64,000 nucleotides of DNA from Victivallales bacterium (GTDB lineage Bacteria > Verrucomicrobiota > Lentisphaeria > Victivallales > GWF2-38-69): the NCBI GenBank assembly GCA_963678745.2, contig CAXXMS010000004.1:16089-80088 (forward strand). The letters are read 5' to 3'. Made by a program: the position numbers and the translations under genes. The notes beneath the pieces were generated by a model that worked only from the letters and a program-made list of their open reading frames with translations, made no database searches and had not been told where the DNA came from. Positions 1 to 64,000 of the stretch are shown in pieces (the stretch's first letter is position 1; each line of letters opens with the position of its first letter).

Positions 1-690
1 GCCTTGAATAGAGTAATTTGATTTATGTACTTTTACTATTATTCCAGTATTTTTAGATAAAGCGTTTTGGTAATCTTCTATTTCTGTTTTATTTGTTGAA
101 CCTACTTCTTTAACAATAGTATCTGAAGCTTCCATTATTTCATGAATTCTAAATGAACCACCAATTTCTACAAGCTCTCCTCGCGAAATAATAGCTTCCT
201 TATTTTTTGCAAGTGTATTAAGAATAAGAATAATTGCAGCAGCATTATTGTTTACTACAATAGCATCTTCAGCGCCTGTTATAAATTTTAGTTTCTCTGT
301 TATGTGGGTTAATCTATTTGTTCTAGTGCCAGTTTTTAGATCAAATTCCAGGTTTGAATATCCTAGACTTGAATTTTTAATTCTTTCAATACAATCTGAA
401 CTTAGAGGAGAACGTCCAATATTTGTGTGTAATATTATGCCTGTAGCATTTATTACCTTTTTAAAAGAGCTGTCTTTTAAAGAATAAGCAATATTTTTTA
501 TTTCTGATGTTATTTCTGTTAAAGACAGTGGGCTGCTATTTGATTCTTTTATTTTATTTCTATATTGTTGAATTATTGTCCTGGCGGCATATAAGACAAT
601 ATCTCTTCCGAACTGTTTTATTAATGAAGAGATTTCATCTCCTGTCATTAATTTCTCTATGCTTGGAAGGTTTCTATAGTTATAATTCAT
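1..690 (-). CDS. selA: L-seryl-tRNA(Sec) selenium transferase SelA, N-terminal 230 codons (rest lies beyond the left window edge)
   Basis: Absent from the ORF track because it runs off the window. The reverse-strand ATG at 690-688 opens a frame that I translated codon by codon and that stays open to position 1: MNYNYRNLPSIEKLMTGDE...KVINATGIILHTNIGRSPL...AIVVNNNAAAIILILNTLA...ISRGELVEIGGSFRIHEIM...KVHKSNYSIQG. These match conserved SelA motifs. The start overlaps the thpR stop by 11 nt. Confidence 0.85.
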   Translation of the reverse strand, partial: MNYNYRNLPSIEKLMTGDEISSLIKQFGRDIVLYAARTIIQQYRNKIKESNSSPLSLTEITSEIKNIAYSLKDSSFKKVINATGIILHTNIGRSPLSSDCIERIKNSSLGYSNLEFDLKTGTRTNRLTHITEKLKFITGAEDAIVVNNNAAAIILILNTLAKNKEAIISRGELVEIGGSFRIHEIMEASDTIVKEVGSTNKTEIEDYQNALSKNTGIIVKVHKSNYSIQG

Positions 691-1231
691 TTTCTGTAGT
701 TACTTTTTTATATATTGGTCCTGAGTGAGTAAGATAACTTATATAAACATTAACTGATGTTGGGGAAAATTTGAAATTACTATCAATAAAATTTTCCTTA
801 TTTAGGTTCCTGAATATCTTTTTTGAATTTGATGTTTTAATTCTAGCTAAAGTAATATGTGGCAACCAGATTTCATAGTCTGAAGTAAGATTATTGCTAA
901 TTAAAATATTATTGACAATATTAGAAGCATTATTATTCATGTCTATTATTTTTAAACATAAAACACTATGTTTTGAACCAAGCATATTAATTCTATCTAT
1001 ACCAAAACATATCTGATTAATTGTAGTATTTAAGTTCCTAATATTGGCTGCAATTTGTAACAGGTCTTCTTTCGTTCTATTTCCCATAAAATTTATAGTG
1101 ATATGTAAATTCCGGGATTTAGTCCATTTAGCATCAAAATCATTTTTTATTAAAAATTCTTTTACGCTAAAGCAATAGTCAAGAGTTTTTTGAGGTAGCT
1201 GGAAAGCAATGAATGATCTATAGAAATTCAT
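680..1231 (-). CDS. thpR: 2H-phosphoesterase family protein (RNA 2',3'-cyclic phosphodiesterase / 2'-5' RNA ligase-like)
   Basis: 183-aa ORF with the two H-x-T-x motifs of the 2H superfamily (LHITINFMG and PHITLARI) at the expected spacing. Confidence 0.7.
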   Translation of the reverse strand: MNFYRSFIAFQLPQKTLDYCFSVKEFLIKNDFDAKWTKSRNLHITINFMGNRTKEDLLQIAANIRNLNTTINQICFGIDRINMLGSKHSVLCLKIIDMNNNASNIVNNILISNNLTSDYEIWLPHITLARIKTSNSKKIFRNLNKENFIDSNFKFSPTSVNVYISYLTHSGPIYKKVTTENEL

Positions 1232-1264
1232 TTAGGTGCTAGAATGTAATGATATTTTATTAGA

Positions 1265-1344
<80 letters not shown>

Positions 1345-1424
1345 ATAAATTGATTCATTAAAAGTGATAGTGACGTATGGATAAAAAACACGTCACTAAT
1401 ATAATTAATCTTTAACTGTTATTT

Positions 1425-1997
1425 TTAAATTAATGATATAACAACAGATTTTAATCTGTCAGAACCGTTAACTTCAATGCTTTCAGTTTTGATTTCTTTG
1501 TCTTCTTTTAGTGTCATATGTACAATACGACGATCATGAGAATTCATGGGAGGAAGAGTAACTGCTTCTCCCCAGCGTTTAACTTCTTTAGCTGCATCAA
1601 GGGTCTGCTGTTTTATATTTTCAGGTTTTTTAGATGATCTAAATTTTCTCTTATCTGAAAAATCCCCTTTTTTCTTGCCAGAATAACCATTTCTCTTTTT
1701 TGCTCCGCCGCCTTTTACATAATGGCCATTATTTCCTTTAGAGTAACCATCTACGTCGATAGAAATCCAAGGGCAATCGATATCATTTTTTGTTGCCATT
1801 CTATTAAGTAATAATTCAAGGCTTTGAAGAGATTGTCCTTTTTTACCAATAATTCTACCGGCGTCATCAGAACTAGTGCTTAGTACAAATTTACCATTTT
1901 TTTCTTCACCTTTTACACTTGCATTTAGGCCAAGGTAATCCAGCATTGTGGCCAAGGTGGTTGACGCTTTCGTTAAACGTTCATTACTTTCTGTCAT
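1425..1997 (-). CDS. jag: Jag/KhpB-type RNA-binding protein (KH + R3H domains)
   Basis: KH-like GRIIGKKGQSLQSLELLLNRM and R3H-like MNSHDRRIVHMTLKED motifs. Lies immediately downstream of yidC, as in the conserved yidC-jag pair. Confidence 0.8.
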   Translation of the reverse strand: MTESNERLTKASTTLATMLDYLGLNASVKGEEKNGKFVLSTSSDDAGRIIGKKGQSLQSLELLLNRMATKNDIDCPWISIDVDGYSKGNNGHYVKGGGAKKRNGYSGKKKGDFSDKRKFRSSKKPENIKQQTLDAAKEVKRWGEAVTLPPMNSHDRRIVHMTLKEDKEIKTESIEVNGSDRLKSVVISLI

Positions 1998-2053
1998 TTT
2001 AAACTCCTTCGAGAAGCAGATTTTTCATTATTATATTTTCTGCTTCAAATCTT

Positions 2054-3853
2054 TTATGCGGTTTTGAGATTTTCTTTTTTACCTGAATATCTATTAAATA
2101 ATAATTGAACAATACTGATTAGCTGACTAACTGTCCAATACAATGTCAAACCTGATGGCATATTGTAAAGGAAGAAAAGCATTACAACAGGCATAAGCAT
2201 CATCATTTTAGCCTGTGCAGGGTCAGTAGCAGTAGGTGTTAATTTCTGCTGTAAAACCATAGTCAAAGCCATGGCTATTGCCAAAGGATTAATTGGAACT
2301 CCCATAATGTGCCCAATTGTGTCCGGCAATGTAAGATTATTTATCCATAAAAAAGAAACCTGACGAAGCTCTATTGCACCGTCAAGAGTCCAATACAAAG
2401 CAAAAAACACAGGGATTTGAACTAAAATCGGAAGACATCCACCAAGTGGATTAACCTTTTCTTTACGATAAAGTTCCATTGTTTTTGCATTTAATTTCTG
2501 TTTGTCATCTTTGTATTGTTCACGTAATTCCTTTATCAAAGGCTGAAGTTTCTGCATTCTCCTCATGGAAACATTTGATTTATGAGTAATTGGCCAGAAT
2601 ATGAGTTTAACAATTACTGTTAAAAGGATTATTGCCCAACCATAACTTCCGACGATTCCCTTTAAAAATATTAATGCGTAAAGGAGCCATAGAGAAATAG
2701 TATCAAGAAAGCTAAATGCTAAATGCATAATACCTGTAGCTTCCGGGGCAAAAGCTTTTAATAGAGTAACGTTTTTGGGACCTACATAATATTCAAAATC
2801 CCAAGTATGTTTATTATTAGCTTCTATATTAATATTGCCCATTCTTCCAGCAGCACTAATTATAGTATAATCAGTTTCTTTCCCATCTTTATCTTTAACA
2901 TTTTCTGTATAGCTATGATTAATATTTCCAGAATTAAAAGTAGCATTTTTTCCTGTCGGTTTTAAAATACAGGCAAAATATTTATCTGATACAGATAACC
3001 ATTTTATTGGATCATACTGAATCATATCATTTTTTAATTCTTTATCAGAAGATTTAACTGAATCTATGCCGCCTTTTGCAAGTAAGGCATCTATTCTATG
3101 GGATTCACTTCTAGCATAATCTCCTGAAAGATATTGAATAGGTCTTATTCCTCCTGCCCAAAAATCAATTTCTTTGAATTTCAAATTGTTGCTGTTTGGA
3201 TTAATTACCGATACAGAATAGTTTATCACATAGGACTTATTTAAAGACCATTTTTGTATTACAAAAAATTCAGTACCATCAGCTTTGCTAAATTCTCTCT
3301 TTAGAGTAACAGATTGCTTTTCTTTGTTAACAACAGGCTTGTAAACGTTTATTAATTTCCACTTGTTAGTTCTATCTGATATAGAAAGTGCCCCTGGAAT
3401 TATTTCGTTATTAAGCACGACATCTGCTGTTTTATCTGAATTTTTATATTTTTTTAAGGTAACAGAACTTATCTCACCTTTAACCGGGTTGATTTTAAAG
3501 GTGTATAATGATTCTTGGGAGTTTAACTCAATATCTGAAAATTTTGTTGTTATGTCTTTTTCTTCAGGAAGCTTAAGCAATGAATTCTTTTTTACATTAA
3601 CATTTTCTTTTTCTTTTGCAGCAAGTTTTTCGGTAGTATTTTTTGTTATTTGTTCTACAGGTTTTTCTTTTGCCGGTTCAGCATTTTTCTCTTTTTCTGT
3701 AGTCTTCTGTACTTCTGATGTGTTTTTAGATTCAGAAGTTGGCATCCAGTTTAAACCGCTAGGACCGAATATATAATTCCAAGAAATTAATAACACGGCA
3801 CAAATTGTGACAATTATGACAGTTGAAGCATCAAATTTCTTTTTAAACATCAA
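2054..3853 (-). CDS. yidC: membrane protein insertase YidC (long periplasmic P1 domain, Gram-negative type)
   Basis: 599 aa with an N-terminal TM segment, a large hydrophilic domain and the conserved C-terminal core (KMQKLQPLIKELREQYKDDKQK, NPLGGCLPILVQIPVFFALYWTL). Synteny with yidD and rnpA. Confidence 0.95.
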   Translation of the reverse strand: MMFKKKFDASTVIIVTICAVLLISWNYIFGPSGLNWMPTSESKNTSEVQKTTEKEKNAEPAKEKPVEQITKNTTEKLAAKEKENVNVKKNSLLKLPEEKDITTKFSDIELNSQESLYTFKINPVKGEISSVTLKKYKNSDKTADVVLNNEIIPGALSISDRTNKWKLINVYKPVVNKEKQSVTLKREFSKADGTEFFVIQKWSLNKSYVINYSVSVINPNSNNLKFKEIDFWAGGIRPIQYLSGDYARSESHRIDALLAKGGIDSVKSSDKELKNDMIQYDPIKWLSVSDKYFACILKPTGKNATFNSGNINHSYTENVKDKDGKETDYTIISAAGRMGNINIEANNKHTWDFEYYVGPKNVTLLKAFAPEATGIMHLAFSFLDTISLWLLYALIFLKGIVGSYGWAIILLTVIVKLIFWPITHKSNVSMRRMQKLQPLIKELREQYKDDKQKLNAKTMELYRKEKVNPLGGCLPILVQIPVFFALYWTLDGAIELRQVSFLWINNLTLPDTIGHIMGVPINPLAIAMALTMVLQQKLTPTATDPAQAKMMMLMPVVMLFFLYNMPSGLTLYWTVSQLISIVQLLFNRYSGKKENLKTA

Positions 3854-3854
3854 T

Positions 3855-4133
3855 TTAATTCCAGTATTTTTTTAAGTTAACTTTTATATTAATTTTTTCC
3901 GGTACAGGATCCAACCCACCTTTACATAATGGTTGGCAACGAAGAATTCTGTAAGTCCCCAATATTACTCCCCAAAAAGCTCCATGTTTTTTTATGGCTT
4001 CAGCAGTGTATTCGGAACATGAAGGGTAGAATCGACAACAATTTAACCATGGTGTAAGAAATTGATAAATCCTAATTAAAAACACTAATGTAACAGAAAT
4101 AAATTTAATTTTTCTTTTAATTATTTTGTCCAT
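3855..4133 (-). CDS. yidD: membrane protein insertion efficiency factor YidD
   Basis: 92 aa with [19 protein letters not shown]...[17 protein letters not shown], the typical YidD signature. Lies between rnpA and yidC. Confidence 0.9.
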
Positions 4134-4519
4134 AACTTAGCTTTTTTTAATAGAAAAATCATTTCTGCCTGAATGTCTTGAAGTTTTTTACCTATCATTC
4201 TTTTTCTTGGAATAAATACTATATGTGACTCACATATTTGAGATTTTATCAGGCGAAACGATTCTTTAATGAGTCTTCTTGCCCTATTACGGCAAACAGC
4301 ATTCTTGTTAAACTTTCGTCCACAAACAACTCCAAATCTTAACCTATTATCTGGAGCTTTTGTATGAACTAAAAGAAAATACTTCCCCACATATTTTGTT
4401 CCATTAACTTTTACATTGTCAAATTCTGATTTCAAATTCAATGTTTTATCTGAATCTAAAGTAGCTTTACCGAATTGAAGAATCGAAGTTAAACTGTCAT
4501 GTTTTTTTTTAATTTTCAT
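4121..4519 (-). CDS. rnpA: ribonuclease P protein component
   Basis: 132-aa basic protein with [28 protein letters not shown] (the RnpA RNR motif). Lies directly downstream of rpmH. Confidence 0.9.
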
Positions 4520-4594
4520 TCTTAGGTTCAGGCAAATTACTGGAACAATTATAACTTATTATTTAAAGGTAAAAGTAAAAGGGAGGGTTTTGCT

Positions 4595-4729
4595 TTAAGC
4601 GCTGATTCTTTTGCGACCTTTTGCACGGCGTCTTTTAATGATATTTCTACCGTTACTTGTTGCCATTCTAGCTCTGAAACCCATTTTTCTTTTTCTTTTT
4701 AAATTTGATGGTTGAAAAGTTCTTTTCAT
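4595..4729 (-). CDS. rpmH: 50S ribosomal protein L34
   Basis: Too short for the ORF track. The reverse strand encodes [44 protein letters not shown] (44 aa), a textbook L34 sequence. Confidence 0.95.
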
Positions 4730-4896
4730 TTTTCTATTCCTTAAAATTTAACGATTAACAGTTATACATAATAATATTATTCAAAATAAACCAAAAGAGC
4801 ACTTAAAATAATATCATTTCTCCCTAAGTCAAGTATTTTTATTTTAATTATCATTATTTCAATAAATGAGTTACTAAAGTTTCGGGTTTTAATTTC

Positions 4897-5501
4897 TTAA
4901 ATTAAAGCCCCAACTTTTTCCGTTTTTATCTCTGCTTTAATGTAATTATCATCAAGTTGAAGAGCTTTTTCAAGCATATCTTCAATAGAGCATGAGATTT
5001 TATTTTTTATTTTGTTTAAAGTATTTTTCCCTATCATTTTTTCAAATGAATCAAGTACACCGTGTATGATGTTTTTAAATAATTTCCACAGCATAGCTGC
5101 AAAAGTTAATATTTCAATTCTATCTGTAATACTGTTTCTGTATTCAGCAAATGTAATATCTCCTTCAGAAATCATTCCATGAAGGAGCAGCATATATCGC
5201 ACAGCCGTTATATGAATAGAAGCGTAATGAGATGTATATGCCGGTGATTGTTCTTTCAACCATCCAAAATTCTGCTTTATTTCTTTAAAATAGACCTCTA
5301 TTGCCCATCTCATAGCATATACTTCAAGAATTTTTTCATCTGTTAAAACTGTATCAGTACTTAAAAATGCAGCCCATTGCTCTTTCTTTTGCTTTCGGGG
5401 AGCAGAAAATACAAGTTTAACATCTATCCATTCTTCTTTTATATTGTCATCTGATATATTGAGCTTAACAATAAGAGACACTGTCTTCCATTTACAGTTT
5501 T
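4897..5501 (-). pseudogene. IS4-like DDE transposase, C-terminal fragment
   Basis: Contains YAMRWAIEVYFKEIKQNFGWLKEQS, the Y-x2-R-x3-E signature region of IS4-type transposases. The frame is open up to the intron border (KNCKWKTVSLIVKLN...). Confidence 0.8.
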
Positions 5502-6250
5502 TCGTTTGCCCAGCAAAGCTGGCAAACCCGTCATGCAGAAAGAAGCATGAAACACCCAGTTCAGGGGGAAGTTAATCCGAATTGCAAGGGCTTTACTGGT
5601 AACGGTATTGTCTGAAGGAAGCAATAGGAAGTAAACAGTACATAACGAAAGTGAACCTGCTTCGGCGCTGTTGGTAGGTAAGCGTGCAAAATATCGCAAA
5701 GCCTGATACCTGAACATACCAATAGTGTGATTGAGGATGAGATTGTTTACAGGGACCAGTGTATTAACTGGGGAAGCCTTATACTGTTCTGTTTTTTTTT
5801 ACAGATATTGATGTTCAAGCAGAAATGTAAGACTGATAGATGTGGTGTGAGGTGGCAGATGAACCCGTAGTAGTGATGAAATTTCTGCCTGTGAAAGCTG
5901 GTAACAGACTGGAGGATAAAACAGAAATGATTAACTGCCTATCAGTTAAATGCAGTATTATTCAAAAGATATGCTGTAATGCGAAGGGGTGAAGTTAATT
6001 TGAAAACTGATATTATACATTTAACCTGATAGAACAGAACACAAACTATCCAACGGGATGGAGTCCTTTACACATGGTTGAAGTGGAAGCTTCACACTGT
6101 GTGTTTTGACTGTTCATCAGAGTAAGTACGGTCAACAGATATATATTGCCATTCAGGATAGAAAGTATCTGCCCGCACTGAAGGTCAACTGAATGTTCAA
6201 TTTAGGAGAATGGATAAATCAGTGCAGTAACCATAAAAAGGAATAATGAA

Positions 6251-7513
6251 TTGAAATATTACAGTTTATATGACAGAATGCTGAACCGTAAGAACCTTAC
6301 AGAGGCATTCCACAAAGTAAAATCAGCGAATGGAGCTCCCGGCATAGACGGGCAGTCCGTCAAAGATTTTGCCGTTAATCTTGATGTTGAAATTGATGAA
6401 CTCCTTTTTGAGCTGAAGAATAAAACCTATAAATCCAAGCCTGTAAAACAGGTGTCAATTCCGAAGAAAAGCGGAGGTGAAAGAATTTTAGGAATCCCTT
6501 CAGTTCGTGACAGAGTTGTACAGCAGGCTCTGCTTAACATACTTCAGCCAATATTTGATTGTGATTTTCATCCTTCCAGCTATGGTTATAGACCAGGCAG
6601 AAGCGGTCATAATGCAATCAGTAAGGCAAGTATGTTTATCCGCAAATACAATATGGAGTGGGTTGTTGATATGGATCTGAGCAGATGTTTTGATACGCTT
6701 AATCATGATATAATAATCCAGTCATTTAGAAAATGGATAGTTGATGGAAGTATTCTCAATTTAATAAGAATATTTCTTGAAAGCGGAGCAATGAAAGACA
6801 GTGTTTTTGCAGATACAGATACAGGTAGTCCGCAGGGCGGAGTAATCAGTCCTTTTATAGCTAATGTCTATCTTGATCATTTTGATAAATTCATGATGAA
6901 CAGAAATTATCGAATAGTACGTTATGCTGATGATATCCTGGTATTCTGTTTTTCCAAGAGCGGAGCTTATAATGCACTTGCAAAAGCAACGGATTATCTT
7001 GAAAAGGACTTAAAGCTTACAGTCAATAAAACCAAAACACATGTTACACATTCCTGTATGGGAGTAAAATTTCTTGGTGTTGAAATACATACCAATTTTA
7101 CAAAGATTCAGGATTGCAGATTAAAGGAGTTTAAGAATAAAATTAAACGCCTGACCAAACGTAACAGCGGAGGTAATCTTGGCGGCATGATAAAAGTTTT
7201 AAATCCAGTTATCAGAGGATTTGCCTACTATTTCAGAATTGCAAACTGTAAAAGAATCTACAGAGAGTTGATGAGTTGGATCAGACACAGGCTTAGAGCA
7301 AAACAGATGAAGCTTTGGAAAACTCCAAAGAAACTTCATAGGAGGCTTAGACAGCTTGGCTATAACGGCAACTTTAAGAAAATCAAAATGTCTTCATGGA
7401 GAAATTCTTCAAGTCCACAGGCTCATTATGCTATTCCAAATTCTTTCTTTGATGAAAGTGGACTGTTTGACATTTACAAAGTACAAACTGGTATTACTGT
7501 TCTATTAAAATAG
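6251..7513 (+). CDS. group II intron reverse transcriptase/maturase (no HNH endonuclease module)
   Basis: 420 aa with GIDG, YGYRPGRSGHNAI, DLSRCFDTLNHD, SPQGGVISPFIANVYL and RYADDILVF (RT blocks 1-7), followed by the maturase X region (PVIRGFAYYFRIAN). There is no Cys/His-rich tail. Confidence 0.9.
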   Translation: MKYYSLYDRMLNRKNLTEAFHKVKSANGAPGIDGQSVKDFAVNLDVEIDELLFELKNKTYKSKPVKQVSIPKKSGGERILGIPSVRDRVVQQALLNILQPIFDCDFHPSSYGYRPGRSGHNAISKASMFIRKYNMEWVVDMDLSRCFDTLNHDIIIQSFRKWIVDGSILNLIRIFLESGAMKDSVFADTDTGSPQGGVISPFIANVYLDHFDKFMMNRNYRIVRYADDILVFCFSKSGAYNALAKATDYLEKDLKLTVNKTKTHVTHSCMGVKFLGVEIHTNFTKIQDCRLKEFKNKIKRLTKRNSGGNLGGMIKVLNPVIRGFAYYFRIANCKRIYRELMSWIRHRLRAKQMKLWKTPKKLHRRLRQLGYNGNFKKIKMSSWRNSSSPQAHYAIPNSFFDESGLFDIYKVQTGITVLLK

Positions 7514-7528
7514 AATAATAATTAACAT

Positions 7529-7559
7529 GAGCCGTATACGAGGACCGTACGTACGGTTC
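7529..7559 (+). ncRNA. group II intron domain V (intron 1)
   Basis: GAGCCGTATACGAGGACCGTACGTACGGTTC. GAGCCGTAT pairs with GTACGGTTC to form a 9-bp lower helix that includes the AGC triad. There is a 2-nt AC bulge and a short capped upper helix. It lies 16 nt after the RT stop, as expected. Confidence 0.8.
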
Positions 7560-7603
7560 TGTGAGAGGGATAAGATAAGAGTTATAGCCTTATCTTACCC
7601 TAC

Positions 7604-8462
7604 TCGATTTTTTATTAAAGCGTCTTTTTATGAGGAGATACAGCTCTTTCAGGCAATACTTTCTATCGTTGAGACTATATTGCATTTTGCTTCTTTTGGC
7701 TCTGAAAATTCCTGTCATGCCAAGATCTTTTACTGTTTTAATATTTTCCTTTGTATTAAACCAGGAATCTGCAAGCGTATACTTTGCCTGAAAACCATGC
7801 CTTACTGCTCTTTTTAGCATTAAACGGAACATTTCATTTTTATTATTTTCTTTCGCTGAATGAAAGTCTTTTGCAACAGCGCTTTTCTCATTTTTGAATT
7901 CTTCATTGAGATAATGAGTTTTTTTAGAACCAATATAAATCTGACGGTCTAATGGAAGAAAACCATTCTTAAACGAAATGCCAAGCTCAAGCATCTGATG
8001 TCCTTTTACGGTCCTGCATTCTGAATGTTCGAAGTGGTTTGAGGTTCCTTCTATTTTATTGCCACTACGCTTTTTTATTGTATCATCGAAAACAAAAGCT
8101 TTTTCCTTTTCGTATGCTAATTTATTTTGAGTATAAATAGTCTTTGCTGTGTCAAGTGATATAAGACGCCAGTTAACCTCTTCGCTTTTCATCATTTCAT
8201 AGAGAACATCTTTTCCTCCGGGAAAAAACGCTTTTAAACATTTAGAACAAAACATCCTTATAGAATTTTGCTTAAGAAAACTCCAGATTATTAGAGTATA
8301 AATAATTGTGTCTACTGAATAACCATGCCGTTTTGATATTTTACTGTGCTTTCTGAATATTTTGAAAAAGTTTACTGACTTTATTGCACTTTGAATTTCA
8401 TTGTCTGCAAAAACATAATCCTGTTTTAAATTATCCGATATTGGCGTTAATGTATTATTCAT
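7604..8462 (-). pseudogene. IS4-like DDE transposase, N-terminal fragment
   Basis: ORF-track entry 7590..8462. IS4-type motifs VFDDTIKKRSGNKIEG and LADSWFNTKENI are present. The last 4 codons plus the stop (SRVR*) are read-through into the intron 3' end. Confidence 0.8.
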
Positions 8463-8606
8463 ATTTTGAATTAACCTTTTTATAATATTTTTATTAAATG
8501 TTTAGTAGCATTAATAATATACTGTATGTTAAGGTTAATTCTCTTATTATAAATAACTTAACTGGTATTTATTAAATCCGAAAGTTAAGTGAGTTAATTG
8601 AAAAGT

Positions 8607-9228
8607 TGAAATGGGCGGCAAAATTTGAACAGTTTTGATAAGTGTGAAATTTCCTTTTATTGATATAATAAACTTATGCAATGAAAGGAGTTATTCCCAT
8701 GAGAAAAAGTTATGGCAGTAAATTCAAGGCAAAAGTAGCACTTGAGGCCTTAAAGGGAGAACACACAATAACCGAGCTTGCCTCAAAGTTTGAAGTTCAC
8801 CCTAATCAAATAAGCAATTGGAAAAGACAATTTGTAGAGAATATGTCTTTTGCGTTTGATTCACCTCGAAAAAAAACAGAAAAGGAATCAGAAATAACCC
8901 GTGATGATCTTTTAAGAGAAATTGGTCAATTAAAAGTGGAGAACGAGTTTCTTAGAAAAAAGTACAATAAACTGTTCGGGTAAACAAAGAAGATATTGAT
9001 CCCAATAATAAAAAGATTTCTATTACTCGACAGTGTAAGCTTTTAGGTATTTCATGCGGTAAATACTATTATAAGCGCAGGAAAAGCCCAAAGCATAGTA
9101 ATGAAACTTTTAAAGGTTTTGTAACTCAGGCCTAAAAACAATGAAAGAGCTTGGTCTCAAAGCAATATATCCCAAGCCTAAGACTACAATTCCGAATAAA
9201 GATAATAAGAAATATCCATATTTACTAA
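8607..9228 (+). mobile_element. IS3-family remnant (orfA intact, orfB internally deleted and truncated by the IS5-like element)
   Basis: After orfA, fragments of an OrfB N-terminus are recognisable (ISITRQCKLLGISCGKYYYK, then ELGLKAIYPKPKTTIPNKDNKKYPYLL) with stops between them. Homology ends at the IS5-like insertion at 9228/9229. The left end is a guess. Confidence 0.6.
8681..8983 (+). CDS. IS3-family transposase OrfA (HTH protein)
   Basis: MRKSYGSKFKAKVALEALKGEHTITELASKFEVHPNQISNWKRQF... followed by a leucine-zipper-like tail (LLREIGQLKVENEFLRKK), typical of IS3 OrfA. Confidence 0.85.
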   Translation: MKGVIPMRKSYGSKFKAKVALEALKGEHTITELASKFEVHPNQISNWKRQFVENMSFAFDSPRKKTEKESEITRDDLLREIGQLKVENEFLRKKYNKLFG

Positions 9229-10121
9229 GAACCTGTTTATGATCTTCTCAGCAACAATGCAATAAATGCAACATTTACCATTTGCATACTTGTTTCAATT
9301 TTTCTTTCACAGTTTTTCCAAAGCCTTCTACATTTTTCAAGCCACGAAAAACTGCGCTCAACAATCCATCGTTTTGGTAATACTTTAAACGTATGCAGCT
9401 CGTTTCTCTTAACAACTTCTACAGTAGAACCAATAATTTCTTTTACTTTTCCTGCAAATTTCTCACCAGTATAGCCTCCATCGGCTAAAACATTGATAAC
9501 ATTGCAGAGTTTCTCTTTTCTATTACTGAACATTGTTACTGCACCGTCTCTGTCTGTAACATTTGCAGTTGTAATGTATATTGCATGTGGTAATCCAAGT
9601 ATATCAACTGCTATATGGCGTTTAATTCCTGAAACCTTTTTACCGGTATCATATCCTTTTTGTTCTGCTGTTTCGGTATTTTTAACACTTTGAGCATCAA
9701 TAATACAGAATGTAGTTTCCTCATTTCTGCCATTCTTAATCCTCTCTTTGCCAACCAGCTTTTTTTAATGCTGCATCAAAAATACTTTCTCCTGATTCAT
9801 TCCCGCTTTTCCATATTTTAAAATAAGCATATACACTCGACCACTTTGGATAATCTTTGGGTAACATTCTCCATTGGCAACCTGTTTTGACAACATAAAG
9901 TATTCCACAAAAAACATCATACAGATCTAACTTCCTTGGCTTTGTCTTTTTTCTGGCACCTTCAAGCATTGGACGTATTATTTCAAATTGGGTTCGTGAT
10001 ATGTCACTCGGATAACTTGCTCGCATAAAATATTTCCATAAAATTAATAATTGATAAAAATCATTTTTATACTCCATTATATAGAAAATTACTAGACCTT
10101 AAAAAGATTTTAAACAGATTC
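9229..10121 (-). mobile_element. IS5-family insertion sequence (two-ORF type) with TAA target duplication
   Basis: Terminal IRs are GAACCTGTTTATGATC (9229) and the reverse complement of GATTTTAAACAGATTC (ends 10121). They are flanked by TAA at 9226-9228 and 10122-10124. Confidence 0.75.
9237..10077 (-). pseudogene. IS5-family transposase in two frames (frame change at an A7 run near 9760)
   Basis: The N-terminal ORF 9736..10077 carries the DUF4096-type motif VVKTGCQWRMLPKDYPKW. The downstream frame reads KKLVGKERIKNGRNEETTFCIIDAQSVKNTE...ADGGYTGEKF...RWIVERSFSWLEKCRRL. The two frames are offset by +1, not the usual -1. Confidence 0.7.
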
Positions 10122-10155
10122 TAAGGAAAAAACACTTAGTAAGAAATTTGAAAAA

Positions 10156-10677
10156 ATGAAAGATTATCTGGAGTTTAGAAATAATTGTATTCCTGAAAAA
10201 TATCTGCAGTATTTTAAGCTTAACAGAAAAACCGGCTGTATTGAATTAAACCATAGAAATATAAAGAATTACCTGATAAAATCAGGATATTTTGTACTGC
10301 TTTCAAACTCTGAAAAAATAAAAAAAGAATGTTTGCTTGAGCGCTACAGAAACAGAGACACCGTAGAAAAACTTTTTGATGTTGAAAAAAATGAACTGGA
10401 CGGAAACAGGTTAAGAGTTCACAGCCAATATAATGCTGACGGCAGGATTTTTATTAAATTCATAGCGTTAATAATCTATAGCAAAATTTCTTCAATTATG
10501 AAAAAGAAAAAGTTATTTGAAAAGTTTACTCTGAAAGAAATGCTGGCAGAAATGAGTAAAATAAGATGCTCAGATTTTGACGGAAAATCCATTGTAAGCG
10601 AAATATCAAAAACACAAAAAGATATTCTTAGAGCTTTTGATGTTAAACCGGAAGAGCTGGAAAAACCTCGTTATTAA
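10156..10677 (+). pseudogene. IS4/IS1634-like transposase, C-terminal fragment only
   Basis: GYFVLLSNSEKIKKECLLERYRNRDTVEKLFDVEKNELDGNRLRVHSQYNADGRIFIKFIALIIY matches the conserved C-terminal block of IS1634/IS4-type transposases. No N-terminal catalytic part is present. Confidence 0.6.
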
Positions 10678-11628
10678 CTTTTCTCTTCAATTTAGGAATA
10701 TTGGGCTTAATGGGTGTTGCAATAAAAATAATAGGTACATTTTTATCAGATAATCCGGCTTTTTCTTCAAGAATATCATTCATTTTAAAAAGACCGAAAC
10801 AAGGGCCATGTCGGGAGTTTTTCCACCAGTGTGTCCAAGGCTCCAGTGTCCAGATAGGATTCTCATTTATTTTCCATATCATTTGTTTGTTAAAGCCTTT
10901 TTCTTCTCTGAAAATAAGTGAATCAGGATAAAAGTTTTTGGCCAGATTGATATTCCAGAAAGTTTCGATATTGTGCATATCGAAATTTTCGTCTATAAGT
11001 ATTACTTGTTCGTTACGGAGTATTTTGAATTTTATAGTCCAACTGTTCTGTTTACTAAATTTTACAGAATATTCCAATTCTACAAAAACAGGGCCTTTAT
11101 TGGTAATATTTATCTGAATACTTTCCGGATTTATGGGAGGGGGATATTGTGCTGTCAGCTATCCACTTATTCTTATTTATTTTTATACCTGCAATAGGAC
11201 CTTCTTCTCCTGTTATTTTTTTTTCGAAGTTTAAGCGCAATTTTAGAGTTTTTTAGAATAAAATATTTCCTGTCAGTTTCAATAATAGGGGCATTAGTAT
11301 CTTTTTTATTTTATTGCTGAACCTGATTGCAAAATTTAAAATATTTAGTTTCAAAAGGATTTAAATTTACCATGAACCCTAATTGTGGTTGTTCATTCTG
11401 TACAAAAAGTTGATATGGTTTTTCAATATTACTTTCTTCCAGTAGTAAGTAGCCTTTTTTTGCGTTTTCAAGTTGTTTAGGAGTTAGTGGAAAAGAGACA
11501 AATTCATTAGTCCATTTTTTGCTAATATAATCTTTTATTTTGAAGTCAAAATCTTGTGAATATGAAGGGAAGTAAATTAAAAAAAGAATAATGTTTATAA
11601 GAAAAAATTTTGAGGCTTTTAAAAACAT
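10643..11628 (-). pseudogene. secreted protein of unknown function, apparently broken into three frames and 3'-truncated
   Basis: ORF 11311..11628 starts with a signal peptide (MFLKASKFFLINIILFLIYFPSYSQ). Coding-like frames continue through 11078-11310 with frame changes into ORF 10643..11077. The 3' end abuts or overlaps the IS fragment at 10156..10677. Confidence 0.4.
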
Positions 11629-11676
11629 ATATGTCTTTATAATATTAATTAATAGCTCTTCTTTTAAAAAGAAATA

Positions 11677-12189
11677 CTATTTAATTTTACCCTGAAGATG
11701 TTTAAGGCTGTTTTTTGTTGTTGGCAAAGCTTTTTCATTTGGATATCCTATAGCAATAATTGACTCAATGCGTATCTTTTTATTCAGTTTTAGTAAAGAG
11801 CGAATATAGTTCTCAGATGAATCCCCTGATTGTGTTTTTCTGTTTCTTATTTGAACCCAGCAACTTCCTAAACCTAAAGCTTCTGCTTCTAACTGCAGGA
11901 TAATTGAAGCAATGGAGCAGTCTTCTATCCAAACATCAGATTTCGTTTCGTCTCCAGTTACAACAACCGCTAATGCTGCATTTTTCATAAAAGCAGAACC
12001 GTGAGCTTTGGAATTAGCAAGAGAGTTGATCATTTCTTTATCTTCAATAAAGTAAAACTCCCAGGGGCGAACATTTCTTGAGCTTGGAGAGAGAAGCAGT
12101 GCTTCTTTAAGGTGTTCTTTTTTTGATTTTTCTATTGCTTTATCAAGAAAAGAACGAACACTGCGTCGATTGTATAGAATATTAAGCAT
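11677..12189 (-). CDS. nitroreductase family protein
   Basis: 170 aa with RRSVRSF near the N-terminus, SPSSRNVRPWEF, and IASIILQLEAEALGLGSCWV. This is the classic small FMN nitroreductase layout. Confidence 0.8.
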   Translation of the reverse strand: MLNILYNRRSVRSFLDKAIEKSKKEHLKEALLLSPSSRNVRPWEFYFIEDKEMINSLANSKAHGSAFMKNAALAVVVTGDETKSDVWIEDCSIASIILQLEAEALGLGSCWVQIRNRKTQSGDSSENYIRSLLKLNKKIRIESIIAIGYPNEKALPTTKNSLKHLQGKIK

Positions 12190-12214
12190 TGTTTATGTAA
12201 TTTGTATTCAGTTA

Positions 12215-13741
12215 TTATGCTGTTTCGTTATTAACGGCATTATAAGATTTTTCAATAAAATTATTAGTTACAATGTGCCCCAAGCCGAAAACAATACATG
12301 CTGCTATCATAGCTATAAAAATATATGTTGGGTTATATGTTTCTGTCCATGCACTGACTTCACCCCCAAGCAGTCCTCCGATAGACCATGAAATAAGCAT
12401 GTTCAGTGATACTAAAGTTGCAGAAAAATTTAGTGGAGCAAACTTTGTAGCTGCGGATAATAGTACTGGTATTGTTAGTAATTCACTAAAGGCAAAGAAA
12501 GCATAAAAGGCAATTATATAAAACATACTGCCGATATATGCTCTGTTTTGTGTAATTTGTAGAACATAAGGCATCATTACAAGACAACCCAATGCCAGTA
12601 GAAAGTATGCCGAAGATAGCTTATAACTTAATGTAAAATCTTTGTTTTTTTTATCAAACCATTTATATACACTGGCAATTACCGGAGAAAAAATAACGAT
12701 TAAGACACTGTATCCACCATAAAACCAGGCAGCTGGAATATCCCATCCAAGTACGGAACGATTAATATTTGTTTCAGCCCAAAGAGTAAGCAATCCATAA
12801 GGAAGAGCATAGAAAATATTCCATAAGATATTTGAAACACAGAGACCTATGTAGACCCAGACCCGTTTTTTCTCTTCTGGAGTCCATTTAGTTTTTCCTG
12901 AAACTTGTTCTTTTGCTTTTTTCTTTAAATTGTTGGCACTTTCAACAATTGTGTTAAATGGAACAGCACCTTCCTGTGCAAGCAGTTCTGGTACGTATGA
13001 ATCTGAGCCTTTTTCTATATTACCAACATCTTTAAGAGTAGTTTTAAGTGATACAAAAGTATTAATAAGTGCAATTCCCATTCCAACTGCAGAAGAACCG
13101 AATGCGAATGAATATCCGGCTGTTTGAGCTAAAAAACCTGAGACAAACGGTCCGAAAAAACCACCAATATTAATTGACATGTAAAAAATAGCAAATCCTG
13201 AATCTCTGTTTGCATCTGCTTTAGCATCGTAAAATTCTCCAACCATTGCCGAAATTGTTGGTTTTAGAAACCCTGTACCTATTGCTATTAATGTTAATGC
13301 AGAGAATAACCATAAGTTACCATGTTGGGTCATTGCCAAATATCCAAAAAACATAAGGATATTTCCAAGGGTCATTGATCTTTTTCGTCCAATATATTTA
13401 TCAGCCAGCCAACCTCCTACTACCGGGGTTGCATAAACTAAAGCGCTGAAGATACCTGTTAATCGGAGAGCATTTGCATTTGTCCAGCCTAGTCCTCCAT
13501 TTGCAAAACTTGCTGCAGCATATAAAACCAGTATTCCCTGAGTAGCATAAAAGCCAAACCTTTCAAAACATTCTATTGATGATAGTGAAATAACTCCTCT
13601 TGGATATCCTTTTAGCATATGTGCTGCTTTAAGCATATAAGAATTTCTTCGTTTATAGAATCGCATAATTATTTTTCTTCCCAAAGATGTTAATAAAAAA
13701 TTTACTAAATTAATTATAGCCAAATTGATTTTGATTTGCAA
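12215..13741 (-). CDS. POT/PTR2-family proton-dependent di/tripeptide transporter
   Basis: ECFERFGFYATQGILVLY and GGWLADKYIGRKRSMTLG (PTR2 signatures), with about 14 hydrophobic segments. The true start is probably an internal Met (MLKAAHMLKGYPRG, ~13630) rather than 13741. Confidence 0.85.
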   Translation of the reverse strand: MQIKINLAIINLVNFLLTSLGRKIIMRFYKRRNSYMLKAAHMLKGYPRGVISLSSIECFERFGFYATQGILVLYAAASFANGGLGWTNANALRLTGIFSALVYATPVVGGWLADKYIGRKRSMTLGNILMFFGYLAMTQHGNLWLFSALTLIAIGTGFLKPTISAMVGEFYDAKADANRDSGFAIFYMSINIGGFFGPFVSGFLAQTAGYSFAFGSSAVGMGIALINTFVSLKTTLKDVGNIEKGSDSYVPELLAQEGAVPFNTIVESANNLKKKAKEQVSGKTKWTPEEKKRVWVYIGLCVSNILWNIFYALPYGLLTLWAETNINRSVLGWDIPAAWFYGGYSVLIVIFSPVIASVYKWFDKKNKDFTLSYKLSSAYFLLALGCLVMMPYVLQITQNRAYIGSMFYIIAFYAFFAFSELLTIPVLLSAATKFAPLNFSATLVSLNMLISWSIGGLLGGEVSAWTETYNPTYIFIAMIAACIVFGLGHIVTNNFIEKSYNAVNNETA

Positions 13742-14315
13742 TCGAATATTTGATAAGAAGTGACCTAAAAAATAATAAATGAAGTAGAGAATAGATTGTA
13801 AAGATTAAAAATAAATATAAAATTTCTCTATGAAGGAATCTACTAAATCTACTATATACTGGAGATATTAGATATAGAAAACAGAATAGAAGACCATTTG
13901 TTTGCTAATAGGATAAATAGTTACAATGAGTAGAGAATTCGTTTATACTTCTATTGCTACCTACTGCATATTTCATTATAGAGAGATTTTGCTTACTTAC
14001 ACTAAAAGGAATAGTTCTGGAGAAATTCAATCTGAGATTATTAGAAATAAGCTTATTAAAACGGAACTCATATAAGCTCAAATATCAAAACTATATTGCT
14101 TAGACAGTATTCTTTTTTTGCTTCTAAAGATAGTTTTTGCAATGCTTTCAAATTCTAAAACAAAGCTGTTCACGGCTGTATAAGCAAAGAAGGAATTATA
14201 CCTAACCTGAATAATGGATAAGAAATATTAAAGTTGGTTAGATTCCGCAGATATGTAGATTAGTTTAAATTGTCACAACAAAAATAAACCTACAAACTAC
14301 GGAGTTGTTAATAAT

Positions 14316-15011
14316 ATGTGCCTCACTAAGATGTTTTTCAAGTATGATGATTTCTGTAAAGATTTTGAGTTTCAGTGGAATAAATTTCTTCTTCAATCAG
14401 GAGCTAATTCAGGAAATAGATCAGGTAAACTTACTCTCAGCGAACGTATGACAATATTCACCTTGTTTCATCAGTCAAATTACAGGACATTTAAACACTT
14501 CTATAAGAATTATGTAGAGAGAAATTTAAAACAGTATTTTCCAAATCTAATCAGTTATGAACGTTTTGTTGCACTGATGCCATCAATGCTGATTCCCCTT
14601 ACAGTATTTGTATACTCTCAAAGAGGCAAATGTACAGGTATTTCATATGTTGATTCAACAAAACTTTCAGTTTGTGCTAATATAAGAATACCAAGAAACA
14701 AGGTATTCAAAGACACAGCAAAAAGAGGGAAATCCTCTATTGGCTGGTTTTATGGCTTTAAACTTCACCTTGTCGTAAACGATAAAGGTGAAATACTTGC
14801 CTTTTATATTTCTGCAGGAAATATGGATGATAGAACACCTGTACCCCAAATGGTTAGTAGTTTATTTGGTAAACTGTTCGGAGATAAAGGATATATCTCC
14901 AAAAAACTTTTTGATTCGCTTATGAAAAAAGATCTTCAGCTCATAAATACAATTAAAGGTAAAATGAAAAATAAGCTTATACCTTTGATAGATATACAAA
15001 AGCCGATTTAA
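14316..15011 (+). pseudogene. IS982-family transposase, C-terminally truncated
   Basis: LTLSERMTIFTLFHQSNYRTFKHFY, VDSTKLSVC, GFKLHLVVNDKGEILAF and GDKGYISKKL give the IS982 DDE layout. The last ~60 residues, including the region with the catalytic E, are missing. Confidence 0.7.
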
Positions 15012-15131
15012 AATTCGAAATTAAAAAAGAGTCTACATTGAATCCTAGTTCAATACAAGTAGAGTTTATTATAGTTTGTCTTTTGTATATAAATATCTCC
15101 AAAATTAGAATTTTTCCGAAATGAAAATCGA

Positions 15132-17031
15132 GTAGGAGATAGCTGATTAATTCAGCTATCGTCCTCTCACACCACCATACGTACCGTTCGGTATACGGCG
15201 GTTCGATAAATATTAATGTAGATTAGCATAAGCTTCCGTTAAACTCAAAAGCCCTAAATTATCAAAGTATTGATTATTTAACGATTTAGTCAATATCCAG
15301 CTAAGAGCAACTCTCCAGTATCCTTTTCTTGAATTTGCCTATTCCCAGGCTTTGTAATTGTTCACTCCAAGTCTAACAAGATTATCATGTTTTGTTTTGA
15401 TTTTCTTCCACTGTTTCCAGTAGCACATCCTAAGCCTTCGCCTAGTCCACTGGTCAAGTTTCTCTACCAGCGATTTCATACTGGCAATACCAAAGTAATT
15501 ACACCATCCTCTTGCTAGAGAATTCAGTTTTCTAACTTTGTTATCCATAGAAATGGAATAACTTCTGGAGGTTATCTTACGAACCTTGTCTTTGTATCGC
15601 ATAACAGATTTAGAGTGAACTCTAATTCCTGCACCATTGCTGGAAAAGTAAAATGAAAAACCGAGGAACTTACGTTTCCAAGGTCTATCAACTGCACTTT
15701 TCTGTTGATTAACTTTAAGTTTGAGCCTGTTCTCAAGAAAGTTTGTAATGTTTCTCATCACTCTTTCTCCAGCCCTTTGGCTTTTTACATAAATGTTGCA
15801 GTCATCCGCATAACGGCTAAATTTATGTCCTCGCCTTTCAAGCTCCCCATCTAGTTCATTAAGCATAATATTGCTTAATAAAGGTGAAAGAGGACCTCCC
15901 TGAGGGCAGCCTTTATGCGTGTCGACTATAACTCCGTTAAGCATTACGCCTGATTTTAGAAAAGAACGTATCAACCGAAGTACTCTTTTATCAGCAATTC
16001 GTTTTGATATTATAGACATCAGTATATCATGATTGACTGTATCAAAATACTTTTCAAGGTCAATATCAACTGTCCACCTATATCCTGATTCTATAAGGTC
16101 TCTGGAATATTCAACTGCATTTTTAGTACTTCTATTAGGTCTAAAACCAAAACTGCTATTTGAAAAACCACTTTCAAATATCGGTGTCAAGACCTGTGAG
16201 ACTGCCTGTTGAAGCATGCGGTCTATTACCGTAGGTATTCCAAGAAGTCTGACTCCTCCGTCAGGTTTGGGAATCTCAATCCTTCTAACCGGATTAACTT
16301 TATATTTACCCGATAGTACAGACTCAATAAAATCATACCCTTTATATTTTAGAAACCCTGAAAGCTCATTTACTTTCATGTTATCAATTCCGCTACTGCC
16401 TTTATTCTTACAGACACGTTTTGCGGCTAATCTTAGGTTTCTTATATCGAGAATAGATTCAAGAAGCCTATTATGTTCTTCTACATCGTCATCTTTGCTA
16501 TCGGAAGCCGAAAAAATACTATACACTTCTGCTATATCTTGAGCTTCCAGCTCTACATCAAACAGATAGCCCTGTACTAAGGTTTTCTGTAATCTGTGCA
16601 TCTTTTACGATTCCCTTAATAGTTAAGTTGACTATTTACCGTTCAGTCCTTCCTCTGAATAATCAGAGTACTATGACTTCTGCTGACTTCTCACAGTTCA
16701 GTCTGCTGTCACCAGCAGGGTTAAAGTTCTGATTTTTTTTCAAACTTTGTATCTGTGAGACCTCCCCAGGTAAGCACATATACCTCCACTCCATATATCT
16801 GCTGTATTTACTCCATAGGTCTCGGACAGTTTTGGGCTTCGTTTTGTTTTGCAAACTTACCCGACCTATAAAAGCCTTATATACAGTTCGTATTCCTCAA
16901 ACCAGAGTTTTGCCGCCGACTTCCTTCAGATTCCACCTCACGATGGACACCCTTGTCTTAAGCTGGCACTTGGCACTGTCAACCCGTGCAATGGACTTTA
17001 ACCATCAAGTATACATGCATGCTGGGCACAC
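15132..17031 (-). mobile_element. group II intron 2 (full length, En-less RT/maturase), antisense inside IS630 type 2
   Basis: On the minus strand the 5' end is GTGTGCCCAGCATGC (from 17031), matching the GTGYG consensus. The RT ORF sits in the domain IV position. Domain V is GAACCGCCGTATACCGAACGGTACGTATGGTGGT (15204-15171), with a 10-bp lower helix and an AC bulge. The 3' end is ...ATCTCCTAC at 15132. Confidence 0.85.
15339..16601 (-). CDS. group II intron reverse transcriptase/maturase (no HNH endonuclease module)
   Basis: 420 aa with SSGIDN, FGFRPNRSTKNAV, DLEKYFDTVNHD, CPQGGPLSPLLSNIML and RYADDCNIY, then the X domain (LARGWCNYFGIAS). Clearly a different protein from the intron 1 RT. Confidence 0.9.
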   Translation of the reverse strand: MHRLQKTLVQGYLFDVELEAQDIAEVYSIFSASDSKDDDVEEHNRLLESILDIRNLRLAAKRVCKNKGSSGIDNMKVNELSGFLKYKGYDFIESVLSGKYKVNPVRRIEIPKPDGGVRLLGIPTVIDRMLQQAVSQVLTPIFESGFSNSSFGFRPNRSTKNAVEYSRDLIESGYRWTVDIDLEKYFDTVNHDILMSIISKRIADKRVLRLIRSFLKSGVMLNGVIVDTHKGCPQGGPLSPLLSNIMLNELDGELERRGHKFSRYADDCNIYVKSQRAGERVMRNITNFLENRLKLKVNQQKSAVDRPWKRKFLGFSFYFSSNGAGIRVHSKSVMRYKDKVRKITSRSYSISMDNKVRKLNSLARGWCNYFGIASMKSLVEKLDQWTRRRLRMCYWKQWKKIKTKHDNLVRLGVNNYKAWE

Positions 17032-17084
17032 AAAAGAATACAGGACTATTCGCCCCACTAAAGAATTAGTCCAATTCCAGGATT

Positions 17085-18086
17085 AAAAAGCTTAAAGAAC
17101 TTCACAGAAGAGAAAGCAACCGTAAGTTTGCTGACCGTATCAAAACTATTCTTCTACTTGATAAAGGCTGGAACTATACTAGAATTTCTGAAATTCTTTT
17201 ACTTGATGATCAAACCATAAAAAATTATGAAAACAAATACCTTGAAGGTGGCCTTGACCGGCTGTTAACATTTGATTACAAAGGTGGAAGTACAAAACTG
17301 ACAGGGGAACAGGAAAAGGAATTAAAAGATCATATAAAGAAGTCATATTACAATGATTCCAAACGATTAATAGATTATGTAAAAGAGAAATACGGAGTTG
17401 TTTTTTCTGAAAGTGGAATCGTAGATTTACTCCATCGATTAAATTTTGTATATAAACTTACCAAAGTAATACCTTCAAATCCAGATCCGAATGAACAACT
17501 GAAACACTTAAAGAAATATGAAAGACTGAAGAATTTCAAACACGAAGACAGTGCGATAATGTTTATGGACGGCGCTCATCCCGAGTTCAATTCAAAACCT
17601 ACTTACTGCCGGATAGAAAAAGGTAAAGACAAAGAAGTAAAAGCCAATACAGGACGTAAAAGGATTAATCTAAACGGAGCAGTTAATATTGAAAGTCTTG
17701 ATCTTGTTATACATGAAGACAGTTGTGTTAACGCGGATTCCACAATTGAACTGCTTAAGAAAATTGAAGTTTTATACTTATTGGCACCGGCCATTTATAT
17801 AATTGCCGACAATGCAGGATACTATAGATCAAAAAAAGTTCAGGAATACTTGAAAAATTCCAGAGTAAAAATTGTTTTTCTTCCTTCATATTGTCCAAAT
17901 TTGAATCTAATAGAAAGGTTATGGAAGTTTTTTAGAAAAAAGATTCTTTATGACTGTTGCTGTAGAACATTTGATGAATTCAGAAAAACAACTATGGATT
18001 TTTTCAGAGATATTAAAAATCATACAGCTGAATTAAAAACATTATTAAATGAAAAATTCCAAATTATTGGCAAATCATGTACATGA
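17085..18086 (+). pseudogene. IS630-family transposase (type 2), 5' end separated by intron 2 and out of frame with the putative start
   Basis: The frame of ORF 17559..18086 is open back to 17070 and encodes the HTH part (KKLKELHRRESNRKFADRIKTILLLDKGWNYTRISEILLLDDQTIKNYENKY...). The catalytic part has MFMDGAHPEF, IIADNAGYY and, 35 residues later, NLIERLW (DD35E). Confidence 0.75.
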
Positions 18087-19165
18087 TTGGGCGGCAAGAA
18101 TGCGAGTATGGAAAATGAAAACCAAATCCGCCATGTTTATGTTTAATGGGCATAGCCTAAATGCTTAATGGACTTTAGGAGGTTGAAACAATGATTTGTA
18201 ATGCTTTATAAAGGATGGTGGTAGGCCCACCGATGCCTGTTTACAGGAATAGGTATCAAACTACTTTAAAGTCATATCAGTCCAACGATTGGTATGGGGA
18301 GCATTTAAAGAAAAGGCAACTTATAAAAGTTGTCAGGTAAGTATGAAAGAGATGAACGTAAGTGAACCACTGATGAAATGTCGAAAACATAGGAATGGAT
18401 GTCAAAAATGGGAAAAGTCGTGGCCCATGATAAGTTTGGAAGAAACCTGTTTACCGACCAGGCGGCACCCGGCACTAAGGTGGCATGACTTTTATACAGG
18501 CCTTTATAAGGAACTTGGGAACCTGTTTATAGATGTAAAGGGAAAAATTCAAGCAGGAAACACCTGCAAGAATCACATTACCGATGATATAAGCAGGGGC
18601 GGAGCAACCCGTAGTAGTGCTGAAACTTCTGTAATGAAAGTGGAGCGAAGGAGTTGCATCTGCGAGGATTCAGAATTAAACAACAGCTACTACAGCAGGA
18701 GGATTTAATTTATGAATCCAAAACCGTTTAAAATTTCCAAATGGATGGTATTTGATGCTTTTAAAAAGGTCAAATCAAACAAAGGCTCGGCAGGTATAGA
18801 TGAAGAATCGTTGATGGATTTTGAAGAGGATTTGAAGAATAACCTTTACAAAATCTGGAACAGGATGTCTTCTGGAACATACTTTCCCCCTCCAGTGAAA
18901 TGTGTTACTATTCCGAAAAAGAATGGTGGCGAACGTATGTTAGGAATACCTACAGTTGCAGACAGAATTGCACAAATGGTAGTAAAAATGCATATAGAAC
19001 CAATAATTGACTCTATTTTTCATGAAGATTCCTTTGGGTATCGACCAAACAAATCAGCGATACAGGCAATAGGTAAAGTGAGAGAGAGGTGTTGGAGGTT
19101 TAACTGGGTTCTGGAGTTTGATATAAAAGGTCTTTTTGACAACATAGATCATGAACTCATGATGA
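18087..19165 (+). mobile_element. group II intron 3, truncated (5' RNA domains plus first ~150 codons of the RT); cut by an IS21 end
   Basis: About 620 nt of non-coding sequence precede an RT ORF, with a GCAACCCGTAGTAGTGCTGAAA block resembling GAACCCGTAGTAGTGATGAAA in intron 1. The RT has GSAGIDE, FPPPVKCVTIPKKNGGERMLGIPTVADRIAQ, FGYRPNKSAIQAI and FDIKGLFDNIDHE, then stops. There is no YADD block, X domain or domain V. The exact 5' border is not resolved. Confidence 0.7.
18712..19165 (+). pseudogene. group II intron RT, N-terminal fragment (RT blocks 0-3 only)
   Basis: See intron 3. ORF-track entry 18712..19191 ends with a few codons read from the IS21 terminus. Confidence 0.75.
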
Positions 19166-19294
19166 TGTTAGCAGCAATTGAAAAATCCTAAAATTTTGCA
19201 AATAAGAATTCCTGCCTTTTAGTTTTAGTACATAAAACTCCTATCCGTAGACATAATTGAAAACGGCAGGAGTTTGAGTTGAAATTTTTACTTT

Positions 19295-20059
19295 TTACTT
19301 TTCTATTCTGTCTTTCATTCTATAGCTGTCACCCTCAATAACGATAACTTCACTATGATGCAGCAGTCTGTCCAAAACAGCACTTGTAACAGTGTTATCA
19401 TTGTTAAAAACCTTGGGCCAGTCTTTAAACGCCCTGTTTCCTGTAAGAATAATTGGACCTGTTTCATACCTTTTTGAGATAACCTGGAACAGCAGATTAG
19501 CCCCAAGTTTATCAATTGGCAGATATCCTAATTCATCTATAACCAACACTTTTGGCAGAACATACTTTTTAATAGCTTTTTCGAGTGAATTTATAGCATT
19601 TGCAGCAGCAAGATTGTTTATAATATCCACAGCTGGAGTAAAGAGAGTAGAATATCCCTTATTGCATGATTTCAGAGCCAGAGCTATGGCTATGTGTGAT
19701 TTGCCAAGCCCGCAGTTACCAATAAGGATGATATTCTTATTTTCATTTATAAAATCAAGCCTGAAGAGATTTTCTATCTGCATACGGTTGATTTTATCAG
19801 GATGGTTCCAATCAAAATGGTCCATAGTTTTGCGATACGGGAATCTGGCTTTTTTTATCCTGTTTGCTATAGCTTTCTCCTGTTTTACAGCTGTTTCACC
19901 AGAAATAAGATTTTCAAGATAGGCAATATAATCGAGTTTGTTTTTTCCTGCATGTGAAGCTGCTTTTATGAAGTTTTCAGCAGTATAACCTAGTTTCAAA
20001 AGGTTAAGGTTATCAATAAGAGAGTTATAGTTTTTTTGCATTTTTATTATCTTTCTCAA
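19295..20059 (-). CDS. istB: IS21-family helper ATPase IstB
   Basis: 254 aa with Walker A GNCGLGKSHIA and Walker B LVIDELGYLP, plus the IstB N-terminal LKLGYTAENF-type segment. Confidence 0.85.
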   Translation of the reverse strand: MRKIIKMQKNYNSLIDNLNLLKLGYTAENFIKAASHAGKNKLDYIAYLENLISGETAVKQEKAIANRIKKARFPYRKTMDHFDWNHPDKINRMQIENLFRLDFINENKNIILIGNCGLGKSHIAIALALKSCNKGYSTLFTPAVDIINNLAAANAINSLEKAIKKYVLPKVLVIDELGYLPIDKLGANLLFQVISKRYETGPIILTGNRAFKDWPKVFNNDNTVTSAVLDRLLHHSEVIVIEGDSYRMKDRIEK

Positions 20060-20638
20060 GGCTTGTGTATACGTTCATATTAGTCGGCTTAAGTTCAATA
20101 TCAAGACAATCTCTATTTCTTAGCAGATGCAGTGGAGATTCTGCAGGAGTAAAGCGTTCCCGCTGTTCCAGCAGGTTTGCAATGTATTCACTGCTGAAAG
20201 CACCAAGTTCAAGAGCATCTTCCAGTGCTGAAGCTGTTTTATTTCTGCCGTAACGGTCACACAGAGTCAATATCTTTCTTACATGATCTTTAGAGTTAAA
20301 TCTTTTTTCCTTCAGCCCTGCATAGTAATCAGGAGCTTTATCTGTAATTGTCAGAAATGAACATATCATCTTCTGTTCTCTGGCATTGCGTTTGTATTCA
20401 AGCAGCTTTCTTACATGTTCCGGATTTTCAAAGTCCATATGCCTTTCATATGATCTTTTATGCTCCGCTATAAGAGAGTTGTCATGATAGAACAGGAGTT
20501 TTTCAGGGTATATTTTAGCCGTAAGTACAGTGGAGGCAAAGTCGGCAGGAACTGAATATCTATTTGTATCAAAAATAACCCTGAATTGGCTGTTTGCTCT
20601 TACGGTTTTTATCGTAGAACAATCATATGGAAGTATAT
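20025..20638 (-). pseudogene. istA: IS21-family transposase IstA, C-terminal fragment
   Basis: LNILPYDCSTIKTVRANSQFRVIFDTNRYSVPADF...IAEHKRSYERH is the conserved IstA C-terminal region. The first 17 codons of ORF 20025..20690 are read-through from the neighbouring IS end. Confidence 0.75.
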
Positions 20639-20661
20639 TCAGGGATCTTGACTTGGAACAC

Positions 20662-21803
20662 TTACTGATGGCATGATTTTCCTGTTCCAAGCCTTTGATA
20701 CCTTAACAGCATATTAGTTCCAGGAAACTTCACATTTGCCTGGTTTATGATATCCAGCAGGCAGTCCATATTTTTATCCATTGCAATTGTTGGAAGGTTA
20801 TGAATTCTTACATATAGAGTTTTTTCTTCCTCTACAGGAATTAAATCTGCTTCAGTAACAAACACTTCTCTCAGCAAAGCTCTTGCCTGCTCAAATGATT
20901 TGAATTTATCTGCAATTGCAGCAGCCATGGAAGTTTCTGCCCTGTATGCGATCATTCTAACAGTATCAACTAAATGTTTTTTGCTTGATGACAGAGCTTT
21001 GAATGAATACTCATCGGGCAAATCCTCCACATTTATATGCTTCGGTGTATTTTTCTGCTCTTCTTTTTTTATCTCAAGCTCATTTTCAATTACTGTAATT
21101 TCTTCAGCTAATTCAGTCTTTACTTTTTCCCATTCTCTGTATTTCTTTAAATCGTTTTCAGCTTTTGGATGAATCGTGAAATCAGCGAATCTGCTTTTTC
21201 GGGTTTTGAGTTTTCCTGTAAGAGAATTTCTTTTTTTATCAAGGGCTCTCCACTGAGGAGAAACTATCGTTTCGGTGACATCAAGGTCCTTCTTTAAATA
21301 ATCGCTAAGTAAATCAATAGCAAAGTGTTTCATCATGTAGTTAAAGAAGTTTTCCTGACACCATCTTGCAAACATAAGTACTGCAGTAAGCATAATGGGC
21401 AGCGAAAATGCAGTTGTTATTATACTTGTCTGGTGATTGCTTTTTGTAAGTTTTCTTATTTCATGCACCCATAATCCCTTCTTTTTATCTCCGATATAAG
21501 TTCCGCGATCTGCAAGCTTCATATTAGTTTTTTCTCCGCTGATTAAATCAACTGTAATTTCTTCGAATTCAGATTTATCCCAGTCCTCTTTGGGATATTT
21601 GTGATATGTGATACAGGCAATCCTGTGCTTTGCCCACATATCCTTGAAAAATTCAGGGCTGTATCCTTCTCTGTCAAAGACGAGAATAAACCTGTACAGA
21701 TACGGATCAGCTTCAAGCATTTCTTTTGTAGGCTGGTTTGGAACATCATCAAGTAAACGCGGAACAATATCATTTCTTAAAACTTCCAGCATTCCGGGAT
21801 TTA
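20662..21803 (-). pseudogene. 747-aa transposase, fragment C (residues ~368-747 of the intact copy)
   Basis: ORF 20662..21810 equals the C-terminal 380 aa of ORF 57764..60007 except for one substitution (EEITVIENE vs EEIIVIENE). Confidence 0.9.
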
Positions 21804-23113
21804 TACTCAAACTGAATGAAAATACAGTTGCATGAGTTGTAATATCCTAATACAGCCTATATTGATAGATATGAATATCCAATTAACACTAGACGAAAAA
21901 ATAAAACTTGAAGCACAACATAAAAAAGAGCGAAACAGTAAGGCCTGTGACCGTATAAAAGCTGTGTTGCTTTCATCCGAGGGTTGGTCTCAATCACAAA
22001 TAGCTCAGGCATTAAGAATTCATGAAACAACAGTAACAACTCACCTTAAAGATTATTTGGATAATAAAAAATTGAAAAATGAAAGTGGCGGTTCAAGCAG
22101 CCTGTTGACTTCTGAACAAACTAATGAATTAATAAATCATTTAGAAAAAAATACCTACCCAAGCACTAAAGAGATCATTGCATATGTTTACAATGCTTAC
22201 GGCATAAAATATACTCAGCAGGGAATGTATAACTGGTTAAAGCATAATAGATTTTCTTATAAAGCTCCAAAAGGAGTCCCACTTAAGTACAATACCGAAA
22301 AGCAGGAAGCTTTTAAAGCAGAATATGATGAAATAAAGAATAACCTCAAAGAAAATGATAAAATATTTTTTATGGATAGTGTTCACCCAACTCAAGCCAC
22401 AAAAATCACATTAGGCTGGATAAGGAAAGGTGTTGAGAAAATGATAGCTACAGTTGCAGGCAGAAGCAGGATAAATCTTACAGGAGCAATAGATTTAGAA
22501 AGTATGTCTATTTTTACAAAAGAGTATAAAACAATAGATGGCAATGCTACATTAGATTTTCTGAGATATCTTGATGATTCAACCGCCTCTAGCGGTACCA
22601 TACATCTTATTGCAGACGGCGGAGGTGCTCATACATGTAAAGAAGTTGGTGCATATCTTGGAATAAAAGATCCTTTCAATAGAAAATATTTAGAAGACTA
22701 TTATCAGATAAAATTACCGGCTAATAATAAACAACTTACAGGGAGATTGAGAAAAAACCTGTATATGGTTTTGAAAAACGAACCTGAATTCTTTATAAAT
22801 AAGAAAATTTTAGAGGAAAAGAAAGTAACTGCTCAAATGTTACTTGACGCTTTGCAAAAGCCGCCTCCTCATAAAAAATTCATTTTGCATATACTTCCAC
22901 CCTACAGTCCAAATCTTAACCCGATTGAGCGTGTATGGAAAGTAATGAACGAACATGTAAGAAATAACAAAGTTTTTACCTCATTCAAAGAGTTTAAATC
23001 TGATGTTTTAGATTTTTTCAGAAATGAATGGGACAATATTTCTGAAACTTTAAGGTCACGTATTAATGATCATTTTGAAAAAATAAAACCAGTATTTTAA
23101 AATAGTTTGAGTA
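21804..23113 (+). mobile_element. IS630-family element (type 1), complete, with TA target duplication
   Basis: IRL is TACTCAAACTGAATGAAAATAC (21804) and IRR is the reverse complement of GTATTTTAAAATAGTTTGAGTA (ends 23113). TA flanks lie at 21802-21803 and 23114-23115, whereas the uninterrupted site in copy 2 (GAAATAAATCCC, ~58863) has a single TA. Confidence 0.9.
21871..23100 (+). CDS. IS630-family transposase with an enlarged D-to-E spacer
   Basis: ORF-track entry 21832..23100. The Met at 21871 (MNIQLTLDEK...) is the more likely start because 21832 lies next to the IR. HTH region: CDRIKAVLLSSEGWSQSQIAQALRIHETTV. Catalytic motifs: FFMDSVHP, LIADGGGAH and NPIERVW. Confidence 0.85.
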   Translation: MNIQLTLDEKIKLEAQHKKERNSKACDRIKAVLLSSEGWSQSQIAQALRIHETTVTTHLKDYLDNKKLKNESGGSSSLLTSEQTNELINHLEKNTYPSTKEIIAYVYNAYGIKYTQQGMYNWLKHNRFSYKAPKGVPLKYNTEKQEAFKAEYDEIKNNLKENDKIFFMDSVHPTQATKITLGWIRKGVEKMIATVAGRSRINLTGAIDLESMSIFTKEYKTIDGNATLDFLRYLDDSTASSGTIHLIADGGGAHTCKEVGAYLGIKDPFNRKYLEDYYQIKLPANNKQLTGRLRKNLYMVLKNEPEFFINKKILEEKKVTAQMLLDALQKPPPHKKFILHILPPYSPNLNPIERVWKVMNEHVRNNKVFTSFKEFKSDVLDFFRNEWDNISETLRSRINDHFEKIKPVF

Positions 23114-23345
23114 TATTTCTTTTCGAATAACAAAAAATGGCTGCCCAAGCTTGTCGTTTACCCAGAAATCCATCACTCCCTTGAGGCAGAGTTTCTGTCT
23201 GGAAACAAACTGCTTTGGTAATTTTTCTTTTCCTCCGTATAATCTTACATGACCGTCAATATAAAGTACTCCTGATAAATCAGGCTCTTCATCCATCCAT
23301 TTTCTGCATAAAATTTCACTCCATTTTTCTGAAGCTCCGTTACTG
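23114..23345 (-). pseudogene. 747-aa transposase, fragment B (residues ~293-367)
   Basis: ORF 23063..23296 (MDEEPDLSGVLYIDGHVRLYGGKEKLPKQFVSRQKLCLKGVMDFWVNDKLGQPFFVIRKEI) is identical to the intact copy. Its tail is read-through into the IS630 IR. Confidence 0.9.
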
Positions 23346-23407
23346 GTAAACGTAAAATCTGTCCATATATATGATTTATGTACAATCAGTCAATTCTTAC
23401 ATCAGTG

Positions 23408-24940
23408 TTATATATTCCTGGCTTCAGCCCATTTGTCCGGAAGTAATTCAAAGAGTCTGTTGTTTTGGTGTGTCATCAGCCTTTTGAAGATATCAGTCAT
23501 ATATTCAAATGGTTCTATTCCCATAATCCTGCATGTTTGAATAAGCGAGTATATAACAGCAGCAGCTTCACCTGCTCTTTTACTTCCAAAGAAAAGCCAG
23601 TTTTTTCTGCCGAGTACAACTTTTCTTAATCCTCTTTCAGCAGTATTATTTTCCATTCTGATATTTGGATCATTCAGATAGAGTCTGAAGTTATTTTCAT
23701 ATTTAAGCATATATCCTATAGCTTTTGCCAGATTGGATTTTGGTAGCAGTGTACCTTCTACTACTTTTTCTCTGAGCATTGTGAAAATTTCATCAATAAT
23801 TTTAAGTTCATGTTCCTGTCTTATTTTCAGCCTTGTTTGCGAATCAGCTTTCCATGCCAGCCTTTCAAACATAAACAAATACCTGATCTTTCTCAGGACA
23901 TTATCTCTGAGTTTCAAGTCAATAGATTTTACTTCTTCAAAATATCTGCGTGCATGACACCAGCATGCAGCCCGGTCAATACATGAGCTTTCATCAGCAT
24001 CAAGCTTTACATATGCCTCATATGCATCAGCATGAATGACACCTTCAAAATTTTTAAGAAAATTTGTTGGATAGAAATGACTTCTGTCGGGGCTGAAGGA
24101 ATATATCTGATATGGAGGTGCATTGGGATTGGCACAGGAGTATATCCATATTCTTGTAGTTTTTGTTTTACCATTGCCTGGGTCAAGCATATTTACAGCG
24201 GTATCATCTGTAAATAGATAACCTGATTTAAAAAGATTTTCTCTCATCTGATCATATATAGGTGTCAATTTAAGGCCAATATTCATAATAAGCGAACTTA
24301 ATGTCTGCCGTGTTACTTTTATATCATGAGCTGCAAGCTTTTCCTGTATTCTGTATATTGGCATATGGTATGCATATTTTTCAGTAACAATATGAGCCAT
24401 AAATTCCGGTGTAAACTTTGAACCTGTAACAATACAGTCAGGAACAGAACACTGAACAACGCCGGCAAGTGAATTGTTTTTTACTGCGTATTTAACTGTA
24501 ACTGTTCTGTGTATATAGTAGGAAGATGTTCTGTACCCAAGCTTCTCTGTAACATCACGACCTATTTCTACTAACTCTTCTCCCGTTTCAGGGTGTATTC
24601 TGTTTTCAGGAGGAATATCTATTACTTCCTCTTTGACATCCAGAGTATCGGGGTACTCTACTTTATACTGATTTTTATTTTTGCTTTTCTTTTTACGTTT
24701 ATGCTCAGGAATTACCTTCAACCCTACTTTTGTTTCATCTTTTTCTGGAATATTCAATCCCGGAAGTACAGGCAATTCAGGAGGAAATTCTTCTATAAAA
24801 CGCTCTGATTTTTGTCCAAACACCTGTCTCTTAAACCACTCAAGCTGTTCTTTAAGACAAAGTAGCTCGGCTTCCAGAAAGCGGTTTTTACTCTCAAGCT
24901 CTTCTATTGTTTTAACTGATTGTTCTACTGTTGCATCCAT
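23408..24940 (-). CDS. tnpC: IS66-family transposase TnpC
   Basis: 510 aa with an N-terminal coiled coil (LEAELLCLKEQLEWFKRQVFGQKSERF), the DDE region (LFTDDTAVNMLDPGNGKTKTTRIWIY; IHADAYEAY) and a C-terminal NTAERGLRKVVLGRKNWLF motif. Confidence 0.9.
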   Translation of the reverse strand: MDATVEQSVKTIEELESKNRFLEAELLCLKEQLEWFKRQVFGQKSERFIEEFPPELPVLPGLNIPEKDETKVGLKVIPEHKRKKKSKNKNQYKVEYPDTLDVKEEVIDIPPENRIHPETGEELVEIGRDVTEKLGYRTSSYYIHRTVTVKYAVKNNSLAGVVQCSVPDCIVTGSKFTPEFMAHIVTEKYAYHMPIYRIQEKLAAHDIKVTRQTLSSLIMNIGLKLTPIYDQMRENLFKSGYLFTDDTAVNMLDPGNGKTKTTRIWIYSCANPNAPPYQIYSFSPDRSHFYPTNFLKNFEGVIHADAYEAYVKLDADESSCIDRAACWCHARRYFEEVKSIDLKLRDNVLRKIRYLFMFERLAWKADSQTRLKIRQEHELKIIDEIFTMLREKVVEGTLLPKSNLAKAIGYMLKYENNFRLYLNDPNIRMENNTAERGLRKVVLGRKNWLFFGSKRAGEAAAVIYSLIQTCRIMGIEPFEYMTDIFKRLMTHQNNRLFELLPDKWAEARNI

Positions 24941-24988
24941 ATAAAAAGATACAGCGCAACAGTATTATTTACACTCAAAATTTAGATT

Positions 24989-25327
24989 TCAGCTAACTTT
25001 TTTCAAGTTGAATCTTTTATCCAGACTACTGGGTTTTATACCTTCAAAAAGCATTAGAAAGTCTCGTCTTGAAAGTTCTGTTCTACCTCTGTCATCTATG
25101 ATAAATCTACCTTTTTCAAGACGTTTATAGTAAATTTCAAAACCATCGCCATCAAATCTTAATACTTTAATTTTATCTTTAAGTCTGTTTAGAAAAACAA
25201 AACAGCTTCCACTTAGAAGTTTGCCGGGAAAAGATGACTCAACTAATCCGCTCAAACCTTCAAAACTCATATGCATATTTGCAGGCCTATCGTATAAATA
25301 TATTAATGAATGACTGATATTGATCAT
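24989..25327 (-). CDS. tnpB: IS66 Orf2 (TnpB-like accessory protein)
   Basis: VFLNRLKDKIKVLRFDGDGFEIYYKRLEKGRFI matches the IS66 Orf2 signature. It overlaps tnpA by 4 nt. Confidence 0.9.
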   Translation of the reverse strand: MINISHSLIYLYDRPANMHMSFEGLSGLVESSFPGKLLSGSCFVFLNRLKDKIKVLRFDGDGFEIYYKRLEKGRFIIDDRGRTELSRRDFLMLFEGIKPSSLDKRFNLKKVS

Positions 25328-25674
25328 AACACCTCCAGCAGTGCTTTAACAGCTCTCTGAAAATCCTTTACTTCAAATCCTCTGCTGAGACAAATATTAA
25401 CAGATTCACCAATCGAAATATTAACTCCTGATAACTTTGACTGAACTTCTTCAGATAATAACCTTGAATCATTGAACTTCATCCTGACAAAACTACTTGT
25501 AACCGCAGCTGCAACTTCTACATCAAGCTTCTTTAACTTGCTGTACCAGCCATGAAATGTACTGCAGGGAATATTCATTCTGCGGCAGTACTCATGCTGA
25601 CTTAAACCTGATGCAGACCACTTAGATACTTCATGCTTCCACTTGACTATATTCTCGGATTTATGATTCGCCAT
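25324..25674 (-). CDS. tnpA: IS66 Orf1 (TnpA, HTH accessory protein)
   Basis: 116 aa, first ORF of the IS66 operon, with WKHEVSKWSASGLSQHEYCRRMNIPCSTFHGWYSKL as an HTH-like segment. Confidence 0.8.
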   Translation of the reverse strand: MANHKSENIVKWKHEVSKWSASGLSQHEYCRRMNIPCSTFHGWYSKLKKLDVEVAAAVTSSFVRMKFNDSRLLSEEVQSKLSGVNISIGESVNICLSRGFEVKDFQRAVKALLEVL

Positions 25675-25773
25675 TACTGAACCTCCTCAAAGATGTTAAT
25701 AATTCATTACAGAAATATTATAAAATTAACACTGTGAAAGAAGATTAAAAGATGGGGGCTAATTGACGCTTAC

Positions 25774-26625
25774 CCGCAGGCATTTTACTTCAGGAATGCG
25801 GTCTAAGCCGATAAGTTTACCAAATTCACCGGGAGATTCCCAGCGAAGTTTCTCTACTGTCTTTATTCGGCAGAGAGCCATGAATCCTAAAAGTGTTAAT
25901 ACATGAAGAACAGAATAGTATCCTTTAAATTCTCCGAAACACTCTTCGCTGTGATAATAAAGTCCATTAGCTGCAAGTGCAGGCAAGGCAGCAAGTACAC
26001 CCGCATTTGATACATCATTACAGCGTTGAAAAGTACTTCCCGTAATCCCGTTAAGACCAAATGCACACAACGTCCGATCTAAAACATTGGTGCATGCTAC
26101 ACCAAATATTTCCGCTACATTAGTATCTGCAGCACTGCGTTCTGATTTATCTGAAATACTATCTTCAGAAGATATAACATAGTTTATACGTCCATCCTGA
26201 ACTGCTTTAGATAGTGCGGAATAACCAACTCCTATTTTTCCGGCTGTTTCTCTGCGGGTAAAACCAAGCGATAATAACTCTTCAGCCTTTTTTATCTTTG
26301 CCTCTGTCAGCACCTTTCCTTTGCGTTTTCCTTTTCCACTGATATTAATAAAACCATCACTGCCAAGTTCATTATATTTTTTGCAATTACGAATTACGCT
26401 TCGGGGAGAAACTTTAAAGGTCCTTTGAATATCAACATTACGGCAGGTGCCGGAGGCTATTAATGCAGAACTTATCATTCGGAAAGAGTTCTTATCGTCT
26501 GCTTTATGTATAAAAACAGGAAGATAACTATGAAAGTATGTCCATTTATCATTCTCCTGAATAACTGATAGATTTTGAGATATTTGACTTGCACCTTCAG
26601 GTAATATAGGTAATAGTTCCTGCAT
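25774..26625 (-). pseudogene. 747-aa transposase, fragment A (residues 1-284)
   Basis: ORF 25759..26625 is identical to the N-terminus of ORF 57764..60007 up to ...IPEVKCLR. It then reads into the IS66 end (VSVN*). Confidence 0.9.
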
Positions 26626-26801
26626 AAGAAAGACTCTTTCTTGTTTATATTTTATCGTGAAATATATAATTAAGGTGTTTTTCTTATTTTCCTCAAAGCT
26701 CTAAAACTATTTTGCAGTAGATTTTTTATAACTCATTTATTATATAGGGTTTAGCATGAATACACGCTCTTGTGACGATTTATCCAGATCAGGAGTCCTG
26801 A

Positions 26802-28065
26802 AGGTACGGCTCTTGAAAATCCTAAATCAAAACGCGGATGTTCAAAACATAAACGCAATGACTGTCCACAAATAGTTGTAGGAATGGTTTTTGATAATAA
26901 CGGTTTTGAAGTTGGACATAAAATTTTTGAAGGTAACCGAAATGATGCAACAACTATTCCCGATATGCTGTCAGAATTGAAAAATGCTGTTGGGCAGACA
27001 GATGATGTTCTTCTGGATACTTTAAAGCCAATTGTTATTCTTGACGGAGGGATTGCAACAAAAAAGAATTTGCTTTTGCTAAAATCTGAAGGATTCAGTT
27101 ATCTTGTAAATGATAGTCGCCGTGGAAGAAAAAAGTATAAGGATGAATTTTTAGCTGATGAGAAAACATTTACAGCTATTTCGGGAAGAGAAGATAAAAC
27201 AAATGTTCTTGTAAAACTCATTTCAGATCCTTTTAATGAACAAAATGGTACAGAAGACAATATTGTGCTATGCAAGAGCTCCGCACGCCGGGAGAAAGAA
27301 TATGCAATATGCTCAAAAATGGAGGAACGTTTTGTTGCCGGTCTTGAAAAAATCAAAGCGGGCATTGAAAAAAAAGGTGGTGTAAAAACTCCGGAAATTA
27401 TTCAAAGGCGAATTGGTAAATTGCAAAAACAGTTTTCCAGGGCCGCAAAATACTATAATGTAGAACTCAAAAAAACAGAAGATAAAAATGTACTGAACTG
27501 GACTTTGGATGATGAAAAATATGGAATTGATGATGAACTGTTTGGATGCTATGTAATAAGAACCGACAGAAAGGAATATGATGAAAATGAAATCTGGAAT
27601 CTTTATATGACACTTACAAAAGCGGAGGACGGATTTAGAATGTTAAAGTCAAATCTCGGAATCAGACCGAACTTCCATAGAATTGAAGATAGGGTGGATG
27701 CTCATGTTTTTATTACAGTTCTGGCTTATCATTTACTGCACTTCATTATGTACAAATTCAAACAGCGTGACGATCATAGAAGCTGGCCGACAATCAGAAG
27801 GATATTGTCTACACATTCGTATTCCACAATTAAAGTACCAACAAATTCAAATCAAATACATAGAATCAGAAAAGCAGGCTTGCCTGATGAAACCCAGAAA
27901 GATATTTACAGATATCTTGGCATTGACTGGAAAAACCTGCCCAAATCTCATGTGGTACTCAACTGCGTGAAAAAATAATTCTTGCTCATTGAAAACTTTT
28001 TGTCGTGCCTTAATTTTTCGGTTGTTGACTATCAGGGAGTTACAAATCAAGGTGCGAAACTCGGG
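26802..28065 (+). mobile_element. IS1634-like element, C-terminal half (partner half at 60031-61072)
   Basis: Starts exactly at the left end of IS copy 1. The outer terminus ...GGTGCGAAACTCGGG (~28065) resembles the outer terminus of the other half, ...TATGCGAAAGATGGG (~61072). The outer coordinate is approximate. Confidence 0.7.
26803..27978 (+). pseudogene. IS1634-family transposase, C-terminal ~390 codons
   Basis: The frame of ORF 26884..27978 is open back to 26803 (GTALENPKSKRGCSKHKRNDCPQIVVGMVFDNNGFEVGHKIFEGNRNDATT...). The C-terminal block reads FGCYVIRTDRKEYDENEIWNLYMTLTKAEDGFRMLKSNLGIRPNFHRIEDRVDAHVFITVLAYHL. Confidence 0.85.
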
Positions 28066-28386
28066 CTAAATATAAGTTATGTGGATTTCGATTTAAATAA
28101 AAAAAAGAATTTTAATATATAGTTGTTTAGAGCAAGAGGAATATTATACCTAAAATTAATTGGTTATAGAAAAAATCAAGAAATTATCGAGGTTACCTCT
28201 AGCAAAATAAACCAAAAACAAAAATACCTCCGGTATATTTCATATTTAAAAGTCCCTGCATTGATAATTATGTTTTCTTTTCCCAAAAAGATAGTAACTT
28301 ATAACCGACAAATAAGAGAAAGTAACAGTAACTAATAGATTTGTTTTACAGCAATCTCAATATTAAAACTCATAGTTGAGGTTAAA

Positions 28387-29193
28387 ATGAAAAATTTAAA
28401 AATATTCGTAACAAATGACGACGGTATACGATCTCCCGGAATTTATGCGGCAGTACAGGCAGTTAAACATTTGGGAGAAATAATAATAGCAGCCCCTTCA
28501 ACTCAACAAACAGCTATGGGGCGAAGTTTAAAAGGCAATAAGAATGCAGTTTTTAAGACAGTAAAATTTGAAATAGATGAACAACACTTTGAGGCTTATG
28601 AATGTGAATGCTCTCCAGCAGTTGTGGTAAAACACAGCATGGCTGTTCTTTTTCAAAAAGAAAAACCTGATTTAGTTGTTTCAGGAATTAATTATGGAGA
28701 AAACATAGGCGCTACAATTACAAGTTCAGGTACAGTTGGCGCGGCCTTAGAAGGAGCAACATATGGAATACCCTCAATTGCTATATCTAAAGAAACAGAC
28801 TTTGTTTCACACCATAAATACACAGAACAAAATTGGACAGGAACACAATATTTTCTTAGTCTGTTTGCAGAAAAAATGTTAAACCGTAAACTACCATCAG
28901 ATGTAGATCTATTAAAAATTGATGTTCCTGATGATGCAACATCAAAAACTCCCTGGCATATTACACGTCAGGCTAAAACTCCCTATTACTCAAGTATTAT
29001 GAAAAATCCTTCACTGAAAAGTAAACTTGGAGATTCAAAAATAACAATAGATCTTGATATTCCAACCCTTAAAACTAATACTGACATCTATAAGATTTAC
29101 GTAGAGAAAAACGTATCTGTAACTCCTATAAGTATAGATCTAACATCCAGAGCAAATTTCAATGAATTGTACAATTTATTAAACGAGGTTTAA
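28387..29193 (+). CDS. surE: 5'/3'-nucleotidase SurE
   Basis: MKNLKIFVTNDDGIRSPGI and SGINYGENIGATITSSGTVGAALEG are canonical SurE motifs. Confidence 0.9.
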   Translation: MKNLKIFVTNDDGIRSPGIYAAVQAVKHLGEIIIAAPSTQQTAMGRSLKGNKNAVFKTVKFEIDEQHFEAYECECSPAVVVKHSMAVLFQKEKPDLVVSGINYGENIGATITSSGTVGAALEGATYGIPSIAISKETDFVSHHKYTEQNWTGTQYFLSLFAEKMLNRKLPSDVDLLKIDVPDDATSKTPWHITRQAKTPYYSSIMKNPSLKSKLGDSKITIDLDIPTLKTNTDIYKIYVEKNVSVTPISIDLTSRANFNELYNLLNEV

Positions 29194-29197
29194 AGCA

Positions 29198-30160
29198 ATG
29201 CTGAAAAATGTTTTAACTTTAGGTCCTGCCAGCAGTAAACAAAATATTATCAGCGCTTTATTATCAGTTGCTGACCGTTTTAGATTAAACACATCGCATA
29301 TAACGGTGAATGAATTATCTGAATGGCTATCAAGGATAGAAAAAGTATTTACTGCATCTGAGAAATTTATCCCTGTTGTTATTGACCTGCAGGGTTCAAA
29401 AATGCGAATAGGGAAATATCAGCCCGTAGACACCATACCTGAACATATTACGCTATCATTTAAAGAAACTTCATTATCTCCGGAAGTTATACCTGTTCCG
29501 CATGAAGCTCTTTTTAAGTTCTTAAATGAAGGAGACACTGTGTCTCTCAATGATGCAAGAATCACACTTAAAATTACTGAAGTCAACATTAATAGCGCTA
29601 AAGCTATCACTATAAAAAATGGACCTCTTTCATCAAATAAAGGTATCAATAGAAAAGAACACCCTATCCCATTTCATGAACTTGCTTCAAAAGACAGCAA
29701 AATGATAAGAGCTGCTAAAAAATATAATTTTACAGAATTTGCATTTTCATTTGCCTATAGCGGAAATGAAGCAGACAAGATCAGACCTTATACAGGCAAA
29801 CATAGAATAATAGCAAAAATAGAGCGTGCTGAAACTTTTGCCAACCTAGAATCAATAGATAAATGTTTTGATGAAATATGGCTATGTAGAGGAGATCTTG
29901 GCGCTCAAGTAGGAATTTTCAACCTTGGAAAATTACAAAAAACTTTTATTCAGAAAATCAATTCATTAAATAAAAATTGTTTCCTTGCAGGACAGGTACT
30001 TGAACACATGACCTCTTTCCCTGAACCTACAAGATCTGAAATCGTTCATCTTTTTGATACGGAACAAAATGGCTTTAAAGGTTTCGTGTTATCTGATGAA
30101 ACAGCTATAGGAAAAAATATACCTTCGATAGTAGATTTTCTTGAAACATACAAAGGATAG
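29198..30160 (+). CDS. pyruvate kinase-like protein, barrel (A/B) domains only, no C-terminal domain
   Basis: 320 aa with TLGPAS, RLNTSH, DLQGSKMRIG, IAKIERAE, CRGDLGAQVG, AGQVLEHM, PTRSEIVHLFD and LSDETAIGK, which parallel pyruvate kinase motifs in order. The protein ends where the PK C-domain would begin. Confidence 0.6.
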   Translation: MLKNVLTLGPASSKQNIISALLSVADRFRLNTSHITVNELSEWLSRIEKVFTASEKFIPVVIDLQGSKMRIGKYQPVDTIPEHITLSFKETSLSPEVIPVPHEALFKFLNEGDTVSLNDARITLKITEVNINSAKAITIKNGPLSSNKGINRKEHPIPFHELASKDSKMIRAAKKYNFTEFAFSFAYSGNEADKIRPYTGKHRIIAKIERAETFANLESIDKCFDEIWLCRGDLGAQVGIFNLGKLQKTFIQKINSLNKNCFLAGQVLEHMTSFPEPTRSEIVHLFDTEQNGFKGFVLSDETAIGKNIPSIVDFLETYKG

Positions 30161-30285
30161 AAAAGTAAAAGCTCTTAATAATCAAAAATTTAAATACAGA
30201 AAACACTTACAATTAACATTGTAATTTCTTAATTTTAACAGATAATATAAAGATTATTAAAAATAATATAGAACAGGAGAATAAC

Positions 30286-30636
30286 GTGAAAATAATTAAT
30301 CTTGAAAATATACCAAAAGTAAAAGCTGAAATGCCGGGAGCTAAAAATGTTTTAAAACAGGTTCCTGTAGGAATTTCAGATGAAACACCAAATTTTTCGT
30401 TCAGAGTCTTCACAATAGAGCCTGATGGACATACACCATACCACATCCATCCATTTGAACATATTAATTATGTTATAGATGGAACAGGCTACCTAGTAAC
30501 AGAATCAGGAGAAAAAAAGGATATTAAAAAAGGCGATTTTGCACTGGTTTTACCAAATGAAAAGCATCAATATAGAAACAAATCTAAAGATAAGAATCTT
30601 GTAATGATTTGTGCTGTACCCAAGGAATACGAATAA
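30286..30636 (+). CDS. cupin-domain protein
   Basis: 116 aa with GHTPYHIHPFEHINYVIDG...G.....P....H.Y.N, the two-motif cupin pattern. Confidence 0.7.
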   Translation: MKIINLENIPKVKAEMPGAKNVLKQVPVGISDETPNFSFRVFTIEPDGHTPYHIHPFEHINYVIDGTGYLVTESGEKKDIKKGDFALVLPNEKHQYRNKSKDKNLVMICAVPKEYE

Positions 30637-30720
30637 TCTATAATTTATCGTATTATCAATTATTAACTCAAAACTGAAGTTTCCAGTTTTGACTTTAACC
30701 TTACCATTTTTGTATACATT

Positions 30721-32070
30721 ATGAAGAAATTTTTTAAAAAACTTAACACAAAATCCCAACAGAACAACAACTTTATTGTTATCGTAAGAATAATAATATG
30801 CTTGATTGTACTAGGGGCTGGCATAATTGCATTCATCGGTTTAAGTTCAATAAAACCTAAACCCAAAGAAAAGGACAGTGACTACCTGATCAAAACACTA
30901 ATTACAGTACCGGTAAAAAAGGAAAATATTAGTGATATTGTTGTAGGCTACGGAACAGCTGAACCGACAGATGAGATTAATGTAAAATCACAGATCAGCG
31001 GTAAGGTTATATATATTATGCCTAACCTTGAAGATGGAATATTAGTCGATAAAAATACTATTTTGGCAAAAATAGAGAAAACTGACTACGAAGTTATACT
31101 TAATAAAGTGGTAGCGGATATAAAAGCATATAAAGCAAAACTTGCTGTTCTGAAACAGGAAATTATTGATAATAAAGAAATTTATAAAATATTGGAGAAT
31201 AAACTAAACCTTGAAGAAGCCAGCTTTAACAGAAAGAAAAGGCTGTATGAAAAACAAGCAGTTTCCGCACAGGTTTTTGAAGACTCAGAACAAGCATACA
31301 TCGGCATGAAGCAAACATGCCTGAATATGAAACGGGATATTACTAAAGCTGAGTTGGAAATTGACTCTATTACAGCAAACATTGAAAGATCAGAAGCAGA
31401 AAAAAAACAGGCTGAACTGGATATTTCAAGATGCGAGATAAAAAGTCCTATAAAAGGCAGATTGGAAAATGTTGCTATAGAGAAAAATGAATATATTAGC
31501 AAAGGACAACAACTTTTTAATGTAGCAGATGACAGTACTCTTATCATTCCTGTCCCTCTAGATACACGTGACATTTCTTCAATAATCACGAGAATTTCGG
31601 TAAAAACCAATGGTTATAAACACTGGTTCACTTACGACAAAAATACACCTGTAAAAATCATGTGGACAGAAAACCCGGAAAAATGTATATGGGATGGAAA
31701 AATAGTCAGAATAGAAAAGTTTGACCCGGAAACAAGAACAGTAGTAATTGCAGTAAAAGCATCAAAATTTATAGGAAAAGAGAGAAACAAACTGCCACTT
31801 GTTGCAGGCATGTACTGTCAGGTTGATTTTACCGGTAAAGAATTAAAAAATGTTGTCCGCATACCTTGGTCGGCCCTTCAGCTTAATGGACATGTATATG
31901 TAGTTGATAAAAATAACACCGTGCATGAAAAAGATGTTAATATTTTAAGTTCAAGACAAGACAGAGTAATTATTTCATCCGGATTAGAAACAGGAGAAAA
32001 GGTAATAACTCAGCGAATACCTTACGGAGTAGTAAACGGCTCAAAAGTTAAAACTGTTACTGAACAATAG
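30721..32070 (+). CDS. efflux RND transporter periplasmic adaptor (MFP/HlyD family)
   Basis: N-terminal TM segment, long coiled-coil hairpin (residues ~130-235), a lipoyl-like motif (IKSPIKGRLENV) and a beta-barrel C-terminus. The stop lies 3 nt upstream of the RND pump start. Confidence 0.8.
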   Translation: MKKFFKKLNTKSQQNNNFIVIVRIIICLIVLGAGIIAFIGLSSIKPKPKEKDSDYLIKTLITVPVKKENISDIVVGYGTAEPTDEINVKSQISGKVIYIMPNLEDGILVDKNTILAKIEKTDYEVILNKVVADIKAYKAKLAVLKQEIIDNKEIYKILENKLNLEEASFNRKKRLYEKQAVSAQVFEDSEQAYIGMKQTCLNMKRDITKAELEIDSITANIERSEAEKKQAELDISRCEIKSPIKGRLENVAIEKNEYISKGQQLFNVADDSTLIIPVPLDTRDISSIITRISVKTNGYKHWFTYDKNTPVKIMWTENPEKCIWDGKIVRIEKFDPETRTVVIAVKASKFIGKERNKLPLVAGMYCQVDFTGKELKNVVRIPWSALQLNGHVYVVDKNNTVHEKDVNILSSRQDRVIISSGLETGEKVITQRIPYGVVNGSKVKTVTEQ

Positions 32071-32073
32071 ATT

Positions 32074-35000
32074 ATGATAAAAAATATAATAAAGAATTTT
32101 TTAAAAAACCCGGTTCTGGCAAATATCCTCATGCTTTTAATATTGATAGGAGGAACTATTTCAGGAAGCTTTATGATAAGAGAAATATTTCCGGAGTTTT
32201 CACTTGATAAAATAAGCGTAAGTGTTGCCTATCCCGGTGCTGATCCTGAGGAGGTAGAAGAAGGAATCTGTCTAAAACTGGAAGAAGCGCTTAACGGAAT
32301 TGAAGGCATAAAAGAGATCACAATAACGGCGCAGGAAGGAGTAGGTTCAGCTACTATAGAATGTCAGGATGGGGTAGATGTTTCAAAGGTCAAAGATAAT
32401 GTTGAAACAGAAGTTAACTCAATTACAACCTTTCCAAAAGATTCAGAACCACCAATAATAAAAGAATTGACAATAAGAAAGCAGGTTCTTTTTATCGCGT
32501 TATGGGGAGATCTACCTGAAAGACAATTGAAAAGTACAGCAAAAGGACTTGAGCAGGAAATATTAGCTCTGGATGGAATAAGCCAGGTTGATTTACTGGG
32601 AATTCGTGAAGATGAAATATCAATAGAAATCCCAGAAGAAATTTTAAGGAAGTATAACATTACATTTAGCGGTGTAGCCAACTCTGTAAGTAAAAACGGT
32701 ATGAACCTTCCCGCAGGTATAATTAGAAACGGTTCAGAAGATATTCGATTAAGAGTAATCGGAAGGAAATATAATGCCAAGTCCTACCAGGATATACCTG
32801 TTATAACTAAAAAAGACGGTACAATAATAACATTAGGAAAAATAGCAAAAATCAAAGATACCTTTAATGAAGATAACGAAAGTATATTGAGATTTAATGG
32901 TAAACCATGTGTTATGATTGCCATCTATAAAACAGGAAAAGAAGATTCGATTCAAATAACAAAGACTATTGAATCTTTTCTTAAGGGAAAAAGAAAAATA
33001 ATATCTCCTAAACTTCATTTGACTGAATGCTTTGATCTTTCAAGAATTATTAATGACAGACTACAGATGTTAATAGATAACGGAATTATCGGACTTATTC
33101 TGGTAATTTTAATATTATGGCTGTTCCTTGATATCAGATTGAGTTTCTGGGTTGCAATGGGAATCCCGATTTCAATTGCCGGCGCTTTGATTATAATGTC
33201 ATTCTTCGGATGTTCAATGAACATGATCACAATGTTTGGCCTAATCATGGTACTGGGGCTAATTGTTGATGATGCGATAGTTGTAGGAGAATCAATATAT
33301 TCAAAAAGAATAGCCGGTGATTCCTGTAATGATGCGGCAGTTAACGGCACAGCTGAAGTAGCCCTTCCTGTTGTTGCGGCAGTAACAACAACTGTTGTTG
33401 CTTTTCTACCTCTCTTTTTTGTTGGGGGAGTAATGGGTAAATTCATTGGTCAAATACCTATCCCTGTTGTTGCGGCACTGTCTGTTTCACTGATTGAAGG
33501 ATTATTTATTCTTCCTGTTCATCTAAGGCATCTTCCAAAGAATATAGGCAAACCTTCTTTTCAGGTTCCATATTTAAGCAAAGCAAGACTCTTTGTTGCG
33601 GATGGACTTAATGTTGTTATAGAAAAAGTTTACGGTCCTGCTATAGAAAAGATTTTACATTGGAGATATGTAGCACTGTCAATTAGCATTTCTGTTTTGC
33701 TTATAATTGCCGGATTAGTTGGCGGAAGCATTATTAAATTCGTATTCTTTCCAAAAATTGATGATGATTTCATAAGAGCAAAAGTTACATTGGCACCTGG
33801 AACTCCGTTGAAAAACACAGAACTCATAGCAAATAAAATACTTGACTCATGGAATCAGCTTTCCGATGAATATTATAGAAAAACAGGTAAACAGCTAACT
33901 ATGGCTGCATTTTCTATGATCGGAACATCTGCAGGTTGGAAATCTACCCCAAGCAGTAATGTACTGGAAATTATGGTAGAATTACTTCCTTCTGAAGAAC
34001 GAAACATATATTATACTAAATTAGTAGATGACTGGCAAAAAAGAGTAGGTAATATTCCAGGAGCAATTGCTACGAAGTTTGGAAACCTTCAGCACGGCCC
34101 TGGAGGAGAACCAATTGAAGTAGAATTATTCTCAAACAATCAGAATGAACTGATAAAAGCGTCAGATGCACTTGTTGCAAAGCTTAACACTATTGATGGT
34201 GTTTTTGATGCTCAAACTGATTATCTGGCAGGTGAAAAAGAATTTATTATCTCACTTAAGCCAAATGCATATCAGCTTGGCTTAACTCTAAACGACCTTG
34301 CAAGCCATGTCAGAGAAGGTTTTTATGGAAATGAAGCATTACGCATACAGAGAGAAAGAGATGATGTTAAAGTAAAAATCAGATATCCAAAAGATGATAG
34401 AAAATCTATTGGATATTTCAAAAGCCTGAGAATAACAACTCCCAGTGGCGAGAAAGTGCCTTTCCTAAGCATAGCCAATTTAGAAATAGTAGAAGGCCAA
34501 AATGTAATTTATAGAAAGGACAGAAAACGTGTTTTAGTAGTAACTGCTGATGTTAACAATAATATAGCAAATGCAGAAAATATTTTATCTGACCTGAAAG
34601 AAAACTTTCTTCCTAAATTAACTAACAAGTACGAAGTTCGTTATACAATCGAGGGCCAGTCAAAAGAAAAAAGCAGTACTCTTGATGCATTAAAGATTGG
34701 CCTACCGCTTGCGTTATTCGGTATTTATTTTATTATTGCGTCAATATTCCGCTCATATATTCAACCAATAGTAATTATGACAACAATTCCTTTTGGTTTA
34801 ATAGGAGCTGTAATAGGCCATTTCATTTTTGGTCTTCCACTAACAATAATGAGTATTTTTGGGATGGTGGCACTTGCCGGAATTGTTGTCAACGATGCAA
34901 TTGTCTTAATTGAAGGCGTTAACGAAAGACTTGGAAACGGTATGCCCCTGCTTACAGCCCTCAGAGAAGGTGGAAAAAGAAGATTCAGAGCAATATTGCT

Positions 35001-35268
35001 CACAACACTTACTACTTTTTTTGGTTTAATGCCTTTAATTCTTGAAAAAAGTATGCAGGCCCAGGTACTCATTCCTATGGCTATTTCAATTGCTTTTGGT
35101 GTTCTGTTTGCAACAGTCGTCACATTGATAATTATCCCATGCATGATTGCAATACTAAATGATATAAGGCGTATTCTATTTTCTATATGGAATTTAAGAT
35201 ATCCATCAAGAGAAGAAGTTGAACCAAGATATAATCCTCCAAAAACTAACACCACAAACATAGTGTAG
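32074..35268 (+). CDS. RND-family efflux permease (AcrB/CzcA superfamily)
   Basis: 1064 aa with a 12-TM, two-large-loop architecture and conserved TM4/TM10 regions (GLIVDDAIVVGESI; GIVVNDAIVLIEGV). Confidence 0.9.
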   Translation: MIKNIIKNFLKNPVLANILMLLILIGGTISGSFMIREIFPEFSLDKISVSVAYPGADPEEVEEGICLKLEEALNGIEGIKEITITAQEGVGSATIECQDGVDVSKVKDNVETEVNSITTFPKDSEPPIIKELTIRKQVLFIALWGDLPERQLKSTAKGLEQEILALDGISQVDLLGIREDEISIEIPEEILRKYNITFSGVANSVSKNGMNLPAGIIRNGSEDIRLRVIGRKYNAKSYQDIPVITKKDGTIITLGKIAKIKDTFNEDNESILRFNGKPCVMIAIYKTGKEDSIQITKTIESFLKGKRKIISPKLHLTECFDLSRIINDRLQMLIDNGIIGLILVILILWLFLDIRLSFWVAMGIPISIAGALIIMSFFGCSMNMITMFGLIMVLGLIVDDAIVVGESIYSKRIAGDSCNDAAVNGTAEVALPVVAAVTTTVVAFLPLFFVGGVMGKFIGQIPIPVVAALSVSLIEGLFILPVHLRHLPKNIGKPSFQVPYLSKARLFVADGLNVVIEKVYGPAIEKILHWRYVALSISISVLLIIAGLVGGSIIKFVFFPKIDDDFIRAKVTLAPGTPLKNTELIANKILDSWNQLSDEYYRKTGKQLTMAAFSMIGTSAGWKSTPSSNVLEIMVELLPSEERNIYYTKLVDDWQKRVGNIPGAIATKFGNLQHGPGGEPIEVELFSNNQNELIKASDALVAKLNTIDGVFDAQTDYLAGEKEFIISLKPNAYQLGLTLNDLASHVREGFYGNEALRIQRERDDVKVKIRYPKDDRKSIGYFKSLRITTPSGEKVPFLSIANLEIVEGQNVIYRKDRKRVLVVTADVNNNIANAENILSDLKENFLPKLTNKYEVRYTIEGQSKEKSSTLDALKIGLPLALFGIYFIIASIFRSYIQPIVIMTTIPFGLIGAVIGHFIFGLPLTIMSIFGMVALAGIVVNDAIVLIEGVNERLGNGMPLLTALREGGKRRFRAILLTTLTTFFGLMPLILEKSMQAQVLIPMAISIAFGVLFATVVTLIIIPCMIAILNDIRRILFSIWNLRYPSREEVEPRYNPPKTNTTNIV

Positions 35269-35274
35269 AGAATA

Positions 35275-35544
35275 ATGATAGACAATGACAAAATCAGGGT
35301 TTTTACTGAGTTTGGTTTTGGAAATATTAGTTTCATTAATACTGAGCTCGAATTTCCGGATGGTAACGAGCTCAGAAAACCTGGTTTCATAAAAATGAAA
35401 TTCCAGGGAATATATTTTAGGTTATGGATAAAAAATAAAGTTTTTATTATTTCCACAAAAAACGGAATTGTAATACAAACCAAGCCAAAGAATAAATTCA
35501 AACTGCTTTTTGGTATTATGGGGACTAAAAGAATAGAAAAATAA
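35275..35544 (+). CDS. hypothetical protein (89 aa)
   Basis: The ORF is tightly packed between the RND pump and the acetyltransferase. I recognise no motifs. Confidence 0.35.
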   Translation: MIDNDKIRVFTEFGFGNISFINTELEFPDGNELRKPGFIKMKFQGIYFRLWIKNKVFIISTKNGIVIQTKPKNKFKLLFGIMGTKRIEK

Positions 35545-35546
35545 AT

Positions 35547-36119
35547 ATGTTAACTGAAAAACATAAAATGCTTAAAGGTGAACTATACGATGCCTCAGAC
35601 CCGGTCTTGGCTGATGAACGCGCAAAAACACGCAATTTGCTTCATAAGCTAAACGTATCAGATTACGGGAATAAAGAAAAATACACAAAGATAATCCAAA
35701 AACTCTTTCCTAATGCTAATAGCGATCTTTGTATAGAACCTCCATTTTACTGTGATTATGGTTATAATATTTTTGCAGGAGAAAAAGTTTTCTTTAATTT
35801 CAATTGCACTGTTCTTGATGTTATGCCTGTCAAGATTGGAAACAATGTTTTATTTGGACCAAATGTTCAAATTTATACAGCAACTCACCCTATGAATCAT
35901 ATTGAAAGAAAGAAGTGGCTGGAATCAGCCAAACCAATAACAATTGGAGATGATTGCTGGATTGGCGGAAATGTAGTTATCTGTCCGGGAATAACAATAG
36001 GACCCCGAACTGTTATTGGAGCAGGAAGTGTTGTAACAAAAAACATCCAATCAGATGTTTTCGCTGCAGGAAATCCGTGTAAAATAATTAGAACAATACA
36101 ACCTTCTAATAAAAATTAA
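35547..36119 (+). CDS. maltose/galactoside O-acetyltransferase family (hexapeptide repeat)
   Basis: N-terminal Mac domain (KMLKGELYDASDPVLADERAKTRNLLHKLN) followed by left-handed beta-helix repeats (IGDDCWIGGNVVICPGITIGPRTVIGAGSVV). Confidence 0.85.
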   Translation: MLTEKHKMLKGELYDASDPVLADERAKTRNLLHKLNVSDYGNKEKYTKIIQKLFPNANSDLCIEPPFYCDYGYNIFAGEKVFFNFNCTVLDVMPVKIGNNVLFGPNVQIYTATHPMNHIERKKWLESAKPITIGDDCWIGGNVVICPGITIGPRTVIGAGSVVTKNIQSDVFAAGNPCKIIRTIQPSNKN

Positions 36120-36172
36120 GGTAATAGACCACCTTCAATCTATCACCTTAATGGAAGTTCAGTAAAATTTAG

Positions 36173-37240
36173 TTAAATCTTATTTTTATCATCTAAACTA
36201 TAAATATATTCTCTGTAGTATTTTAAATCATGCCTTTCAAAACAATCATTTAAAGATTTAACTTTAGGTCCTACATTAAAGGGTCTTAAACTTAGCAAAT
36301 CAAAATGTTTATACTTCACAACCATTGGTAAAGCAGGAACAAGATCTCCAAAATTCCAGAACCATCTATAATACTTTATCTGAGGTTGATACAGTTCAAC
36401 AAAATCTTTACGTCCCGGACATGGCTCTGCTAAAGTTATCAATTTTATATTTTTAGAACTGAATGAAGTTTTTTCTATAAAATATGCAGTTTCAAGTACT
36501 GCCAATGCTGCTCCCATACTATGTCCAGTAATAATAAGAAGTGGGTTAGATGTATCTTTCAAAACTTTATTATTAATAAAATATTTCAAAATATCTCTTT
36601 TCATGCATGCCTGTCTATTCCATTCAAAACCAACGTGTACTTTTGTTCCTGTATCTAAAAATTCTGTCGGGAAAGCAAGAAAATCGGTAAATATCCATGA
36701 ATAAGTATCGTATGTCCCTCTAAAAGCAATAACATAGACTTTTCTATCATTGATCACATTTTCGCCTACTGCATAACCAAAATGCTGAGGAATTTTATAG
36801 TCTGCAGCAGTAAATTTATTATTTAACTGATCACATATACCTTCTGTATATATTTTATCTCCTTCAGTAACATTAGCATCTGGATGGATAGCCTGGATTT
36901 CCTTATTTAATGATGTAATAACATCTCCTACATCCTTTGGTGTAACTTCTGTATTCTCTGAACTTTTTATCATGCCATCCGGAGCCATCTTAGCTATTGC
37001 ATCTTTCACCTGGAGTACAGTTTTTTCAAAAGCATCACATTGAAGCTCCCATCCCTGTTCCTTTAACTCATTATAAATTTCTGAAAAGTTCCCGTCATAT
37101 GAAACTTTACTAAAATCAGCAGAGATTTCATTCATTTGGTTTCTAGTCGGGCCTGAAGCAAACGCTCCTGTTGTAGCAAGCAAAAAACACATCATAAGCA
37201 TAAGACCTGCTAAACCAACCTTTGACTTCTTATAAAACAC
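36173..37240 (-). CDS. secreted class-3 lipase family protein
   Basis: Signal peptide (GLAGLMLMMCFLLATTGAFA) and the nucleophile elbow ITGHSMGAALA, preceded by IAFRGT. Confidence 0.75.
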   Translation of the reverse strand: MFYKKSKVGLAGLMLMMCFLLATTGAFASGPTRNQMNEISADFSKVSYDGNFSEIYNELKEQGWELQCDAFEKTVLQVKDAIAKMAPDGMIKSSENTEVTPKDVGDVITSLNKEIQAIHPDANVTEGDKIYTEGICDQLNNKFTAADYKIPQHFGYAVGENVINDRKVYVIAFRGTYDTYSWIFTDFLAFPTEFLDTGTKVHVGFEWNRQACMKRDILKYFINNKVLKDTSNPLLIITGHSMGAALAVLETAYFIEKTSFSSKNIKLITLAEPCPGRKDFVELYQPQIKYYRWFWNFGDLVPALPMVVKYKHFDLLSLRPFNVGPKVKSLNDCFERHDLKYYREYIYSLDDKNKI

Positions 37241-37312
37241 TACAGCCTCCTTTTGTTACTCATTTATAATCAATGTTTTTTATGTTTTTATAACTTTTAA
37301 TTTTAGGTATAA

Positions 37313-38518
37313 TCAAAAATCCAAGCGATAAAGTTCTGCATCATATATTTTAAATTGTTGTGATATTTTAAGCCATTTTTGTTCTCCATCCCTTAGAACA
37401 CTGATAACTTCATCTAGCTTTCTTTTCCCATATAAATAATCAATAATGACACTGTCACCGGCAAGAATTTCTATTGCTGTTTTGTCAGAACCAAATTCAT
37501 ATTTACCCTGTCTCCAAATATTCATTTCTCCAAAATAATCATTGATAGTTTTTAAAAGAATAAGAGAATATAAAAGGGAATGAAATTTAGTGGAAGTCAA
37601 ATGTAAATGAAACCCGCGACACAATTCATCAGCAAATTTATGAAAAGCAGGAATAAAACATAATGGCCTTAATTTGACACCGGAATTAATAAAATTAATA
37701 TCTTTTATACTATCTTCTACTCTTTTTTTAATGATTGACAAATCTTTCCACTCAAAGAAAGGAGCCCCAACAATACTAAATGGAGTAGTAGTTCCCCTTC
37801 CCTCGCTCATAACCGTACCTTCAAACAAGCATTGCCCTGTATAAATAAACGAAGTAGTCCTGGTAGGTATATTAGGAGAAGGCTGGATTATAAATGAAGA
37901 GTCTACGTTAGGAAGAGGAGTGACCCTAATAGGAAATTTCCCGTTATATTTATCTTTTAGAAAAAGACAGACTTCAGCAATTGTCAAACCCTGGCGATGA
38001 GGTAAGCCTTCCACTCCGATAAATGAAGAATATTCTTCAGACATTAAACTTCCTTCAACTCTCCTCCCCGCAGGATTTGGTCTATCAATAACGTAAACCT
38101 CTATTGATAAATTCTGCTTTGTGATTGTTTCAAAGATATAAGCTATTGTTGAGATATATGTAAAATACCTACAACCTGTATCCTGGATATCAATTAAAAG
38201 AACATCAAGATCATCCAAAAGTTCTTTATGAACTTTCAATGAGCTCTCATAATTCTGATATAATGAAATAAACTCTACATCCGCCGCTAATTCCCTATAA
38301 ATTTCAGTGGAATTAAGAGGTATTTGATCCTGAAGCTCTGAAAAGAGTCCATGTTCAGGAATAAAAACTCTTTTTAAAACTTTACGCTCAGCCAAAATTT
38401 CAAAAAGATATTTCTCTCTATTAAAATCATATGAAGTTTGATTGCAAAGTAAACCTATTTTTCCATCAGCTAAAACTTCATCTTTGAGGTCTAAAAAATT
38501 TGTTATTTGATTATCCAT
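37313..38518 (-). CDS. DUF1343 family protein (NamZ-like exo-beta-N-acetylmuramidase)
   Basis: 401 aa with GLLCNQTSYDFNREKYLFEIL...VFIPEHGLFSELQD...DIQDTGCRYFTYIST, matching the conserved DUF1343 N-terminal half. Confidence 0.7.
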   Translation of the reverse strand: MDNQITNFLDLKDEVLADGKIGLLCNQTSYDFNREKYLFEILAERKVLKRVFIPEHGLFSELQDQIPLNSTEIYRELAADVEFISLYQNYESSLKVHKELLDDLDVLLIDIQDTGCRYFTYISTIAYIFETITKQNLSIEVYVIDRPNPAGRRVEGSLMSEEYSSFIGVEGLPHRQGLTIAEVCLFLKDKYNGKFPIRVTPLPNVDSSFIIQPSPNIPTRTTSFIYTGQCLFEGTVMSEGRGTTTPFSIVGAPFFEWKDLSIIKKRVEDSIKDINFINSGVKLRPLCFIPAFHKFADELCRGFHLHLTSTKFHSLLYSLILLKTINDYFGEMNIWRQGKYEFGSDKTAIEILAGDSVIIDYLYGKRKLDEVISVLRDGEQKWLKISQQFKIYDAELYRLDF

Positions 38519-38799
38519 AAAACACCATTAAGACGATTTAATTATTCATGCTTTCGGGTTAATAAACAAAAAAAGTAAATGAAACAAATACATAATACAT
38601 ACATGAGCCATGCTGTATATTTTATTTTCCATAAAAATATAGAATAAATTGTTATTATTTTTATATTGTAGGCAATCTCTTATAAAAAACAATAGAATTG
38701 TATAATGAATACATGTTTCTTTTTATCTAAAATATAGTTATAATTCATTATTAAATGATTTTGCTTTTTTTGTTAACTTAGAAGAATATTTTAACCTCA

Positions 38800-40953
38800 T
38801 TGACTCCCGGAGCAAATATGCCATCTGAAAAAATCAAGCAGGCTAATAGGAAACTCAAACAACAAATCTTATCAATCTTAAAGGAACAGCCATGTTATTT
38901 ACCAGATCTGTATAGAAGTCTCAAACTCAGGCAAAAAAAAGAACACAGACAAATACATAAAGTTCTAGAAAAACTTTATCATAAAAAAATAATAGTAAAG
39001 GACAAAAAAGGGTTATTGAGAGTTGCAGCATCAAGTGAACTTGTAAAAGGGAAAATAGCTATAACATCCCAGGGTTATGGATTTGTGACGATTGAGAATA
39101 AAGAAGAAGCAACAGATATTTTTATTCCTGCTAAGCATATTAATTCCGCACTGGATGGAGATAAAGTAAAAATCAGATTATTAAATGATTCTATTTCCAG
39201 AAGAGAACCGGGTAAAGGCCCTGTCGGAATAGTTTATGAAGTAGAAGAAAGAAACAGACCTTTTCTAATTGGAGAGCTACTGCTGAAAAATGATGGTTTC
39301 TTTGTACGCCCTTTGAATAGACGTCTTCCAGAAGATATAAGAGTATCAGGAAATTGTAAAGGTGCCAAGCGCGGTGATTGGGTTAAAGCTGAACTTTTAT
39401 ATGGACAAAGAAATAGAAACAAAACGACCTGCCAAATTTTAAGTTCTTTAGGCAAAGTAGGAAATATAGAAAATGATATTCAGGCATTAATACTTGAATA
39501 CAACCTTCTACCACTTTATACTGAGTCAGAAGAACAGAAGGCAATGGAATTAGAACCAAACGAAATAAAAAGAAAAGATCTAACCTCTTTATATTGCGTA
39601 ACAATAGACCCTCACGATGCTAAAGATTTTGACGATGCAATTTCTGTCACCAAGGGTAAGAAGAATGATGAAGTAATTGTAGGTATTCATATAGCAGATG
39701 TTGCTACATGGATACAACCTGGAAGCTACTTTGATGAACAGGCTGCAGAACGCGGTTTTACAGCCTATATACCCGGCAACACGCGCCCAATGCTGCCCAA
39801 AAATTTAACAGCGAACATAAGCCTTACCTGTGACAAAATAAGTTTAGCACACACTGTTTTACTAACTGTCAATACTAATACAGGGGAAATAAAAAATCAG
39901 GAAAGATGCCATAGCAAAATTCAAATAAAGAAGAGATTGAGTTTTGGTGAGGTTGAAAATTATATTAGAGAAAAAACTGCTATTGAAGGAACTGATGAAG
40001 AATTTAATAAAAATCTTGACTTATTAATTCAAACTTACCATACGATGCGTAAATGCCGAAAAGAAAATGAAAAATTCATTAATCTTTCCACCACTGAAAT
40101 TAGAGTTTTAAGAAATGATAATACAGGTGAAATATTAGGAATTGAAAAAAAGAAACAGGGTGAAGCCGACCAATTAGTCGAAGAATTTATGTTAGCGGCA
40201 AATTCAGCTGTAGCCAGAGAATTGACAAATAAAAAAATCAACGGAATCTATAGAATACATCCCCCACCGGATGAAGAAAAGATTGAAGAATTTTCTGATT
40301 TTGTAAGTAATGTTTTTGGGATCAGTACAGGAAACTTAAATTCCGGAAGAGAAGCCTGCCAGCATTTCTTAAATAAAATATCAGGAAAGAATTACGAAGA
40401 AATAATAATATCTGCATTTCTCAGATCATTGAATCGTGCTTTATACAAAGAAAAACCTGATATCCATTACGGCCTTGGAAAGGGACTTTACTCTCATTTT
40501 ACCAGTCCTATAAGAAGATATTCAGATCTTACAGTTCATCAGCAATTATGGAAAACTGATTCAGGTAAAAAAACACGTGATATTGAGATAATTAAAATTA
40601 TTGCAGAAGACTGCACTGAAAAAGAAAAGAATATTGACGAAGCATATTTTGCCGCTAATGATAGACTAAAACTCCACTACTTGCAAAGCTTATTAAATAA
40701 GCAGCAGATAGAAACGTATGAAGGAGTAATACGCAAAGTCAATGCATCAGTTATTCTGGCCGATATAGCAGATATAGGAATTACTGCAGTAATCCCGGTT
40801 AAAACTGTTAAAGGTAATTTAAGAAAAGCTAAAGGAAGACTTATAGCCTCAAAAGGCAGTACAAAATATAAACCTGGAGATATTGTTTATCTTCAACTTG
40901 AAAGAATTGATTTTATTAAAGGAGATGCCATATTTAAACCAATCCAATTTTAA
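38800..40953 (+). CDS. rnr: ribonuclease R
   Basis: Cold-shock/OB N-terminal region (GYGFVTIENKEE), RNB catalytic domain (IDPHDAKDFDDAISV, HIADVA, YSHFTSPIRRYSDLTVHQ) and a C-terminal S1-like domain. The likely true start is the ATG at 38818 (MPSEK). Confidence 0.9.
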   Translation: MTPGANMPSEKIKQANRKLKQQILSILKEQPCYLPDLYRSLKLRQKKEHRQIHKVLEKLYHKKIIVKDKKGLLRVAASSELVKGKIAITSQGYGFVTIENKEEATDIFIPAKHINSALDGDKVKIRLLNDSISRREPGKGPVGIVYEVEERNRPFLIGELLLKNDGFFVRPLNRRLPEDIRVSGNCKGAKRGDWVKAELLYGQRNRNKTTCQILSSLGKVGNIENDIQALILEYNLLPLYTESEEQKAMELEPNEIKRKDLTSLYCVTIDPHDAKDFDDAISVTKGKKNDEVIVGIHIADVATWIQPGSYFDEQAAERGFTAYIPGNTRPMLPKNLTANISLTCDKISLAHTVLLTVNTNTGEIKNQERCHSKIQIKKRLSFGEVENYIREKTAIEGTDEEFNKNLDLLIQTYHTMRKCRKENEKFINLSTTEIRVLRNDNTGEILGIEKKKQGEADQLVEEFMLAANSAVARELTNKKINGIYRIHPPPDEEKIEEFSDFVSNVFGISTGNLNSGREACQHFLNKISGKNYEEIIISAFLRSLNRALYKEKPDIHYGLGKGLYSHFTSPIRRYSDLTVHQQLWKTDSGKKTRDIEIIKIIAEDCTEKEKNIDEAYFAANDRLKLHYLQSLLNKQQIETYEGVIRKVNASVILADIADIGITAVIPVKTVKGNLRKAKGRLIASKGSTKYKPGDIVYLQLERIDFIKGDAIFKPIQF

Positions 40954-41157
40954 TAGAAAATATTATAATTTGTGTTTTCTTCGCTAAATGCGAATTTGGT
41001 TATTAATAAATCTTTACTCAAAACTATATTCATTTTGAATAAAAGGTAAATAAAACTGGATATATACCTAAAACTATATTTCTAGAAAAAGTTAATAAAG
41101 TATCGAGATTGCTTGTAATAAAATAAACTAAAAACAAAAATATTAAAGGTCAAAATA

Positions 41158-42372
41158 ATGTCTGAAAAGATTGATAAAACAAATATTGACAGTGGTGTCA
41201 AACGGCAGTTTCGAACAATGCCTACTTTAGATCTTTATATCTTTAGAGAATTTCTCATCATTTATATATGCTTAACTTTCGCTTTTTGTTTATTATTTTT
41301 AGTCAGCGATTTAATAAACGGGCTTGGGGATTTTATGGACACAAAATCATCCTGGCTGACTATTGCATATTATTTTCTATTAAAACAACCAGGTGATATG
41401 AAGATGGTTCTTCCGGTTTCCCTGCTATTGTCAACTATATATACTATGGCAAGATTTGGAATGAATAATGAAATAACAGCAATGAGAGCATCGGGTGTTT
41501 CCCTTCTTAGATGCGGAGTTTCATTATACATTGTAGGTTTGATTGTAACAGGTGTTAACTTCTGGTTTAATGTAAGCTTTGAACCTAACTGCCAAAGACA
41601 AGCTACAATAGTAAAAGCTACCGCAAGTAACCCTAATTATATAAAATATATGACAAGAATGCTTGTCTACAGAACACCTAACGGAGAAAGAACCTGGCTT
41701 ATCCAAAATTTCGTCTCAGAAAATAAACAAACAGGAATACAACTAAAAAAATATAATAAAAAGGGAGATTTAATATTAGAACTTTATGCAAAAAAATCAC
41801 TTTATTCACCATCAAAAGGGTGGGAATTTTTTGATGGGAATATAGTTGAATATAAAAATATTTCATTAATTGATGATTATAATACTTCTACGCTTGGAGA
41901 CAAACAGACAATACTTGCTCCTATTTCTAAAAATTTTAATACATTTAATAGCAAAGACAAAGAATATGCACAGCTTGGTCACATTTTTGAAACTCCACAG
42001 GATTTCTTTAATGTTACAAGAGAATTAAACGAATGGCCTTCAGCTGATATTCAAAGTGTTCTTGATAGAGCAGAAGGTTTATCCAAAACAACAAGAAACT
42101 ATTATAAAACAATTCTATACACCAGATGGTCTTTCCCATGGGTATGTTTGTTATGTGTTTTTCTTGCTATCCCATTGGCAGCAAGTAATGAACGAAAAGG
42201 AATTATGGTTTCAGTAGCATCTGCTGTCGCTATTGTAATTGCATATCAAATAGTTTCACAAATACTTACAGTTCTGGGACAAAAGAACTATCTTCCTGCA
42301 ATAGTTGCAGGTCCGGCACCTACAATAGTGTTACTTTTATACGTAATTTATATAATGAGAAAGTATAGATAG
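41158..42372 (+). CDS. LptF/LptG-family (YjgP/YjgQ) permease
   Basis: 404 aa with LDLYIFREFL at the N-terminus, three TM segments, a large periplasmic beta-jellyroll region and three more TM segments, which is the YjgP/YjgQ topology. Confidence 0.75.
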   Translation: MSEKIDKTNIDSGVKRQFRTMPTLDLYIFREFLIIYICLTFAFCLLFLVSDLINGLGDFMDTKSSWLTIAYYFLLKQPGDMKMVLPVSLLLSTIYTMARFGMNNEITAMRASGVSLLRCGVSLYIVGLIVTGVNFWFNVSFEPNCQRQATIVKATASNPNYIKYMTRMLVYRTPNGERTWLIQNFVSENKQTGIQLKKYNKKGDLILELYAKKSLYSPSKGWEFFDGNIVEYKNISLIDDYNTSTLGDKQTILAPISKNFNTFNSKDKEYAQLGHIFETPQDFFNVTRELNEWPSADIQSVLDRAEGLSKTTRNYYKTILYTRWSFPWVCLLCVFLAIPLAASNERKGIMVSVASAVAIVIAYQIVSQILTVLGQKNYLPAIVAGPAPTIVLLLYVIYIMRKYR

Positions 42373-42464
42373 ACTGACCTCATACAACTCATAATACCCA
42401 ATTCATGTAAATTACAGCCAGTTTCTGTCAAAACATCTAACATTAAAAATTTAAGGAATTTAAA

Positions 42465-44417
42465 ATGGCAAAAGGAACAGTAACTCAAAAAATTCTTAAA
42501 TCACATATAATATCAGGAAACTTGACTCAAGGTGAGAAAATAGGAATAAAAATTGACCAGACTTTAACCCAGGACGCCACCGGCACTATGGCTTATCTTG
42601 AACTGGAAGCAATGAATATTGATAAAGTGAAAACGGAACTATCTGTCTCTTATGTGGACCATAACACTTTGCAGAATGGTCCTGAAAACAGTAACGATCA
42701 TCTTTACCTCAAAACAGTCGCTGCAGCAAAAGGAGTATATTTTTCACGTCCAGGTAATGGAATATGCCATCAAGTACATCTTGAAAGATTCGGTATTCCC
42801 GGAAAAACTCTATTAGGTTCAGATTCTCACACCCCCACAAACGGTGGATTAGGGATGATATCAATAGGCGCCGGAGGGCTTGATGTTGCTTTAGCTATGG
42901 CAGGAAAACCGTTTCAGTTGAATTTCCCTAAAATCATCGGAATCAAATTAACAGGCAAACTTTCCCCCTGGGTCACAGCAAAAGATATTATTCTAAAAGT
43001 TCTTGAAATACTTACAACAAAAGGAAACGTTGGCTGCTCTGTTGAATATTTCGGCCCAGGAGTTGAAACATTAACAGTCCCCGAACGTGCAACAATAACC
43101 AATATGGGAGCAGAGTTGGGAGTTACTTTTTCTATATTCCCATCAGATAAAAACACAAAAGCTTTTCTCAATGCTCAAAACCGGGGAAAATTCTGGAAAG
43201 AAATTATTCCGGATAACGATGCAGAATATGACAAACTTATTGAAATAGATCTCGATAAGCTTGAACCATTGGCCGCCTGCCCATCAAGTCCTGATAATAT
43301 TTCAAGAATCAGAGATATTGAAAATCAAAATGTAGATCAGGTAATAATAGGTTCGTGCACAAACAGTTCACTACTTGATTTATTGCTTGTTGCTCATGTA
43401 TTAAAAGGAAGAACTATATCAAGCAATACAACTCTGAGTATAGCACCGGGAAGCCGTCAGGTAATGGAAACTTTAGCAAAGAATGGTAAGCTGGCTGATA
43501 TTATTGCTGCCGGAGCAAGAATTCTTGAATGCTCATGCGGCCCCTGCATAGGTCAAGGACAAAGCCCTTCAAATGACAGCATTTCTTTAAGAACTTTCAA
43601 TAGAAACTTTTCCGGCAGAACCGGCACAAAAAATGATCAGGCATATCTTGTAAGCCCTGCAGTAGCCATTGCTTCGGCATTAACAGGAAAAATAACAGAT
43701 CCAAGAGATTTGAAAATACAATACCCAAGCCTTAAATTGCCGGATAACTTTTTAATTAATGATAACATGATTATCAAATCAATATTAGATGATGAATCTG
43801 AAAAAATAGAAATTATAAGAAAGCCGACAATAGGAAATCCTCCATCCAACCATCCGCTTCCGAAAAATATTAATGGTTCTGTCCTTATCAAAGTTGGCGA
43901 TAAAATTACAACTGACCATATAATGCCGGCTGGAATATATCTGAAACTCAGAAGTAATATCCCTGCTTATTCAAAAGTTGTTTTTGAATGTTTTACAGAA
44001 AAAGATAGGCCCTCATTTGCTGAAAGAGCCGAAAAAATAAGGGACAATGGCCATCATGGAATAATAGTTGGACGCGACAGTTATGGGCAAGGCTCATCAC
44101 GAGAACATGCTGCAATATGCCCAATGTACCTGGGAGTAAAAGCGGTAATAGCAAAAACAATAGAAAGAATACATGCTGCAAATCTTATAAATTTCGGAAT
44201 TATTCCATTTAATTTTGTTAACGATGAAGATTATGATAAAATTGAAGAAGCTGATTCAATAATCATTAATAATATTAGAGAAAAAATCAGACAGGGAAAG
44301 AAAGTAATAGCAAAAATACTAAAGCCTGACAGAAAAGAAATTGAAATTGAGTTAAGCCATACATTAAATGAAGAAGAAATAGCTATTATTCTTGCTGGAG
44401 GCAGATTAAATATTTAA
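42465..44417 (+). CDS. acn: aconitate hydratase (short ~650-aa type)
   Basis: Fe-S ligand motifs GSDSHTP, IGSCTNS and CGPCIG in aconitase order, plus a swivel domain with GQGSSREHAA. Confidence 0.85.
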   Translation: MAKGTVTQKILKSHIISGNLTQGEKIGIKIDQTLTQDATGTMAYLELEAMNIDKVKTELSVSYVDHNTLQNGPENSNDHLYLKTVAAAKGVYFSRPGNGICHQVHLERFGIPGKTLLGSDSHTPTNGGLGMISIGAGGLDVALAMAGKPFQLNFPKIIGIKLTGKLSPWVTAKDIILKVLEILTTKGNVGCSVEYFGPGVETLTVPERATITNMGAELGVTFSIFPSDKNTKAFLNAQNRGKFWKEIIPDNDAEYDKLIEIDLDKLEPLAACPSSPDNISRIRDIENQNVDQVIIGSCTNSSLLDLLLVAHVLKGRTISSNTTLSIAPGSRQVMETLAKNGKLADIIAAGARILECSCGPCIGQGQSPSNDSISLRTFNRNFSGRTGTKNDQAYLVSPAVAIASALTGKITDPRDLKIQYPSLKLPDNFLINDNMIIKSILDDESEKIEIIRKPTIGNPPSNHPLPKNINGSVLIKVGDKITTDHIMPAGIYLKLRSNIPAYSKVVFECFTEKDRPSFAERAEKIRDNGHHGIIVGRDSYGQGSSREHAAICPMYLGVKAVIAKTIERIHAANLINFGIIPFNFVNDEDYDKIEEADSIIINNIREKIRQGKKVIAKILKPDRKEIEIELSHTLNEEEIAIILAGGRLNI

Positions 44418-44596
44418 TTGTTTTATGTGTAGAATGTACCTTAATTAAAAGTACAATACTCTACTTGATACATATTTCCGTGTGTTTCTACAAAAACGAT
44501 TAAGTTCGAAATTCTGTAGTAACGCATGGTCATACATCAGAAACGACTCAGTCTTCAAAGCTTTTCAATATCTGAATTAATACAGAAAACTAACAA

Positions 44597-45130
44597 TTAT
44601 ACTTCAGAATAAGATTTTATCTGTTCAAAAGGTATTCTATACTTCTTCTCTTCGCCATTAACTAATATCATGCTGACTATTATCAGGTTATCCCTTATTT
44701 CAAGAATCCTGTTAACCTTTACTTTTTTATTATTTGTAAGAACAAACAAAAAGGGTCCGCGAGGATTTCCCTGTTCATCATTAGCAACTTCACTAAGTTC
44801 TTTTGCCATTTTTTGTTCAGCAGTAAGCTCAATTTCCTTTTCAGAAATATTTTCAGAAACAGACTTTTTTTTAGGACGAAAAATCTGATAAATTATTAAA
44901 GGGTAAAACCAAGGTATTATCATCCCCCCAAAAAAATGTATTAAACGATTCTTTTTATCTTTTTCTGCATACTGAGAACTTAAAAAAGCACTGGCAAATA
45001 CTACAATAATTATAACTATTCCAATAGAAATAGTTACTAACGAAATTGAAATAGATACCTGGCCCGTATAACCGAACCATAATAAAACTTTAGAAAACAA
45101 ATCATTTATACCGGTATTAATAACTTCCAT
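44597..45130 (-). CDS. hypothetical membrane protein
   Basis: 177 aa with two hydrophobic segments followed by a charged soluble tail. I recognise no family. Confidence 0.5.
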   Translation of the reverse strand: MEVINTGINDLFSKVLLWFGYTGQVSISISLVTISIGIVIIIVVFASAFLSSQYAEKDKKNRLIHFFGGMIIPWFYPLIIYQIFRPKKKSVSENISEKEIELTAEQKMAKELSEVANDEQGNPRGPFLFVLTNNKKVKVNRILEIRDNLIIVSMILVNGEEKKYRIPFEQIKSYSEV

Positions 45131-45297
45131 ACATCTACTAAGCTAAATATAATTTACTCTTTTTAAACTGACTTTATAAAAAAATTAAATTACTTTCTAA
45201 AACTTTACAAATAATCAAAATCTTTTTTATTTGAATTTTATTTATTAATCTGTTCTATTTACTATCTCTCAATTTCAAAAATATATTAATAAAGAAT

Positions 45298-45732
45298 ATG
45301 AAACAGGGTTTTATGAAAAGTTTTAGAAAAGAATTATGGTTTAACGTTCCTAAAAGAAGAGGATTTGTTAATATCACACATCAAGTTTACGATTGTATTA
45401 AAGAATCAGGCATTAAAGAAGGCCTTGTTCTCTGCAATGCAATGCACATTACTGCGTCAGTATTTATCAATGATAATGAATCTGGCTTACACAATGACTA
45501 TGAACATTGGCTTGAAAAACTTGCACCACATGAACCATTATCACGCTATCAACACAATAATACAGGTGAAGATAATGGAGATGCCCACCTTAAAAGACAA
45601 ATAATGGGTAGAGAAGTCGTAGTCGCAGTAACTAATGGACAACTTGATTTTGGTCCGTGGGAACAAATCTTTTATGGTGAATTTGACGGACAAAGACCTA
45701 AAAGAGTTTTAGTAAAAATCATTGGAGAATAA
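45298..45732 (+). CDS. YjbQ/UPF0047 family protein
   Basis: NITHQV...[24 protein letters not shown]......P.......H.......[39 protein letters not shown] matches the YjbQ family pattern. Confidence 0.8.
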
Positions 45733-45844
45733 ATTTATTTGTCAACTTAAAAGCTTTTTTTGCTTTTAACTGTATACATAAAAAATTAACTTGGTTTTTT
45801 GTCAGGTTTTTTGAAAACTCAACCGTTTTGGGTATAAAGATATA

Positions 45845-47119
45845 ATGCATAGAACAAAAAGTAAATTTAAACTTTATTATACTTTTATTTTTATATATTT
45901 AGTTTCAATATTAGCAGTAAATGCTTCAAAAACCAGTTTAACATCATTAAAAGAAAAAGCATCAGGAGGCGATAAGCGTGCCTGTTTAAAACTAGGTAAT
46001 ATGTTTTTTTTCGGTAATGAAGTTATTCAGGATTACTATGAAGCATTTCATTGGTATTATAATGCTGCTGTAAACGGCAGTCCATCCGCCCAATTTAACC
46101 TTGCAATATGTTATGATCAGGGACTGGGTATTGAGAAAAACCAATTGGAAGCTTTCAAATGGTACCAAAAAGCAGCCCGTGCAAATATAATTCAAGCTAA
46201 ATTCAATCTTGCTATGTATTATAAAGACGGTACTGAATTTAAAACGGATTCAGGCATTGTTCTTTTAAATCAGGATTTACCAAGAACAATCAAATTATTG
46301 AATGAAACGGCATCTTCGGGATTCGCCCCTGCAAAAAGAGAACTTGCAAAACTTTATCTTGAAGGAGAAGGTGTTGATAAAAATATAAATAAATCAATTG
46401 GATTATTTGAAGAGGCAGCTAAAGGTAATGACCCAGAAGCAATGTCACTCCTAGCACAATATCTTATTGAAAAAGAAAGTGATGATAAAGAAAAAATAGT
46501 ATTCTTACTAAAAGAGGCAGCTAAGCATAATATTCCAAGAGCGCTTGAAACCCTGGGCTCTTACTATGAGTGTGGGCTTCACGTTCCACAGGACAAGCAT
46601 CTCGCATTTTCATATTATAAAAAAGCTGCTGAACTTGACTCAACTGCAGCTCAGAAAAAATTAGCTGATTATTATTCTAACGGCAATATAGTAGATTTAA
46701 ACATATGGGAAGCAAAATACTGGTACAAAAAAGCAGCAGAAAAAAATGATCCTTATTCTTTATTTATGCTGGGAACTTATGCTGATCAGGGAATAGCTGA
46801 ACCTATTAACAAAAAACTTGCAGCAAGATATTTTATGAGATCAGCAAAATTTGACTTTCCTAAAGCTCAGTACAATCTTGCTACATATTACGCAAAAGGT
46901 GAAGGCGTATCTAAAGATTTAAAAATGGCAACCATGTGGTATAGAAAAGCCGCATTACAGAATGAGCCTAAAGCTCAACGCGAACTAGGTTTTATCTACT
47001 TAGAAGGAGTTGAAGATATTAATAAAGATTATGTATCCGGACTAAACTGGTTAACACTTGCAGAAAAATACGGAGATACTAAAGCTATTGACTTTATGAA
47101 CTCAATTAATCTAAACTGA
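45845..47119 (+). CDS. Sel1-repeat (SLR/TPR-like) secreted protein
   Basis: Signal or anchor segment, then about 9 tandem ~36-aa repeats of the A..WY.KAA..G...AQ..LG.MY..G.GV type. Confidence 0.85.
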   Translation: MHRTKSKFKLYYTFIFIYLVSILAVNASKTSLTSLKEKASGGDKRACLKLGNMFFFGNEVIQDYYEAFHWYYNAAVNGSPSAQFNLAICYDQGLGIEKNQLEAFKWYQKAARANIIQAKFNLAMYYKDGTEFKTDSGIVLLNQDLPRTIKLLNETASSGFAPAKRELAKLYLEGEGVDKNINKSIGLFEEAAKGNDPEAMSLLAQYLIEKESDDKEKIVFLLKEAAKHNIPRALETLGSYYECGLHVPQDKHLAFSYYKKAAELDSTAAQKKLADYYSNGNIVDLNIWEAKYWYKKAAEKNDPYSLFMLGTYADQGIAEPINKKLAARYFMRSAKFDFPKAQYNLATYYAKGEGVSKDLKMATMWYRKAALQNEPKAQRELGFIYLEGVEDINKDYVSGLNWLTLAEKYGDTKAIDFMNSINLN

Positions 47120-47127
47120 GGTTTTAC

Positions 47128-49971
47128 TTGAAAGATATTATAATAAAGGGAGCAAGACAGCATAATTTAAAAGGCATCGATGTCAATATTCCCAGAAACA
47201 AATTTGTAGTAATAACCGGCTTAAGCGGTTCGGGAAAATCTTCATTAGCCTTTGACACACTTTATGCTGAAGGACAGAGAAGATACGTTGAAAGTTTATC
47301 AGCTTATGCACGACAATTTCTTGACCAAATGGAAAAACCGGATGTCGAGCATATCGAAGGATTATCTCCGGCAATAGCAATTGAACAGAGATCTTCAGGA
47401 TCAAACCCAAGATCTACAGTTGCTACTACAACTGAAATTTATGATTATCTTCGCCTACTTTACTCCAGAACAGGTACTCCACATTGCCCAAAATGCGGAA
47501 GAGAAGTAAAAGGACAAAGCGCACTGGCAATATGTGACAAATTATTAAAATTACCTCCGGATAAAAAAATGCTAATCCTTGCTCCTTACATTGTTGGAAG
47601 AAAAGGAGAACACAGAGAAGTACTGGAAAAATTAAGAAAAGATGGGTTTGTCAGAGTTAGAATAGATAAACAAATACTAAGCCTGGATGATGATATTGAA
47701 CTGACAAAAACAAAAAAACACACTATTGAAGCAATTGTTGATAGATTAAAAACTGGAAAACTGGAGTCCTCAAGACTGTCGGACTCAATTGAACTTGCTC
47801 TTAGATGCGGAAATGGAACGCTGACAATATTAATAGAAAGTGATGATGAAAACAAGGAGTGGGAGGAACAGCAGATCAGTGAGCATTTAGCCTGTAATCA
47901 TTGTGGAATTAGCTTTGGTAAACTTGAACCAAGAAACTTCTCTTTTAATAGTCCTTATGGAGCTTGTAAAACATGTAATGGGCTGGGAACTAAGCTGGTG
48001 ATGAATCCCGAATTAACAATCACATACCCAGAACTTTCAATCAAAAAAGGTGCAATTCCTATTTGGAGAAGAGGCCCGCGAAGATTAATCATATATTATA
48101 ATCATCTTTTAAGATGTCTGGCTGAACATTATGATTATCCAAATCTTATGAAAACTCCATTCAACAAGATACCGGATAAACTTAAAAACATTTTACTTTA
48201 TGGAAGTGGAGAAGAAATCATCAAATTTGATTACTGGCATAGAGGTAAAGTACATGAAATGCGCAAACCTTTCGAAGGAATACTGCCAAGCTTAGAAAGA
48301 CGTTATATTGAGACAGAAAGTGATTCTGTTAGAGAACGCATAAGAGCCTGCATGATAAAAAAAACCTGTCCAGACTGTAATGGCGCAAGATTAAACCCTA
48401 CCAGTCTGGCTGTTACTGTAGGCAGATTGGGAATCCATGAATTTAACGCTTTAAATATAAAAAGTGCCATTGAATTTATAACGAACCTAGACTTATCTGA
48501 AGAAAACCAAACTATTGCTAAGGAAATATTGAATGAAATAACTTCACGCCTGGGTTTTCTTAAAAGCGTTGGCTTATCCTATCTGACCCTCAATCGAGAA
48601 AGTTCTACATTATCAGGAGGAGAGGCACAGAGAATAAGGTTAGCAACACAACTAGGTAGTGGACTCGTTGGTGTTATATATATTCTTGATGAGCCAAGTA
48701 TCGGTCTCCATCAACGCGATAATGATAAATTGCTTGATACCTTGATAAATCTTAGAGATACCGGCAATACAGTTGTTGTGGTAGAACATGATCTTGATAC
48801 AATTAAAAAAGCAGACTGCGTAATCGATCTTGGCCCCGGAGCAGGAAGACTTGGAGGAGAATTAGTTTTCTGCGGTAAACCTGAGAATATGAAATTCGTA
48901 AATACTCATACAGCTGACTTTATATCAGGAAAACGCGATATACACATACCTGAAAAAAGAGAAAAAGGCAATGGTCAGTTTATTACAATAAAGGGAGCAG
49001 CACAAAATAATTTAAAAAACATCAACGTAAAAATACCACTTGGAACACTTTGCTGTGTAACAGGTGTATCTGGATCCGGCAAAAGCAGTCTTATTAATGA
49101 TATTTTAAGGATTGCAATAAATAAACATTTTAAAATCGGACGAGAAATACCAGGTAACCACAAAGAAATTATAGGTTTAGATCAACTTGGAAAATCAATT
49201 GTTATAGATCAGACTCCTATAGGAAGAACTCCAAGGTCTAATCCGGCAACATATACCGATGCTTTTACATTAATTCGCCAACTGTTTGCCAAACTGCCCG
49301 AATCAAGGGCAAGAGGCTATAAACCGGGAAGATTTTCATTTAATGTTAAAGGTGGAAGATGCGAAGAATGTAAAGGAGATGGAATTAAAAAAATAGAAAT
49401 GCTGTTTCTTCCGGATGTTTATGTTCAATGTTCAGTATGCCACGGAAAAAGATTCAACAACGAAACATTAAACATTCTTTACAAAGGTAAAAGTATTTCA
49501 GATATTTTAGAAATGACAGTAAACGAAGCCTGCTCATTTTTTGAAGCAATACCAAACTTATATAGAAAGTTAAAAACACTTGTTGATGTCGGTTTAGGTT
49601 ACATTCATTTAGGTCAACCTGCAACTACTCTTTCTGGAGGAGAAGCACAGCGTGTTAAGCTAGCAACAGAACTATCCAAACGCCAACAGGGACATACCCT
49701 CTATATTTTAGATGAACCTACAACAGGACTGCATATTGCAGATGTTGAAAACCTATTAAAGGTATTATACAAATTAAGAGATCAGGGAAATACTGTTTTA
49801 ATTATTGAGCATAATCTGGACGTAATAAAAGTTGCAGATTACATAATAGATCTAGGTCCCGAAGGTGGTGATGAAGGAGGCCAGCTTATAGCAAAAGGAA
49901 CGCCGGAACAGGTAGCAAAGAATAAAAAATCTTATACAGGACAATACCTTAAAAAGATATTGTCCTCGTAA
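47128..49971 (+). CDS. uvrA: excinuclease ABC subunit UvrA
   Basis: 947 aa with [10 protein letters not shown], two ABC modules (GLSGSGKSS / GVSGSGKSS; LSGGEAQR twice) and zinc modules ([24 protein letters not shown]). Confidence 0.97.
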
Positions 49972-49991
49972 AATTCTGACTTACAAAAGTC

Positions 49992-50732
49992 TTATTGCCA
50001 AAATGATGTATTAATAATTTCGTATGCAACAGCCCCAATAATTCCACCTATTATCGGCCCTACTATAGGAATCCAGCTATAACTCCAATCAGAGTTTCTT
50101 TTACCGGGAATCGGCAATATTGCATGAGCTATCCTTGGAGCTAAATCCCTAGCCGGATTAATAGCATACCCAGTTGGTCCACCAAGGGAAAGACCAATTG
50201 CTAAAACAAGAAGTCCTACTGCAAAAGGCCCCATCCCGTCTTTTAAACCATTATTGGCACTTGAAACGCCAAGTACACCAAAAAGCAGCATTGCTGTTCC
50301 AACAATTTCAGTTATAAGATTTGCCACTTTATTTCTAATAGCAGGCATTGTACAAAAAACAGATAATTTAAGGTTTGGATCCTCAGTTTCTTTCCAGTGC
50401 GCTAAATACGTTAAATAGACAATTACAGCTCCAATAAATGCTCCCAACATTTGACCTCCAATATATGAGAAAGCCGCTGATGGTGCAACATCTCCTACAG
50501 CTATCAATCCAATAGTTACAGCTGGATTTAAATGGGCACCACTAACCCAACCTGTAATATAAACAGCCATTGCTACACCAAGTCCCCATCCTGTAGTTAT
50601 AACAATCCACCCTGAGTTTTCTCCTTTACTTTTTTTCAACAGGACATTTGCAACTACACCATCTCCTAATAAGATTAAAACCATAGTTCCAACTAGTTCA
50701 GCAGAAAAATCTGTTCCCATAAAATAATGCAT
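49992..50732 (-). CDS. glpF: MIP-family channel (GlpF-like aquaglyceroporin)
   Basis: Two NPA boxes (SGAHLNPAVT, YAINPARDLAPR) and six TM segments. Confidence 0.85.
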   Translation of the reverse strand: MHYFMGTDFSAELVGTMVLILLGDGVVANVLLKKSKGENSGWIVITTGWGLGVAMAVYITGWVSGAHLNPAVTIGLIAVGDVAPSAAFSYIGGQMLGAFIGAVIVYLTYLAHWKETEDPNLKLSVFCTMPAIRNKVANLITEIVGTAMLLFGVLGVSSANNGLKDGMGPFAVGLLVLAIGLSLGGPTGYAINPARDLAPRIAHAILPIPGKRNSDWSYSWIPIVGPIIGGIIGAVAYEIINTSFWQ

Positions 50733-50769
50733 ACTTCCCCCATCTCTTTTTAAACTTTATTTTGTAATC

Positions 50770-51747
50770 TTATAATAATTTGAAGCCGGGTAAATCCTGG
50801 CTATCAACAATACCACAAACTTTATTATCATTATCAATAACAACAATATCATCAACATGTTTCTGTTCAATCAATTTTAAAACTTCTACAGCCATTTGTT
50901 CACAATTAACCGAAATAGGATTTTTAACCATAAAGTTTTTTACAGGATAATTTAAAATTGATAAATCCGAAGCATTACGTCTAAAATCACCATCAGTAAA
51001 AATACCTAACAGTAAGTCATCTTTATTAACAACAATTGCGCATCCGCTTCTTCCCTTTGTCATAGCCAAAATTGTTTCTTTAACTGTTGTATCCTCTGTT
51101 ACTTTAACAAGTCTATGGCTTTCACTCGCTCTCATAATATCAGCAACTTTCAAAGTAACAGATCTGCCTATAGCTCCACCTGGATGTAATCTTCCATAGT
51201 CTTCCATTGTAAACCCTCTGATATCCAATAATACCATTGCCAAAGCATCTCCTATTACTAATAAAGCAGTTGTTGATGTTGTAGGAGCAAGATTAAAAGG
51301 ACATGCTTCTTTTCCTATAGGCATTGGAATAACAATATCAGCCCATCTGGCAAGCTTAGAATTCGGATTACCGGTAATAGCAGCAATTGGAATAGCCAGA
51401 CGCTTTGCTGAAGGTAAAATTGGGAGAAGTTCATCTGTTTCTCCACTATAACTAAGAGCAAGTAATATATCGTTTCTATGCAAAATCCCCAAATCTCCAT
51501 GCATAGCTTCTACTGGATGCAAAAAAATAGAAGTAGAACCTGTACTTGCAAGAGTAGCAGCCATTTTATAACCTATATGACCACTTTTCCCTATTCCACT
51601 AATAACTATTTTTCCGCCCTTATTTAATGATTCTTCGCAGGCTTTAACTAACTGTTCAAATCCACTCCCGAGCTGTTCTCGTATTTTAAGAATCCCTTCT
51701 ACTTCTAAATCAATAACACTTTTAGCTTTTTCAAGCACATAACTCAT
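50770..51747 (-). CDS. kpsF: KpsF/GutQ-family arabinose-5-phosphate isomerase (SIS + tandem CBS)
   Basis: GKIVISGIGKSGHIGYKMAATLASTGSTSIFLHPVEAMHGDLG (SIS domain) followed by two CBS modules. Confidence 0.85.
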   Translation of the reverse strand: MSYVLEKAKSVIDLEVEGILKIREQLGSGFEQLVKACEESLNKGGKIVISGIGKSGHIGYKMAATLASTGSTSIFLHPVEAMHGDLGILHRNDILLALSYSGETDELLPILPSAKRLAIPIAAITGNPNSKLARWADIVIPMPIGKEACPFNLAPTTSTTALLVIGDALAMVLLDIRGFTMEDYGRLHPGGAIGRSVTLKVADIMRASESHRLVKVTEDTTVKETILAMTKGRSGCAIVVNKDDLLLGIFTDGDFRRNASDLSILNYPVKNFMVKNPISVNCEQMAVEVLKLIEQKHVDDIVVIDNDNKVCGIVDSQDLPGFKLL

Positions 51748-51986
51748 ACTGAACCCAACTTTCCCACTATAATTGAAATTTTTCTAAGACAGAATAACTT
51801 TGAAATATACAATCTAAGAAACAACGTTTTTAAGCCTTAAAATTAAAGGCACCATTGTTATGTTTTATAAATATAAATATATTAAATATAAAAACAAAAG
51901 TTTTTTGAAGATAAAAAACTAAACATATAGAATATTATATCACATTATAACAAAAAAAGCAGTAGCTTTGAAAGGAATCAACCGGC

Positions 51987-52718
51987 ATGAAAGCTTTGTT
52001 AAAAGGCCGTTTTCTTGAAGATATCAAACCTTTACTTGAAAAGAAAGGTATTGAGCTGGTTCCTGAAACAACCCAAAACCCTGATATAATTATCACACAT
52101 GGAGGAGATGGTTCATTATTGGGACTTGAAAGGATGTATCCCGGAATACCGAAGCTTCCTATTAGAGATACAAGAACTTCGTCCCTATGCCCTAAACATT
52201 CTCATGAAAAAATAATAGACGATCTGATAAACGGCAAGCTAAAAAAATTTGAATTAATGAAGCTTCATGGCAAAACAGCGCAAAACAGTATTTTAGGAAT
52301 GAATGATATTTTCATACATAATTCAAACAAAGTAAGTGCAATCAGGTATAAAGTCTGGATAGATGATAAACTTTATTTAAAAGAAGTAGCAAGTGACTGT
52401 GTCGGTATAGCAACAGCACATGGCAGTACTGCATATTACAGAAGTATTACAAGATGTATTTTTAAAGCAGGGATAGGTTTAGCATTTAGTAATTCAAGAG
52501 AGCATGTTGATCATATAGTCCTACCTGAAGACTCAATAATAAAAATACAGTTATTAAGAGGGCCTGCTTTTATTGTAACAGATAATGATCCCAAAACTAT
52601 TAGTTTCAATACAGATGATATATTAACTATCTCAAAATCTCCGGCAAAAGCAAAGATTTATGGACTGGAAACTTTTATGTGTCGCGAATGCCGTAAACTA
52701 AGACATATAAAAATTTAA
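51987..52718 (+). CDS. nadK: NAD kinase (short form)
   Basis: DIIITHGGDGSLLG (GGDG motif), NDIFIHN and GIATAHGSTAYYRS (G-S-T-A-Y motif), in 243 aa. Confidence 0.65.
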   Translation: MKALLKGRFLEDIKPLLEKKGIELVPETTQNPDIIITHGGDGSLLGLERMYPGIPKLPIRDTRTSSLCPKHSHEKIIDDLINGKLKKFELMKLHGKTAQNSILGMNDIFIHNSNKVSAIRYKVWIDDKLYLKEVASDCVGIATAHGSTAYYRSITRCIFKAGIGLAFSNSREHVDHIVLPEDSIIKIQLLRGPAFIVTDNDPKTISFNTDDILTISKSPAKAKIYGLETFMCRECRKLRHIKI

Positions 52719-52755
52719 AACTGAACTTGCCAAATCTTTTCATTTTAAGCTAACA

Positions 52756-54063
52756 ATGAATCATTATAAAGAAAAATTAGACAGACTTTTTAATCTGCAG
52801 TTTGTAGGTATAAAAATGGGTCTTGAACAAATCAAACTGCTGCTTGCAAGGCTTGGGAATCCCGAGAAAACACTAAAATTTATCCACATTGCAGGTACAA
52901 ACGGTAAAGGTTCTGTATGTTCAACTTTAGCAACTGCGTTAAAAGGAAATAATTTTAAGGTTGGATTTTACAGTTCCCCTCACTTAGTATCAATTAGAGA
53001 AAGGTTCAGAATTAATGGAAAAGGAATATCAGAAGAAGAATTAATTGAATTAATTGATTATATCTGGCCTACCGTAGAAACAATGTATTCTGAAAATATA
53101 AAACTTACTTTTTTTGAAGTAACTGTTTCTATTGCAATTCTTTATTTCGCAAAGCATAAGTGTGATTTAGTTTTATGGGAAACCGGCTTAGGCGGCAGAT
53201 TGGACAGTACAAACACAGTAATTCCTATTGTTACAGCAATCACAGGAATAGGCATAGACCATGAAAATTTTTTAGGCAACACAGAAGAAGAAATAGCAGG
53301 AGAAAAAGCCGGTATAATCAAAGAGAACATACCAGTTTTCATCGGTAAAATGTCAAATAGAGCCAAAACAGTTATCGAAGAAATAGCTAATAAAAAAAAT
53401 GCCCCCATTTACAATGTAGATGAAAATATCCTTACGTTTGAAGAGATTTCTAATAATGAAAATTTAGGCGGATGGCAATTTCATGAAACTAACTCTGACC
53501 TAAAAGAAAACTTCTTATTACCATTATCAGGAGCGGCACAACCGGATAATATGAAGCTGTCATACAGTATCTTAAAATATTTAGCAGACAAATATCATTT
53601 TAATTTGAACTCAGCTTTAAGAAATATTAAATACTTAAAATGGTATGGCCGAGTTCAATTATTAGCCGATGGAAAAATACTTGATGGTGCTCACAACCCG
53701 CAAGGCATAAAATCCTTAGTAAAAACATTAAAAAATTCATATGGCAAACAAAAATTCACAGTAATTTTCGGGTGTTTAAAAGATAAAAATCCCGCTGAAG
53801 CAATTAAAATACTTTCAGGCATTACATCAAAGTTTGTTTTTATTCCAATTAATTCGCCAAGACCATGTTTAGACCCTCTGACTATTGCAAAAATAGCTGG
53901 AGAAATAGATAAAAACATTAAGCTTTCAACAGCAAAATCATTTAAAGAAGCATTAAGTTTATGTGCAAAAGAGAAACAAAACACACTAATAACCGGTTCT
54001 CTTTACCTTGCAGGAGAAGCACTTCTTGAGTATTATAATAAAGAAGAAATCATTAATATTTAA
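52756..54063 (+). CDS. folC: bifunctional folylpolyglutamate synthase/dihydrofolate synthase
   Basis: IHIAGTNGKGSVCS P-loop, SPHLVSIRERF, LWETGLGGRLDSTN, DGAHNPQG and a Mur-ligase C-terminal domain. Confidence 0.9.
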   Translation: MNHYKEKLDRLFNLQFVGIKMGLEQIKLLLARLGNPEKTLKFIHIAGTNGKGSVCSTLATALKGNNFKVGFYSSPHLVSIRERFRINGKGISEEELIELIDYIWPTVETMYSENIKLTFFEVTVSIAILYFAKHKCDLVLWETGLGGRLDSTNTVIPIVTAITGIGIDHENFLGNTEEEIAGEKAGIIKENIPVFIGKMSNRAKTVIEEIANKKNAPIYNVDENILTFEEISNNENLGGWQFHETNSDLKENFLLPLSGAAQPDNMKLSYSILKYLADKYHFNLNSALRNIKYLKWYGRVQLLADGKILDGAHNPQGIKSLVKTLKNSYGKQKFTVIFGCLKDKNPAEAIKILSGITSKFVFIPINSPRPCLDPLTIAKIAGEIDKNIKLSTAKSFKEALSLCAKEKQNTLITGSLYLAGEALLEYYNKEEIINI

Positions 54064-54083
54064 TTTATAGAGGAAAACTAGCT

Positions 54084-54662
54084 ATGAATAGTAATTATAA
54101 AAAACAGAATTATTCCAGATTGTCATATTATTTTTTAACCTATTTTATTGCATTCTTATCTATTTTCTTTTTAGCCTCTTTTTCATTAGTAGCAGAACCA
54201 CCTACTTCTTCGAGCGATACTGGAATAAAAACTACACCTACAGAGACAGCTGATTCAATTAAAAAGGACTTGAAGAATACACCATCTGTAAAAGTAACAG
54301 ATACAGAAGCTAAAAAAGCCTCTGATACAGCTAAAAATGTAGAAGAAAAAACGAATGAAGATTTAGCTAAAAAGGAAGCCGAATTTTTAAAACAAATAAA
54401 AGAACTTGAAAATCAAAGACGTAAATTATCCTTTGAGATTTATCAACTCAGAGTAAAACTTATTAAAGAAGATCCTGAGCTACAGTCTCTTCAAAGATCA
54501 ATTATGGACATGCACAGAAAAATGGCTTCTAAACTAAATGAAAAAAACAGTATCAAAGTTCTTTTGGACAAAGCCACACAAATTGACTCTCAGATAGTCG
54601 AAACAATTAATAAAAACAAAAATCTAGACTCTAAAGAAAAAAATAATAATGAGTCAAAATAA
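54084..54662 (+). CDS. hypothetical membrane-anchored coiled-coil protein
   Basis: N-terminal TM segment, a Ser/Thr/Lys-rich linker and a heptad-like region (EAEFLKQIKELENQRRKLSFEIYQLRVKLIKE). Confidence 0.5.
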   Translation: MNSNYKKQNYSRLSYYFLTYFIAFLSIFFLASFSLVAEPPTSSSDTGIKTTPTETADSIKKDLKNTPSVKVTDTEAKKASDTAKNVEEKTNEDLAKKEAEFLKQIKELENQRRKLSFEIYQLRVKLIKEDPELQSLQRSIMDMHRKMASKLNEKNSIKVLLDKATQIDSQIVETINKNKNLDSKEKNNNESK

Positions 54663-54972
54663 CTTCATGAAAAGAATATTGCTTTTATAAAATTTTTTGT
54701 TAAAACACCTTTTGAAAGCATATTGTTTTTTTATTGATATATTCTATAATTAGATTTAACAGAAAAGTATTATTTTTTACAATCTGCTCGGCAAATTTTA
54801 CACTTGCTTGCATATAACATCAAGTAAAAGTTTTTAGAAAATTTAAGCAATTATTTGAGCTAGATTGCTACAAAAAATCAATACATAAAAATACCTTCGG
54901 TATAAAAAACCTTATATCAAAATTTTAATTATTTTAAATAAATATTTAATTACAAAAAGTAAAGGACCATCC

Positions 54973-55365
54973 ATGAAACTATGGTTAATAGCTATTTCTA
55001 TATTATTGTTAACATTTACCGCTTATGCTGAAGATGCCAAAGAAGCAGAAGTTCAAAGCGAAAACGTGGCACAGGAGAGAATAGATGTTCCACATGCATT
55101 ATTAAGAGGCGTAACGAACTTAGGAACATTTTGGCTTGAAATTCCAAGAGAAATAGTTGTTGAAGAAAACTATAATCCTGTATATGGTGTAGTTGTGGGC
55201 GCAGTAAAAGGAACATATTATGCAGGAAAAAGACTTGTATTTAGCGTTTTCGATATAGCTTTATTAGGCTTTACCGGACCAAGCGGGTACAGCACTGAAT
55301 TTCCAGAATATGTCTGGGATGCTCAATGGAATCCATGGCCTAAAAAAGAAGAAGAACCTGAATAA
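54973..55365 (+). CDS. small secreted protein, possibly exosortase-system-associated (TIGR04073-like)
   Basis: Signal peptide, then LLRGVTNLGTFWLEIPRE...G...G...G..R...G..D. This resembles what I recall of TIGR04073, but it is unverified. Confidence 0.45.
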   Translation: MKLWLIAISILLLTFTAYAEDAKEAEVQSENVAQERIDVPHALLRGVTNLGTFWLEIPREIVVEENYNPVYGVVVGAVKGTYYAGKRLVFSVFDIALLGFTGPSGYSTEFPEYVWDAQWNPWPKKEEEPE

Positions 55366-55378
55366 ACACCCATATTTA

Positions 55379-56873
55379 ATTTTTTTACTTTTATCAATAG
55401 CAGTTTTTTTAAACTATACATTCCTTATTTTTGAGAGTTAAAAAATTACCCGGCACACTGAAAAATGATATCTCTAATATAATTTATCAGTGACTTGCCT
55501 TTTGAAGAGCAAATATCCATAAAATTAAAACTCTCATAATATTCGTTTTTAATTTTTCTTCTTATATCAGCAAAAGCATATGAATTTGCTCTTGCAGTTT
55601 TAAATTTTCTAACAGGAGCCTTCTCCTGTTTTATAGTGTATATCCATGCTGCGGTCATGGCAATGCAGCACAGATCAAAATGATTTTCTACAGAATTCCT
55701 TTTTCTTGCCTGATTATCCAGAGCACCGAGTTCATGTTTAAGTTCTTTAAAACCGCTTTCTATTTTCCATCTTGCAGAATAATATTCTATCATCTGCTGA
55801 GCCGTCAGGCTGCAGTCGGTAGATACAATTGGAAAGAACCATCCGTTTTTATAGTGAACAAGAACAACTTTAACTTTGGTTTTAAATCCTTTGTGCATAC
55901 ATAAAAATTCTGAATATTCACATTTTCTGCTTTTGCCGTAAATGAAGAAATAATCTTCTTTTTTATCAAGAGTCGCTGCCAGCTTCGATAACTTTGGTAA
56001 TCGAATACCGTAAATTTTCTTTCTCCCTCTTTTTTTTGCTTTACTTTCAGGCGGAAAATCATAGAGAGCTGAATCAATTCTTAAACGAGTAAGGATATGC
56101 ATTGATTCTTTATAGGAGTTTAAAACTTTTGTCAATGACTTATTACCAAACCAACTGTCAGTAACTACCAGCATAGGAATAGAAAACTGTTCATACAGCT
56201 CATTAATCAGTTCTCCGGCAATCTCTATCTTAGTTTTAAATTCTTTTTTATCTACAGATTTTTTAAGCCGGTAAACTTTTTGTTTTACGGGCAGACATGC
56301 CCAGCGTCCATGGATAAACTTTTGTATCCCGAGAACAACACGGCAATGTCCAAAAAGATATTTAGAGCTGTTCAGTTTAGCCGCATGATCGTAATGAGTA
56401 TCGCAGTTTGCAATTTTCTTTCCTGTCTTTCCATATGTTGTATCATCAAGAGCTACAAGAAGTCTGCCGGATGTTTGGATATCATCACCAAGTATTGTAA
56501 AAAGTTTTTTCCATACTAAAGCAAGTTTAAGTTTTCCTGACTGCAGAAAACCGTAATATTTTTTTCTCGATATCTTATTAGACAGCATCATTATTGCAAA
56601 CAGACGATAAATTGCTGAAATACATTTACTGCCTTCGCTGATAATCAAACCGGTTATAATGGTTTTAAAAATAATTCTTCTGTCTTTTCTCGGAATTACT
56701 GTTGCAACTTCATCTATTAATGTGCTAAATTTACAATTACTGAACATGTTGTATTACTCCTTTTTTTTAATTTTGATAATAGAGTAATATAGCATGTTCA
56801 GCCACCTGACTGCAATTTGTAAGCTTTTTACAATAAACATGTTATGTCTTAAAACTTGACAAAAGTAAACAAA
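55379..56873 (-). mobile_element. IS4-superfamily (IS701-like) insertion sequence, apparently intact
   Basis: Terminal IRs are TTTTTTTACTTTTATCAA (55379) and the reverse complement of CTTGACAAAAGTAAACAAA (56855-56873), around a single transposase ORF. It starts 14 nt after the stop of the preceding gene. Confidence 0.7.
55446..56747 (-). CDS. DDE transposase (IS4 superfamily, IS701-like)
   Basis: 433 aa with LVALDDTTYGKTGKKI, VVTDSWFGNKSL and YSARWKIESGFKELKHELG. Confidence 0.8.
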   Translation of the reverse strand: MFSNCKFSTLIDEVATVIPRKDRRIIFKTIITGLIISEGSKCISAIYRLFAIMMLSNKISRKKYYGFLQSGKLKLALVWKKLFTILGDDIQTSGRLLVALDDTTYGKTGKKIANCDTHYDHAAKLNSSKYLFGHCRVVLGIQKFIHGRWACLPVKQKVYRLKKSVDKKEFKTKIEIAGELINELYEQFSIPMLVVTDSWFGNKSLTKVLNSYKESMHILTRLRIDSALYDFPPESKAKKRGRKKIYGIRLPKLSKLAATLDKKEDYFFIYGKSRKCEYSEFLCMHKGFKTKVKVVLVHYKNGWFFPIVSTDCSLTAQQMIEYYSARWKIESGFKELKHELGALDNQARKRNSVENHFDLCCIAMTAAWIYTIKQEKAPVRKFKTARANSYAFADIRRKIKNEYYESFNFMDICSSKGKSLINYIRDIIFQCAG

Positions 56874-57586
56874 GCTCACTGAATAGTACTGCCAAAGACC
56901 TCAAAAAAATCATCTTTTCTCTTTCGAGGGGCTTAAAACAACTGAAAACGCTGATACTGGGCATCTCACAAAAAAGATGAGAAAAAATTTTTCAAAAATC
57001 ACCATTGCTATAGATTTAAAAAAATTGCATTTTTTTTAATTCTAAAGTTTTCTGATGATGATTAACAGAAGTATAGTGGATCTGAGAAAATCAAGTTTTC
57101 AAAGAACACCCCAAAAAAAACGGGGAAACTTTAGTTTTTAAAAAAACTGCTATTTTTTTTGATTTTTACTTTATAGACATACAAAAAAATAATATTAATA
57201 CTATAATTATTAATAACATAGAGAAGATAGAGAATTTTACCTCCCCCAAACTTAAATAAAGTATTTTGCTAACAAAGTGTATTTATTCCGTTACGGGCGT
57301 ATACACGGTTAGTTTTTTAAGCTTTACAGAAAAGGCATCTCAAGATAAATTTATTTGTCTTGAAAAATTAAAAACTTAATCAAAGGATGCCCTAATGATA
57401 ACCTGAATTATGCTTAAAGATTCAACAGACAATTTGCTGTAATAGATTTTTTTCTAAACGTATAGAAGGTTTTTTAATTTTATAAATAAAGAAAGAAAAG
57501 AAGGACTTGAATTAACGTGAGGTACTCGCAACGATTTGGTTTTCGAGATTTTATATTTCCCTTCTAACCTAAAATCTTAATTGAAA

Positions 57587-60030
57587 TTCAGGACTCCTGA
57601 TCTGGATAAATCGTCACAAGAGCGTGTATTCATTCTAAACCCTATATAATAAATGAGTTATAAAAAATCTACTGCAAAATAGTTTTAGAGCTTTGAGGAA
57701 AATAAGAAAGACACCTTAATTATATATTTCACGATAAAATATAAACAAGAAAGAGTCTTTCTTATGCAGGAACTATTACCTATATTACCTGAAGGTGCAA
57801 GTCAAATATCTCAAAATCTATCAGTTATTCAGGAGAATGATAAATGGACATACTTTCATAGTTATCTTCCTGTTTTTATACATAAAGCAGACGATAAGAA
57901 CTCTTTCCGAATGATAAGTTCTGCATTAATAGCCTCCGGCACCTGCCGTAATGTTGATATTCAAAGGACCTTTAAAGTTTCTCCCCGAAGCGTAATTCGT
58001 AATTGCAAAAAATATAATGAACTTGGCAGTGATGGTTTTATTAATATCAGTGGAAAAGGAAAACGCAAAGGAAAGGTGCTGACAGAGGCAAAGATAAAAA
58101 AGGCTGAAGAGTTATTATCGCTTGGTTTTACCCGCAGAGAAACAGCCGGAAAAATAGGAGTTGGTTATTCCGCACTATCTAAAGCAGTTCAGGATGGACG
58201 TATAAACTATGTTATATCTTCTGAAGATAGTATTTCAGATAAATCAGAACGCAGTGCTGCAGATACTAATGTAGCGGAAATATTTGGTGTAGCATGCACC
58301 AATGTTTTAGATCGGACGTTGTGTGCATTTGGTCTTAACGGGATTACGGGAAGTACTTTTCAACGCTGTAATGATGTATCAAATGCGGGTGTACTTGCTG
58401 CCTTGCCTGCACTTGCAGCTAATGGACTTTATTATCACAGCGAAGAGTGTTTCGGAGAATTTAAAGGATACTATTCTGTTCTTCATGTATTAACACTTTT
58501 AGGATTCATGGCTCTCTGCCGAATAAAGACAGTAGAGAAACTTCGCTGGGAATCTCCCGGTGAATTTGGTAAACTTATCGGCTTAGACCGCATTCCTGAA
58601 GTAAAATGCCTGCGGAATAAACTTTCAGAGTTAAGCAGTAACGGAGCTTCAGAAAAATGGAGTGAAATTTTATGCAGAAAATGGATGGATGAAGAGCCTG
58701 ATTTATCAGGAGTACTTTATATTGACGGTCATGTAAGATTATACGGAGGAAAAGAAAAATTACCAAAGCAGTTTGTTTCCAGACAGAAACTCTGCCTCAA
58801 GGGAGTGATGGATTTCTGGGTAAACGACAAGCTTGGGCAGCCATTTTTTGTTATTCGAAAAGAAATAAATCCCGGAATGCTGGAAGTTTTAAGAAATGAT
58901 ATTGTTCCGCGTTTACTTGATGATGTTCCAAACCAGCCTACAAAAGAAATGCTTGAAGCTGATCCGTATCTGTACAGGTTTATTCTCGTCTTTGACAGAG
59001 AAGGATACAGCCCTGAATTTTTCAAGGATATGTGGGCAAAGCACAGGATTGCCTGTATCACATATCACAAATATCCCAAAGAGGACTGGGATAAATCTGA
59101 ATTCGAAGAAATTACAGTTGATTTAATCAGCGGAGAAAAAACTAATATGAAGCTTGCAGATCGCGGAACTTATATCGGAGATAAAAAGAAGGGATTATGG
59201 GTGCATGAAATAAGAAAACTTACAAAAAGCAATCACCAGACAAGTATAATAACAACTGCATTTTCGCTGCCCATTATGCTTACTGCAGTACTTATGTTTG
59301 CAAGATGGTGTCAGGAAAACTTCTTTAACTACATGATGAAACACTTTGCTATTGATTTACTTAGCGATTATTTAAAGAAGGACCTTGATGTCACCGAAAC
59401 GATAGTTTCTCCTCAGTGGAGAGCCCTTGATAAAAAAAGAAATTCTCTTACAGGAAAACTCAAAACCCGAAAAAGCAGATTCGCTGATTTCACGATTCAT
59501 CCAAAAGCTGAAAACGATTTAAAGAAATACAGAGAATGGGAAAAAGTAAAGACTGAATTAGCTGAAGAAATTATAGTAATTGAAAATGAGCTTGAGATAA
59601 AAAAAGAAGAGCAGAAAAATACACCGAAGCATATAAATGTGGAGGATTTGCCCGATGAGTATTCATTCAAAGCTCTGTCATCAAGCAAAAAACATTTAGT
59701 TGATACTGTTAGAATGATCGCATACAGGGCAGAAACTTCCATGGCTGCTGCAATTGCAGATAAATTCAAATCATTTGAGCAGGCAAGAGCTTTGCTGAGA
59801 GAAGTGTTTGTTACTGAAGCAGATTTAATTCCTGTAGAGGAAGAAAAAACTCTATATGTAAGAATTCATAACCTTCCAACAATTGCAATGGATAAAAATA
59901 TGGACTGCCTGCTGGATATCATAAACCAGGCAAATGTGAAGTTTCCTGGAACTAATATGCTGTTAAGGTATCAAAGGCTTGGAACAGGAAAATCATGCCA
60001 TCAGTAAGTGTTCCAAGTCAAGATCCCTGA
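57587..60030 (+). mobile_element. 2.4-kb unclassified IS, copy 2 (intact)
   Basis: Borders are defined by where identity with copy 1 starts and stops. The imperfect IRs are TCAGGACTCCTGATCTGGA and the reverse complement of TCCAAGTCAAGATCCCTGA. It has a single long ORF. Confidence 0.85.
57764..60007 (+). CDS. putative transposase, 747 aa, family not recognised
   Basis: HTH-like segments lie in the first 150 aa (RNVDIQRTFKVSPRSVIRNCKKY; FTRRETAGKIGVGYSALSKAV). Candidate DDE residues lie in LYIDGHVRLY, LVFDREGY and ARWCQENFFNYM. It is bounded by IRs and present in two copies. Confidence 0.7.
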   Translation: MQELLPILPEGASQISQNLSVIQENDKWTYFHSYLPVFIHKADDKNSFRMISSALIASGTCRNVDIQRTFKVSPRSVIRNCKKYNELGSDGFINISGKGKRKGKVLTEAKIKKAEELLSLGFTRRETAGKIGVGYSALSKAVQDGRINYVISSEDSISDKSERSAADTNVAEIFGVACTNVLDRTLCAFGLNGITGSTFQRCNDVSNAGVLAALPALAANGLYYHSEECFGEFKGYYSVLHVLTLLGFMALCRIKTVEKLRWESPGEFGKLIGLDRIPEVKCLRNKLSELSSNGASEKWSEILCRKWMDEEPDLSGVLYIDGHVRLYGGKEKLPKQFVSRQKLCLKGVMDFWVNDKLGQPFFVIRKEINPGMLEVLRNDIVPRLLDDVPNQPTKEMLEADPYLYRFILVFDREGYSPEFFKDMWAKHRIACITYHKYPKEDWDKSEFEEITVDLISGEKTNMKLADRGTYIGDKKKGLWVHEIRKLTKSNHQTSIITTAFSLPIMLTAVLMFARWCQENFFNYMMKHFAIDLLSDYLKKDLDVTETIVSPQWRALDKKRNSLTGKLKTRKSRFADFTIHPKAENDLKKYREWEKVKTELAEEIIVIENELEIKKEEQKNTPKHINVEDLPDEYSFKALSSSKKHLVDTVRMIAYRAETSMAAAIADKFKSFEQARALLREVFVTEADLIPVEEEKTLYVRIHNLPTIAMDKNMDCLLDIINQANVKFPGTNMLLRYQRLGTGKSCHQ

Positions 60031-60827
60031 CCTTCGAAATATGTATTGGTTAAATCATAAAGCAGAACTGTTCTCTCAAGATTGAAATATTTTCTTTCCT
60101 TGTATATAAGATGTTTTTTTATTTGATCCTTAAACTTAAAAAGTTTGTCACTTACCCTATAGTAGGAATCATCTCCTCCCTGCAGTATTTCAGAGCCGAG
60201 AAGTTCGGGAAGCGAAGTTGTTGAAATCCACTGGGCAAGTGCATGTTCGCTTAAAGGTTTTACCAGCCGGTTGATTACTGAAACAGCAGCACAGGCACAC
60301 TGTTTAGGATTAAATCCCAAAGTTTTAAGAAATTTTTCTATTTCAAGTTCATTCCAGGCATGTAAGGCTACAAGTTCTGCACCGAGTTCAGTATCATTAC
60401 AATGATCTATATTCTCGATTTCAACCCCATCTACAATTTCAGGTTTTTCTACATCTTCTTCTGTTTGAATGTTTGATTCTGCATTATCAGTATCTTTATT
60501 CTCTGTTTGTTTTACATTCGGCTTCCAGCCCCCCTTCAAATCAATAAGGCGCAAAATTCTGTCAATCCAGCTTTGTTCGGCTTGGGTATATTCAAATTCA
60601 AAAAGAGTATCGGTTTCATAATAGGTGTTATAAAGTTTGTGTTCTACCGCTTTAGCTATCGGTTTCCAGGATTTATCAGGTATTCTTGCTCTGCCCAGAG
60701 ATATTACTGTTCTGCTTCGACTGTGACCGAGGCTGTTGCGATAGGCTTCGATGAGCTGAAGTACTTCACCGCTTGGAGTTTTCTTAACCCTGAAATACAT
60801 TTTTACCTTTCTTTTATCTGCCGGCAA
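60031..60827 (-). pseudogene. IS1634-family transposase, N-terminal ~265 codons
   Basis: ORF-track entry 60018..60827. VKKTPSGEVLQLIEAYRNSLGHSRSRTVISLGR...RTVLLYDLTNTYFEG is the typical IS1634-family N-terminus. The last 4 codons (QGS*) are read-through into the IS end. Confidence 0.85.
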
Positions 60828-61072
60828 ATGCCGTAAAGTTTATGAATTTTTAAGAATATTTCTACACTGGTAAAATTACAGGAACTAATAAAAATACAAG
60901 AGGATTTATTAAAATAGTTTATTATTATAGGCACGACAAAATTGCCTTAAAAACTCCAAAATATTCACATCTATCTAATTGTTAAATTGTTACATTGATT
61001 TTACAATTTCTCGATTTGAAAATCTTCGAGTTCAATGACAAAAATGTTACATTTTTGTATGCGAAAGATGGG
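60031..61072 (-). mobile_element. IS1634-like element, N-terminal half (partner half at 26802-28065)
   Basis: Ends exactly at the right end of IS copy 2. See the inversion finding. The outer coordinate is approximate. Confidence 0.7.
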
Positions 61073-61231
61073 TTAGCAGTTGGTAATGTTGAGAAGCAAT
61101 AATTTTTGCAGGCAAGGTCTTTTTATTATTACTTTTTTTGTGTAGAGTTTTTGTAAGTAATATTACCTTTTTAGGTCTTATGAGTTAGCCTATTTGTTAA
61201 CTTAAAAACTGAAATAGAAGTTAGTAGTAGG

Positions 61232-61606
61232 TTATTTCGATTCTAATAATAAATGCTCAATAGTTTTAAGTAAATTTTGGAGATCAAAGGGCTTTTCTAA
61301 AAAAATATCAGAATCCAGATTGTTTATCTCTTCTATTCGTAGCTCAGGGCTACAGCTGCTTTCCCCTGACATAGTAATAATTTTTGTTTTTATATTGCGT
61401 TCTCTTAGTTCTGATACAAATTCGATGCCATTCATTCCAGGCATTCTGATGTCAGTAATAACAACATCAAAAGAACTTTTTTCTATTTTTCTCAGAGCAT
61501 CATATCCATCTAATGCTACTTTGACTGAATACTTTTCTCCTTCTAAAAACTCTGCTAAAAGCTCTCTAACCGATGGTTGATCATCGACAACAAGTATTTT
61601 CTTCAC
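61232..61606 (-). CDS. stand-alone response-regulator receiver domain (CheY-like)
   Basis: 124 aa with KILVVDDQ, the phospho-acceptor context VVITDIRMPGMNG, ITMSG and EKPF. Confidence 0.85.
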   Translation of the reverse strand: MKKILVVDDQPSVRELLAEFLEGEKYSVKVALDGYDALRKIEKSSFDVVITDIRMPGMNGIEFVSELRERNIKTKIITMSGESSCSPELRIEEINNLDSDIFLEKPFDLQNLLKTIEHLLLESK

Positions 61607-61817
61607 ATTATATCCTATATATAAAATTGATAATAAACGGGAAATAAATGATTTAATATTAAGTCTAAATAAGTCTAAATCTTTATGAGTTAGGAATATA
61701 TTCGCTGTTTTATATATTTTTCAAGTAACAAAACTTCAATTTATTTAAATACAACATATATTGTTCATGTGTGAACGTTATTTTTAGGGGGGTGTAAACA
61801 TTTTTGAAAGAGAAACG

Positions 61818-63416
61818 ATGAAAATTAATTTTAAAAGAATAGAAGTTATACGTAAAGAAAAGAAGATATCACAATTAGAAATTTGTACAAAACTTGATAT
61901 TGTTAGGACAACTTATTGGTATTGGAAAAGTGGCAAACGTACTCCAAGCGAAAAGCAGGTTAGAGAATTAGCGTCAGCCCTTAAAGTTTCTGTTAGTGAA
62001 ATATCTGATTTAACCCCTGTAAAAATAAGGTCCTCCCATAATATTTCTGAATTCGAGGAATCCTGGTTTACGCTTTTCAATACCAGCTATGATTCTCATA
62101 AAGTGCATACAGATCGATTGGTTGATTTAGTTGTTGCTATGCAGGAACGTTTATGGCAATCAAGTGTCATTGTAAAATCTTTTCTATCTGCTATGAATGT
62201 CATGTTTTATGTAAAAAATACAAATCAGAAATATGTGACAGCTAATGAATCATTTCTTAAAGCAGTAGGTTTGCCAAGTCAATTGCGGGTTTTAAATAAT
62301 GAAGATACTGATTTTTTTACAGCTCATGAAGCAGAGAAAAACACAAAAGAAGATTCAAGTGTGATGAATACAGGAATAGCGATATCTGATATAGAAGGAG
62401 TTATCCCGGGAAGTAAAAAAAAGAGATGGGGCGTTATATCAAAGTCTCCGATACTTGATTCACTGGGTAATATAGTTGGACTGGTTGGTATGTTTATTGA
62501 TATTACCAAGCAGAAAGAAAATGAAAAAGCTTTGGCTGTTTATAAAAAAGCTCTTGATAGTGCTTCTGATGCTGTTTCGATGTGTACTTCTTCTGGATAT
62601 TGTTTTTATCAGAATGCAGCATATGAAAGTTTATTTGGCGTATGCAGTAAAATAAAAAATAAGTCAGAAAATAGACAATTTAGGGAAATGACTTTTTTTG
62701 ATTTAGAAGATGATAAGAAAATATTTGAAACCACTAAATCAGGAGTATCATGGTCTGGTGAAATAAAGATGATTGATAAAAACAAAACGATATTTGATGT
62801 TTTCTTAAGGGCATATCCAATAAAAGATCCAAATGGAGAAATTATCGGACTTGTTAGGTTGCATACAGATATTTCAGAAAGAAAAAAATTTGAGCAGGAA
62901 CGAAGACGATATAGAAAACAGTTGGAAAAGATGGTTAATGAACGTACTGCAGAACTTTTGAAGATTAGTAAAAAACTTAAAAATAGTGAAGTTTTTTGTC
63001 AGCAAAGTAATGGAATAAGCGGGCATGATAAAGAATTGAACAGCTTTTATAAGTTAGCTGAAATTATTAATACTCCGAATACTACTAATGAAAAAATATG
63101 TAAAGAGGTTGTATCTTTGATTTCCAATTCTGTTAAAAATCCTCAAATAGCCTGTGCAAGAATAAAAATAGGAAATGAGCATTATCAAAGTGCTTCTTTT
63201 TTGGAGACTAGCTGGAAGATTATAGAAAAAATTTATACCAATGGAAATGAAGTTGGAAAAATTGAGGTTTATTATCTAAAAGAAATGCCTTTAATATATA
63301 ACAATACGCCGTTTTCAGAAAGAGAAGTAAACTTTATAAAAGCTGTTTCAATATTTCTTTCTAAAATTTTATATACTGAAGGTATTCTAAACTTTGACAA
63401 TATATCGGGAAATTGA
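61818..63416 (+). CDS. XRE-type HTH + tandem PAS + C-terminal GAF-like domain regulator
   Basis: N-terminal Cro/C1 HTH (ISQLEICTKLDIVRTTYWYWKSGKRTPSEKQVRELASAL). Two PAS-like modules end in GLVGMFIDITKQKENEKAL and GLVRLHTDISERKKFEQE. A coiled coil follows, then a ~140-aa tail with a GAF-like pattern (GKIEVYYLKEMP...FSEREVNFIKAVSIFLSKIL). There is no kinase or output enzyme domain. Confidence 0.65.
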   Translation: MKINFKRIEVIRKEKKISQLEICTKLDIVRTTYWYWKSGKRTPSEKQVRELASALKVSVSEISDLTPVKIRSSHNISEFEESWFTLFNTSYDSHKVHTDRLVDLVVAMQERLWQSSVIVKSFLSAMNVMFYVKNTNQKYVTANESFLKAVGLPSQLRVLNNEDTDFFTAHEAEKNTKEDSSVMNTGIAISDIEGVIPGSKKKRWGVISKSPILDSLGNIVGLVGMFIDITKQKENEKALAVYKKALDSASDAVSMCTSSGYCFYQNAAYESLFGVCSKIKNKSENRQFREMTFFDLEDDKKIFETTKSGVSWSGEIKMIDKNKTIFDVFLRAYPIKDPNGEIIGLVRLHTDISERKKFEQERRRYRKQLEKMVNERTAELLKISKKLKNSEVFCQQSNGISGHDKELNSFYKLAEIINTPNTTNEKICKEVVSLISNSVKNPQIACARIKIGNEHYQSASFLETSWKIIEKIYTNGNEVGKIEVYYLKEMPLIYNNTPFSEREVNFIKAVSIFLSKILYTEGILNFDNISGN

Positions 63417-63797
63417 ACTCGATTATTATCAAATTTTTTTAAAACCATTTTGCTTTGAGTATAATTAAAGAAAGGAATAGTTAAAGAATAAAATCAGTTT
63501 ATGGGATAAATCAAAAAGACTGTTTTATCTTGTTATTGTATTGTTGGTTTCTCTTTAATAAGTTCACGTAATTGTTATTATTTTCTTTTTTGTAAACATA
63601 ATATAATTTTTATTTACAAAAATAATGTCTGTGAATATTGTTATTATATGAATGATTTTGGTGGTAAAATTTATTGCAACTGTCCTTTGAGAAAGCATAT
63701 ATATTTTGAACATAAAGTCTAATTTATACTTAAGCTTATTGTATTATAAAATCTTCTTTTTTTTGTTCTTTTGTTTTAATGTAGCTCTTTTTGTGTA

Positions 63798-64000
63798 TAC
63801 TCAAACTGAATGAAAATACAGTTGCATGAGTTGTAATATCCTAATACAGCCTATATTGATAGATATGAATATCCAATTAACACTAGACGAAAAAATAAAA
63901 CTTGAAGCACAACATAAAAAAGAGCGAAACAGTAAGGCCTGTGACCGTATAAAAGCTGTGTTGCTTTCATCCGAGGGTTGGTCTCAATCACAAATAGCTC
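63798..64000 (+). mobile_element. IS630-family element (type 1), second copy, 5' 203 bp (continues beyond the right window edge)
   Basis: 63798-64000 is identical to 21804-22006 by direct comparison, includes the IRL TACTCAAACTGAATG and is preceded by TA (63796-63797). The transposase ATG lies at 63865. Confidence 0.9.

Follow-up and report, generated by a model that had tools for sequence, protein, structure and literature searches.

Results and Discussion

As judged from its sequence, a segment of about 31 kb in the 64,000-nucleotide stretch of Victivallales DNA analysed here (the window) is inverted relative to its flanks. It comprises the DNA at 28066-57587 together with the C-terminal half of an IS1634-like transposase gene. 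This orientation follows from the position of the two gene halves, which are on opposite strands and separated by about 31-33 kb, each next to one of two inverted copies of an insertion sequence and with AGG and CCT at the respective junctions. The insertion sequence, named ISx here, is 2,443 bp long and carries a transposase of Pfam family PF21804. An earlier note on this DNA had taken the split gene as the mark of an inversion of about 31 kb between inverted IS copies, and the checks run here support that view. Homologous recombination is the most likely mechanism, with one-step intramolecular replicative transposition as its main rival. The features concerned are the following.

19295-20638, minus strand: truncated IS21-family element, left flank of ISx copy 1
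20639-26801, minus strand: ISx copy 1, inverted relative to copy 2, dead
21804-23113, plus strand: IS630-family element in ISx copy 1, ORF 21832-23100
23346-25773, minus strand: IS66-family element in ISx copy 1, ends GTAAACG...CGCTTAC
25324-25674, minus strand: tnpA of the IS66-family element
24989-25327, minus strand: tnpB of the IS66-family element
23408-24940, minus strand: tnpC of the IS66-family element
26802-28065, plus strand: C-terminal half of the IS1634-family element, adjoining ISx copy 1, coding to 27978, right terminus ...GTGCGAAACTCGGG
28066-28069, plus strand: first copy of the target duplication of the IS1634-like element, CTAA
28066-57587, no strand: segment between the ISx copies, with 21 ordinary ORFs, one IS701-like element and 433 nt of non-coding DNA adjoining copy 2
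55396-57154, minus strand: IS701-like (DDE_5) element, perfect 18-nt terminal inverted repeats, transposase 55446-56747
57588-60030, plus strand: ISx copy 2, intact, 2,443 bp, ends TCAGG...CCTGA, imperfect 18-nt terminal inverted repeats
57764-60007, plus strand: transposase ORF of ISx copy 2, 747 aa
60031-61072, minus strand: N-terminal half of the IS1634-family element, adjoining ISx copy 2, coding from the ATG at 60800
61073-61076, minus strand: second copy of the target duplication of the IS1634-like element, TTAG on the plus strand and CTAA in element orientation

When the reverse complement of 60031-60827 is joined to 26805-27978 with one AGG removed, the two halves form the single open frame that had been predicted (...TNTYFEG/TALENPKS..., with the slash at the join). 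Read from MYFRV, the product has 647 aa and a DDE_Tnp_1 domain, and it matches the NCBIfam IS1634 model NF033559 in one stretch across the junction (residues 118-631; 288.8 bits, cutoff 100). At least five intact 647-aa paralogs, plus fragments, are present in the same assembly. One of them, P0001, is identical to the rebuilt ORF at 642 of 647 positions (99%), gapless and with ...YFEGTALENP... over the join, so that uninterrupted copies spanning the predicted AGG junction could be found as the earlier note had proposed. The rebuilt DNA (ends CCC...GGG) aligns with the intact relative L088 (79% nucleotide identity) in a single HSP that is free of indels at the junction. This alignment independently fixes the outer ends, GTGCGAAACTCGGG at 28052-28065 and ATGCGAAAGATGGG at 61059-61072, the latter being the reverse complement of the N-half left terminus CCCATCTTTCGCAT; their assignment as terminal repeats is thereby borne out, and they are the true element ends. 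In the 2008 table, members of the IS1634 family measure 1,500-2,000 bp, with a typical duplication of 5-6 bp (De Palmenaer et al. 2008, PMC2266710). The rebuilt element shares with them the large transposase, the DDE_Tnp_1 domain, termini starting with C and the NF033559 match, whereas its length of 2,303 bp and its duplication of 4 bp (CTAA; TTAA in L088) are atypical.

The two CTAA copies, which the earlier note did not mention, are in direct orientation only once the segment is turned back. As the element ends were set independently of them, the probability of a chance match of 4-bp flanks is about 1/256, and the duplication shows that the two halves stem from a single insertion. TTAA stands on either side of L088. 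Since the 2.4-kb arms are 99.9% identical and the rebuilt ORF agrees residue by residue with intact paralogs over the join, chance matching is not an issue.

Like other PF21804 (Transposase_29) proteins, the ISx transposase matches nearly the whole profile (E=6.5e-168, residues 175-737 against profile positions 1-559 of 562), and it gave no match to the NCBIfam IS-family models. Homologs number in the thousands, mostly from metagenome contigs of about 2.5 kb, and are named hypothetical protein in NCBI records. A literature search found no published account of the ends or target duplication of PF21804 elements. For ISx the ends are TCAG...CTGA, the size is about 2.45 kb and the duplication is 3 bp. 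In four other genomes, ISx relatives have the same TCAG...CTGA ends, 30 of 35 copies are bordered by perfect 3-bp duplications, and strong target specificity is not evident; the five copies lacking a duplication show that swapped flanks are common in the family. The AGG at 26802-26804 and the CCT at 60031-60033 were correctly described before; they are the two copies of the ISx target duplication, inverted to each other, and their length matches that of the relatives. A structural model of the transposase was poor (pLDDT 61), and its Foldseek match to Tn5 transposase (E about 3e-3) gives a weak hint that the cores may resemble each other. Tn5 transposase acts by cut-and-paste; with such a mechanism, intramolecular transposition would not leave two ISx copies.

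The inverted, near-identical IS copies reported earlier were found again. Copies 1 and 2 match in three blocks (1166 + 238 + 1028 nt = 2,432 nt) at 99.9% identity, with only three real differences, at IS positions 47, 123 and 1987, the last resulting in I604T. For copy 2, the right end at 60030 stands, but the left end had been placed at 57587 and the true start is 57588; base 57587 pairs by chance with 26802. Copy 1 is indeed an ISx copy, but not a plain one of 2.4 kb: it covers 6.2 kb because elements of the IS630 and IS66 families are nested in it. Pieces of ISx remain at 20639-21803, 23116-23345 and 25774-26801, with 20 nt of ISx absent. The IS630-family element (NCBIfam NF033545, E=1.9e-61; Pfam DDE_3) is bounded by a TA target duplication at 21802-03 and 23114-15; a second copy of it begins at about 63798 and extends past the window end. 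The IS66-family element, recognized by Pfam and NCBIfam profiles, replaces the 20 nt of ISx, and no 8-bp duplication was found around it. At least ten ISx copies or fragments occur in the same assembly, giving ample substrate for recombination.

At the other pair of ISx flanks (20638 and 57587), AAT adjoins IRL and ATA follows IRR in IS orientation. No 3-bp duplication is present there, in agreement with the earlier note. The neighbouring IS21-family element retains a complete istB (19295-20059) but only the C-terminal ~200 codons of istA (20025-20638), where the IRR end of copy 1 truncates the gene; the rest of istA was sought at the other ISx flank and is absent there. Two insertions and one crossover are insufficient, because these flanks lack a duplication and do not derive from a single target. 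The history must include at least one more event, given that the partner copy has no duplication and adjoins the truncated IS21.

The 21 ordinary ORFs of the segment encode SurE, a pyruvate-kinase barrel, a cupin, an MFP, an RND pump, an acetyltransferase, a lipase, NamZ, RNase R, LptF/G, aconitase, UPF0047, Sel1, UvrA, MIP, SIS-CBS, an NAD-kinase-like protein, FolC and three unknowns. The earlier count of about 25 housekeeping genes was thus too high, and folC (52756-54063) is not the last gene, as 55446-56747 encodes the DDE_5/IS701-like transposase. The gene order from surE to RNase R is kept in relatives. Upstream of surE the region differs in all three relatives compared, and the genes at 61-64 kb are not placed beside surE in any of these. 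The housekeeping ORFs are full length compared to relatives, and the contigs of the assembly reach up to 1 Mb.

The GC-skew check suggested earlier was carried out by codon position, with the 21 segment genes compared to nine flanking non-IS genes. On the plus strand, third positions in the segment show C3>G3 in 19 of 21 genes and A3>T3 in 20 of 21, whichever strand encodes. AT3 is +0.110 in the segment vs -0.027 in the flanks (Mann-Whitney P=2e-4), and GC3 for minus-strand genes only is -0.34 vs -0.03 (P=0.03). The segment is thus set apart, although the asymmetry of the flanks, nine genes from a heavily scrambled region, is near zero and not its mirror image. The inversion would be recent relative to compositional drift.

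The sequence shows that an IS1634-family element inserted with the surE block on one side and the response-regulator/PAS genes on the other, creating the 4-bp CTAA duplication, and that ISx later disrupted the transposase gene of this element at codon 256, creating the 3-bp AGG duplication. For the flip of the segment we lean towards RecA-type homologous recombination between this ISx and an oppositely oriented one about 31 kb away. The second copy, placed between the truncated IS21 and non-coding DNA, would for that reason already have lost its duplication before the flip, which implies that this copy had previously undergone a deletion or recombination. Relative to the flip, the IS630 and IS66 elements may have entered copy 1 earlier or later. 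Inversion of IS-flanked DNA through recombination has ample precedent, e.g. for IS481 in Bordetella pertussis (PMC4888882). Shared with these are near-identical inverted IS at both breakpoints, exchanged flanks, no gene loss and an IS-rich genome. In contrast, the family of ISx (PF21804) is an uncatalogued one, and the inversion, at 31 kb, is small and not demonstrably symmetric about origin or terminus; it is deduced from a split "reporter" IS and composition rather than strain comparison.

The main rival, which we consider unlikely, requires one event instead of two (insertion, then crossover). A single donor ISx, with the truncated IS21 on one side and the present 57587 DNA on the other, would have attacked an intact IS1634-like element about 31 kb off by intramolecular replicative transposition in trans, so that ISx was copied, the DNA inverted, the element split and AGG inverted. 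This predicts the observed anatomy of inverted copies and segment, with one of AGG/CCT inside and one outside; it suits ISx copies differing at three sites only, and a replicative IS that had previously acted in "cis" (deletion) would be expected to leave a truncated IS21 beside the donor. In pKPC-727, Tn4401 split ISSwi1 in this manner, leaving inverted Tn4401 copies, each by an inverted partial ISSwi1, and an inverted 5-bp duplication; IS26 acts likewise (He et al. 2015, PMC4471558). The arrangement of two inverted mobile elements, each by one half of another IS, with an inverted target duplication is the same here, on a chromosome instead of a plasmid. However, the donor duplication of Tn4401 was also found split, whereas the donor flanks here mismatch (ATA vs AAT). 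IS26 and Tn3-family elements are established as replicative; a replicative ISx finds no support, the sole, weak structural hint pointing to the cut-and-paste Tn5 group. Moreover, this reading places both nested insertions (IS630 and IS66) and the loss of 20 nt after the event, since they are absent from copy 2. Sequence alone does not separate recombination from one-step intramolecular transposition.

Less probable still is an assembly artefact or population heterogeneity, with the true chromosome, or that of most cells, having one ISx in an IS1634-like element not split by distance, or both orientations coexisting and one being reported. Assemblers fail at repeats, the many ISx copies offer wrong exits via a 2.4-kb repeat, the assembly is a draft of many contigs, and flipping across 2.4-kb inverted repeats can reach measurable rates. 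Nevertheless, an artefact needs two independent wrong joins, and copy 1 is individually marked by its nested elements and 20-nt deletion. The full-length housekeeping ORFs and long contigs argue for a good, long-read-grade assembly, and a mis-join would give a segment with third-position composition unlike the flanks only if its true orientation were reversed. It is highly improbable that the halves represent separate IS1634-like copies which ISx struck at an identical site and which other rearrangements later brought together, so that they would mark no single 31-kb inversion. The genome does hold many such copies, and two substitutions (S212, K237) are private to the N-half, the C-half having none. 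Yet the outer flanks form a CTAA duplication after re-inversion, the closest relative L088 having TTAA. Among the IS1634-like fragments of the assembly, a single one terminates with the ISx read-through ...YFEGQGS: P0124 (260 aa), the N-half product itself, recorded on the same 84,347-bp contig. The remaining fragments are homopolymer frameshifts. ISx lacks the strong target specificity to strike the same codon twice, and a look-alike ISx target in L036 lies outside any IS1634 gene.

Conclusion

New in this work are the 3-bp duplications of ISx relatives, the CTAA duplication of the rebuilt element and the third-position asymmetry of the segment. The inversion itself is, on the evidence of the window, a real but textbook kind of rearrangement in an IS-saturated genome.

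Results and Discussion

The split IS1634-like gene could be restored to a single open frame when 60031-60827, read as reverse complement, was placed directly before 26805-27978. The bases adjoining the two copies of the 2.4-kb insertion sequence ISx, AGG at 26802-26804 and CCT at 60031-60033, are those the earlier note had reported. The elements concerned are as follows.

60031-61072, minus strand: N-half of the IS1634-like element
26802-28065, plus strand: C-half of the IS1634-like element
57588-60030, plus strand: ISx copy 2, intact, 2,443 bp, ends TCAGG...CCTGA
57764-60007, plus strand: single ORF of ISx copy 2, 747 aa
20639-26801, opposite to copy 2: ISx copy 1, spanning 6.2 kb
21804-23113: IS630-family element in ISx copy 1, with TA duplication
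23346-25773: IS66-family element in ISx copy 1, with 20 nt of ISx replaced

The rebuilt protein comprises 647 aa starting from MYFRV and reads ...TNTYFEG/TALENPKS..., residue 256 being the point of joining; the corresponding DNA of the rebuilt element is TTCGAAGGTACGG. The protein scored 288.8 bits against NCBIfam NF033559 (IS1634, cutoff 100) in one stretch across the join, residues 118-631, and 37.2 bits against PF01609 (cutoff 23). By transposase homology, the split element is a member of the IS1634 family.

Intact 647-aa versions were found on other contigs (65 kb to 1 Mb) of evidently the same NCBI/ENA assembly. The products of the window are recorded on one contig: SurE (P0155), the N-half (P0124, ending ...YFEGQGS), the C-half (P0141) and the 747-aa protein (P0144). 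The intact paralog P0001 is identical to the rebuilt protein at 642 of 647 residues, contiguous over the join and free of gaps. L088, the closest intact relative with DNA compared (83% amino acid identity, 2,312-nt contig), aligned with the rebuilt element over 2,330 columns in one HSP, with no indel at TATTTCGAAGGTACGG. An intact copy with a non-contiguous junction, named in the earlier note as counter-evidence, was thus not encountered, neither in the protein (P0001) nor in the DNA (L088).

Several N-fragments of ~240-260 aa and C-fragments of 364 aa in the assembly gave rise to the idea that ISx repeatedly hit one site of the IS1634 gene. This idea was rejected: many IS1634-like paralogs on other contigs of the same assembly (P0121-P0143) are broken by an A-run frameshift, KDQIKKH to KDQKKTS, which yields ORF pairs of ~240 aa and 364 aa, and only one of the many fragments ends in ISx read-through. 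The frameshifts reflect slippage that recurs at the homopolymer or, alternatively, sequencing errors that persist only in repeats.

The L088 alignment placed the ends of the IS1634-like element at 61072 (CCC on the reverse complement) and 28065 (GGG), so the terminal repeats proposed in the earlier note are its true ends. Outside them lie TTAG at 61073-76 (CTAA in element orientation) and CTAA at 28066-69. Re-inversion leaves a 2,303-bp element between 4-bp direct repeats (CTAA); L088 has TTAA at both sides. That the two halves come from two different IS1634-like elements is a weak alternative, since the CTAA pair after re-inversion and the sole ISx read-through fragment point to one element. 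Both halves stem from one insertion.

A table of the IS1634 family from 2008 gives a typical duplication of 5-6 bp, AT-rich, a length of 1,500-2,000 bp and termini starting with C (PMC2266710). In comparison, the duplication of the split element is shorter (4 bp; CTAA, or TTAA at L088) and its 2,303 bp exceed the range, whereas the CCC.../...GGG termini fit. Duplication length is a variable trait, with 8-514 bp for IS1634 and IS1549 (PMC2266710), and family membership is left standing.

The 6.2-kb span of ISx copy 1 is due to the two elements nested in it. The remainder aligns with copy 2 as three blocks (1166, 238 and 1028 nt), with only 3 real differences in 2,432 aligned nt, at IS positions 47 and 123 (both non-coding) and 1987 (I604T). 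The nested IS66-family element lacks the 8-bp duplication and replaces 20 host nucleotides (CTTAACTCTGAAAGTTTATT), which suggests an adjacent deletion or recombination of two IS66 copies. A further IS630-family copy begins at ~63798 (63796-64000) and is cut off by the end of the window; over the 205 nt visible it shows 100% identity and direct orientation to the one in ISx copy 1. At least 10 ISx copies or fragments are present in the assembly.

From reference genomes, 80 loci were gathered with an alignment of ISx homologs. The transposase matches Pfam PF21804 (E=6.5e-168). No match was obtained to NCBIfam IS-family models at E<=1e-3, to PDB sequences or to plasmids, and the literature search for a published description of PF21804 gave one unrelated paper. 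Homologs number in the thousands, mostly unnamed and mostly from ~2.5-kb metagenome contigs; NCBI records label members 'hypothetical', and no NCBIfam IS model covers the family. Judged by its transposase, ISx belongs to no catalogued family among the NCBIfam IS models, with PF21804 as the only match.

Element ends were set from multi-copy genomes, namely two Desulfosarcina, one Desulfatiglandales and one Desulfofustis. The ISx relatives in all four end in TCAG...CTGA at ~2.45 kb, and 30 of 35 copies (loci among L009-L074) are flanked by a perfect 3-bp duplication; one Desulfosarcina MAG holds at least 16 copies. With terminal inverted repeats, a duplication of fixed length and multiple copies, ISx qualifies as a genuine insertion sequence. 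The 3-bp duplication of its relatives makes the AGG/CCT pair the expected mark of one ISx insertion, and the five copies without duplication indicate that flank exchange is common in the family. The AlphaFold model of ISx is poor (pLDDT 61); from this low-confidence model, Foldseek gave a link to the cut-and-paste Tn5 transposase (E about 3e-3), a weak hint that ISx may be related to transposases of this type.

At one Desulfatiglandales locus (L036; 2816-2823, 5276-5283) an ISx relative is inserted as ...ACACAAGG-IS-AGGTACAG, a target resembling that of the window, GAAGG-IS-AGGTACGG. This AAGG/AGGTAC target was rejected as a homologous IS1634 site because no IS1634 gene lies at that point; accordingly, the likeness is either coincidence or a weak AAGGTAC preference of ISx.

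The segment between both ISx copies (28066-57587) contains 21 ordinary ORFs, among them surE and the genes for a pyruvate-kinase barrel protein, a cupin, an MFP/RND pump, RNase R, LptF/G, aconitase, UvrA and FolC. The earlier note had placed folC last in the segment, at what turned out to be an IS701-like transposase (55446-56747); FolC is encoded at 52756-54063. Further features of the window are listed here.

1425-4700, minus strand: origin-region operon
4560-4700 (approximate), minus strand: rpmH
4121-4519, minus strand: rnpA
3855-4133, minus strand: yidD
2054-3853, minus strand: yidC
1425-1997, minus strand: jag/KhpB
4897, 7590, 9237, 9736, 10156 and 14316: DDE transposase fragments
6251-7513 and 15339-16601: group II intron reverse transcriptases, with Rfam intron domains
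17559: IS630 fragment
18712: reverse transcriptase fragment
within 4897-20638: truncated IS21
55396-57154: IS701-like element with perfect 18-nt terminal inverted repeats (AATAGCAGTTTTTTTAAA)

An extra diverged repeat motif lies ~120 nt inside the right end of the IS701-like element (57009-57168). The cluster rpmH-rnpA-yidD-yidC-jag has no adjacent dnaA. Directly to its right, IS and intron debris makes 4897-20638 a mobile-element graveyard, in which the only ordinary genes are those for a nitroreductase and a POT transporter (11677-13741). Rfam and tRNA scans revealed nothing at the junctions.

Comparison with three relatives (L001-L003) showed that the order from surE to RND/RNase R is kept and that the genes upstream of surE are unrelated; SurE of the closest relatives is 84% and 69% identical. 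No counterpart of the genes at 61-64 kb was found near surE in L001-L003, and neither an unoccupied IS1634 site nor an intact junction turned up in metagenome contigs (0 hits each).

A plain GC-skew profile is confounded by gene orientation and was replaced by third-codon-position skews split by gene strand. On the plus strand, C3 exceeds G3 in 19 of the 21 segment ORFs (exceptions: the cupin gene, 0.000, and LptF/G, +0.011) and A3 exceeds T3 in 20 of 21. Pooled GC3 skews are -0.124 for plus and -0.321 for minus genes, pooled AT3 skews +0.100 and +0.148. The same sign in both gene sets shows that the asymmetry is strand-bound and not transcription-bound. In this version, the skew check proposed in the earlier note set the segment apart, its pattern being missing from the nine non-IS flanking genes. 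Their mean AT3 is -0.027 compared to +0.110 in the segment (Mann-Whitney P=2e-4), and GC3 of minus-strand genes only is -0.03 compared to -0.34 (P=0.03); the flanking genes are few and scrambled, with an asymmetry near zero and not a mirror image of the segment. Within this limited support, the result fits a block whose orientation changed recently. In the window, the strand coding for surE is rich in C3 and A3 (28387-55365, r about -0.22), and in L001-L003 it is G3-rich (+0.10 to +0.27). This indicates that the lineage had already changed its replication orientation at an earlier time, besides the recent flip.

An exchange of flanks is seen in the AGG/CCT pair, now split and inverted, and in the contiguity of the rebuilt gene in intact paralogs. 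The reciprocal pair of flanks shows no matching duplication, as the earlier note had stated; the bases are ATA and AAT. The other flank of ISx copy 1 is a truncated IS21, with the C-terminal 200 codons of istA followed by istB, and the missing part of istA does not continue on the other flank of ISx copy 2, where 433 nt of non-coding DNA are found. An earlier deletion or recombination has therefore to be assumed in either pathway. We favour homologous recombination between inverted ISx copies over one-step transposition: ISx would have inserted in the ordinary way into the IS1634-like element and then recombined with a second, inverted copy. Near-identical inverted copies, as recombination requires, stand at both breakpoints, and 2.4 kb of near-identity together with the number of copies in the assembly offers ample substrate. 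Inversions by recombination between flanking ISs are typical of IS-rich genomes (PMC4888882), and the weak Foldseek hint towards a cut-and-paste enzyme also speaks for this pathway.

In a serious rival pathway, the second ISx copy would have moved into the IS1634-like element in one step, by intramolecular replicative transposition 'in trans'. Transposition in trans duplicates the IS, flips the interval and leaves the new duplication inverted; IS26 and the splitting of ISSwi1 by Tn4401 are described cases (PMC4471558), and the topology of the ISx locus is the same. Fewer events are needed, and the expected signs, an inverted new duplication with one part at each ISx copy and an inverted interval, are seen; the structural hint, although weak, points to cut-and-paste Tn5 and not to a replicative pathway. 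A scheme in which the IS1634 copy served as donor for an IS21 target appeared to fail at 57587; with reversed roles it fits. That ISx represents an undescribed IS family moving replicatively, and the locus a one-step event in trans, appears rather unlikely to us. Less probably, the arrangement may stem from an artefact of assembly or from a population in which both orientations coexist. The unique internal marks of ISx copy 1, the full length of the housekeeping ORFs compared to relatives and the composition of the segment all speak against this reading. Overall, the observation of the earlier note was confirmed and its interpretation supported; details had to be corrected.

Conclusion

Inversions flanked by ISs have long been known, as have 'reporters' formed by one IS inside another. 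The rearrangement is a fresh instance of this well-known kind and changes no concept; the value of the locus is practical: it is a clean, internally documented case of nested ISs recording the order of rearrangements, and it warns that the gene order of the contig is recent and possibly unstable. The ends and duplication of the PF21804 family (~2.45 kb, TCAG...CTGA, 3 bp), the first such description found, are an only mildly novel by-product. If the replicative reading were true, the locus would be the first mechanistic footprint of this widespread, unannotated transposase family, which would be actively reshaping an IS-saturated, uncultured genome near an origin-type rpmH-rnpA-yidC cluster.
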